64,000 nucleotides of DNA from Bispira polyomma (Eukaryota). Shown here one piece after another: positions 1 to 64,000 of this stretch; the stretch's first letter is position 1; every line of letters begins with the position of its first letter. Below the pieces are notes generated by a model. The model ran no database searches. It was given only the letters and a program-made list of their open reading frames with translations, and had not been told where the DNA came from. A program made the translations under genes and the position numbers. The stretch lies in contig OZ287756.1 of assembly GCA_965649765.1 (NCBI GenBank), forward strand, positions 42,284,001-42,348,000, in the 5' to 3' direction.

Positions 1-2250
1 TGCCATCTTGACAACAGATCTGCTGTTCTATTCAATTTTCCCAATATATGGACGTATTGAAACTCAATGTCTGCTTTAGCAGCAGTATACCAGATATTTC
101 GCGCGCAGGCTGCCAAAAAGGGGTCTTTTGCTTTGCCCAATTGTAATGCCCATACAACTGCCTGATTATCACATTTGACAAGGACTTTTTATCCAGCCCA
201 TTCACTTTGAAACAATCTAGCTGCCAACAAAACATTTACCATTTCCAAATGTACAATATTTAAGTTCATATAACCTTCAGGCACCTGCAGCTGATATACC
301 CAACTTTTCCATACACCTCCCAATCCTGTGAGACAGGCATCCAATTCTAACACACACTCTACAGGCCTATGATCATACATCGAGACTCCATTATACTCTG
401 GAAGAAACTTGCTAAACCACCTCTGCGAAAGTCACTGGTTATCTTAATGCTATTTGTATTACTCGAGCACCTGAGAAGTTCCAGCATTCTATTCAGAAAT
501 ATTCTGGCTGGTTTTACGCATTTATGCACATATAACAACAGTCCCAGCAATGATTGCAATTGACGTTTGGTACATGTGGTTTTTGTCAGCCATTTTGTAA
601 CTGTGTCTTGGATTGTTAGTAATTTGTCTTGAGGTATTGAAATTGTGGCTTTCACCGTGTCAATCAGAACCCCCAAACATACTGCCTGTGTAGCTGGAGT
701 GATCAGCTTTTTGGCACTGATGGTCAAACCTAGGTTTTGAAGAGTTTCAGTTAAGCAGTCATAGGATTTGTAAACTACAGAGGGCATACGGTATCCTATA
801 AAATCCTCGATATAGTTTATCACGCAGTAACCTTGGTTACGCACTACGTAATGCACTGCATCACTAATTCTCTGAAATATTTGGCTTCCATGCCTACTCC
901 CAAACGGGAGACATGTATCTAGATATGTACCTTGCCAATACAGACCTAGCAAGTCATAATCATGAGGGTCTATCTTCACGTGCCTGAACGCACGACTCAC
1001 GTCTATTTTATAAATCAATGCGCCTCTACCGAGTTTATTCAGTTCAGCAGTGATGTGGTCAATGGTTGGAAAAGTTAAATTGAATTCTACACCCAGATAC
1101 TGGCTCTTATCCACCCCCGCGTTTACCGAAGCCTCAGGAGGCCAACTCAAGTCGATAATTACTCTTCTGTTAACCAAATTTGGTTTTTCCCTGCTCATGA
1201 AAGGGGAGAAGTGGCCACCTTGAATTGGATGTTTGTCAAAAGGACCCAATATCGCCCCAAAGTCACCTTCTTCTTTTAAGTACACTTCCATGTCTTTTGG
1301 GTTTTCTGTGGCCGATTTGTGATTTTCACCTTCCCATCTCAAAGGGCATTGCTATTGAAATCAAGGGGGAACCCAAACTCTATTAATTCTGTCAACTGCT
1401 GATCCCAGTAATTTTTTAAAACTTTTTTCCAGTTTGTGACATTTAACTGAGAGGCAATTGGTATGCGCGCGCCTTTAAAGTTGTAATTACCCGTACTTTT
1501 GATTACTGAATGCTGCTGGAAGAGGTCTGTCACCTTACTAGGCCATTGACCCGTGCATGAACCCCCAGTAATTACCTCCGACAAAGGGATTAAACCAAAA
1601 TCAAATTCTGACTGATTTTTCCAAGTCATAAAGCTGAGTACAGTAGTCAATTCTATTTTGTCTAAGTCGGCCATTTTGGTCCTGCCTAGAATTGAATTGA
1701 TAAACTTGTCATCTGAGCTGTATTTGTTCACGTCGTACAACAACTGTCTGTGTCCCATCTCACCATTAACCGTGTTGCTTCTGTCAGTTGATTTTGTATA
1801 AACCTTACTGCAGGGAACATGTCCTAGTGTTTTAGTGCACGTGTCAGTTATGCGAGTGTCACTATTGTTGTGTTCAACCTCCCACAGGGCAAAGGTTACT
1901 GCTTTGTTAACCCTTTTTTCTGCCCATGAAGGTGTAAGTTTTTTGCCTTTGTCTATTGTGTTGGGCAAGCTTACACAACCCTTCTGCTTAGTTTCCCCAT
2001 TACTACTGTCTTTGTGAACACCACCCGTTTGTGTACACTGTTTGGTTTTATTGTTACTTTGAGTAAGCCCTTTTGTTGAATAGAAGGCTTTGGTTAGTAC
2101 TTTGGTGTGTACACTAGGTATTTCTGTCACTTTTGTGAACTTTAAGCTTTGTTTACACCTACGTGCCAACGTGGCTTCCATTTCCTTAATATCAACACAA
2201 CTGTTATATATTACTCGTGTCCTGTATGTATTTACCTTACTCTCATACAC
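1..2250 (-). pseudogene. pol: Pol (RT + RNase H) of the DIRS/Ngaro element, disrupted
   Basis: ORFs 2250-1339, 1342-359 and 380-189. Reading past the in-frame TAA at 191-189 gives KVLVKCDNQAVVWALQLGKAKDPFLAACARNIWYTAAKADIEFQYVHILGKLNRTADLLSRW. Frameshifts at ~1342 and ~420. The catalytic motif reads YIEDF instead of YxDD. Confidence 0.9.
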
Positions 2251-2378
2251 ACTTGTATCTGAGGCTTTACCTTTGTCTATATTTACTAGAACAGCTGTTT
2301 TGCTGCTAATACCTTCAACATTGACCTTTTTAATACAATTGTGATCATGAGTTTTGGTATTGCTGCCCTCACCTTGAT

Positions 2379-3568
2379 CTAAAGTTGAGCAGCTTGCTCG
2401 TTATTTGAAAAAATTTTCTTTTTGGCAAAATTACAGTCTTTTTTTGGATGGCTAAGTTCCCTTCCCCTTTCTAAACAAGTCGAACAAATATGCCTTTGCA
2501 TTTTTCCCCCCATTTCATGATCTTTAGTGTGAGTGCAGCTACCGTTTTGATAGTTTTTGCAGAACCAGGGTTTTCTTGTGGTTTCAGTACTTTTGCCCCA
2601 ATTCAATTTCCCTGAGACCGGAAGATGTTTTTGGGCATGTGCTCTACGGATTCTATCAATGCGAGAGGTGTTTTGCCAATTTACTGTGCCTCTTTCCATC
2701 TCACACAGTAAGACTGCATGAGAGGCCTTGGCCCCCTGCCACGAAAAATCTATTGCGTCTTCCATTAATTCTGACATGTACTGCACCATTTTATCCCTGA
2801 TTTTGCTATCACGCTCCTCCATTATGTTTCTACAGAACCCTTGTACCCACTGTGTGAGGGATAATTGATCATACACCAATCTTTGCCTACTACTGCCCCC
2901 CAGGATACACTCATGTGGCCACGCCACCCTAATTTTCACAACTACATCTACATTACCCCCTCTTTTTGACTTTATTTTTGAGTTCAAATGTTTACCTGAG
3001 CAAGTCCCTTCACATTCTAATTCTCTCAACCTGCTGTCGACTTGCCTTTGTATATCCTGTGAGGTTCTCAGTATTGACATAGAGGGTATTACCGACTCAT
3101 CAGACGATGTGTCATTATCACTTGAGACTGTTTTACTTTTTACTGTTCTTTTATCTTTACCACTGGGTTTATGAGCAAATGTATCACTATCACTTTCCAC
3201 AAATTTGTTTCTGTTTTTTCTGGGTTTTACTGTATTGTTTATATGAACCACTACTTAACTTTGCATTATCCCGTTCACTGTGCTGCTTCCGTGTGTCCGC
3301 CACGCGCTCCTCCACCACATCCAGCCTTGAATTGACCTTCTTCAGCTCTCTCAGGATCTGCCTCTGCATATTTTCCTCATCTTCATCTGAAGACGTCTCT
3401 GCTTCGGTCAACCTCGTCTCTGTGTGAGGGCTCTTCTGCTGCACCCGTTCTGCCAGCTGTGAACTCTCTTCTTCTTCTGTTTGCCTGTTGTACTTGACAT
3501 TTCTTACCCGTGGGTGGGTAATGTCTTGTCATACATTTTTTACATAGCGTTTTGCTACGGTTAGGCAT
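2379..3568 (-). pseudogene. gag: Gag-like ORF1 of the DIRS/Ngaro element, split by two frameshifts
   Basis: Three overlapping ORFs (3568-3383, 3444-3190, 3251-2379). N-terminal CKKCMTRHYPPTGKKC motif, coiled-coil-like QILRELKKVNSRLDVVEERV, VAWPHECI block, and C-terminal CKNYQNGSCTHTKDH...HICSTC...HPKKDC zinc-finger cluster. Confidence 0.8.
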
Positions 3569-3929
3569 TGTTATTAGTCACAGTTATATTAAATCTCTGA
3601 AATTATAAGCACAGTCCCCTGGAGCTGGTTTGACAATATCACGCTTGCTACCAAACAATATTAACAGATTGAAAGATTTGAAACCAAAATTGTTAAATAA
3701 TAATTAGTTTGTTTCGTCCCTTTTCTGCTGCCCTTTCGAACAAGTCAAGCATGAGGTTGTCAGATCAGCTCTATCGAGCACAATTTCCAGTATTTCCATC
3801 CATATAGTTTTTCTAGTGAATATCCACTCAGTAGTAAGTCACTTGCATTTAAAATTAATAACTAAAAACCATACTAAAAACGATAAAACAGTTTGTAAAT
3901 TCCATGTAAAAATGCTAGCACGTCTGTGT

Positions 3930-4125
3930 TCAGTCTCAAGTTTTAAACTGATGCATAATTAAGAAGCTTGGGGTTAGCCCTGACTATCAGCCAATGAGAA
4001 GTAAGTATAAACAATTTGAACCCCTGACAACAGGTGGGGAAACTCTTGTGATGTCATAAGCAGTTTACCTGTAAAAATTAGCCTGGTAACTTAAGAAATT
4101 ATTTTATTAAGGTAGGGGCAGGACT
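3930..4125 (-). promoter_or_regulatory. Putative Pol II promoter in the element's 5' terminal region
   Basis: GC-box-like GGGGCAGG (~4114), CRE-like TGATGTCA (~4049), CCAAT (~3991) and TTTAAAA (minus strand, ~3941), clustered about 400-550 bp upstream of the gag ATG. Confidence 0.4.
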
Positions 4126-5419
4126 GACACCCGTGAAGCCTAAACACCACGAGAGACAGTATATTTTAGTTTGAGCTATAATCATTTATATTAATGTTTT
4201 TTAGAAAAGTGTTAGCTGGAAGAAACTGTCTCTAATTTAAAATGTTTTAGAAGCTCACAAGTATTAATTTCCCTATTGGGCTTTGTTATAGTCTATGTAG
4301 CAATGCAATTACACATTTTCTCTTGTAATAAATTTTTAACTTATCCCAACTTGGTAACTGAATTGAATACTTCTGCAGTACATATACATTAAATGGTAAT
4401 TGTGATTAATGTGTTGGATTTTATCTATACACACAAGCGTACAAACAATGTTTAATTTATGACATAGTAACTATGAATGGAAGGGAGCATACAATGTTTG
4501 CTTTGCTTTACAAGTAGAATGTAAAAAAAAAAATTATACAGAGAACTCTGTGTTTTCCTTAATACATTGTTCATTGAAATTGTTGAAGCACAACTTGTTT
4601 GTTTTCTCATTTTTACTTAACAGGAAAAGTACTTAAAACAGTGTTTTCAGACATATAGTATTATAAGGTGGAATAAATATTTAAATGAATAAAAAAAAAC
4701 CATAAAATTAACGTGTCTTGAAACTGAAAGCTGACTGTATTTTAAGATGTTATTATTATAAACTCATCACAAGGTAATTGTGTAGAAAATCATCTGTATC
4801 TGATGACATATTGATGTATTCTTGAATAATGTAGATAACTGGAGTATCAGCACTGACCTAGTACACTCCGTGGAAGAGTGTCAAACCTTAAATAAACTAA
4901 TACAAAGGTGGTCCAATTTACACAATTTGTTTATCTTCACTTTAAATCTATCGCTTTCAACAACTTCAAATTATATCGGAATGGGTAGTTTATTGCTGGA
5001 CAAAAGCAATATATTGTAGGTGGTCAATGTTTTTTTGCACTCTATGTCGTTGGCCTACAGCAAGTCTATTGCAAACTTTTGTGACATTGCATTCTTGTCA
5101 AACAATTGTATATACTTTTGTTTGTGAAACTAAACCCAATAAATAATATAAAAAAATCTGCTGCCAACTTGCATACATACTTTGGCCAATAGTTGAACCC
5201 GACTAGATAGGTGTGTGTGGGGAGGGGGGATGTTACCACTACACCCAGAGGCCGTCTCACCAACAGGACACTCTAGGACATAACCCTTGTACCCTTTCCC
5301 TACGGTGGGTGCAGCATTCCATAATACTGAGCGGACATTTTCATTACTAGCATCACATATTTTCAAAAGAATACTTTCCGGTACTAGTATAAATAAATGC
5401 ACAGTAATCTAATGTAACT

Positions 5420-7000
5420 TTAATAGTGCTTAATCTCTCCTACTTAGGAGATTCAAAGGTGCAGACAGAATCCTTATTCAATTTGCATTTCCGTTAGACA
5501 AGCATGGGTCAGCACCATGGAGATGCCGGGTGAATTTAGGGCTGGAAAAGCCTTGTCAAATAGGTAGGCTTTAAGTCTTTTTCTAAAGGATGTGAGTGAG
5601 GTTGCACAACGAACTTCGGCAGGTAATCCATTCCAGAGTGTTGGAGCATCATAGGCAAAGCTGACATTTAGATTTGTGTACTGCTGAGATATATCTTGGT
5701 ACAGTGAGGTAACTTTTTTTCGGTCTGCTCCTTCTGGTATTATGAAAGCATGTGTAAGGTGTGAGGTATGGATTCCAGTATGCTGGAAGGTCATAATTTA
5801 AGAATCTGTAGACTAAAGTAGCTGTCTTGAACATACATCTGAGCTCAATGGGTAACCAGTGGAGACTTCTTAAGACCAGAGTAACACAGGAGTACTTGGA
5901 ATGTTGGCCACCAGTCCGGCTAACGAGTTTTGGATGCATTGCAACTTACAGATGTCGGCCTTTTATAAACTTCTATAAAAAGAATTACAGTAGTCCAGAC
6001 GACTTGTAACTAGGACATTTTCGACTATAGTAGCAGTACTGGCTGACAAATAGCGCCTAACCCTTCTTAGATCCCTCATTTGGATGAAACAATACTTGCA
6101 AACTTCATGAACTTGTTTGGAGAAGGAAAGCATGGAATCAACTTGTGCTCTTGATCCAAATATTATGAACTCAGTCTTGTCTGGGTTTAATTTAAGCTTG
6201 TTGGCAAACATCCATTTTTGAACATCACTGAGACAACTTTTTAGACTATCGAAAACAGTTGTGGCATTTTTATATGAGAGATGGGCATACAGCTGTGTGT
6301 CATCAGCATAAAAGTGGTACTTGATATTGCTATGTTTACTAATGATATAGCTGATCGTAGTGTACAAAGAAAACAAGAGTAGGCCCAGAACTGACCCTTG
6401 TGGAACACCAAACTCCAGCTTTCACACATCTGACAGAGTGGAGCCTATTTTGACAGACTGAAATTGATTTGAGAGATATAAAGTGAACCATGCGAGAACT
6501 GTACCATGAAAGCCGAACCAGATGACAAGTATTCAAGCAAGGTAGCATGATCAATGGTATCGAAAGCTGCCGATAGGTTAAGAAGGACTAGTGCTGTAGG
6601 TTCACCTCTCAAAAGAGATATATGTACCTTCATTTCTGATGGATAGAAGGGCTGAAGAGATTTTCTAAACCATTTTTGTTGATATGTTCTGTTTTTTGTT
6701 TTGCAACAATTCTTTCCACTAACTTGGAGATGAAAATTAGGCCTGATACTGGCTTATAATTCGTAAAGTTATTTTTTGGTAACGATGGTTTCTTTTTAAG
6801 GGGAGTTACTACAGCCTGTTTAAATTTATCAGATACAATACAATCTCAAGAGAGTGGTTGACAAGTCTAGTGATAGAAGGTAGAAGTATATCGATGCATT
6901 CCTTCACCAGGAAGGTTGGCCAGGGGTCTAATATACAGGTTTTAGTGGGGGATTCATTAATAGTTTTTTCAGAACTACATCTTGTCACGGAAAATATAGT
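5420..7000 (-). mobile_element. L2/CR1-group LINE, 5'-truncated, decayed ORF2 RT plus 3' end
   Basis: Fragments PTKTCILDPWPTFLVKECIDILLPSITRLVNHSL, LLNLSAAFDTIDH, YHFYADDTQLY, LKLNPDKTEFIIFG, TSRLDYCNS, LHWLPIELRCMFKTATLVY and APTLWNGLP...SFRKRLKAYLF, spread over several frames. Confidence 0.9.
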
Positions 7001-7669
7001 AATGAAGGAAAAATGATAATAATAATATGAAGGTAATTTCTGTTCGTTGATGGGCATCATACACTAAGAATAAGCTTGGCTATTGACTGCTATCTGACAG
7101 ACATGTCCATAACACTGAACTCGGTACCAGACTGAACTCGGTAATATATTAACAAGTACTGTCAATGCACATTATAAGGTATATGGGAGGTGGGAGTAAA
7201 CAACAACAACTTTGCGAATGGGCCACATAATAAAGTCCTACTCACTCTGAAACCAATCTGTATTTATCTTCGAACGAGCCAATCAGATAACTCATCTGTG
7301 TGGATTTCCTTTTCATGCTTGTTTCAGAAGCCAGTTTGAATATTTATAATCTGTTATTAAAATGATCATGTCAATCCAATTGTAAAAAATATTTTTTTTG
7401 TCACTATTTATTGTTTTAAAGTGCATTACATTAAAGTACAAGGACATTATGATGCTTGTGGCAGTTGAATGGGGATTTTCTGATCACCAAACTACTTAGC
7501 TTGGGAGTGGAACCGGAGACCAAGGACTGTATTCACAAATTTGCTTATTCGTACCTTGGCTGAGATTGTTAGCCATCGTCAATTGGTAGGTGTTAAGCCA
7601 ATTGAGTGCCTATTGCCATGATAGCCTACCTTTTCCACTTCTTGCATATTTGGGGCCCATGCATAGCGT

Positions 7670-7927
7670 GGGGCCGTGGTGGCCTAGTTGTTAGCTAACA
7701 TTGTGCTTCCTAATCAGTGGTCTCTCACCTCTGGGCGGCGCGAGTTCGACTCCCGTCAATGCCTATGTGGAAAAGTTGGTAGTTCCTTACTGTCGGCCGC
7801 TGGTTTCAGTGCAGAACCTTGATCAACTGTATGCAGTGTTTCCTCCAGCATTTCCAACCACCCGTCCCAATATAACCTAAACAAGTACTAGAGTGGACGT
7901 TAAATATTTCAATTCAAATTAAAAAAA
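7670..7927 (+). mobile_element. tRNA-derived SINE, family A, full length, older copy
   Basis: A-box TGGCCTAGTTG, B-box GAGTTCGACTCC, body and tail (GTACTAGAGTGGACGTTAAA...TTCAAATT) shared with the copies at 16960 and 19737. Degenerate TSD CCCATGCATAGCGT / CCCATGCAGTGCGT. Confidence 0.9.
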
Positions 7928-8948
7928 CCCATGCAGTGCGTACTACAGGCCATGGCAGTGAGGCAGTGTCACATAGGGCGTGTACGAGCTGGTGTAACAT
8001 ATCACGCATTACTGTATTACCCACAGATAACTGCATATGTATAGTAGTTTGTACTTATCTAGGTGTAAAAACCACAAAAAGATTGATCACAATGCTATCC
8101 AATTGGGAAGGTGAAGCTCTTGGTAAATCTTGGTAAAATTGTTTTGTGAATTTCAATAGTTGTCACTAAATAGACAGTCCAGAATTCCTCACCCCTTTTA
8201 ACATATATGATCTTGCAATAAATCTATTGAAACATAATTTATTTTGGGTGCAAGTAAAATATTAAATCATATATAGAAAATGAATTAAGATTACCATAGC
8301 TAAAGATATATACAATACAACGAGTAATATTTGTTGCAGAAAGCAACAAGAAAATATATTCAGACATCGTCTTTTATATGCTGCTGGTATTTACAGAATG
8401 AGTGCAGTGATCTTTAACTGGCTACATATACTTTGAGTACTACATCTAACTGCTTAATCGTTTGTTGTAATAGTTTTACAATGTCATTTGACTTTGAAAT
8501 TTAATGAAGCAAAGCATGTGTAACAGCCTTTCACAGATAACATAAAATGAATAAAGTAACTGGGCAGTAGTTTTAAGGGATTTCGAGCCCATCCCGTCCA
8601 TTAAAGTTGGTTTAGTGGTGGAAGGTAAACCCATGTTCATCATCGTAGGATAACATAATTTTGCAAGATGTGAGCATGCAACTACCATTTGGATGATGAG
8701 CACTGCTATATTGTATTTCTATAAGAGCCCTTATGGATGCTATGTCATCAGCTTTTGCACTATGTCAGTACTCAAAATACAAATCACTACGAATGACAGG
8801 ATATCATTATTAGCAGCATGACAGTGAGGTGACCTTAACTTAATGTGATAGACTTAAAGTGAAGTGAACTTAAAGTCAAGGTTTATTATCTGTAAACATA
8901 ATTGTGTAAACATTAAAGAGAGTTGTAAATATACATAGTTGTCGGAGT

Positions 8949-9152
8949 NNNNNNNNNNNNNNNNNNNNNNNNNNNNNNNNNNNNNNNNNNNNNNNNNNNN
9001 NNNNNNNNNNNNNNNNNNNNNNNNNNNNNNNNNNNNNNNNNNNNNNNNNNNNNNNNNNNNNNNNNNNNNNNNNNNNNNNNNNNNNNNNNNNNNNNNNNNN
9101 NNNNNNNNNNNNNNNNNNNNNNNNNNNNNNNNNNNNNNNNNNNNNNNNNNNN
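8949..9152. other. N-run (204 nt; assembly gap or mask)
   Basis: Run of n. Confidence 1.
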
Positions 9153-9517
9153 CTGGATGATTTGATCCCAGATTAAGCATATCCTAACACTTGTATGTAT
9201 TTTCACAAAAAAGCATGGCAATCACAATGTATTTTGGTGGTAGCTAAAGCATGGATTAGCTGCTTTACTTGACTTGTGACTTGATCTTTACAAAAGGTGT
9301 GACTTCTCTATAGCTGAATGCATGACATGATGCGGATATACTTCCTCATATCTGCTAAACTCCTGTCATTAAAGACGTTTGCGTCAGGCTGTTCTATGAC
9401 CCTGTTTTTAACATGTAATTATATTTTAATGTTTTTGTCTGTTGAACAATAATATAATTGATTTTCCTTCTCCTAATCGGGTACAAATGCATTTCCTGTA
9501 CATATGTCTTCGAACTT

Positions 9518-9641
9518 GGGGTCGCTGTGGTCTAGTGGTTAGCAAGCATTGAGCTTCACAATCACTGGTCTCTCACCTCTGGGATCGACTGGCGTGGGTT
9601 CGTACTAGAGTGGACGTTAAACATCCCAATTGAAATTCAAA
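9518..9641 (+). mobile_element. SINE family A, internally deleted (head fused to tail)
   Basis: tRNA-like head up to GGTTCG joined directly to the TACTAGAGTGGACGTTAAA tail. Degenerate TSD GTCTTCGAACTT / GTCTTCTAACATT. Confidence 0.85.
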
Positions 9642-10119
9642 GTCTTCTAACATTGAAACTGGAACTAATGACAGTAGTTCACTTTGAATTTCACATTACA
9701 AAGTATTTGATGCTTGCGAAGCCCATCGAGGTATTGACTAATTTAAAGTGCTATCTTTCTGGAAACCCCTGGAGTCTTTTATGCTGGATATACTTTATGT
9801 CAGGAGTCTTTAATCAGGGAACAACTTTTTTAAACTCAAGGTCAAATTAAATCAATCCTCATCAACATATAGAAATGATCAAATTGAGAACCATGATAAT
9901 GAACAACTTTAATCATTATAGCTCTAATTACCGTAAATGCTCTATTAATATAAAGTGACGTCCTCTTGATAAGAGCTGACCCGGGAAGTAGTTTGTAGGA
10001 GTGTGTTTATATTATACAGTACACGGCAATAAAATATATTTTTAATAATTATGTGCATTGATAGGGGTGGGCTTTAAAAAAATCATTTTCACCACAGTAG
10101 AAATGGGCTAAGAAACAAA

Positions 10120-10195
10120 TGTTAACATTTAGATTCACAATATATTCTGGGAGTGCACCCCCATAACCCTATACAAGATCCTGGATCCGCCTGTG
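10120..10195 (-). mobile_element. Fragment of a GGCGGATCCAGG-terminus non-autonomous element; second copy at ~46005-46070 (+)
   Basis: ACAATATATTCTGGGAGTGCAC...ATCCTGGATCCGCCTGTG matches the reverse complement of CATAGACGGATCCAGGAT...GTGCAACTCCAGAATATATTGT. Confidence 0.55.
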
Positions 10196-10364
10196 CTTAG
10201 ATGTTATCAAGTAATTTTTATGTGAATGAAATCTCACCAACTAAATGAGAAGGAATATAAGTCTTATTCACATCACGATATACTATAGTACATAGCCATA
10301 CATATTATTTCTTTGCTGTTTTATGTCCCGACAAATCCCATTCGGTTATAACCCCAAACAAATA

Positions 10365-10622
10365 NNNNNNNNNNNNNNNNNNNNNNNNNNNNNNNNNNNN
10401 NNNNNNNNNNNNNNNNNNNNNNNNNNNNNNNNNNNNNNNNNNNNNNNNNNNNNNNNNNNNNNNNNNNNNNNNNNNNNNNNNNNNNNNNNNNNNNNNNNNN
10501 NNNNNNNNNNNNNNNNNNNNNNNNNNNNNNNNNNNNNNNNNNNNNNNNNNNNNNNNNNNNNNNNNNNNNNNNNNNNNNNNNNNNNNNNNNNNNNNNNNNN
10601 NNNNNNNNNNNNNNNNNNNNNN
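10365..10622. other. N-run (258 nt; assembly gap or mask)
   Basis: Run of n. Confidence 1.
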
Positions 10623-10713
10623 CAGGATGATTGACAGCAAGCTGTATTATGTTTAGACTTATGTCTTTGGTAAATTCATTCTATAGATGTCTGTCGAGGT
10701 CCATTGTTAGCTG

Positions 10714-10721
10714 TGACGTCA
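10714..10721 (+). promoter_or_regulatory. Perfect CRE (TGACGTCA); candidate promoter for the isoform A transcript
   Basis: Palindromic CRE 2.6 kb upstream of the first coding exon, followed by a possible donor TG|GTAATT at ~10817. Confidence 0.3.
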
Positions 10722-12395
10722 ATTGAAGGCCTTCAATGGTGGCGTTAAGGAAGTAACAAACTCATTAAACTATAGTGTGTGTTATATACCTGGAGGCGAA
10801 AGGTCTGAAAACTTTGGTAATTCTTCATTACCTTAAGATATTGTACAATTCTTGTAAAATCACTTAATAAGCCTATGTGCTGGTATTTTCGACAATTTAT
10901 ATAGAATTAATATTTAAACTGAAATCCAAGGTGTTTATATGTCTGGATATTGTCAGATATTCTGCTACAACTATTCCGTGTGTTATTGTACATATCTTTA
11001 GCTATGGTAGTCTTAATTAATATTCAAACAATACAGTGACTAGTGATGTGGGGACTTTAAAATCTCAAAACCATTTTTTGTTTGTTTATTTTGTGTGTTT
11101 AAATGTTAAGGATAATGCTATTTAAGCCTACACTTATTTTCATTATATATCTATATATAATGAATATGTGCCTTATATATCTATAACACAAAGGTATTAC
11201 ATGAATACATATTGTAGTCATATTATTGGACTATATTGATGGTGTATTTAGGATTTAATCCAAACCTTATGTAAACTGTAACTTTTGGCCAGTCTTAAAG
11301 TGAGAATGAAATGTACATTAAAATAAATAGATCACACTAGTACAACTGATGGCAGTGTGTAACTCTATCCTAAATAATACATTTATTTGTGATCGCGTTA
11401 TGTGTGTTTGCCTTAATTTACAGTAACAATGATTGGAATGATACGTGGTATTAAGCATGATTGTAAGTATGGGTTTATGAAGACCTTCTTGACGTGTATA
11501 CCATTACAAAGCTCCAATGAACAAAACCAATATCTCATGACAGTCATATTCTTCTTGGTAAAAACTTAACCTCTTAAATGACAAAACAGTATATTTTAGC
11601 TATTGGTCTACGCGATATTATAACAGGTATTATTTCTATTAACACGTTATAAAATTTACAATGGCTTGGAAGCATCTACCCTAAATTACTAGATGATCCT
11701 ATTGAAGTCAACAATTTGTCATGATCTTGGAGAAAACAACCACCTTAAGTTACCCTTAAATTTAATCTATTATCTATGGTCAAAGGCAGAGCCCAGAGTA
11801 AAGGTACACAAATTAGCATAATACAATACTTGTGTAAGAATTAATTTACCCACACAAGTGTGCATGTTTATAGGTATGTTTATTTGTGTTCTGCATAAAG
11901 ATTTCTGGACCAGTTAATTGAGAAATAAATGATATTAACATGATTACTTTAACCTGGTTATCATCACACGAGTTTTTCATAAAGAACAACTTCTAAACTG
12001 TATTTCACCTGTTTGTATGGGTATACATGAGAACCTGAAGTTATTGTCAGATTTATTTCTTATGTAATACGATCTGACAGATCGGCATTTAACTAGTGTT
12101 TCTGAGGTGTAAAGGTGTGGAAATACTGTCAATTAATAGTGGGTTGTTTTTTGGAATATAACAGTGTACATAATACCAATGGAGACACATGTGGACTAAT
12201 ATATTTTGGAAATACACTATATATGTATGTATTTATTATTATCAATTTTTAATTATAAATTGGAATTTGCATGACGTGTTAAAAATATATAACTATTGTA
12301 TGCTTTGTCAGTGTATGTCCCAAATGAATTATATAAGCCAATCCAATCCAACTCAAATTGTAATGACATTGAAGCTATACATTCTATTTTTCCAG

Positions 12396-12497
12396 GATAA
12401 GGTCCTATAATTTTTTAAGACAATGTCATATCACATTCGTTTTCTGCACTCTGAGAACTTGTGGCATTTTGATTCCCATTGCATAAGATAACCTACT
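12396..12497 (+). other. Possible 5' UTR exon
   Basis: Pyrimidine-rich acceptor TTCTATTTTTCCAG| and donor CT|GTGAGT. Confidence 0.3.
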
Positions 12498-13376
12498 GTG
12501 AGTAAATATTCACAACTTTGATTAGAAATACAGACCTCCTGGATCTTGGTACATGCATAGTGGCTTGGATGATGATTTAAAAAACGAAAGTCCAATATCA
12601 CTGGGTCCTATCCACAGTGGCAGGCTAAAGAATATTGGTGACGGTCATCCCCGGGCCTTTTTCTTTGGGGAAATTTGGTAATGGTGCTGGTTGGCTGATT
12701 AAAAATTAGAATATAAAATACACTATAAACAGGTTGTCAAATCCTTGTAAGTTAATTTTCATCTGATCTTATGTTTGTCAAACACCTATGCAGAATGCGT
12801 ACTGATTAATCTAACTTAGAACCTTAAATTGATTCTCAGTGCATGTATATATAGTTTATTGAATGTGATGCCACTGTGTGGGGACAATGTAGAGCCTATA
12901 TTCACCTTTCACAGCAGTAACAATAGCTATATCATGTTTCTTATGTGTTTAACGATGAATACTGAACTGAACTAAATAAGTCGTTATAAATAGGACATAG
13001 AGGAAGATGTTTGTCATAGTTCTGTATGGCCAGAAATTACAAAACAAAGACTTTGCAATGGGCGAAACAAGCATGGAAACTTCAAATGGAAAACAAATGC
13101 CCTAAAGAAATGCAAAGATTGACAGAAGAAAAACTTCCCATTAACCCTTCAGTACATCAAATATCTATTGTTCACATGTATGCTTCAGTAAACTATGTTA
13201 CATTTATTACTTTAGTGCATGGCAATTTGTACCACGAGAAAGTAGACAATAGTGAACTAAATGAGTGTCGAAAGTCACATATCAAGTGTTACTAAAAGTT
13301 GCAAAATATTAAAACCAACTTCAAATGGTTTTAATTTGGAAGTCTGCATAGCAGTTTATATATTTTCTTGAATACT

Positions 13377-13963
13377 ATGAGTGATCATATTTACCCACAG
13401 CATAATTTCAACATTAACAACAGTTCATCACTGATCTTTATTACCGATGTGGATAAAAGTTCTGAAAGTAATGACTGCAATATGCACAAACGATACTCGG
13501 CGCCCCAGCAGCTGGAGATGAATGGAGATGCAATTATGAATATAAGAGAAAATGAAAGTACTTGGAATACAAAAGGAGTGAAACACTTGGTCGCCAAAGA
13601 ACCTCAGGCAGCTAAGAGGATGACTGTGGATACAGATAGAGCAGGGTCGTGTGGTGCCACAGCTGTGGAAACTTCAGGTGTTGTAGCACCTCTTCTGACT
13701 GAAGCTGATGAATTGGTTCTAAAAGAATATGACAGTGATGATAGTGATACAGATAACAGAAGGGTATTATATGACCAAACTGAACCGATTAGGGTTGATC
13801 AAGAAAAAGAAAGAAGTGTGAATGAGGACCATGTGGAAGTTGGTGGAAAACATTTATCTCGAACAGTGGACCAGGTTGAAAGTGATGTTGATGATAAAAA
13901 GGTACAGCGCTTTCTTGAAGTGGATGTACTAAGCCTCAACCACCACAGAGTTAATAATGACAC
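13377..13963 (+). CDS. Host gene isoform A, first coding exon (acidic, probably disordered; product unknown)
   Basis: ACTATG start in a 210-codon ORF with in-frame stops upstream. Donor AC|GTATGT (phase 2) joins in frame to 14468. Confidence 0.7.
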
Positions 13964-14467
13964 GTATGTTGAGTTTCTCATATATTTAAAATTGCTTTAG
14001 TAAGAAACTGTCAGTATTTAAGGAATTACAGCATTTCCTGTATAGTCCCCCCAAATGTCTGGTTACATTGGTACATTGTCTTAGTATAAATTACCCAATA
14101 AATATTTTTTAAAACTAACCATAAGTATGGAGTCAATCACACATGTATGTAAACTCCTCACCAACGGCCTAAATTTAATTTATGGACATATAAATTAAAA
14201 AGAATTTTTTTTTCTTTCAATTCTCTGCCCAGTTTTATTCACCTTTTTATCAATGTTAAAGAGACATACTCGTAGCAAGGGCTGCTGTGGCCTAGAGGTA
14301 AGAAGCGTCTGCTTTAATATCTACCTCTGGCTATAGTTGGGTGATGCCAGCTTCTTTATTCATGTGGTTGATTTTTTTAAGGCAGGCCGGCGGCATACAT
14401 TTTAAATAGTAGTAAAAATCTGGCCGTTACAATGTGACCCAAAAATTGGACTATGTAATCCTTACAG

Positions 14468-14646
14468 GAGCAGTGACAGTGAGTGTGAACTGACCAGAAA
14501 TCACTTGGATGAATCAGGTAGTATGTACACTGTGTTTGTGGAGGGCAATACCTACATACTAAGGACACCTAGCGGCAAGAAGAAAACTTTGAGGTTAGAC
14601 CCTGAGCACAGTCAGCCAGTGAAAAGACGACAGCCAAAAAGGAATG
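14468..14646 (+). CDS. Host gene isoform A, exon 2 (SSDSECELTRNHLDESGSMYTVFVEGNTYILRTPSGKKKTLRLDPEHSQPVKRRQPKRN)
   Basis: Acceptor CCTTACAG|, open frame consistent with phase 2 in and phase 1 out, donor TG|GTATGT. Confidence 0.75.
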
Positions 14647-14689
14647 GTATGTACACATATATTGATTTAGACATACATTATTGTGAATA

Positions 14690-14900
14690 GGGAGCTGGTC
14701 TGGTGATCACAAGGACTCAGGTTCTACTCTCAGTACTAGTCGCTAGTTTTATTAGTGGGGTAACGTCCTTGGCCAAGATGTGCACACACATTTGCCTACT
14801 GGCACGGATGACCACTAAAAATGGTGGTTCTCTGTCACTGGGTCCTATCCTCAGTGGTAGACTAACGATTCTTGGGGACTTTGATAAATGATCACCCTCA
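14690..14900 (+). mobile_element. SINE family B (tRNA head + CORE-like box), degenerate; related partial copies at ~12555-12660 and ~17270-17420
   Basis: GTCCTTGGCCAAGATGTGCACAC and CGGATGACCACTAAAAATGG...CTCTGTCACTGGGTCCTATCC.CAGTGG motifs, shared with the copies at 25800 and 32715. Confidence 0.7.
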
Positions 14901-15319
14901 AGCCTCTCTCTTCAGTTAGGGGAAAGACACAAACTGAAGCAGTTGATTTCTACAGTCAGTAAAGGATAAATTAGTGCTATGAATACCAGATCATTTTAGA
15001 TATATGCACTGAGTATAAATGAAAATGCAGAATCTTCATAAGCTAACAACAGTACATGAATGTGTTAATCGACATTGTCTGAAGGCTTAAGTCTTAATTA
15101 TCTTTACCAAAGCTTTGTTGCACACGTTTTACAAATGGTATAAGACTGAATGTAATATATACTGGTGTCATATGTATTAAGGGCACATGGGTAATGCAAA
15201 TTAAATGTTCAATCTTACCTTTATTTGGATAAATATTAATATTGATTAAGTAATTTACTCAAGATAGATATGACATTCATTGCCTATATCATTTGCTTTT
15301 ACTGATCATTGATTTACAG

Positions 15320-15334
15320 CGGATGACCAATCAA
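15320..15334 (+). CDS. Candidate 15-nt symmetric microexon (ADDQS)
   Basis: TTTACAG|CGGATGACCAATCAA|GTGAGT, with branch-like TACTGAT upstream. Phase 1-1, so it preserves the frame between 14646 and 18025. Confidence 0.55.
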
Positions 15335-15580
15335 GTGAGTGCTATGTTAACATACAGTAGTACCAGTATATAACTGTAGTTAACATAAATAGAACCTAGG
15401 TATAACCTTTAGTTCACTCTATATAGGGCAGTTGTTCAATCTGATAGAAGTAGTAAAATTAGACACTATTGTATATATTGACTTTTTCATGTAGAATTAA
15501 TCACACGTGTACCTGTATTTTATAGACATAGTGAGCGAATATATTCATTTTTATTACTAGAGGAGAAAAATTGCATAGCC

Positions 15581-15768
15581 TGCGCATTATGAACATAGGG
15601 GCGAAATATGGGCAATCCAAATATTTTTTAGGTGAATGGTCAACTATTTGGTTTATAATGTATACTTGCAACATTATATCATTCATTGTTTGCCACTTTA
15701 TGCCACATTAAAGTTCTTCTTGCAAAATATTGGTATGCCCATAACGCACCCCTATGCCCATGATGCGC
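15581..15768. mobile_element. MITE-like element with imperfect inverted repeats; related remnant at ~17563-17900
   Basis: GCGCATTATGAACATAGGGGCGAAATATGGGCA pairs with the reverse complement of TGCCCATAACGCACCCCTATGCCCATGATGCGC. The TGCATTATGGG/GCCCATAATG motifs recur at 17577-17880. Confidence 0.55.
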
Positions 15769-16959
15769 TGGGTTGTAGTAAATGTGGTGGGCCAAGCCTC
15801 TTAATCCATCTCTTAATATAGTATGTGCAGAAATCAGCCAAATCATGCAATATTGGGTAGTGTTTAGTCTGTTGCCCGGTGACATGATTTTTTACTCAGA
15901 TTAATTATAAATCCATCCAGTGCAGTAGTAATTTGCCCTAACTATTGACAATGCTATACCCTTCTACAAACCATTAAACCCAATTAGATATTGTATAAAT
16001 TAGTATGATTTATACTGGAACAGGAACGGTTTTGGGGGAAATGACGATGTTCACAGGAATCATACACGTAAGGTACAGTCTTATAACAAAACTTACACAA
16101 AGGCTGTCATTTCAGTGTATTCCTGGTTTCTCTATGTGTATATATATTTTTTTAATTTTCACCCCCACTGTCTAACTGGGTACTATCAACGCTCGTGTAT
16201 TATCACCACACTGAAAATGTTTCGCGAAAGAATGGTAACACTAAACTTTCTCCTTGTTGTTTGTAGCAAATAAATATACATGTCTTAGAATACGTTAACA
16301 CCAAATTAAGCACAATTAAACGACAGAGAACTATAAATCCATAGCCTTTGGTGATAATAACTACACTGGTAATACCTTGGCTGGCAGTGATAAACAGACA
16401 ATCGTATTATTAACATACCTATGTTCATAAGGCCTGATTAGTGCACATTGTTTCAAAAAATATCACATTATAGGTAGTTACATTTTATACTGACAGTGGT
16501 TAACAGGTGTGTGCATCTATTTCTAGAAATAACTATTTCAGACAAATTTTTGGTGATCCAAACATTTATTATTAAAGCTATAATTATAATAATTTACCAA
16601 GCGGGCATCGTTGATACTTGGGCATTAATTGATGTGCCAATACTATCATTTAACAAGTTATACCTATATGAAAACGCAAATTTACTCCCAACATTTCTAG
16701 TGGTATTGTACCAGTTCACGTCCAGGATCAGTTCACGCCCACCCATATTGAAATAGTCCATATTGATTTGTATTTTAGTGTAAACACTAATGTTAGTATT
16801 GATTCATATTTTAGTTTAAACACTAATGTTAGTTTTTATACATGACAATATACTAAATTATTTCTTGTCAAAGTTGCTTATACTTTGTTTATTTGTAAAC
16901 TAATATTTAAAATCATTTACAAGACTGCCATTAACTGGTACAGTAGCACTGTCATATTG

Positions 16960-17217
16960 GGGGCCGCGGTAGCCTAGTGGTTAGCAAGCATTGCGCTTCA
17001 CAATCACTGGTCTCTCACCTCTGGGCGGCGTGAGTTCAAATCCCATCGATGCCTATGTGGGAAAGGTGGTAGTTCCTTACTGTGGGCCGCTGGTTTCTCT
17101 GCAGAACCTTGACCGACTGTATGCAGTGTTTCCTCCAGCGTTTCCAACTACCCGTCCCAATATAACCTACTAAAAGGTACTAGAATGGACGTTAAATATC
17201 CAAATTCAAATTCAAAA
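16960..17217 (+). mobile_element. SINE family A, full length, young copy with perfect TSD
   Basis: A-box TAGCCTAGTGG, B-box GAGTTCAAATCC, (CAAATT)n tail. Exact TSD AGCACTGTCATATTG at 16945-16959 and 17218-17232. Confidence 0.95.
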
Positions 17218-18024
17218 AGCACTGTCATATTGAAACATATTGAACAATAACTACCTTAGCATCAATGAGTGGGTAGCATGCTTGCAAGAAACATGGATTT
17301 CATTCCATGGGTTTGATCTCAATCTGAGGCGTCCATCTCTACAGGCTCTATCTCTACATACTGGCTCGGATGACCACTTAAAAAGGTCCTCTGTCACTGG
17401 CAGAACCTTGGTCATCATCAAGTCCCTTGTCTTCAGTTCTCGGATTCACAGTTACAGGTTGGCTAAAAAAGGTAGATTAGTGCTTGGAATCTTGGAGACA
17501 ACAGGGAAATACATAAACAATTTATATAGTATACAGAACAGAAAAAAATCCCCACAAAGCATATACTGCTACCCTGTGCATTATGGGGCAATACTGTACA
17601 TATCAAAATATTTATATTTTGACAAATGAATGTTTGCATTGCATTGCAATTTATTTAGAAATAAATGTTAAAATGTCATTCATTACTAACCACTTGCCGT
17701 AAAAACAAAATGCCATTCATTTCTAACCACTTTCCGTAAAAAATTACAAAATATAAAAAAATCTAGATATGCCCATAATGCCCCCTTCTGCCCGTAATGT
17801 ATATGATACCAGCATGCCATACAGGTATCCCTGTCAGTAACCGTCTTGAACGTTATGGACAGCGGGTGCATTATGGGCATACTAATATTTTTCAACAATA
17901 ACTTTTGGAAGAAAGCTATTTAGAAAGAAAATGACAGGTAATGAACTGTATAATGTTTGAAATATATAATATAAATAAAATACATAAACATTTTTTTAGA
18001 CTGGCTATATTATGACTTTTTTAG

Positions 18025-18122
18025 GTCGTGGGATGTCAGCCCTGCAGAGAGTCTCCGGACAGAGCCAGGAGCACCTCAAAGTGTGGCATCCTGAGGATGA
18101 ACCTGGATCTTTCTTTGCTAAG
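18025..18122 (+). CDS. Host gene isoform A, last isoform-specific exon (RGMSALQRVSGQSQEHLKVWHPEDEPGSFFAK)
   Basis: Acceptor TTTTTTAG|, phase 1 in, donor AAG|GTCAGT phase 0. GC-richer than its flanks. Confidence 0.75.
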
Positions 18123-18230
18123 GTCAGTGATGGCTATATCTTAATTAATGCTATCATCCCTCTATACCTGTACAGTATGTTACGTTGTAGGGCATTGATC
18201 TCTATTTTATAGGTCAATAAATACGGTATG

Positions 18231-18403
18231 TATGGTCTTCAAGGTAGTGTTTATTTCGTAGCAGCCATCTATCAATAAATACACAATGTATGGTTTTCAA
18301 GATAGTGTTTATTTCATAGCAGCCATCTATTAATAAATACACAATGTATGGTCTTAAAATAGTGTTTATTTCATAGCAGCCATCTATCAATAAATACACA
18401 ATG
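18231..18403 (+). repeat. 58-bp tandem repeat, 3 copies
   Basis: Unit TATGGTCTTCAAGGTAGTGTTTATTTCGTAGCAGCCATCTATCAATAAATACACAATG. Confidence 0.95.
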
Positions 18404-19595
18404 TATCTATCTATAATATTATTTACCTTGAAAACCTTTGTTGTATATATACATATATTAAATACGACTAGAATTTTATGTTGTAGTGTATAAAACTGTA
18501 ATTAAAATGTGTGGATAATATTGTTAACCTGCTTTTGTTTCAATATTAGGTAAAGACGCATTCTAAAACATACAACTTCTTCCTTTCTTATTTCTCAATG
18601 TTTTTCCTACACTGATATGATTGCTATTATTGCAGTTTAATTATGTTTAATGAAAGTTTTGGTATAACTATAAAGGAGTTTTCAGAACGTTTACTTGTTG
18701 GAATTCTACCAACACAAATAGTGCTGCATGGGTCCTTTATGAATGTGGTCTTGCACTTATGTTCGCATTATATTTTTAAGAGTGCATTATGACTTAAAAA
18801 TTAACAGCCTAGTTTTCTGCAGAATACTAAGATTAGAATGTCTGAAGTGACACACACTAGAAATTAGAGTGTGCTGTTTTGTCAATAGTATATGTATAAA
18901 ACAACGACAGCTCTATTTAACATGTATGTATCACCATTTTAATAGGATATGAAATATTAAATTTAGTGATACTTTATATTGTAATATTGGTAGAACTGGA
19001 GTGGAAGATTATTATAGAAAAAAATCGACACCGAGGCTTTAAAACTCTTCAATGGGACATCACTAATGATAAAAGGTTCTCTTTGATTTGTAAAATTTTA
19101 TGTCATATAAATGCACATGAAACGAGGGTTAGTTAATTTCATAGGTCCTGTTTTATGACTAAAGTTGTTTTATGGCCTCATCTAAAAGTAATATTTGGTA
19201 TTTTGCATAGTTTGTACTTTTGAAATATAATCAAATAATTATCTGGCCATTTGTGATAAATAGAAAATTAATTTTCAAAGGGCTGGCAAATTGTTGTATT
19301 TTTGTATTAAAACTTAATTAGCCAAAATATTTTAAATTTATTCCTGGTGGCAAACCCAATTGATACAAAATGTTAGAGAAATACTTTCATGTTTTTCCTG
19401 TTATGAAATCGTTCAGTAATGATTACTCTGGTAAGATAGTAAAAAATGCTAAGTTTATGCAGTTATTTTGGCCAATATTGGCAGAACACATCATTAACCC
19501 ACTCTAGTATATTTGTGAGGAAGTGTTATTGAATATTAAGGTGGGCTTATGCCATAGCTGTTCAGTTAAGATCTCGTGTACATTAAACTTGACAA

Positions 19596-20336
19596 TAGTA
19601 CAGCCAGCTATATGTCTAGTACAGCCAGCTATATGTCTAGTATAGTCAGCTAAATATCTAGTACAGCCAGCTATATGTCTAGTACAGCCAGCTATATGTC
19701 TAGTACAGCCAGCTATATATCTAGTACAGCCAGCTAGGGGCCGCGGTGGCCCAGTGGTTAGCAAGCATTGCGCTTCACAATCACTGGTCTCTCACCTCTG
19801 GGCGGCGTGAGTTCCTTACTGTGGGCCGCTGGTTTCTCTGCAGAACCTTGACCGACTGTATGCAGTGTTTCCTCCAGCGTTTCCAACTACCCGTCCCAAT
19901 ATAACCTACTAAAAGATACTAGAGTGGACGTTAAATATCCAAATTCAAATTCAAGTACAGCCAGCTATATGTGTAGTACAGCCAGCTATATGTCTAGTAC
20001 AGCCAGCTATATATCTAGTACAGCCAGCTTTATATCTAGTGCAGTCAGCTATATATCTAGTGGAGCCAGTTATATGTCTAGTACAGCCAGCTATATATCT
20101 AGTGCAGTCAGCTATATGTCTAGTACAGCCAGCTATATATCTAGTGGAGCCAGCTACATGTCTAGTGCAGTCAACTATATGTCTAGTACAGGCAGCTATA
20201 TATCTAGTGGAGCCAGCTATATGTCTAGTACAGCCAGCTATATATCTAGTGGAGCCAGCTATATATCTTGTGGAGCCAGCTATATATCTAGTACAGCCAG
20301 CTATATATCTAGTACAGCCAGCTATATATCTAGTAC
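19596..20336 (+). repeat. 21-bp minisatellite interrupted by a SINE
   Basis: Unit CTAGTACAGCCAGCTATATRT, about 25 copies in total. Confidence 0.97.
19737..19953 (+). mobile_element. SINE family A inserted in the minisatellite, with a 38-bp internal deletion
   Basis: Nearly identical to 16960-17217 except for the deletion. TSD AGTACAGCCAGCTA. Confidence 0.95.
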
Positions 20337-21872
20337 TAATCCAATATCTAATTGACCTTGGAATCAATAGATTTTGCAAGATTCTGTACTTAAGCATCAT
20401 ATCAATAGAGGTGTACCACTCATGGAATCTAGATAAAAGTTTTTGCGCTTTCAGATGTTCTGAAAAAAGTCAATTCCCAACAAGATGAGATAGTGGGGTT
20501 TTTTAAGTTCAAGTGAAATTGTTTTTCATTATTCGAGAAGCCAAAATGCAAGAGGCCTGTGATTTGAAAAATTGAAAAGCATACCTGCTCATGTGTTTTA
20601 AAGTTTTTCGTCCTTAGTTCACCATATAAATGTAAAAAATAAGATGAAGGACTGGGAAAGGATACCATGTTATATCACAAGAGACTGCTGTATTAACTAT
20701 GTTGCAAGTAGAAAGTGAAAAACTAAATTTTGCTTTGGGCAGTCATAAATAAGAGCTTTATATGTCACTTGTGTGTTCAAGCCTTGTATATATATGCACT
20801 GCTCATGTGTAATTTTACCTGGAACAAAATTTTTGAGAGGGTAACTGGAATTAATTATTTATTATTGATTATTTTTTTGTTCTAATATTTACTGGGATTT
20901 AATTTTCAGTCTTCACACCCCTTGACTAAAATAGCTGAAATTAATGCCTAGTGAAAATTGTCGCCAATACAGTAGATGGTATTTGGGATGTATCTGTTCT
21001 AGTGTAAAGTATACGTCTACGTAAGCTACCAGTCTCTGGTGTTTGTCATAACTCCAACTTACCAAATCACAGCTGTTTTCACACACAGGAAGACAACTCT
21101 GTTCATTTAGGTTTTCCTATTACTTGTGGCCAGAGACAGGGAAAGATAAGCCATATTGCCAGGCCTGGGGGGACAGGATAGGGTGTAAGTCCTGGCACAC
21201 AGGGAGTCTATGGACTGTAGTTATAACCAGCAATAGCAGTCCCACAGACCAGTAATTGTGAAGGGGGAGAGGGAGGTATAAGTGGCAGTATCCTCCAAAT
21301 AAAAATACTTCTGTTTTAGTAGTAGATAGTCCATGTACTGACTACTTTAAACAGTTGTTTAGGTGACCTGTTGCAAGTTTTAAGTACAAAACTGGCTAAC
21401 TTACATGTATTTACCTTCAATGTATCTCCTATGTGTGAAAATTGGGTTATAGGTGTGTTGTGAGAGTGTTCTGAGTTTAATGCATATAAGTGGGTATGAG
21501 CATGATACCCCTTGCTGGGCGGCGTGTATTGCAGTATTTTAAGTTTTTTCTTTATTGCCGCAATGGCTATGAAGATGTACGCTTACACAGAATTTCAGAC
21601 GAAATCATTGTAGTTAGCATTTTCTATCAAAGAATCTCTCTGCGACCGGCTAATCGCCATAAGCGCACAGAGATCGTTTCCTAACTCGCTATAGTGGGAG
21701 CCCCACATTAGATCTGACAAACCCAGTTAGAATTGTTGTTTCTCACCACTAAGGACAGTGGTTCAAATCCCACTGGTTCCTTGCTGAGGGAACGTGTGTC
21801 GGCTGTCACAATTATGGCCTAAAATGTTTAAAAGCTATATAAAACTCAAATAATTAAATTTAAGTACAACTA

Positions 21873-22108
21873 CAGGGGTGGACAGTTTAGCGGACAGTGG
21901 ACAGCTTAGCAGACAGTAACTTCAAATGTACACAGTTAATCCATTTAACAAGTAATCTGACCGATTTTAGATGTAAAGTCTGTCTTACTAAATAAATTAG
22001 TGTTATAAGTACTTTGTATTTTACAGATGGCTTTTTAAATGCAACAAATTTTATGTTTTAAGTTACTGTCTGCTATCGCTGTCCCGTCCGCTAAGCTGTC
22101 CACCCCTG
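21873..22108. mobile_element. Tc1/mariner-type (pogo-like) MITE, 236 bp
   Basis: ~50-bp TIRs CAGGGGTGGACAG(T/C)TTAGCGGAC...AGCAGACAGTAACTT, flanked by TA on both sides. Confidence 0.9.
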
Positions 22109-25100
22109 TATTCTCTTCTAAGAGTACAAATGGTATTTTTAGTAGATTAAGTATCTGTCTACTATAGGTACTAGTAAGGAATTGGAATTGTAGTATAAAT
22201 TAAGCTGATTTTAAAGACTGTTCTATTGCCAGACCTTGTATTGTGTCGAACTACTGTCATCTATGGAATTGTGGAGGATGCTTTCTCTTTTATCTGTAAT
22301 CCCTCTTGTTATGCATACCTAAAATATTTATAGTAGTGCTTGCCTGCTTGGGTTATAATTTTGCACAGGCATTAAAATTTGGTACACCCAAAATAAACAT
22401 ACTACTGGGCTAAGTTGTGCGATGTTTTAACTACTTTAGCTTGGCAAAATATGTCACTTTATTTTAGGCCAGCAGTATATATTTCAATTATGTTTTAGTA
22501 ACATCTATCAAACTTTGGTACTAAAGTAAAATACCTTTTGATATATAAAAAGGTATTTTTGTAATTTGTAAGAGTCATGCAATTTATACTGAATAGTATA
22601 GTAGCTGTTAGTATATGTATAGTATATTAAATATATTAACCTTTTGTATATATATGAATGTTTTGTTTATTTTCTTTAACTATTCTTGTATATATGAATT
22701 TTCTTAAATATATATCATAATTTTTATATAAATGGATGTTGCTTGTTTTTAGAATCGTTTTTGCATGCATCTATTTCGTTAAACCAAAAATAACAACAAA
22801 ATATATGCTGTGCTAAATTACTACGGGCACTGATATTGGTCAGATACTGTTTAACAGCATGATTCATGAATGACTAATAATTAGGAAATGACAAGAATTA
22901 TGCAAACAATGAATTGTTACTACTCATGAAAAATACTCTTATTTGTAACATGTATTTATCATTAGTATCATATTGTCGTCAGCTTAAATTAGTCATTGTC
23001 TAGAAAACATTCTCCATTTTACATTGATGGTGTGTGTTTTTTGGTCGGACCTCTAATGTGAGCATTAGCCACCATGTTGTACGACAAGTCCAAGATGATA
23101 GGGGGTGTAGATTTATCGATAATATTTAAGATTTACATATCTTGTTTTAACTTTGTTAATGTAATATTTGCCTTTTATTTGTGGTTACTAATTTGTCTGC
23201 TACACAGATAGAAGTTATTTTACATAAGCAAAATTAAAGAATTATTTGATGTAGAAAAACAATGTTTTAAATTGTAAAAGCTAACACACTTTTGTTACTT
23301 TTGTTATTCTTGTGTCCGGTAATGCATCATAACTGACCTAATTAGAAAGTAGGTCAATAATTTGTTGTCTTGAGCTTCTACAAGGAAATATGAAATCGTC
23401 GTTATCACTAAAACCTGGAATGACACTCAGAAGTGGAATAGACTTACAAAAGCATTTGTATCGCCAAGGACAGGGGATTTGATATGGCCCCGAAAATTTT
23501 AATTTGGTTAAAAGGCTTTATTTCAGTATCAATAGAAAGCTATTATGTACTTTGTGACAGGTTTCACCAATTTTAATTAAAATACAATGGTGATGAAGAT
23601 ATTATCATTTAATCATATCCTCAACTGTTTAAACAGCAAGTTTTTACAGAGAAGATCATTAATTAAATTCTCATTTCCTAGTAAAATATCCATAATAGAT
23701 TTACATAAAGCGGCTTTCACCTTGCTCAGACCTGCCTTTTTAAAAGGCTATTCTAATTTGTCTATACATATCTTCTTACAGACCATTTTATGCTAATGGA
23801 CTATGTGGTTGTTTACACAGAGTAAGGATATGTTTCACATATTACTTCCTTGGTTAGTATACAGTCATAGTGAATGACTAATCTTGAGTATTGTTATATT
23901 TATTTTTTCTTCAGTTATTTCTACATTTTGGGAATGACAAGACATGGTATATTAATATATAAATTCGTAAGTCAATCTAATCTAATTGGACCTATAGGTG
24001 CATTATCTTTGTATGGGGAATTCTAAGACACCAAGCCATAATCTAACGGCAATTCAGTGTCCATATAGCCAATAGGTATATCAGTGCTAGAACCTTTAAA
24101 ATGCCAGGGTTATGAAAATAAGCCTTATATAACAAGTATATATTTTAAGTGTGTACATAATTCAAGAAAGTGAAAGAGCAGACCTGTGACAAATCGTTCC
24201 ACAATGCCACCAATATATCCACAAACCTTGATATATTTGTACTGAAACTGAGTCTGGTAATGTAGCTGTATTTTATGTCACTAGACCTCTAATATGAGAA
24301 CACAAGTTTCTATAATATCTTCATATTAAATTGGCTCCAAGTATTATTACAACTGACAAACAGGGGAAGAGGCAGGATCAGAGAAATATTGGTGTTTTAA
24401 TAAATACAAATCTATATGAGTTAAAATTATGACACAGAACTGAGACCCTATTCACAAAGACTTTAAGAATGCAATTCTTATCATTTTAATAATTTCAGCC
24501 AATTAGATTCATTTAAAAACTATTTTCGGCCAATCAAATTGCTTAAGACAAACATTTAAGAAGGCCAATCTTTTTGAATACCAGCCTTAGATATAATTTT
24601 TAAATTTGGTAATTCGGCGATTACTGCATAATAGATAATCTGAATGTTTTTGTGTATGGTAATTAAAAAATTTATGGAAACGGTCACACCTGTTTGAAAT
24701 GAACTGAATGAGAAGCCTGATGTATAAAGACCATACTGATAATACAAAGTTGACTACGTGCAGAAAACAATGTTTCAGTTCTAGTTTTTAACATTATATA
24801 TTGACATATGTCTCTTTTTAGTCCAATATTTATGACAAGGGAATCAACAGGTTGACAATGTTTAATTTTTGGTAGCTATTTTAGGAATAATGGTGTTTTT
24901 TTTTTGGTATATTTGCTCTTCTTAACTGATAATCAGACACATGATATGAATACCACAATATGTTATGCAGGCCACTACTTCATGTATGTGTTTTCAATGT
25001 GAATTTAAATTTGCATGTACGAATGACATATATATTTACCAACAAATCCCAAAGAACCAATGCACTCCAAAATTGTTCTCTTGAACCACTCAATTTGTCT

Positions 25101-25789
25101 TCGTAAAATATTTTTGTATGGAATTAGTATGGAATCAGTAAAAATATCTTAAATTTTGTTTTTGGAAAAGACTCAAATCATTCCTGTAAAGCCTTTTTGT
25201 TAAATAAACCCAGGCTGCTGCTTCTACAACTTTGGCTTTGTCAATGGACTCAATGAATGAAAATGATTAACATACTTCCCACACTGTGTGGGGAGATACA
25301 TAGCAACAAAGAATAGAATAAAATTAAATTTTGTGGATTTGGCAAATGTGGAGATTATGAGGACATTAAAATGGTTGTTGACCAGACTTGATTAGGGTGT
25401 GCCTAAAACCTTAACATTATAGACAGCATTCTGTCTCCTAACCTCTCTGATCTCTTTTTGAGAGGTTGGACAAGACTTCAATGTCACCGATAGTGATCAG
25501 ATATGTCGGTCGATTTAATTAAATATGTTTCTGTGTGTCACATTTTGAAAAGATATATTCCACAAAAAACACCCAAAAACGTCTAGATATGCCGATTCTT
25601 TCTCTACTCCATGCAAAAAAAAAATTAAGTTTCGCTGACATCTTATCTTGTCTGCTGTACATTCTTGACACATGTTAATGGCTACATTGTTAGCATGGTG
25701 ATGAAAAAATAATCATCCAATGTCGGCGAGCGTTTGCCGATATATATGAAATAAAATAGGACATTTGTTATAGCACACTTATACAACAC

Positions 25790-26096
25790 AGGGCCGTTTC
25801 AAATGTGCTTCCTCGTGGGCAGCCACTATGGGTGTCAAGGCTTACTTAAGAATGACCATTTATCAATGTGCTCAAGGATCTTTAATCTGCCACTGGATAT
25901 ATAACTCAGTGACAGAGGCCTGCCATTTTAAGTAGTCATCCAAGCCACTAGACAAACTTGTGTTCACATCTTGCACTTGTGTTCACGTCTTGCCTAAGAA
26001 TGTTATCACAGTGAAACTAGCGGTCAGTACCGTGAATAGAACCTGGGACCTTCTGATCATCAGATCAACACCCTAACCACTAGACTATGGGGGATC
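25790..26096 (-). mobile_element. SINE family B, near full length
   Basis: Reverse complement starts GATCCCCCATAGTCTAGTGGTTAGGG (same head as 32715), then GGTTCTATTC, TTAGGCAAGACGTGAACACAAGT (locally duplicated) and GGATGACTACTTAAATGGCAGGCCTCTGTCACTG. Confidence 0.8.
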
Positions 26097-29000
26097 ACTT
26101 TATATATCTGACCAAAGTGTTTAGCTTACTGCCAAGTTTTAAGCTGAAGAAGAACAGGTATTTTTATTTGGCACCATAAAGACTCGTAAGGTTTCTATAA
26201 AATGGAATTTAAACTCAACACTGCCGGATGCTATGTCTTTGTTTTACAACGCTGCAAATGCAAAGCTTATGACAAAACTTGTGTCACATATGGCACAATA
26301 ATTGAAAAGACAAAAGTCTATGAACACAGAGTGTAATTATCACAGGACTCATTATTGGTAACACATACTTACATCTAAATTTGAGGCCACAAAACGGAAG
26401 TAGTGTAGACTGTAAGAATCAAAACCATCATATTCTACTGTGTACCACGTTCTCTGTGTTTACACAACAATATCCTTAAATTAGTATGAATTTAGTCTTT
26501 TTAGTGGCTTTGTGGTGGCTTTTGCATCAATATAGTCTCTTTACTCATGTGTGATAAGTTACTAATAGGGTACTTTTGGCCATTGTATCACTGATTGGAT
26601 TTTGCTTTCTCCCATAGAAAGGTCCTAGTAGTTAAAGGATAATTAAGTAGCATAATCTTGCCTGCATACACATTCCCATTCAACCTACAAATCCCATTAT
26701 AAGGTAGTCTCCAGAGTGGACATTCAACCTACAAATCCTATTTTTAGGTATTCTCCGAGAGTGAACGTTAATTATCCCAATTCAAAAAAAGTAAAATATA
26801 AGGTATCCTCCCTACTGCCTTCCTACTGTCAATATCTGATCAGAGTGTTACAGATTGTCATTTGGCATAGAAATATTGAGTACATTGTAAGACATTAATT
26901 TGTGTCAACCTTATGTTTCTGTAGAGGCCCATTGTAGAGGACCGTTGTTGGCGAATATATGTTAGGAATAAGGTATAGAATAAGGTTAAGAACAATCTCA
27001 CCCAAATGCCCAGTCCTAGAAATACCGTAAATGTTTGACAACACAATTTCTTATGCAGTAACGTCATCGATACATTTCTGAACCAAAGTCCAACTGAAAT
27101 TCTGTTGTCTTTCACTGGGTTCATCTGCATAAATTTTATACCTAGTTATAATATATGAATAGATATCTTCATAAAGAACAAGTTTAAGAATGGCTCGAGT
27201 GTCCCTGAAAGATAATCAACAGACTTCTATGATTACAGATACCGTAGTTTTCTGTATAGCCGCACTAGGCATTTAGATGAATTGCATTGTGAAGTTCGAA
27301 ACACCCGAAATTTATCGGTCCTATTGTGCAATAAAGTTAGGGATTAGACCCAATGACTGACCATTTTAGTCTTATCTAAGCCAATATATCTGTAACATAT
27401 CTATATATGTAGCTGGAATCGAACCCAGGCCCTCTTGCATTACACCCAGGTCACATTATTTCGTTAAAGTATTTAACATGGAGGTTTCTTTAAGGTGGGT
27501 GTGTATTAAAAGATTGATCACTTGTTGGCGTGGACATGAACAATATTAGGGAAATGGCATATGCTGAAGTAAATATACCAAGGATGAGTATGTTTATCTA
27601 AGCTGATAACTTAATTGATAATTATCTCTTAATGGGACAGCCTTTGAGGTGACACTCACTTGTTATTCTAGTGCGCTGTTCATTACTCCAGGAGGAACCA
27701 CATTGATATGTGTGCAATGTATAAATCTGGCTAACTATAAGGTTGAGTTCTATCAGAGAGGTGACATGTTATTTCAGTCATGGTAATTTATAGATTTTGA
27801 ATGCATAACATAGATGCATTCTGGAAAATTATTTATATATTATAAAGTGTTGTTAAGACTTAGGTGTGGACATTGAGTGAGCTGCAATAAATCATGTTTT
27901 TTCAATCATGGTAATGGTGTAACATTTTGAATGAATAACATAGCTGCATTGTGGATAATTACTTGGATATTAGAAATTGTGTGAAGACCTATGTATGGAC
28001 ACTGAGTGAGTTGTTATAAATAAAAATTAAAGTTCTCTCTTAGAAGCTAATATATTGTTGAAGTTATTGTAATTTGTACATTTTGACTAGGTAATACAGC
28101 CACCTTCTGGATAATTAATGGGATCGTAGAAACTAATGTTAAGAGGTATGTGTGGAAGTTAGATACTTCAAAGTTTAAATACGTTTCAAAACATAGCCCA
28201 GTAGTAGATTATTTAAGATAGTCATATCCAGTTTATGGGGTAATAATTTCCTTTAGTTACAAAACATAACTTGTGCTACTGAAAAAAAAGCTATTGCACA
28301 ACGGTTGGTCTGCACTACAGGCTAGTTGGATGTGCTTAATGAAAGTATTTACTGTGATCTATTGCTCATTTGTGTATCTCTAAACTAATTGAAGCTATTT
28401 ATAAGAGGTTCTGTTGGGTTGAGGTCTGTTACCAGAGAAATGGGACAGAATGGACTGAACTAACCACGTGGATTGGGAATTCTAAAACCCACAGGAGATT
28501 TGTGTGTTTTTCGGCGTTGCCCTTGATTGCTAATAAACCAATCGGGTTCATAACTGATGGAATATCAATAGATGATTTTTTTTGGTGTGTGTGTACCAAG
28601 AAACGCCCTTCAGAATTCTATGCTTATACTTGGGCAATCGTTTAGTATGTATGTTTTTAGTGTGTTTGGAATTACAGTTAACCACAAATTATCCTGGGTG
28701 TAAAAAAAATTTAATGTTCATAGTGTTCTGTTTAAATTTAAAAATGCTTTCTGTCAGAAGGTGTTTCATTCAATTTCAGGATATTATTTACAAATGTAGA
28801 CAAAGGTAATTGAAATGGCACCATGTATTTTAATATCTGAACAGTTTATGATGCAAGTAGACAATTGAGTTTAAAGCCTTTTGACAAAACATTTTAATCA
28901 AATTTTAATAATAATGTAATTTTACAGCTTTTGTCACTTGTGGATACCCTCAAATCCCAACATTGGGATGTTTTTTTCCACTACTACTAACTGGATAGAG

Positions 29001-29492
29001 CTTACAGTGTGGTAAACAGGCTCCAGCAAAAGTCAAATGTTAGAGACTATATTTCCAGGGTCCCAAGTAATGGAATGGAATATGTGGTAAAACTAGTGAG
29101 TTGATGCCTTTTATCTTACAGTATCTTCAGAATTATTCTTCTCTGTAGCTTTAAGGGTGTTTTTTTCAGTTATAAGTCAGTCTATGTGGTTTATTACTTA
29201 ATGAGCTGTATTCAGTTGGATATATATGGGAGTTTTTGATAGTTGTGGATTATTTAAGGATATATTCATGAAATTGCCCATGTGTAAACAAGAAAACTAA
29301 ACACAGTAATGCAGACCATTTTTGTTATACCAAGTTACACTACAGTAACAACATTCTGGGAGTATAAATCAACTGCTTCTTATTGAGAGAAGAAAGACAC
29401 ACAGAATTAAAAAGGCTTTATTTGTCAGGCTTCACACAGAGTCAATGCTGAGTTAGCAAGAGTCCTAATTAAAGGCAGAGCTTTGGGTTACC

Positions 29493-29708
29493 ATGGTGAT
29501 TATGGATACAACAGACTACAGATTAGACATCTCTAAGCTAGACCCTGTGCTGCTTAAGTACCATGGCAGGGACCGTAGAAGCGGGCGTTACCAGCCCGTG
29601 TACGGGCCTGGGCGTTACCCACACTCCCAGATACGGCGCAAGAACACCAGCCGCAACTACCACGCCAATATGTACGGGCGGCGCAAGAGCAGCATCCAAG
29701 TAGTGCTG
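29493..29708 (+). CDS. Candidate alternative first coding exon B (72 aa, R/G/Y-rich, ends RRKSSIQVVL)
   Basis: ACCATGG Kozak context, in-frame TAG upstream, GC/CpG-rich codons in an AT-rich background, donor CTG|GTGAGT phase 0. Confidence 0.75.
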
Positions 29709-29719
29709 GTGAGTAGTAT

Positions 29720-30130
29720 CTCCATATATTATCATTAGTGAGTACTCTTTAAGTATTTTGTAAATACTTTTGGGTATTGCCCACATGTATACACGTTGTG
29801 ATTACTGCTAGTGAGGTACTTTATTTCTATGTAAGTACTAGGAGTACTTTATGTCTATGTAAGTACCATTTAGTACTGCATGTATATGTAGGTATTAGTT
29901 AGTATTGTGTGTATATGCAAATATTAGTGAGTACTGTGTGTACATATAAGTACTATAAGGAGCTCTGTCTGAATGTGAAAGTACTCACAAGTATAATTGA
30001 TGTATTGCGTGTATATGTAAATATTAGCATCTACTGTGTGTATATATAAATACTACAGGGAGCACTGTCTAAATGTGAAAGTACTCACAAGTACAGTTCA
30101 TATAAAAGTTCTGGTACTATATATTTTTAT
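29720..30130 (+). repeat. Degenerate ~29-bp tandem repeat (GAGTACT...GTATATGTAA) with a ~119-bp duplication
   Basis: Recurrent AGTACT/GTGTATATGTA. AATGTGAAAGTACTCACAAGTA occurs at ~29972 and ~30072. Confidence 0.6.
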
Positions 30131-30459
30131 GTCTATGTATAAGTGCTGGTGAAAACAATATGTATTAAAAGTACTGTTGAAAGCAATACCTGTGAACAGT
30201 ACTACTTTAATTATACGGTCCATACAATATGTACTAAGAACAATTGTTTCACACAAGTATTGTAAAATACTTACAAGGACTTTTCATACATAATGGTGAG
30301 TACTGTCCAAATTTAAAAAAACGAAGTCTCTGTGTAAGTTACAGACTACTCCCTATACATCCCCACTGATATGTGTATCCTCGGATGTCCTGTCTGCTGA
30401 AAAATTACCACAAATAATGCCTTGTGCCCAACAGTACATGTGTTATTTATTATCTCAGA

Positions 30460-31140
30460 TTATTGAATAATATGTCAAATGCCATGGTGAGTAGTCGGCT
30501 AGACTATTGCAATTCCTTGCTGTACAGTATTACTAAGGTGAATATAACGAGGCTGCAAAGAGTCCAAAACGCCCTCTTAGATTATTGACCAATATTGTCA
30601 TATCTAAAATGTCATGGTGAGTAGTCGGCCAGACTATTACAGTTCCTTGCTGTACGGTATTAGTAAGGTGAATAAAAGACGCTCCAAAGAGTTCAAGATG
30701 CCCTCTGCCTTATTGTGTGCATGCATAACAAATTCAGCTATGTCACACCATACCTAAACAAACTCTGCTGGGCATATTCTTTTTAAATACAATCTTCTTG
30801 TGTTCAAAGCTATCAAGCTCAACCATCTTTCTTATTTGTCCTTACTCATTAAGTCTAGATGCCTCACCCAGGGAAACCACCTTTTCGTTTCTTCAACCCA
30901 TCCAAATAGGAAAATCAGCAGACGCTGCTTTTCTGTCGCGGCTCCTGTTAAATGGAACAAGCTGCCACAGGCCCTCAGATCAAAGGATACAATCCCTGGT
31001 TTCAGAAGCCTTCTGAAAATTTGCCTTTTCACATTGGTCTACCCCTCTCCTTGGTCTCTTACCTAGTGGAAGTTTTTTTTCAGTAATGACCGTTTTTCTT
31101 GCCAGGACCTTCCCTGTGTGGATATTAGCACCTTAGAGGA
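30460..31140 (+). mobile_element. L2/CR1-group LINE 3' fragment with an internal ~130-bp tandem duplication
   Basis: NAMVSSRLDYCNSLLY-type segment present twice (30478, 30608), followed by RRCFSVAAPVKWNKLPQALR...FRSLLKICLF. Confidence 0.85.
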
Positions 31141-31319
31141 TTCATATTTAATTTATTTATTATAAAGACAACAATATGCAACACAGGTAAATAAAAATTG
31201 CCTAGCCTCAATGGGCTTATATGTCACTTTTATAATACAATATTAATGACAGTGTTACTGTGAATGACTAATTAGATCTTAGTTGTTCACATGTCATTAG
31301 CCTTAACCATACACACATC

Positions 31320-32175
31320 TATGGCTAGTTTGATAGCAAACAATCCACTAGGGACTAAGTGAACCAAGGCTGGTGTGATATTCATGTATAGTACACAGTC
31401 TATTAGGGACTAGGTAAAGCTAGGCTAGTTTGATTGTCATGTATTGTACACAGTCCATTCGGGACTAGGTAAACCAAGGCTGGGGTGATAGTCATGTATA
31501 GTGCACAGTCTATTAGGGACTAGGTAAAGCTAGGCTAGTTTGATTGTCATGTATTGTACACAGTCCATTCGGGACTAGGTAAATCAAGGCTGGTGTGATA
31601 GTCATGTATAGTACACAGTCTATTAGGGACTAGGTAAAGCTAGGCTAGTTTGATTGTCATGTATAGCACACAGTCCATTAGGGACTAGGTAAAGCTAGGC
31701 TAGTTTGATTGTCATGTAAAGTAAATAGTGTCCATTCGGGACTAGGTAAACCAAGGCTGGTGTGATAGTCATGTATAGTACACAGTCCATTAGGGACTAG
31801 GTAAAGCTAGGCTAGTTTGATTGTCATGTAAAGTAAATAGTGTCCATTCGGGACTAGGTAAACCAAGGCTGGTGTGATAGTCATGTATAGTACACAGTCC
31901 ATTAGGGACTAGGTAAAGCTAGGCTAGTTTGATTGTCATGTATTGTACACAGTCCATTCGGGACTAGGTAAACCAAGGCTGGTGTGATAGTCATGTATAG
32001 TACACAGTCCATTAGGGACTAGGTAAAGCTAGGCTAGTTTGATTGTCATGTATTGTACACAGTCCATTCGGGACTAGGTAAACCAAGGCTGGTGTGATAG
32101 TCATGTATAGTACACAGTCCATTAGGGACTAGATAAAGCTAGGCTAGTTTGATTGTCATGTAAAGTAAATAGTGT
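31320..32175 (+). repeat. 55-bp minisatellite with alternating A/B monomers (110-bp higher-order unit)
   Basis: A: GGGACTAGGTAAAGCTAGGCTAGTTTGATTGTCATGTATTGTACACAGTCCATTC. B: GGGACTAGGTAAACCAAGGCTGGTGTGATAGTCATGTATAGTACACAGTCCATTA. Confidence 0.95.
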
Positions 32176-32714
32176 ACTAGGAACAACATATAGAAAGGCT
32201 AATTTTCCTTGACAATATAAATACGGAGATGATTACGAAAATATCATTAGTGTACAATATAAGGTACCCTATAAATCACTGTCCTTCCGGACACTGACAC
32301 TTGTGTAAATCTAGAATAAAGATAATGGACCATTTTATTGGGAATGTACACATTGTTTTAGAACCAGCAAACAGTAATATCCCTACTGTATCATTTTTCT
32401 TCTGGGCGATAAAGGGGTGGATTAGCTTGGTTTGAGCAGGCTTTTTTGGGGGGTATTCATTGCACAATTACTCAATACTCGCATCTGACTTCTAGTTAAT
32501 GCACTTTCTTTAGCCTAGGAGCTATGAACTTATTTTCAGTCGGAATTTGTTTTTATGATTGATACACATCTCCCTGTAACCATGGCCTTGTTTAAATACT
32601 ATGCTTTATAGAACAGACAGACATATTTTTGTTGTCGTTGTTTTATTCACAATTTTTTTGCACAACTTTTTTTTTAACCTTGGAGGGGCGTGGCTGGTCA
32701 GGGTAGTCATATAT

Positions 32715-32850
32715 GATCCCCATGGTATAGTGGTTAGGGAGTTGGTCTGATGATTAGAAGGTCTCAGGTTTCATTTGCCGGGATAGTGTCCTTGGACAAG
32801 ATGTGAACACAAGTTTGCCTGGTGGCTCGAATGACCACTAAAAATGGCGT
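32715..32850 (+). mobile_element. SINE family B, 5' half
   Basis: A-box TGGTATAGTGG, CORE-like GTGTCCTTGGACAAGATGTGAACAC, GAATGACCACTAAAAATGG. Confidence 0.8.
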
Positions 32851-34214
32851 ATTATTAGTTTACTTTCTGTGGGTTTTTTTTTCACTAAGTACAATATGTA
32901 GAGTCATTTAACTGTTAAATACTAACTACTGCATACAGTGCCACTGAACTGTATTATCATTGTCATCTAGGCACTTTTGTTTGTGAAATATCTGGTCACA
33001 TTGCCCTATTACCATCCTGCTAGTACTGGCACTATTTCCGCAGTAAGCTCTTTCTGTCTTGAATTATCAGGATATATAGGTGTTTATTTTTCCACAGTGG
33101 TGATATGCACAAGTCCAGAATTAGTTCCTTCAACTTCCTTATATCCTCTGTTAATCCAATTGATATTCTTTCCGTCATAAAGAGGATAATGCAAAAAAAA
33201 TATTCTATGTAGCCTAATACGCAACACAGAGGATCTGGGTTCAATATATAGTTTCTCAGGTGACTACTTAAAATTAGTAACTATGTCATTAACTTTGCTA
33301 TTGTGAAAAATATATATTAGGCATAATATATTTAGAAAAGTGGACACCAAAGAGACATGTGGTACTATATTAACCATACAGATTGGCATTGTAATGGCTT
33401 TGTAGCTGTTTTCTTAGAACTGTAGAATTTCGGCCATAATTGTCTTGGAGTATTGACTATTGTTAGACCATAAGCCAATAATATTATCACTACTAGTAAT
33501 TGTTGTGGTATAAGTGGCAATTGTCATGATATAAGAATGTAAGATGTAATTACAGTAACATAATAATGTCTGTACTAATGTGAGTTTTCACCAAAACCTT
33601 GGATAACGTAGGATATTATGGGGTGACGAAATCATGTAAAGTATTTGTTTTAAACAAAAACCACGAATGCCCCCCCTTCCCTGCCTGAGATGTTTTGTGG
33701 GTATGCAGTTTGTCTTACAATCTCCTTTACAAAGATTTATCCCAATAAGACAGAATCCATTGAACAGAAAACTGAATAAACCAGTCATTTGTTAAATAAA
33801 CAATAAACTAATAAACCAGCCATTGTGCTATTTTAAGTGATTCCCATAAGGCTGTATTTGGAAGACATGGAAAGTTACAGTCTATGGTTAGTTTAAAATG
33901 CAGGGTTTGCAGTCGCGATGGGCATATTAATCATAGCATTGTTATGTGCTCTGTTATGACACCAGATCTTAAACCAACAGCTCTTTCTAGTGGGTGTCAT
34001 TCTGAGATTCGGTTGATATCTTACAATAAAACACTGGCAGCTTGTTGAAAAACATTGGAAAATAATGAGGATAGTGTTCAGTAATTGGCTTATAAATCCG
34101 TTTCAAGTGGAATGGGTGCAACTTGCCACTTTGCAGTATGACTTTAGTAAATAAATGTGATTTGGAAATATGTGTTACCTCTGTAGTTTTTGGAACAAAG
34201 AGCAACCATTTACT

Positions 34215-34415
34215 TAAACATTTACGACCTCAGATCATCAGACATACTTATCGGTTTCAGGAAAAAGCTTAAAACCTATCTTTTAACCTGGCCTTCCCAC
34301 CATAGTTTCCATGCTGTAATCCACCACATCCTTGTTTGCGACTTTGCTATGTCCATGGATCACATGATTGAATCACTGATTCTGTTGCCTAGCATCAATA
34401 AAGCACGTTTAAAAT
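34215..34415 (+). mobile_element. L2-group LINE 3' end fragment
   Basis: LRSSDILIGFRKKLKTYL, followed by the tail CTAGCATCAATAAAGCACGTTTAAAA shared with 34790. Confidence 0.75.
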
Positions 34416-34789
34416 GCATAATACTAATTGAATTAATATGTCAACTAAACCACACCTATCAATAATGTATACATTATAGATAGATTTTGTCAGATTTTTA
34501 AGTTTTCAAATGACTGTGTTGCAGAAATGGCCTTCTACAACAGAGGCCAAAAAGGACTGTCATAAAGTAAATGTCATTACAGATCAGGAATGTTAGTTCT
34601 GACACACTATGTATCATAATTACTATTACATTTTTGTACCAGAGTCGTGAAGCAAACCATAAACCTTTAGGTTATAATTCAAATGATACCAAATGCTAAA
34701 GATGGTGTAGTTCTGGGTTTTTTCGGAACACTGCAAAACTTTTTAAGGTATGGCCTCAAATATTAGGAGAAATGATAAATTGTATTGTA

Positions 34790-36290
34790 CATTTTAACGT
34801 GCCTTATTGATGCTAGACATCTCCTAAGGCACGACATCAGAATCAATCAGGCAATAGAAAAATTTAAAAACATAGCCAGGTCGTAAGGATGAATGCGTCA
34901 GCGCCCAGGGAGAGGACCACGGAGAATAGGCGAGCCTGAAGAGATAGGTTTTAAGATTTCTCCTAAATCCGAAAGTGTTTCTAAGCTCAACTGGAAGGCT
35001 GTTCCATAACATGGGGGCAGCGACCGAGAAATCTCTAGATCCAACCCTCTTGGTAAATTTTTAGGGGAAACAGAGAGTCTTTTCCTCTTTTAAGGCTGTT
35101 GAAGGAGAATTTAGTAGCAAGGTAGTGAGGCTGTTGAGAGACAACAGCTTTAAAGGTGGTTACCTGCATTTTAAACAGGATTCGATAGTAAATAGGAAGC
35201 CAGTGGAGTTTCTCAAGGTATGGAGTGACATCGGATTCCCAAATGAAAGATGACTCTATACAGACAGTTTGAAATGAACTGCAACCAGTTTATGTGGGAC
35301 TTAATAGCTCCAAACAGAAGAGAATTACAGTAGTCAAGGTGGCTATTTGCAAGAGCGTTGGCCACAGTGATAGCAGTATCTAGTGAAAGATGATTTCTGA
35401 TCCTTTTGAGGTCCTTAATGTTATAGTAACAAGAGCGGCGAATGTAAGGAAGAAATGAAAAAGCAGGGTCGATAGTGACACCTAGGTTTTTGACCTGGTC
35501 TGAAGGTTGAATCTCATTGCCCAGAAGTGTGATTGGGAAAATGATTTTAAGTATTTACTGTGTTGCTAATTAGGGTGAATTCAGTTTTATCTGGGTTTAA
35601 TTTCAGTTTGGAGTAGTTTATCCACGCCTGAACTGAGGAGAGACAGTCGGCAAGTAAATCAAGGTTTTTTCCAGCATTATGAGGGTTAAGAGAGAGAAAG
35701 ATTTGAGTGTCATCAGCATACATGTAATTCTTAACAATGTGACAATGTGATTAACAATGTGATTATGGGAGTTAGCTAGGTTTTGTTTATTAAGATGGTC
35801 ATGGATTTCTCTAGCAACAGCTTTCCCAATGAGTTTAGATACAAAGCTGAAGCTAGAGACCGGTCTATATTTTTAGCCCATTTTTGTCAAGGCCTGGTTC
35901 TTTTCAGAAAGGGGGCGACATATAGATTTTGAAACAAGAGGGAAATATACCATCTCTAAGCGAATAATTTATGATGTTGGTGATAGGAGTTATGAGAATG
36001 TCTAGGCATTCCGTGAAAACAGCGGCAGAGATAGGATCCAGTTCACAGGATTTGATAGAGTTGGATTTTATGAGTTTGAGACATTTGTTCTCCAAAAGTG
36101 GGTTAAAATGTAGCAGATTCGAAACTTTATGGCCAGGGGATGGTGGAGAGAATTGTAGCTTTGTTAAAAAACCTTCACAAATTTTAGTAATTTTTTCCAA
36201 ATTTTTCTGCAAGAAATGTGCGGCAATGATTATTAAGCAGAACTTGTCTTACAAACTTGAATGCTTTTTTGTTCAGTAGTTCCTGGAAGT
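34790..36290 (-). mobile_element. L2/CR1-group LINE, decayed and internally deleted, 3' tail intact
   Basis: KSCELDPI...ECLDILITPITNIINYSLRDGIFPSCFK; YADDTQI at ~35720; KLNPDKTEF; HLDYCNS; LHWLPI; LWNSLPVELR...FRRNLKTYLF. Confidence 0.9.
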
Positions 36291-37609
36291 AAGAATATTA
36301 TGTGCAGGATTATTGGGGCAATATAAGAAATTGCTGTGTTTATGGGGACATCCAAGCGCTCAGTGATTTACTCGCCAATTCTAAAATTCCTATTAATCGT
36401 TCAAGTCCATCTATCCATAAAAATATCTCAGCGTTAGATACCCGTTTTTCTACAGCAGTTGATGAAAGAAGAGACATTATGTAGAGATGTATTCATAAGA
36501 AATTGTGAAATGTTGCTGAACTCTAAATATCCAAGCTCTCCATGATTGAACACCTCGATTTCAAAATGCAAACTTAATCTTTCAGTGTAGTTATTTTGGA
36601 AATAATACCTGTTTACTTAAAGTAATACTTGGAATATTTTATTAATCATTTATCAAAATTAAACAGCCAAATATAAGCTCAATAATTAAATTAAAGTGGC
36701 AGTTTTTTGTCATTGGGTGCTATCCCGGATGAATCCCACAAAATGTTGGACACAATGATATATGGCCATCCAAATGATATTCTGTTTTGTTAGGGAATAC
36801 CAAGGCCACAGAAACGTCTCTAGTGATTTGATTCCATTCACAGCAGATATCTACTTTTCATTTTCTGTACCAAAATGGGCAGTAGATTTGCTTATTGCCA
36901 GTGGTGTTAAGTTTAAAAACCTTAAACAACTACCCTGTTCTACTTTTCTCTACCAATAAACTGCCTGTCACAATCTAATACTTACTTGTTTGAAGTGACC
37001 TTCAAACCCATACAAAATCTAAGGTCAGTTTTAAACATACAAACCCCAAACCCCAATTGATTATTATTAAATGGCACTTCAAATAGTGTTCTACTTTTAA
37101 AACGATAAAATGTCTCCCATATTTCGTCCATTTTTTGTATTGCTTTAGGTATTTTTTTTTTTTTTTCAAAAGAAAACATTACTTTTGTTTAGTAATTGGC
37201 CATAAATAGAGAGATGCAGCATGATTTGCAGCAATTTTTTATTGCCATAAACCAATTGACTTGGAAATTGTGATGGGTCAGAAATGCTTACTGTGGGTGT
37301 TTTTGTTGTTGTCTCGTGTTACACATTTTTCTGTCCTACCTTTCTTTGGCGGGATTACTCAAATGGATCCATGAGTTTTATTGGACTCCTACACTGCCCT
37401 AAAAGTGATGTATGGCCAACCTTTTATAACGTAGTCCCTAAGATTAACAACCCACTGCAGACGTGGTGACCTGTGAGTTACACTACTTAAACTATTGAGG
37501 GTATCCAACTAACAGCTCTCCTTAAACTTACACTGAAGTTTATTTCAATATTTTGATATTGTATGTCATAAAGTAATGCAGCAAAACTAACCAGCCTTTA
37601 GTCAACTAT

Positions 37610-37820
37610 CTGGCAGTCTTGGGGGTGTACGGGTAATGCACTTTCTTCTCACCAGTGATATCATGAGTTTAAATCACGTGCCTGGTCTATGTTGGAAAGT
37701 TGGCAGTAGACTTGCTTACGGCTGGTGCTTTGCAGAGCAGAAAACAACCAATTAGACTGTTTTAATTTTCCATTGTGATATGAGACAAACATAATGAAAG
37801 CCACATTTTACCCGAAATGA
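37610..37820 (+). mobile_element. Old SINE related to family A; similar copies at ~47405-47595 and ~48630-48740
   Basis: B-box-like GAGTTTAAATC / GATTCGAATC, then GGAAAGTTGGCAGT..CTTGCT...GGCTGGTG.TTTGCAGAGCAGAAAAC shared between copies. Confidence 0.65.
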
Positions 37821-40369
37821 ACTATATCAAACTAAGTTTGAAGTTTAGTTATATTGCTTCTAATTTGTGTTGTACAAGTTCATCTAGATACTTTGTTTAT
37901 GTTTACAAATTAAAACCTATATAATTACATCTAGTATTCTATCTATAATTGAATGCCACAGGCAGGATATGCTATTGTCCTGGGATAACAGAAAACAGAC
38001 GAAAAATCACTAGTACATATAATTTCTGATGTTTGCCTGTGTTAGAAGTTCTGATAATACAGAAACACACCAAGATATTTTATTGCAGGCTAAGATAAGA
38101 AAACGTCTGCTATTATTCTGAAGATTGGTGCACGTCTTATAGGAACCATGCTTTCTGATGACAGTATAGAGTATAAAAAGGTATTTATTAGTCTAGTACT
38201 CGTGTTGAGTTTCCACAACTGCATCATCAAATGTTGAAATGAGTTGTATTTTGCACCTTTTGATATAGCATACAGGAAACAATTAGGAATATAGTAAGTA
38301 CAATAATATCATTCCTAGTATAAGCAATATAATATTTCAGCGACTTATAGTGTTTTACTATTAAGACTTGTAAAGACTTTGCCATAGTCAGTTGTCAATC
38401 TATTATTATTGTCTCCTATCCAGTATTAATTGCACATTTTTTGTTGCACTTAGGTTTACAAGAACATGTAAAAGCTATTTGATGTGCTGTGTCACATCGT
38501 TGTGACCATGTTACAGTAAAAAGCTGCAGATAAGGGACATAAGAACTTTGGTGTAAATAAGGTCGTTTCCTACCCAATATCAGGTTCTGAGGAAGGTCCA
38601 TACTAATTGCTTAGCTTGTCCTCGATTTCATTGACCATGGTAATATACAAGACAGCAGCTAAAGTACATTGGTTGGCATCCCGAGATTGAAAATGACATT
38701 GCATTTAATGAGTTGTCACTGTCTATTTGGTACGTTTGGTGCACATCAATTACTAAAGGTCAGGAAATGACTTTATTTAAGTGTAGAATTTATACAATCA
38801 ATTGCAAATATATATCCTGCACATACTTGGTTGCCCATCAAAAACTACACTGGTTGTTTAATTTGTGTTTATAACCAGAACTACTTTAAACAACTTGCAA
38901 CTTCAACTTTCATTGCATGGTGCTACTGTACAATATAATGGGTGTACTAGAAAGGTAATCGATCAATCTAATTGAAGCTTAATATTATAACGATATACAT
39001 GTTTGCCTTATTGGAGATATGAATCTGCAAAAAAAGTCCCAGTGGATGATCCTCAACATTTAATCCTGTTCATGTTTGAATTTAAAGTGTTAATTATTGA
39101 CCAAAAAGTCAAGATTTTAGCTACATTTTAACAGTAATCATCTTAACATTAAAATTAATATAAGGCATTCTGCAATATTGTAGACAAATATCATATCATT
39201 TTGTATATTATAACCCATCAATACCACCAGTTAAAGCACTGATGACCCTTTCCATGATTCAAAGTCAGCGCTTGAAAATTAAGCCATATCGTACATAAAA
39301 GAGCAAAGTACCCAAGTCGACTAAGGTGAAGTAAAGGCTTGTTTGAAATATACTCTGTAAGTGGTGATTTTTTGTGGGAATTAATTTTAACAAATTTATA
39401 CGTTTTAATAGGCAGAAAACCTTGTCAATGTTAGCACAGTGTAACTGTGTATATATAGGGAGATGGGCATATGTGTTCTTGCTTTAGACAACCGGAAGAC
39501 TCTCTCATGAATTGGTACAAATTGCCTTAAGTAACCAGCTAAAGTTAGCATTGTGTGCCAGTCCCCGTGAGGGGAATTCGGATGAACCTTGGGAACACTC
39601 ATATATGGTTATTGCTACATCTCTTCTCACAATCCTAAGTCAAAATTCTAAAAGTCAAAATATACATCTATTTACAGTCCAACATTTGAGGTCAGTCAAC
39701 TCTACCAAGACAATGCTTTCTAATGATTGCCATATAAATAGATATCACAGATACTTGATATGAAGGGTATTCTACATCTCAAATTGTATTTTGTGACTGG
39801 GCCACAAATGAGTGCCACCAAAACATTCAACAATATGTATGTGCTCACTTCGAACAGCATCCTTTTATGTCAATCTATTGACACACAGGAGTCTTATTCA
39901 CAGCCTGGACGTAACTTACACATGAAACAGGGAATTTCTTGCCAATAAGAATGGTTTTTTAAAAATATTTTTCATTCTATGGCATAATGTTCCGGTTGAC
40001 ATAAATTGTTGTGCTTTATTTATCTGGTGACTAACAAGCCTGATGTGCTGGGTATAATATTGTATTTAGTTATTGTATATTTTGTACTGGTCACTATAAT
40101 AACAAATATCTATCTACCCCCAATATTTCCCTCCCCCCCCCCCCCCCCCCCTCAGGGATTAAATGCAACATTCAAAGTATATACGTTGCAATTATAACAC
40201 ATTGCTAGTATTTTGCAATGGTGAGTACATGTATATCCTATACCGTTAAAATTCAGGGCAAGACCTCGAGAACTGTTGATTCAAGCTGGCAATTTTTACT
40301 ATATTTGTGTACTGTTTTTCAGTTAGTTTGTAAGATTTATATTAGTTTTGTATAGTTATTTTAACTTTC

Positions 40370-40461
40370 ATTTGGCACACTTCAGTCACTTAATTAGCAC
40401 ACTTCAGTCACTTTCATTTGGCACACTTCAGTCACTTAATTGGCACACTTCAGTCACTTAA
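40370..40461 (+). repeat. 22-25-bp tandem repeat, 4 copies
   Basis: TTGGCACACTTCAGTCACTTAA repeated. Confidence 0.9.
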
Positions 40462-42574
40462 TATTTGCTTTACATGTAAGACTTTTGAGTGCTTGAGCAG
40501 AATGCCAGCTATACAAAGTCTCAATAACTCTCTTCCTTTATAGATGTATTTACATTACTCCTTTAAGATTATTTATATGGACCATAATTTGGGGTCTGAA
40601 ATAAAGTTCATCTATCTATCTGTCTGTTTTGTATTATAAAATAGTTGTGTATGATTAACAACATATCCAAGACTGTTTTTAATCACGTGAGAGAATTCAG
40701 TATATTATGACAGTTACAACCAATGTTTGCACTATAATACTATGTGGAGACATATGCAATCAGTGGGGATTGAGACACAATAAGTCTACAAGGTCAAATT
40801 TGTCTCTCTTTTTTTGTTTTCGGAGCTTTATTATCAAGGCACATCATGGTAGTTTGCTCCTTGGTGGATATGTAAATATTCTGTGATGTAATTGTTTTGT
40901 CATTTTGTAGCTTGTTGGAGCAAACTGTAGAAAAAATACTTCACTTGATAGCTCCACAAGTTTGTGTTGATTTTTTGTTTGTTTAGGGGAAGGAGTCCTA
41001 TTTTTATGTTATTATTCAAATAGATGCTTTCTGTGGACTCATACACCACCCTGAAAGTGACGGATGACCACGTTTTATTAATTTACCCCAAGTTTAACTG
41101 CTTGCAGAAAATACACATTTACTAGCTGAGAAGTCAATACACAAATATTTAGTAAATTATTGGGGAAGGAATCTTTAGTTTGAAATGTATATCTTAATCT
41201 ATAAGTACATGTTATACAATATCCCCATACAATAAAAACTGTTTGGCATGAATATTTTAATAAAAAGTACATGGTATACAATATCCACATACAATAAAAA
41301 ATGTTTTTCACAATTTATTTTCATTGAACATAAAGTTTGTCCAGCTGCTTAATGCTTTTTTGATTTTGACCAAGGATGTTGTTGCCAATTATGCAGTACT
41401 GTTATAACACATGCCTTCAAGCAATGTCTTGTCTTGTTGCCTTTCCAAGGAAGACATGAAATGATGGGACCAGGCAATGACCCCAGTAGGGAGCATCAGT
41501 TGCCTGAGTGTTAAGGTTCAAACCACACACCTTAGAAATGATTGTAACAATGCACAAAAATGACAGACATGTATAATGTATGCTGAAATTATATTCAAAA
41601 ACAGCCACACAGAATTTCATCTCGCCAAACATTTGTATGCACAAACAATATATTTGAATAACAAGTTCAATACTAGTTTCTTAAAAACAAACAAATCACA
41701 GAAATATATAATGTGCTAAACAAATTAGCAGGTCAAATTGTCAAGACATTTAAACTAGTAGGGATTTGTATGCATCAACAACACAAAACTTTACATATCA
41801 TAATATCTAGTCTCAGTGTATATTCAGTGATTCCAGTGTAAAGTGTGCCTAGTCTGTAAATCATGTCTGCTGTATGCTGTCGTATCATCAAGAGAGCATT
41901 TCTGTTTGACCCAAACACCCACATTACACACAGAATTAACTGATGTGTGTCTGACTTGAGTAGATCTTGTGTTGACAGTTCGCCTGTTAGCTGTTAGTAC
42001 GAGCACATCAACAGGAAATAGTCACCTTTCATACAAAGTTTTGTAAACGTTGATCCCGAGCTTTATTGTGCATCCACAGTAGTTTTGCATTATTGACAAA
42101 CTATTTTTTATCAATGTCTAACATGGTTTATGACAACAACACATACAGTAAGCGATACAATAACTTATTGTGTGCTTGATATGGTGGAATTATGTTTTCC
42201 ACAGCATAAGAACGTCAATCAAAATTACAAAATCAAAATAAAATCATTTAAAATTTCAGAAACAAAAGACTCCCAAATTGTAGTTTCACAGCATGTCAAG
42301 ACATTATATACAAGAAGTTTAGAACACATTACACAACCACTTGTTTTGTAGTATTTTCAAACTTCTGTTGGACCAACATCACAAATTAGGTTCTCATTTT
42401 CATTTAATTTTAAAATGCAATAAAACTATTATGATATGTAGCTGACTGTAGTATGTGAACTTTATTTTGTTGTAGAACAAGTGACTTCATGTTAATATTA
42501 TCTTTTAATTTTTCCTCACTCTGCGAGATTCTAAAGAGTAAATCTGGTAAATAGGGAAACAACACTCAATGACT

Positions 42575-42860
42575 TGGTACCTCAAGTGGAGCCTAAATAA
42601 GGCATAGATACGTTGATTGTGGCCCTAAATAAGGCATAAAGACTCTAATTGGGGCCCAAATAAAGCTTGGATACATTAATTGTGGGCCTAAATACAGCCT
42701 GGAGACCTCTATTGGTATTTGAATACGGCCTGGAGGCCTCAAGTGGGGGCCTAATGAGACTTGGGGACTTCAAATGGAGCTCAAATAAAGCTTGAAGAGC
42801 TCAGTAGGCAGCCTAGATAAGGCTTGGAGACCTCAATTAAGGCCTTAATCAGGCTTGGTT
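42575..42860 (+). repeat. Diverged ~32-bp tandem repeat, ~9 copies
   Basis: Approximate consensus GCCTAAATAAGGCTTGGAGACCTCAATTGTGG. Confidence 0.8.
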
Positions 42861-44329
42861 TTCATTTTTAAAGCCATGGACTTTTAAAGTAGTGGGCCCT
42901 TGATGACACCCAACTGTACCCTAGATGTAGTAGATATATAGATGTCCAGCTCTATGTGTGTGTGTATGTGCAAGGGGGGCGTGTAGCTAGTTTGGTAGAG
43001 GCCATGAGCTGACTTGTTGTCCCTTACTTGTCCACACAAGTCATGCCAGTTTGTGTTTTGTTGGTACTTTACTCTGGCAATGTGTCATATCTCAAGGCAA
43101 CATTAACCGTGATGGATGATTCTTCCCTTAAGTGTCATCAATCCCCCCTCCTTTACTGTACCATCCCTATATATCGCCCATACCCATTTTAGTCAACCTG
43201 CCCTACTTAGACTTTCATAAGATCAAATCACAAGGTACAAACCACTTATAGAGTAGGTATCACCTGTTGAATCTTAGTAGTTTCACTCTAAATGCCCGAC
43301 ACACTTAAATAAAGTCAAAAGTTAGGTCATACTTAGAACACATTGAAGCCCCAGTTGTTCTCTGTGTGCAGGGGTGAGTTGCAGTACAGTTGGTTTGACA
43401 AGCTTTAAGGGGGTTTGGGTGTTGTAAATCTGGTTGAGGTATGTGACTCTATTTTGTAACTCTCGGGTATAATTTCATTGGGAGGAGGCTGGCTGTGGTT
43501 TAACTGACACCTGGAGAATGTTCACTGAATTCATCAGCCAGCTAGTCTGCTGGTTTATTGGGTGGAAATTTACCCTCCGTAGAATATTAAGCCTTATTAT
43601 GTAAGGGTATACATATTAAATCCAGTCATGTTTGCCACCAAATTTATTTTTATATGTTTGTCAAAACTTATAATGATGTGTTTTGTAGATTAGCTTGATA
43701 AGATTTGATTTGGTTTTATGGTTGTTGTCATTAAAAGGGAACACTTACATTGGCCAGATTATATATTTAATGTTCAAAGTAGACTGCAAGTTTCTTTATA
43801 CAGTTGTTGTATTGCCTGGACAATATATCACACAAGCAAATGAAAGAAAGCACAGATGAAACTATACATAAAAAACTAGCACTTTTTATTTAGTTTATTG
43901 CATTTAAATCTTGGGTAAACAGTGCGCACGGTGGGTCACTCTTAGTTATAGTTCACTACAAGACTGAGCTCTTCAAAGGCTGCAACTGTTGGAAAAATAC
44001 TGAAAGAAGGAAGAAAAACAACATTAAATAGATTTTCTGCCGCTTAAATCACTACAAAGAGAATAGACAGGGACGAAACTCAATTCAAAGAAACAAATTT
44101 TGGTCATTTATTGTCAAAATTGTTGGAAGCAAGAAAGTAAAAACTGACAAAAGACACTTTGGATGTTTCCTTGGAGCAAGTGTTTAGTTGTCAAGTAACA
44201 TTTTCTTCTTTTTGAACAGACTTGACGTTTTTGTAAAGAAATTCATCCATGTTTTTCTGCGAATTGTAGTTTAGTTACACATAATGAAGAAATTAAGAAT
44301 GTATCAGACACTGTTGTATTTTATTATAT

Positions 44330-44510
44330 ATTTTTAACGTGCTTTATTGATGGCAACCATCTTCTAAAGCACAACAACCGAATCAATCATCAACCATTGG
44401 TTGGCAATAGTGTGTTCACACCTTTTCCAAGGACTTTCCGATAACCAAAACCACTGGGAGTTGACCCGGGTACCATCTTATCACCAGCCTAACCATAAGA
44501 CCATGCAAGA
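44330..44510 (-). mobile_element. SINE (tRNA head + CORE-like box) carrying an L2-derived 3' tail
   Basis: Reverse complement reads TGGTCTTATGGTTAG...GGGTCAACTCCC...GTCCTTGGAAAAGGTGTGAACAC...TGATTGATTCGGTTGTTGTGCTTTAGAAGATGGTTGCCATCAATAAAGCACGTTAAAA. Confidence 0.75.
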
Positions 44511-46508
44511 CCACTATCTTGATTAAAGAATAAATAATACAGTGTGTCTATTTGGAATGTGACAGTAAATTATAGGAGAATTAACTAATTAGTTGTTTCA
44601 AATATAAATTGAAACAGTATCTGTGTATGCTCTATTTAGTAAATGTTTTAATTAATGTAAGTTTGCTAAGGTGTTATCTAGTATTATTATATTTCTAGTA
44701 ACAAAGAAAAGTCTGACCGTAAAATAATTTTAACGGTGTTTTAATTTTTATTGGTATTACTAATGTTCTTAACATATACATTATTCATACTATTTTTTTA
44801 CTAATTGTTACAGCACTAGAAAGGACAGTATGATTTTAGTTTAGTGTATGTATGAGTACATTATTGGATATATTTTGATTAAAACTTTTTTTCAGTTTTA
44901 CCATTTATTGACTTATATGAGGACATTATTGTGCAGCTATCTGCACTTGCTTGCTTAGGTAGTTACTGAATCCTGCTATGGGAATATAATTTCTATTACA
45001 CTCTTTACATCAAAGTTGTACAAATGTGAATGTTGTATAAACCAATGTCAGATAACTGAGGATGCACTGCCATTAAGTTGACACTGTATTACAGATGCTT
45101 CAATTGAATAGGTTATATAATATTGTTATCTATGTTCTGATAGGTTATCAACAAGTACACACAGTAGTAGTTGGGGTTAACTTATTAATAAGGATAAGAT
45201 TCTTGTGATGTAAATTACTCAACTAGAACAGTAAGAATCTCTTTGCGCTCAGATAAGTAAATGTGATACACATATGGTCACATAATTTATCCCAAAGTAA
45301 CAAATCCACCAGGAGACATAGTAATTTGCATTGTTGTATTGCTAAACTCCCCTGTAAATAACGTTAACTATGTATAATTGTGCACCTAAGAAGAGCATTT
45401 TTGTAATATTTTCCCAAATACGCCTCTTGGTACAAAGAATGCCTATTACAAAAAAAAAATCCCACATCCTCAAAGACACATTTTGCTACGGCATTTTTTA
45501 CAGCTGAAAATCTGAAAATAGGATTTTGTGATATGAATAAATCGGTTGTGAATGTCCACGGCTTTTGCTGTTTCTAGAATTTCAATGAATCCTTATTCAA
45601 CCAAAGACTGACTGACATTTTTGTTAAGTTGTTAGAATGTCAGGACTATTTTATGAGGTTTCTTCTTTGTACTACACAGATCCTATGATAAAGAACTCTG
45701 GTTTTGTTTAATGCTAACCCTAGTAAGAAAATCTTACATGATTGCAGACAGATTTTTTAACACTCCAGTAGTGCAAGATGCTAATGAATGCATCTTCTTC
45801 CAAGATTTGATGTTGTCAAAGTAGGTAAGGCTTCTGAACTTCAGTCTATTCCAAGTCCACAAATATAAAGTAACAAAGAATAAATTCTGTAATTATTGTT
45901 GTAAAAGTTGTGCTTTCAATGACCCTACTCGTTGTAATTAATTCATGTCTTATGTTACAACTGCCTACTCAGTATAGTTCTGCCTTCCACTTTCATAGGT
46001 CTCATAGACGGATCCAGGATTTGGTAAAGTGCAACTCCAGAATATATTGTAAACATAAATGGTAAAGTTTAAATGGTAAAATATATAAAAGATTGGGGAA
46101 TAATGGATGCCATGATGGTATGAGACTGTGGTGGTCTACAACCATATTGTTGAATTAGCTATAGTTAAAAAAACATTTAACATGTGAAATTGTTGGAAAA
46201 TTTGTCTATGTCTTATTTTATTGGCCAGATGTACATTATCGGTGATTACAGCACAGATTGAACCATATACAATCAATCAAAAGATGAATTGTTGTTATAA
46301 CATTAGTAATTTATTTATTGCATTAAGCGCCAATGCAGTTATGACAAATTGCAATGGATATGAATTCGAGCCACTAATATCTTTGCATATCTTTACCCAG
46401 CCAATTTACAGCTTTTGATAAAGTATTGAATCCCTAGAGCCTTACAGACAACGAGCCAGCTCAGCCCCTGTAACAGAGTCTATTGTTGAACAATGTACAC
46501 TAAAGGCA

Positions 46509-46554
46509 CCAATATCGTCAATTGCCTTTGCACATGTGACATCATATGACGTCA
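46509..46554 (+). promoter_or_regulatory. Putative internal promoter: CCAAT, E-box, tandem CRE-like TGACATCA and perfect CRE TGACGTCA
   Basis: Motifs at 46509, 46531, 46537 and 46547; another TGACGTCA at 46931. The region is locally CpG-enriched. Confidence 0.6.
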
Positions 46555-46593
46555 CCTAGAGTTTACAGTATTATCCACGGTGCCTGGAGGCAA

Positions 46594-46644
46594 ATGAGGC
46601 GAGAAGTTCCGATTCCTGGTGGTGATAAGCTCATGTCGCACATT
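46594..46644 (+). CDS. Candidate alternative first coding exon C (MRREVPIPGGDKLMSHI)
   Basis: CAAATG start, 17 open codons, ATT|GTGAGT donor phase 0, 40 bp downstream of the CRE pair. Confidence 0.6.
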
Positions 46645-48882
46645 GTGAGTAACGTTACTCTGGGCTATTCTAGTCGGATACAACAAAAAATATTGTAGCA
46701 ATTTTAGCTCAGAGATTTCTCCAGTTTTATATTTGTCGAGGACTTTTCTAATGTGAAGATTGCACTATTCTTATTTTAACAATTCAGATTCATAGACTCA
46801 GGCTGTTGTGGTTGAACCCGTAAATCAACCAAACCCCATAAATTGTTGTCATTGCAATAAATTGCCAGATTTCCACACGTCACTTAGACGATCATGGGGA
46901 TTAACAAAGATTTGCATAATATCAAACTTGTGACGTCAACTCTGGTGGAAATTTGAACTTGCAAGTAGCTTTGGTCTAATCTCGGTTTAGAACGTTACAT
47001 CAGGAGATGTTGTATAGAAGACTTGTGAAGCCAAGCCAATTGTTAGACTTGTGCTGGTATGCAATCCCCTTGTCTGAAAAAGACTTCCCTCTGCACAGGG
47101 TGCCTGAAAAAAAAATAAATAGGGAAGAAAACCTTAACAAAAATCTTTTAAAACATCTATTAAAACATCAAGTGTATTGGTACCAGTTTCTATACACTAA
47201 AAAATTTCTAACCACCTAGCAGTACACAGTATAAATACAATCCTACAGATTCAGTTTCTTAAAAACATTTCACATATTAGAGCAGGGACCAGAGCCTTAT
47301 TTAAAATCACTCACATTTTTTAATGGAATTAGGTATGCTGCTTTTTATCCATATCCATAGTACATGTTTCCAATAATGAATTATTTGCGGCCTTCAGTCA
47401 TGTGTAGTGGTAGCTGAGGTCGTGGATTCGAATCTCAACCTAGGCGTGTGTGTGGGACAGTTGGCGGTATACCTGCTGAAGGCTGGTTGTTTTGCAGAGC
47501 AGAAAACATACATCAACTGCATTGTTCTAATTTCCTCCACCAATCCACCTGAGGTGATATGACACAGAAGTATTAAAAACAACGTTTAATCCTAAGTAAA
47601 TTGACCAAAGTCATTGTCATTATTTATGAAGACTTTAAAGCCCCAGAGGGTACCCTATAATGCTTCATTTTCACCCTGAACAAAAGTTATAAGGCACTGT
47701 ATGAAATATATAAAGAAAGGCACTTGTCATAAACTAGTGCCAGAAAGAGATTACCACCAGAACTAGGGAAGAGCAAGTATCATTGGAAAGAGAAGTCTTT
47801 AGTGTATTCCTAAAATACTGCAATGTAGGGACAAGATGAACAGATTCAGCCTAAATAGCGTTTGTGGTCTGCATAACATTGTTCCATAAAGAAATAGTTT
47901 ATCAGAGTACACTTTGAAATATAAGTGCATTGCGGCTTATTTTTTGCTTTAAAGTGAAGTTTCAAGACCCCACTGAAAACGTATATCTGAAGGTATAAAA
48001 TTATACGGCAATGCAAGAAAAGGGTTGAGATCAGAGAGACAACCAAGACAAACACGAAAACAATGGCGGAAAAACATCATTAGGACTGAAGGACTGCCAA
48101 AATGATATGAATCAGCCTTAAAAGAGAGCTAGGGCAAAAGATGGTTTATCAGGTGTAACATTGGTACATAAAGAAAATATAGTGTGAAAAGTTTCCGCCA
48201 ACACTTCAATATGATGAAAACTATCACAAGCAGTTTCTTTTATATTGCTCCAGGTTACAAAGATAAATTTTTACGAAGTCTCAATTCAAATTTGAAATTC
48301 ATCCAATGTAGGTGGGGTTTTTTAAATCCAGAAAGAGGTACAGAGATTTTTCATTGTGGCATTAATGTTTCTGTGCTTGTAAAATAATAAATAGGTAGAT
48401 GACAATTTTTTAAAGTGTAGGTAATATTTTGGCCAGTTACTGTAGTGTTTAAATTACCTGTCTTAAGTCATACATATAAGGTGTCACCTGACTTGAATGG
48501 CATGACACAAAATACTTTCCATACTGTTTACCTAGGAGACACAGTGACCACACACCTAGATTTAAAAAGACATTGAGATTGGAAATAACTAACCCAGTTG
48601 TTTGTTGAAAATATATAATCGAGTAGAGAAGTAGTTTTGGGTTTGATTCATGGCCGTAGTATTCATTTTTGTATAGTTTGCCATCAACTTGCTGAAGACA
48701 AGTGCTTTACAGTGCAGAAGTCTTGACAAACCTAAATTAAGGCTGTGAATTTTCAATTGGCCCACCAAAACAATACGAACCAGTGATAAGGCAAACTAAC
48801 TAATTAAAGCAATGACACTGTTCTTGACATAGTCAGTTTAATAGATTGTTTAAATTATTTTTTTAACTCTATCTAATTATTA

Positions 48883-49681
48883 TGCCCCAGTCACGCAGAT
48901 CATTCTATCTTTTACCGAGCTGCGGGAGACCTCCAGCAACCCAAAAAAAGCTGCGACTACCAATGATTTGCTTTTATTCTTTTTGGGGTGGGATGTCTTG
49001 GGTTTTTTTTCGATCAGTCAGTGGCTGATTGTGAGATTGCTTGGCCACCTTTGTGCAGAGTAAAACCGAGTTGGCAAGATGATTGAGGTCGATCACACGA
49101 CTGTCCTCCAACTGCAAATGTCGACCACTGTAGGATCTTCCTGGTGAAACCAGCAAAGACTGTTCTATTCAAGGGGTATAAATACAGCCTTTAGGTCCTG
49201 ATCTCGGCAGTTTTATAACAATTTGCAGATTGTACGACCAGCAAATACTGGTCTGCGACCTATCACAAAGAGGTCTTTCATGGACGGAGAGTTGTTGCTG
49301 ATTGGTTACTAGAAGTCACTTGGTACTTCCAACAGGTCCATTGTGATCAGTGACTTGTCATTTGATCAGATGCAGACCACTACTACATGGTCTGGAAGTC
49401 TCAGATGAGCGTTAGTTTCTTAGGAGTAGCTGCAAACACTGAAACCTGTCGCACTACAATGACACCCTCAGAGGATGGGTTAAACACTTTTGAAGACCAC
49501 TTTGATCGCCATCAGTTTTTTTATATAAACCAAAAACCTGCTCCTGACTGAAGTGATTGTACAACCAGTGAACAACGATTACCAGTTGCACAAACTATGA
49601 CAACCTCAAAAAGAAAATCACCAGCGACAAGTAGTCCGCAAGAGGTCTCTCAGAAGTTGGAAGGTCGGTCTGACTGGTGTA
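48883..49681. mobile_element. Probable non-autonomous PIF/Harbinger-like DNA transposon (~800 bp)
   Basis: Imperfect TIRs TGCCCCAGTCA / TGACTGGTGTA, flanked by TTA and TAA. GC-richer interior with repeated CGAC/GTCG motifs and no transposase ORF. Confidence 0.55.
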
Positions 49682-52600
49682 TAATGAGAAATAATATTAT
49701 GCCAAAATTGGCTTTAGTGTCATTGAAAAAGGTAGAATATATCTAATTGCCTTGGAACTTGGTCCTCTGTTGTGTGTACATATTTAAAATAGTCTGCCAT
49801 CACTTTATTCTCAAGGTCATTTTACAACTGGCTTCTGGACCCTGATTCTGTGGTCAAAATTACTTTTTGATGTTTACTTTAGAGTACTGTACCACAGTTG
49901 TGGACATATATACTGTTGTGGGCTTGCTAAGGTTTGGTTTGTGTATGGAACAGAAATATTGCCAAAGTATACTCTGTATTGGTTTGCTGTTCCAGTAAAC
50001 TGTCCGTCCTGGCAGGAAGCACAGGTGTTAAAAACAACGTTTAAACACAAACTCCTGCTGCAATCTTGTGATAACAAAGCGCTAATGCTGCTGATTGATG
50101 GCCATCGGTTCAACCATATGAAATTCATGGGGACTCAAGAAGTGTTATTCTACCATTATTTTCAAGTCTAAATTCTCACTTAAATATGTTGGTATATAGA
50201 CCATTTCCCTCGGTAAGAATGCTTTACCTTGGCTTTGCTTCTGTAGTCAAAATACCGAGTATACGGTGTGCTGGTGGCCTTTACTGCCATCCCCGCAGCT
50301 TAAACATTGATTTGGACAGCTATACTCTTCGTCTTCGAACTGATGTGTCAAAAATGGAAGTGATCTATGTGAGTAATGTGCCACATGACCAATGTGGTAA
50401 GAAAAGACATTAGCCCCCTGGTGTGCAGTGGGAGATATGGCTATGGGAGTTTCAGATGGTCCTTGGGTGATTTAACAGAAGAAATTATTATTCTTATGAA
50501 AAATAGATTTTTTGTTTTATTGAAGAACTGGAAAATGATGGGCCTCTGTGTGGATGAAATATTATAGTGAAGTGGAAATAAATCCGTGCCAGTTTATACT
50601 TATCAATGATCCCTAGTTTCAATAACGTGCTACACTATGGTTGCATTAGTATATATATGTCATGGTGGATAATCCAAGTGGAGTCTCTGCGACAGAAAGT
50701 CCAATTATGAATATTAGAAGATTAATTTAAAATTACTGAATATACACCACTCAAAACATGAAACTAAAAACTTAAGTTTGTGAAGGTAAAAAGAGAAATT
50801 GTAGTAACGGAAAGAATAATAAATTATGAATGCAGATATCAAGGTACTGTGTGTGAAGAGTAATTACAATTTGTACTCCCACTTTTAGAAACAGTGTTGT
50901 CTGTGGATTCCTATTCCAAGATGTGAAGATGTACTAAGTAGCCTGGGTAACTGCACAAAATGCAATTAATCTGATAAAGGAAAATTGTAAAGACCTAAAT
51001 GGCTTTATAATGGGTATCACTGGGATGTGTCCAACCACGAGTAATTTCACAGTTTTAGGAGTTAGTTGACAATCATACTAGAAAAAAAAAACAGAATAAA
51101 CGCTACAGGGAATCTAATTGCACTTCACACTGGGTCAATATGCCAGAATAATTACTACATTAGATAGTTAAAGTCGTAAACAATGGTAAACAGTTTTAAA
51201 AAAATAAACTTAATTTCAACACGGAATATTTTTTTTTGGTCCAAACTTGTCCTTTTATTGTGTTTTTCTAATGAAAAGTTTCTACCAATCTACTGCCAGC
51301 ATAAACTTGAATTGGACTTTTTACCATGCATCCATCTGCAGTTATCTGGTATACAAAGAGCATCAGTTAACTTACATTCTCCTAACTGAAGAGAGTGAGG
51401 CTTACGAAACATTAATTAAGAGCATTCTTGACATTTGACTATGCTACAAATACATGACATTGGTTTTTTTCTAACAAGTAAATGACCCATGGTTGTATTG
51501 TAACATGCTCCTATTATTGCATTTGTCATAATGATCTGTTTATTATTATTAAGTTATAAATGTGGCTATAAACCTAAGATTAGTTGACCAGTCGAGTTAA
51601 TTATGAAAAGGGTTCTTACATTTTTATTGTAATATTAGATTAGGGATACCTAATTTGTTCAAGTTGAATTCTGTCTATTTTAATAATCCCCCCACCCACA
51701 GTTCCTCGGTGTGTGGTCAGATAAGATCAATTTAACCAACAAGACCTTTAAAGGCAATAGAGAAGAATGTGGTTAAATATTTTATTATATAATAGCTAAG
51801 ACTAGCAATGTTTATATACAGTTCAAATAATAAGGTAAAATTTTAGGGCATAAGGTCACCTTAACTGAAGTAAGTTTATGAGTTTAAGTTTGAACTTAAA
51901 CTCTAATTTCTATTTTGAAGTTTCAAATCTAGAGTTTAAGTTCAAACTTAAAAGCATTATTAGTTTAAGGTTGACAATTTGAGGTTTGACCTGTAATGTT
52001 AAATTAAGGATACTTAATTTGCTCAATGTGAAACTTGAATTCTGTCCATTTTAATAATTCTCCCACCCACACACATCTATACCACACCAGCCTTGACACT
52101 TAGCATCCAGCCATACACATAGCGACACAAAGGAAGGTTAATCGTCTGGTTGATTCCTTGTTTTGAGAGGGAGGTGGGAAGTGTGAGAAAATCCTTGGCT
52201 AAGAAATTGCCAATTTCTGAGAGTAACCTAATTTACGTGATTTGGATAATATTCTGGAAAAATTAGGAAGAAATATTGCCAGCTGACCATGTGGTGGGTA
52301 TAGGGTTGAGTACCCAGGGGGGATTTAGGGGTGGTGGCTTGTGTATAATTGTGACCATGTGTTTGTTGTGGATATCCCAGACGTCAGCACATTTACAGAA
52401 GAGTGGAAACTGTCATCTGAATGATGCAACGTCTTGACTTGTACTAGAGGATTTGCACTGTATTGTCTTTGAAATGATTGTGGTTTGGTAGATCATTAGG
52501 GCCAATTACAGCCAGCCTTCTTCTTCTTATCAAATAAGTAGGACACATTTAAGATATTTAAACTATGAAATAGGTAGGAATGTTTGGGTATTTCATGGAT

Positions 52601-55600
52601 AAAGAGCTTATTATTGATAAATTGGCACAAAACAACTAATCTGGGGGTCTTTAAAACTGCCATCAAAACTGAAATCTTACAGGGTTGAACCACAAATACC
52701 TGTATATGCCTTACTACACACACATGGTGTTAGTTATGTAAAACATACAGGTTTCGCACATGGACATGCTGTTTAATCTTGTTTGTCTGGTTATACCCTA
52801 TCGTCATCAAGTAGTAATTCATCAATATAGTAGATACAATCGTTGACTTCTAGTGGTGAAATAATATGATAACTTGAAAAAAACAAGTTCATACAAGTTA
52901 GTGACATGAAGGGCTGGGACACAACATTAAAAATAGCTCAAAACATTCAGTAAGGAATATATATTGCAACTCTACACTACTATTCTGGTTTACATTAATT
53001 TGTAATTAGGACCTCAGAAAGAGATACAAATTCGGCAATTACATTTTACCTAACCGTCTATATATATATGGGTTCATTAGTATTGGGTTTTTTTTACCGG
53101 ATGGGCAGTGGTGGCCAAACATTGTCTCGAAACCAGAGGAAGTTCATATTTGGCACACATTTTTCTTGCGAAGTGTAGATGTGTAACGTCATGGTCTGAT
53201 TTGGCCTGAAGGGTGTGGGGTTTTGCTATATCCAATGCAATTTTTATATTTGCCAATGGAACACTTGAAATGCTATAACAATGAATTGCATATTGCTGCA
53301 GTGACATAAACAAGTAACCATGCCTTCGGGGGTTTCATTAACACACTATTAACCCTCTTTCCTTTGTGGCCATTGATGTCATATTGTACCTCTCAACTGG
53401 TGATTGTTACCATGGTTTTTACAGTGACTAAATGACCACTGAGGAAATTAATTAAATAAATAACAAATGGCAAAAAAATGTTAATTTTTTGCTGTTTTGC
53501 AAGTTCAATACATGCTGGTACATTCAGTAGTACCACAACAGGCTCACAACAATATCATTTAGAAATAATTTTAAGCAGATGCATACAATTTATTGACAGT
53601 GAGTCGTTTACACACAAAAAACAGATAATTAATTTTGTCTTTGCCATTGCTGCAATTAGGCGTGAGGATATATTGACCAAATATATGGGACCTGAGACTT
53701 TTTGGGAGACAGATGCACTGTTATTTTATGGGTCAGTAGCATTTCCTGTCTCCCAACTAGTTTGTGGTATGTAAGCCCCCCACCCCCCCATAAAGTATAG
53801 ATTGATAATCAGAAACCAGCAATTAAAGGCATAGCTCATAAATACTCTCCTTATTTTACACTGTATTTCATCTTACAACGAAATACAACAGTTATTGCAA
53901 CAAATTGAATAAAACACTAAAACCCTTTTACAGCACCTACAATACATAATGTGTCATTAAATAGGTGTCGTTAATAAAGTCATTTCAACAGTTCTAATTC
54001 GGGGCAGCGTCTTGTGCAAAGTCAGACAATTATTTAGTTTAGTATTTACATATTGCATGTGTTATTGTTGTCACTTGATCAGAAGCTACATTTAAAAAAA
54101 AAAAAACACAGTACAAAATAGAAAACAAATTTGTTTCAGTAACACAAATATGAACAGCATTTCTTTGTAATTCACTTCCGAAACTGTAACATGATAATTT
54201 GTATCAGTGCCATGTAATTATAAGGCTGCCTGAAACCAACAATAAACACGTCAAACAAAAAAGACACTGCTAATGAGAGCCCCAATAGCACCCCCCCCCC
54301 AACCGCCCCCCCCCCCACCAATACCCACCCACACCCCTCTTTCATCATCTCCAGCCTTCACAGGACAGCCAGCCATATTGTAATGAGTGATATTAAGTCT
54401 ACACTTAACATGTTTCTAACAGTGTATGTAGCATATTAAACACAGTCTAGTGGTGACTTGATTTTAACATTAACTTAAAGATGGTGTGTGTTTAAGCCAT
54501 ACTACATCCACAAAATATTGTACTCACTATGCCATAATAGGAATATAGAATAGAAGGGTTTAAGTACAGTTAGTGGTAATGTCTGACGAAGGCCTCAAAC
54601 TGTAGAAGCCAGTATGGGGAGGGAATACATCAGCCCCCCCCCTCCGAGTGGCCTTATGTAACCAGCAAGGGGCTTACTCTCTATTGACACAACTCTCCAA
54701 CGGAAAATTGTCAGGTCTTTTTGTAGAACACCAGACAGTTGGAATAAGACACTGTTATCTATTGGAATGCTGTCCAAAGATCTAATTTGATTGGACACAT
54801 AAAATATAGATAATCTAAAGACCAGGAGTAGTCGTAGATGATAATGTAAGATTTATGGGATAAAAAGGTATGTATTGTCAAAGTTTTGTCTGATATGGCA
54901 GTTCTCCCTTCGGTGCAGCAGTTTAAGTTACAACTTAATCCCCAAGGATGTGATTTGTAAGCACTTTTGGAGCTGAAGTGTTGGAATGGATGCCTCTATA
55001 CTGTTTGACTTTATCCATGGAAAATACCATTTCATTTGTAACAGTGTTGGCCAAACAGAAAAAAACCTGTGTCCAGACACAAACTAGTGATTGTTCGGCA
55101 AATGTGGACAAATGCAAAATACTTTTCAGGCAAATAAAGTAAGGTTTTTAGCAATATAATAATCTTCTAATTTAGATGAGCAAAAATACTTAAAATTTTT
55201 GTTCGCTCTAATATTTGAACATGGTGTTAGATATTGTAAAAGGAGTAAAACTGGGGTATATCGTTTTGGTGCTTTTAGATGCTCCCAGGGAAATATATTC
55301 ATAGCAATTTGTAGACAATTAACTATATATTAGGTTGAAGTCTATATATATATACAAGGCAGACCTATCAATCTTGTGGAGAATACATCCTAGTAGTTGC
55401 TGTACAGATTTATGTTTGAGGAGTCTCTCTTATTCACTAGGAGGATTTAGGGAGGAGATCAATTCGCAGATAAATGGACAGAAATTACATTCAGTATAAA
55501 ATGGAGAGACACTCATTACTTGTAAAAATATAGGCCTTTTAATCAAGTGCAACAAGGATAGGTTAGCATGACCTATAAGAACTACACAGTTTACATAGTC

Positions 55601-56578
55601 CATGTATATAGTTGTGACCAGGGAGGTAGTATTTTTGAAACTTGAATTTTTTGGTGAAATCAATGCACATCAAATAATATAATAACAGATTTGTAAGGTA
55701 ATTTGTATCCTTACAATAAGTCGATATCATTATACATGCTGTAGACCACAGTAGTCGAAAATTGTAAAAGATGGTCGTTTTTGAAAAATATAACAATATA
55801 TGATGTAACAGTAAAGCACTTGATATCAGTTATAGAATGGAAACTTTGATAATTGAAGGTCGACAAGAGGGAGTATGCATATGTTCAATTCTGTGGATGA
55901 GTTTGTAATGAAAAGTTTGTAATATTAGTTAGAATACATGAAATTAAATAAATATTGAGTTTTTAAAGGGGGTTATACAAGGAGTCTAATGATTTACTTT
56001 TAAAGCTTGCCTGGGAACAAAATCAACATTATTGTCGGAGATAATGTAAGAATCAGTTTGCTTTATCTCTGGATTTTTCTGGTGGGATGTGCCTCTTACT
56101 GATAACAGTTATCTATACCGGCTGAGCAAATGCACTTTAATTATACAGTATATTTTTTGTAGTTAATCTGAGCTACATTTACTGCACCAAATAGACAAAA
56201 ATACAAGCAAAGCAAAAGCCATTGATAGAGAGATAGACATGATAGATTGAGTTGATATTTGGGACTCGCTAAAGGTTGGATTAGTTTGTTTGTTATAAAT
56301 CAACAACCCAAACAACAAAAACAACAAAAACAGCTGCAACGGAAGGCAGTGGGCAGTAAACTAAGAGGAATGTGGAATCAACAAGATTTGACCAGTGGTC
56401 AGTTTGCACTCCAGAGGGAAATGTGTAGTCTGATAAATAGGCTTCAGCTCAGGTCAAATGTGGACTGAAGTGGGATAATCTTCCTCTGTTATAATACACT
56501 ACTGTGTTGTGGTAGTCAATGCTTAGATTTGTTGTTTGCATTTCAAGTTTGGCTAATAAAAATCTCTGTACAATATAA

Positions 56579-56584
56579 ATGTTG
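56579..56584 (+). CDS. Candidate minimal alternative first coding exon D (Met-Leu)
   Basis: TATAAATGTTG|GTAAGT: A-rich context, consensus donor, phase 0. Preceded by UTR-like GA- and CAA-rich sequence from ~56220. Confidence 0.35.
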
Positions 56585-59500
56585 GTAAGTGCACAGTTTG
56601 TCATTTACACAGGGACTAGGAGAAAGCCATGTAGTTTAATGTGAGTTATTTTGTTTATTTGCTTATTGGACAGCGCATTTTTTTATATAATTTTCAAATC
56701 AATATATTTCGTATATACAATCCAATTTAAGTTATGGACAATAATTAAATTTAATTTATTAAATAATATAATATTGTGTATATTAAACAAGTAATTTGTA
56801 GTCATTAACCATAGCTTCGGTTATTGCTAGCCATTTGTTGTATGTTAATGAGATACATCCAAATATAATCACAAAAATATAGAACATCTTGGTACAGGTA
56901 CATTCCATTGAAATAAGCATGTTGACGACTTTCCAACATATGTGATGATGTTATTACATTAATCAATATCAACTCGGAGTATGCATATCTTATTTGAATG
57001 GGTCAGCCCTTCCTTTATAAAGTGACCATCAGACACCATTAAAGGATTAAGCTATTCTGGATATGTGTTGTCTAATTGTCTGTATTCCACAGATAATATC
57101 CATTTTACAAAGACTTAGAGTAAAGATTTTTGCTCCCTCCATTTCAATAACCATAATATTTCCTTATTCGTTACTGTTAAATACAGTTGTTTAATAAATT
57201 CAATCACTGAACGTAAATTTGGGTGTGGGTTACAAACTGGTTAAACACATCTGGCTGGGAATTTATGGTGGAAATATTTTTAGAATGCAAGTAATGAATA
57301 TCTTTTCCCCCAGACCCGATAGTTCATGATAGACGTACCCTGTAAAGTTCCACTTTGTGTATGACTAAATAGATATAAGATCCAGAAATAAAAGAAGTAA
57401 ACTGATATTTATAAATACAATTTACCGATATATATATATATCTTACTTCCAGCCTAACTAGTTTAAGATTGCCATAAAGCCTGTTTATATATTGAGTAAA
57501 TATACCCACCATGTACATCATGGAACCCCTCATTAGCCGTTGTTACCACTGTAATTAAATCTTATGCTCACTGGCTGTAAACACCAATTTAGTCACGAGT
57601 ACTTACCATTTTATGGTCCATACAAACAAACTCTTATACCATAAACACTTCAACATTTGACCATAAAATTTACACTTCCCTTGCAATAAACAAGCACAGA
57701 ATGCATTAAATTCTTACTTTTACTGCTGTCAAAAAAAACGAAAACAGTCTGATTTATATTATCTAAAGGACAGCTTGTCAAATGTCTTGATTAAATAGGG
57801 AAGGTCAAATGTGAAGTAGGATAATCTAAACCACAATTGTAGCTCTAACATAGCAAAAGGTGCTTATTAAGGGTTACACGGTATTAATTCCTATACATAA
57901 ATCTGTCTTTGAGCATCCCATATTGTGATCTACTCAGGGAATAGGTTTTAGGATGAATGGCCAAACACAACATAGGACATATAGTATCCATGCCTTGTCT
58001 GAGACGCTATTTACATATGTGATCACTGAGGTCTTTGGACAGAAATCTGATACCTGTGAAGCCTTATTGTGTTAATGGAGATTTTTATTCCTTTGAGGCA
58101 GTAAGAGGAGGGGTGGGGGGTGAGTGGGGAGTTTTAATACCTTTTTTTATTAAGTGTTTTCACCTTACAGAGTGATGTGGTTTTTGCCCATCCCAGGAGA
58201 AGCACATAACCAATGTTCATCCCAGTGAATGTGTATGCCTCTCTTCTGATATCCTCAATTGATAAGGCAAAATGACAAAAATTAGTTCTGTTTAATCATT
58301 GATTGACATCAAAATTTGATCATTAATGCCATATATATTTCTTAGTGTATTTGGATGAATTGATACATCTCCTCAGTATATGGAATCTGGACATTCATTG
58401 TTCATGGTAGAGGTTACCAAAAAGGATCTTTTGATAAATGGAATATACCAAAGCTATCAACCAGATGTGAAGTTTTCTATTTAGATAATTCAAAATTTGT
58501 TTTAAACATAAATAAACATAAGTTTCTGTAAACACCGATATGGATTGATATTGTGAAACATAAATGAAACTTAAAATATATCCTATAAAAAAGGGCTTCA
58601 CTACTTATTTACACACTGGAAGGAATGTGGTAAATGGAGAGAGCTGTGACTTTTATTGATGGAACCATCCATTGCCTTCAGTAATACAGTACATAGAGGA
58701 GGGAAAAAAACAGCCTCACATAGGTGACAGCACACTGCCTATTTCTGCTTGAAATGATGAGGATGGTTTCTTCTTTTTTGTCCTGTATAAATATATGAGA
58801 TGCATACTGGATAACTCAGTGGTATTTTTGGCAAATATTTTTTTTATTATCCTTATATTTCCATTCTGCTTATGTCACCTTCTGTATAAAGAAAAAAGTA
58901 TTGCAGGAATAAATGGGATAGTTATATATATTATATATTTATATAGACAGGAGCTTTATTGAATTTTGATGATAGAGTTCCAGAAGACATTAAGAACATT
59001 GCCCTAGTCATATGCAAATTTGTAATACCAAGTGGGGTTGTTTTTTGTCACTAGCTTATGTGTGGGAGGTTCTTCCTATCCCATGAAGTTCTGTGAAAAA
59101 TAATTATACTAGCTGATTGGGACCAGTGAGAGAAATCCTGTCTCATAAAAGTGAAAAAGCAGCTTTGATGATTAGCTGATTTATTGACTTAGCCACCCTT
59201 CTTCCACGATGGTTGCTCAAAATACAATAAAAATGCTTTTTTAAAAAAAATCTACAAGATGATAAAATGTGTTTTTCCAAGTGCAAAAGAAGGCTCTGTA
59301 GAACTAGCTGATCAGCTAAATCTCTACTGGTGGCATTTTACATGCCGAGTTCTTATGGCTGGTAGATAAGTGGATGACTGCAACAGATGGAAATGGGATA
59401 AGGCTAGAAGTTATTAGATATAACATCCCACATTATTTTTTTAAAAACTCGAAAGTAGTGGAGATAGAGACTCAGACCAAGATTACTATGTTTGTAGGAT

Positions 59501-59957
59501 TTGTGTTAAGTTAAAATAAATATAACACAATAGACAAAAGGAATATATTTAAGGAACCAGGTACAGAAACCAGTTCAAGTTGATACTTCTTAGTGATTGT
59601 GTGTGTCAATAGAATTAAAGATTCCTTGTGTAAAACAGCACACATACTGGATAAAGAAATGTATCAATAAAACTTGTATGAGTAAGTAAAATCTGTAAAA
59701 AATCTGTAAAATATTTTTAGTTTTGTAGGAAATTGGAGAATTGCCACAATTAATGTGCAAATGGATAATTGTTGAACAATGCACCTCAAAATGGGATACT
59801 CTATTAAAAAAATACTGTTCAGAGTTTGATATGTAGACTTTTCTACCGATAAGTACTATGTCAAATATCTCCATTTACACATAAAAGAATAAATTAAGCT
59901 TCCAAATGTACTTTGGGAAAAATCTTACCCGATGCATCGCTTTAATATCGTGAAATT

Positions 59958-62204
59958 ATGGAGGGGACAAGTTCGATTGAAATGATAAATGAGAATAAAA
60001 ATGGGTCAACAAGTACCTTTACTAAGTCCACTGTAAAAACTGGTAATAACAAAGGACATTTGGAGACATGTTTTCCCAGTGGAGGAGGTGTGTTTTTTAA
60101 AGGGGACAATGTGAACTTGTTCACTGAAGAGACAAATCCTTTAGATTTAATGAGAGGCAAAAAAGGGAGCATCGGCTGTAGCTGCAGCATCGAAGATGAG
60201 GATGACACCAAAAACAAAGCAGTCGTTAATTCCGCATTGGGCCAGGGTGATAATTTGTGTTATGGCAGCGAGCTTTATGGCCAAGAAATCTCCAAGGAAG
60301 GCTGTATGGATTCTATTCCGTCAGAAAGTAATAGCAATGCGATTAGGGAAACTGGTGAAGCTTTGAGAGAATCGAGCATCTTAATCAATGTGGATGGTAC
60401 AACGGCTGCTACTGCTTCTGATGCTATTGAACCCGATCATTCGGCACAGAAATGCAAAGCCAGTCAATCAGCCCAGCTGGGAAAAAACCCCTGTGAGAGT
60501 TTGGCACTGCCCCCTTGTGTGACAAACCTGCACCTGTCACTCCCAAGCCTTCGCCCAACTCCTGACGAGAGGTCCACTCTGAGTCTCTCCAGCAGTGCAG
60601 CAATAAACAAAAACAGTGCAGCCTCGTTAGCTTCTAATGTGGGGTTAATTGGCAATGATCCAGCTGAGTCCAGAATAGAAACTTCCCGAAGCCTTTCTTG
60701 TATTAGAAACAGTCACACTCCTGCTAGGCTTACGGTTCCTGTTGAAGAAACCAGCCAGTCTTGTTCTCGAAAGAGGAAGAGGATTGGCTTGCTCAAAAAA
60801 CAAGCCGCACTCTGTGACAGCCTTGTTGATGTGTCTCTACCATCAGGTATCAGTAATTCATTATCAGACCCCCCAGATATGGGGTGTCCACCCAACAATC
60901 TCTCCCCTAGTCTGTCCTATAATAATAAACCTAATCAGGTCATACAGGGCTCTTCCTGTACTCACACCCATCTATGTAGCCCTGAGAACACATATGCTCA
61001 AGCTTTCAGACCACTATCTGGGGGCAGTACTGGTAACATATCCAGTGAGCAAGTGACATTCTTCGTGGACACACAGCAGCATGCAGAGCCACCACCGTAT
61101 TACTTAGAAACCAGGCAAATAAGTAAGAGTAACTCCCATGAGAGGTTTGGAACTACTAAAAGACCTTATAAGAAAATTAGTTTTGTTAATAGAAATTATT
61201 GCTCACCTTACTTGACAGACCCCCGTGAACCTTTACTGAGTAGACATCAGAATGAGACAAAAATTGGGCTTGGAAAAATTCAGCCCAAATCACTACCTTC
61301 AGTTATAGAACAGATAAGCAGTCCTCACTCTCAGCGTCGTGGGCAACGGGGTAGTTTATTTACTGGAGTAACAAGGTCGGTAAGGGAATTCCTACTCCCT
61401 AAAGCAACACACAGCTTCCCATCATTGACACTAACACAAAGTGCCTGTGACATCTCTAAGAGAAATCTGCTATTGAAGTTCTCAAAATCACAGAACAACA
61501 CGAATATGAGGCCACCTCTCCAGAGATTTAACACATCAATAGGCAAGGGGTCTACAGATAGCATCACTTCGGTCCCACCATTGTTATTACTGGATCAGGA
61601 TGAACAAGAGCACCTGAAAGCTGGAAAAACACTAGGCGGCAATAACCTGCAAAATTTTAGTTTCAACGACACTCCGTTGTTGGTGTTTGAGAAATGCGAC
61701 CACAATGAGAGATTTACCAAATCGGCCAGTGGGAATATTTCCAACATGTCTCAAACATCGGATCCAAGTCTTCAGCAGCAGAAGTCTTCGTCTGAACATC
61801 TGCCCACCTCCTCCGGCTTCCATCCCCATCAGCAGCAGCTCCACCTAGCAGATAACCTGATCTCGCCCGATCACTTGGGTCCATCTAGCACCCGTCGACA
61901 CCTGCATGGTGCTAACCAAAAGGGTTCATTCATTGGATTACATAAGATGTCCAATAGTGCCTCAACCTCCTCATCTTCCTCCAAGAAGAATACCTTTAAC
62001 AGGAATGTCTCAGATAATGGATTACCCTCCTCCCACCTCACCTCAAGGAAGTCTTCCCTCAAGATACCGCTCCATCGGGACTCCTCACTACCCCAGGGGC
62101 TATTACTGCACCATCGACCCTCCCTAATCTTCAGGACTTCCTTCTCTAGAAGGGCCAGCATCACCCCATCATTGAGGAGGCTACAGCTCAGATTTGCTAA
62201 AGAG
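59958..62204 (+). CDS. Large alternative first coding exon E (749 aa, Ser/Pro-rich, probably disordered, ends RRASITPSLRRLQLRFAKE)
   Basis: 780-codon ORF, ATTATGG start with in-frame TAA at 59943, donor GAG|GTGAGT phase 0 at 62204/62205. No recognisable folded domain. Confidence 0.85.
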
Positions 62205-63412
62205 GTGAGTGAGAGAATTAAGCTGATACTTGTCACTTATAAAATGTGTTCAAGTGAAAGAGTAATAGGGCCACCTATTGTGTTCTGTTTGTTGAGATAA
62301 TAACATGACTTGTGGACTTTTTATGTAGTCCTGATACTCTTCTATAGTATTCCCTTAGCTTTCCTAATTGTTAAATAGTAATACATCTTATATCAAAAAT
62401 CAGGGTGAACCACTGTTCAGTACACTAATCATATTTATCAAAGTTGCATATACAGAATCATATATTATAATAGGTTTGAACTTATTTGCAGAAAAAAATA
62501 ATGCAACATGATCTGGTTAATTGATCCTTTGTCTCGAGTATGCTATTCATTTTTGTAGCAATTAACAATACAGTGGAGGATTACTTGTAAGCAGCGGTCA
62601 CTCAAACGTCTGACCTTATCAAGCAAAGATGTAAACTAAAAATGTAAAATCACAGCTCAATTTATATGAGTATACTGAAAAAGAAATAAAGTCATATGGA
62701 ACTTTTAACTGTAGTTGGTTTAGGTAAAAAAAATTTGATCAAATGCAAATTCCCAGTACTGTAATTATTTGATCATTAGTGGATTTTGTGTCTCTTACCA
62801 ATAGAAAAAAACATGTGCTCTTTACCAGTCCAGTTGTATTGTATGTCACTACTATAGTGTTATTTTAATTAGATTATCACATGAAGCACCCCAAATATTC
62901 ATAAATGTTTTTTATGTCATTCATATCTATAGCTCACTTTGCTATCGATTCAGAAAGTTACAATCAAAAATTTCTACTACTTTTCTCAGTTGATAAAAAA
63001 ACCTCGATAAGGCTGATTTGATTGTCTTGGTGCCCAAACAGAGGCCTTCTCTTGTAAGTAAGCACAAACTACAAAAACAATGGCACTCAATTGATATGAA
63101 GCCAAATACCTCTGCTAACATCTACAAATAGTGTAATGTCAATTTGTATATACGAGCTAAGCATTAAAAAAAAGGTCTGAGAAGTGACATGCTCCTAAGT
63201 ACATGTTACAATCGTAAACTCACGCTTTAAGTTAAGTTTCAGAATATTGCAACAAATTCCGTACCAGTAATTCATTCTTTTCAGACTCATCAATTGCTTG
63301 TTTCCTCCTTTTTAATAAAGTAAAGGGCTCCCTAAAATTACATATGCAGTTTTTACTTCGTATGATGTCATTGAATAGTCAGATAATAAGACCACTGTAT
63401 CTTGTGTCTGAT

Positions 63413-63485
63413 GTGTGTAGACATCTGCTATGTGTAGACATCTGCTATGTGTAGACATCTGCTATGTGTAGACATCTGCTATGTA
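63413..63485 (+). repeat. 17-bp tandem repeat, ~4 copies
   Basis: TGTGTAGACATCTGCTA repeated. Confidence 0.95.
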
Positions 63486-64000
63486 ATACTGGTCATAGTT
63501 TACACTTTAAGGTTGACAATTACACATGGTGCTATATGTTATGAGATGTAGTGAACCAAAAAAAGGACAAAAAATCAGTAATTATCTGGGACGTGAATTG
63601 CATCCACACTGTGATGGATGGTTTTTATAACCCCATTCTCTAAATTTCTCTGCATTTGTTCCACAAAAACCAATTTAACAGACTGCATTGTACATGTAAA
63701 GATTTATACTTGTAATAGGTTATTGTCCTTCGTGTATAGAGTACTTTTAGTGTCACTCTATTGAACTTTATACAAACAATTTAATATACACATCTATAGC
63801 AAATGTGTTATATAAATGAAACTGAAGAAGATGTGTCGGGGAAACAGATGACTATATCATTTTTAGAAATATATTATCAATATAAATATACCTTTTTGTT
63901 TTAAAACCTCCAATGTGGATGTCAAATGCTTTGTCACCAATTTATGTTGTATTTGAATTTGAATTTCAAGGTGTTGCTTCATTACCTTGCAACTTAATAA

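Follow-up and report, generated by a model that had tools for sequence, protein, structure and literature searches.

The stretch of DNA investigated in this study, a window of 64,000 nucleotides from the genome of the annelid Bispira polyomma (G000:C9:42284001-42348000), raises the question to which gene a series of ATG-started units belongs, each of which ends at a GT donor located between two codons. An earlier note had proposed that these units, termed A to E, would share a common phase-0 acceptor to the right of the window. In the adjacent 200 kb, which were examined as well, we found such an acceptor at G000:C9:42415790 (L008:7790), a pyrimidine-rich AG located 67.8 kb beyond the window at position 131790 of the continued coordinates, in which the numbering of the window is carried on rightward past 64000. 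The exon following this site reads GRDFES and opens a core of 17 exons, all with GT-AG borders, which encompasses 848 open codons and ends at G000:C9:42504706. The earliest methionine of this core resides inside the first membrane helix, and the core thus needs an upstream coding exon that ends in phase 0. When compared to proteins, a check that had been suggested for the downstream exons, it turned out to be the body of a CLC transporter with 70.7% identity to the Capitella protein P0004. The gene is an annelid CLC anion transporter that is related to ClC-6/7 and extends over about 207 kb, with the window covering its 5' half. It is thus neither PDE4 nor AMPK-gamma nor plectin.

The membership in the CLC family is reflected in the Pfam domains detected in single core exons, which comprise Voltage_CLC (PF00654, E 8e-13 and 4e-8) and CBS domains (PF00571, E 2e-5). 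It is further illustrated by the signature motifs of these proteins, GSGIPE, G(K/R)EGP, GxFxP and a tyrosine on helix R, which are represented in the core by GSGIPE at position 125, the proline variant GPEGP at 167, the variant GIVVP at 518 and the helix-R tyrosine contained in IYHS. Alignment via the orthologue P0014 relates GPEGP and MEEVSS of the core to GKEGP and LEEGAS of ClC-7. The selectivity serine and the central tyrosine are retained, and so are the gating and the proton glutamate with their established roles in CLC exchangers, as expected for a 2Cl-/H+ exchanger. Such residue roles are described in a published account (PMC5362633). Since GSGIPE, GPEGP, MEEVSS and the helix-R tyrosine are all present, coupled Cl-/H+ exchange is likely, and the residues of the core suggest that it would work as an endo-lysosomal 2Cl-/H+ exchanger similar to ClC-6 and ClC-7. 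Among solved structures, these two proteins are also the nearest both in sequence (P0004 scores 341 and 312 bits) and in fold, as judged with the model of the orthologue (target TM 0.84-0.89), with key residues aligning. However, they differ by the presence of GKEGP instead of GPEGP and by an identity of about 30% (determined for P0014), which in conjunction with two GKEGP-type CLC matches elsewhere in the same genome argues that the gene is not an orthologue of ClC-6/7. In a quick tree of 40 rows, composed without ClC-6/7, the core shares a group (SH-aLRT 100) with P0004 (Capitella) as well as P0014 and P0076 (Ridgeia), with proteins from Owenia, Lineus and Lingula joining at 99. The proteins of this invertebrate clade carry automatic names of the type 'chloride channel protein C/B/D-like', and besides its grouping with the 'C-like' proteins the gene shares with them the junction FFxK/GRDFE (the slash marks the exon border).

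This junction provides the link between the core and the window. The AG of the shared acceptor directly precedes the same glycine in 28 of 28 related loci (29 were returned, with one partial match left out), and a phenylalanine is found at position -3 or -4 of the junction in 96 of 99 relatives (82 by pattern and 14 more by eye; 120 were examined, of which 99 had a readable junction). The genome of Bispira polyomma, in which CLC matches number at least six, harbours on contig C4 a compact paralogue that belongs to the same clade (G000:C4:66499083-66509800, L069-L070). Its first intron measures about 1.2 kb. The GRDFES exon of this paralogue is preceded, at a distance of 1.25 kb, by an ATG exon whose last residues are FFAK and whose donor is in phase 0. 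A4, the last exon of unit A, is 37% identical to this first exon over 38 amino acids (pairwise E 6e-6). Judged by its sequence, A4 is the homologue of the normal upstream exon of the family and almost certainly a real coding exon of the CLC gene. As a consequence of these matches, an intron of 113,667 nt separates A4 from the core to which it is joined, and units B to E are located within that intron.

Unit A, previously described as about 290 residues over three to four exons, reads as four exons with 293 open codons and phases 2/1/1/0. Its first three exons are likely real, with a confidence that is lowered by their weak splice sites and the lack of codon bias. A1 is acidic, non-repeat and probably disordered, with a donor of 1.8 bits and a codon score of about 0, and neither A1 nor A2 shows the codon bias of the core, a property that is shared by E. 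Moreover, an in-frame alternative ATG at 18012 that belongs to A4 would yield 37 codons, and the chain from A1 to A3 is thus not required. Two acceptors, 25 nt apart, precede A4 between positions 17990 and 18025 of the window. The second alone keeps A1-A3 in frame, whereas the first would place the ATG at 18012 within the exon. The coordinates of all units are listed in Table 1.

Table 1. Features of the locus. Positions refer to the window, except for G and F, which are located on L008 outside of it.
Feature	Position	Strand	Description
A1	13377..13963	+	candidate first coding exon, 195 codons + 2 nt, open frame, phase-2 donor
A2	14468..14646	+	candidate internal exon, keeps frame; acceptor weak (-0.6)
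A3	15320..15334	+	candidate 15-nt microexon, symmetric phase 1-1, donor 5.1 bits
A4	18025..18122	+	ancestral exon directly upstream of CLC core; FFAK end at phase-0 donor
A4-to-core intron, left part	18123..64000	+	whole intron 113,667 nt, up to shared acceptor
B	29493..29708	+	likely alternative first exon, 72 codons, ATG, phase-0 donor GTGAGT (6.7 bits)
C	46546..46644	+	probable alternative first exon, 33 aa (ATG 46546) or 17 aa (ATG 46594), donor GTGAGT
D	56579..56584	+	ATG-TTG-GTAAGT, 2 codons, phase-0 donor
E	59958..62204	+	likely alternative first exon, 749 codons, ATG, phase-0 donor GTGAGT
G	L008:236-776		exon of sixth unit, strong phase-1 donor
F	L008:1493-2079		exon of sixth unit, phase-1 acceptor, phase-0 donor

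The start codons and phase-0 GT donors that had been assigned to B, C, D and E were confirmed, and the frames are open. Several exons of the locus thus carry an ATG and end at donors whose phase matches a single acceptor, which is the arrangement of alternative first exons. We consider it probable that A, B, E, the sixth unit G+F and likely also C are such exons, each of which would splice to the shared acceptor of the CLC core; the core, its acceptor, the phase match and the homology of A4 were observed, and the splicing of B to E is what we infer. The units are not equivalent: B and E are well supported and C moderately so, whereas A4 is ancestral, D lacks support and a sixth unit is found outside the window. 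B, which is very likely a real coding first exon, ranks first among 110 phase-0 candidates on the plus strand by combined donor and codon score. It is basic, has a GC3 of 0.71, contains three [RK][RK]x[ST] sites and has a single genomic match. There is a high probability that E is real as well. Its open frame spans 749 codons (chance expectation 2e-18), its donor (7.95 bits) is the best among the units and its 3' end is single copy, while it ranks 7/110 with a codon score of about 0. E is Ser/Thr-rich and contains neither a domain nor a membrane segment, and no Pfam family was detected in A1, B or E. We place the same high confidence in G+F, which comprises 376 open codons inside the long intron and whose exon F ranks 3/110.

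A general ATG to phase-0 donor pattern is not above chance. At a donor score of at least 3, the numbers of ATG-to-donor stretches by phase in 113 kb are 31/23/27 on the plus and 30/18/27 on the minus strand. In contrast, a donor of at least 6.5 bits combined with at least 60 codons singles out B and E (two in phase 0 on the plus and none on the minus strand). An excess of phase 0 obtained with unscored donors (24 vs 11 and 12) was discounted, since it contains repeat copies and ATG-GT overlaps and disappears once donors are scored.

D (rank 38/110, CpG in the 33-62nd percentile) does no better than chance and is probably noise, and we thus regard it as unlikely to be a real unit. For C, the frame and donor hold, although an upstream in-frame ATG extends the 17 residues originally assigned to it to 33 codons. 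It is conceivable that C, like D, is a chance pairing of an ATG with a donor, which would reduce the real starts to A, B, E and G+F: its donor is weak (1.3 bits), a repeat-derived candidate at rank 8 scores the same as C at rank 9 of 110, and short ATG-donor pairs are equally common on the minus strand. Conversely, C is non-repeat, has a codon score of 7.8 bits, resides in a CpG-rich island (93-98th percentile) and carries two TGACGTCA motifs at 46547 and 46931, a feature that is weak on its own in light of 16 occurrences of the motif in 221 kb. On balance, we lean towards C as a real first exon.

A different assignment would leave A as the only part of the CLC gene, with B, C and E heading separate nested transcripts that splice to undetected small exons or terminate within the intron. 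In the repeat-masked intron, clear coding-like islands on the plus strand are confined to B, E, G and F and, more weakly, C. The minus strand also scores high, which is due to a retroelement and to shadows that these exons cast. Pfam searches with 78 intron ORFs of at least 85 residues yielded retroelement matches and noise below the cutoff, and neither approach found a competing gene between A4 and the core. The coding scan detects about half of the exons, as it recovered 8 of the 17 core exons when these were left out and 5 of the 10 exons of the paralogue. A nested gene with many exons is thus unlikely, whereas a small one with one or two exons could be missed. This sensitivity, the lack of homologues of B, C and E and the 70-102 kb that separate the units from the core would be compatible with nested transcripts. 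We nevertheless find them improbable, as all units end in the sole phase that the core needs, the intron shows no further coding island or Pfam family and the intron following A4 itself spans 113.7 kb.

The distribution of CpG dinucleotides is consistent with a single gene. In repeat-masked sequence, CpG o/e amounts to 0.16-0.39 throughout the intron and the core, while the values are 0.43 upstream and 0.52 downstream, as would suit a single gene body that is methylated. In polychaetes, CpG o/e follows the methylation that gene bodies and promoters carry (PMC10414810). Six of the top eight local CpG peaks coincide with F, G, E (two), B and C, an observation that is supporting only, since coding exons are CpG-rich in themselves. 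Two further peaks, one at 21.4 kb and the other at 115.1 kb, are probable repeat remnants (with a mutual match of 22 nt) and were not considered further. Strand skews across the locus were uninformative, and five AG/GTRAG sites were rejected as recursive splice sites as their acceptor scores are all negative.

A chaining of the units, with C or D as 5'-UTR exons of E or with B, C and E as symmetric cassette exons in A transcripts, appears very improbable. The phase-0 donors shared by all units would permit in-frame inclusion behind a phase-0 acceptor, B and C are preceded at a distance of 100-400 nt by acceptor-like sites (3-5.5 bits), and an Owenia isoform carries an in-frame insert of 12 residues at the same FFxK/core junction. 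However, the best phase-0 acceptors within the open frames score -2.3 in B, -6.2 in C and 0.3 in E, with none in D, while those of the 17 core exons range from -0.2 to 10.6. The upstream sites precede in-frame stops and could thus serve untranslated leader exons only, which would still result in alternative N-termini. The stops upstream of A, B and E had been taken as sufficient to bar these units from being internal exons of one another; a stop alone does not permit this conclusion, and the acceptor test found no good internal phase-0 site in B to E.

If B, C, E and G+F act as alternative first exons, separate promoters within the 113.7-kb intron would initiate their transcription, and the choice of the promoter would select the tail, with each start supplying an ATG and 33-749 residues on an identical core. 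The tails do not contain a membrane segment (the highest 19-residue hydropathy is 1.08) and would thus be cytosolic, where they would most likely set kinase regulation and perhaps location. Among five sequence patterns tried, [RK][RK]x[ST] is enriched in four of the five tails, with shuffle P values of 0.043 for A, 0.004 for B, 0.047 for E and 0.003 for G+F and no site in C. In the background, 4 of 265 ORFs reach P<=0.05 and none reaches 0.005. This excess argues for the units being real proteins and for their control by kinases. In contrast, dileucine and YxxPhi sorting motifs are not enriched in the tails, except for one DxxLL in B, and sorting in the manner of ClC-3 is thus the second choice. 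In the model of P0014, residues 1-90 are disordered, and the ten residues ending in FFAK show an average pLDDT of 78, which suggests that B to F would replace a probably ordered segment. We tentatively entertain the possibility, which we rate below even chances, that at least five exchangers originate from one gene by promoter choice and that exchanging the tails has structural in addition to regulatory effects, altering gating or the control by nucleotides or lipids in each isoform, with unrelated tails of up to 749 residues that carry kinase sites replacing the conserved FFxK segment. If the junctions are real, nature provides here a set of different N-termini attached to a single ClC-6/7-like core, and the isoforms would allow a direct test of the N-terminal role with and without the FFxK segment. 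The arrangement also suggests that orthologue models with a lost or truncated N-terminus, such as P0076, which starts inside the first helix, relate to first exons located up to 114 kb away.

Promoter-linked first exons that end in one phase and join one acceptor are familiar from PDE4/dunce, plectin, UGT1A and the protocadherins. Unlike in UGT1A and the protocadherins, the cassettes described here appear mutually unrelated instead of duplicated, as illustrated by the lack of a second genomic match for B. Alternative first exons are already known in CLC genes, and it is their number and size range (33-749 residues) that would set the present gene apart. The invertebrate channel CLH-3, encoded by clh-3 of C. 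elegans, shares the presence of splice variants and kinase control and belongs to another CLC branch. These features are described for the variants CLH-3a and CLH-3b (PMC2606941, PMC5362633), and deletion of the N-terminal insert of CLH-3a left gating unchanged, with the gating difference traced to C-terminal inserts (PMC5362633). A parallel in design is mammalian CLCN3, where alternative cytoplasmic N-termini are placed on one CLC exchanger core. The N-termini of ClC-3a, b and c determine endosomal versus recycling or plasma-membrane location with identical transport (PMC13562645). CLCN3 belongs to a different CLC branch, and the present gene differs by its four to five tails of 33-749 residues that are distributed over 113 kb and in which sorting motifs are not enriched. 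In ClC-6 and ClC-7, the N-terminus is packed against the CBS domains, and that of ClC-7 contains dileucine motifs for targeting (PMC10303033).

The proteins of the 'chloride channel protein C/B/D-like' clade have the same junction and FFxK exon, but the database models examined show a single N-terminus for each gene, or small indels, and no array of first exons. Nearly all of these models show an FFxK-type N-terminus only, one exception being a Lineus protein with a different end at the junction, and the isoform sets in ten clusters contain no switch of first exons. The short N-terminus of Capitella has an end similar to FFxK and was therefore not taken for an alternative exon. A tblastn of the units gave no significant match in 29 related loci and, in 130 kb around the C4 paralogue, nothing but A4. 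Among 287 fetched proteins, none matched the units except for a weak match of A4. When B was compared to longer proteins of a large database, none of 23 candidates matched, and an Atlas search was blank for B and for residues 560-749 of E. Our literature search, which was short on subscription papers, found no paper on this clade and nothing on its first exons. Weak parallels to the array are the Owenia isoform with its 12 additional residues at the junction and the above-mentioned Lineus protein. In one related locus, an ATG unit of 139 codons and 71% GC (L036:871-1286) ends at a phase-0 donor 2.96 kb before the shared acceptor. It is unrelated in sequence to the units of Bispira and is possibly an analogous first exon. 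Conserved non-coding blocks are located 0.4-2.9 kb upstream of the shared exon in L027, L029, L035, L036 and L044. They carry a CGCCATATTT motif, which is presumably YY1-like, and a second block in L029 and L036 retains a CAG/GTAAG donor. These blocks are possibly promoters or leader exons in the respective species and have no match in the Bispira polyomma locus.

Several further features of the locus were observed. Three TGACGTCA motifs are located at L005:7535-9300 (101.5-103.3 kb in continued coordinates), together with an ATG unit of 6 codons (103294-103311) with a phase-0 donor of 5.4 bits, which is possibly another short start. Between positions 59200 and 63000 of the window, three DNA runs from two samples are unbroken across the donor of E, without variants or joints, and behave as genomic DNA; the contigs may come from the same source as the assembly. 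Retrotransposon copies, which we take to be of the DIRS type, with gag-like, reverse transcriptase/RNase H and tyrosine recombinase regions, reside at positions 359-3528 of the window (minus strand), just left of the window and at L002:2079-6271 (minus strand), the last inside the long intron. Finally, tandem repeats at L008:7930-8470 and at 135.3-135.7 kb and 164.0-164.3 kb in continued coordinates copy exon-intron borders of the CLC core and yield runs of decoy donors or decoy acceptors beside the real exons.
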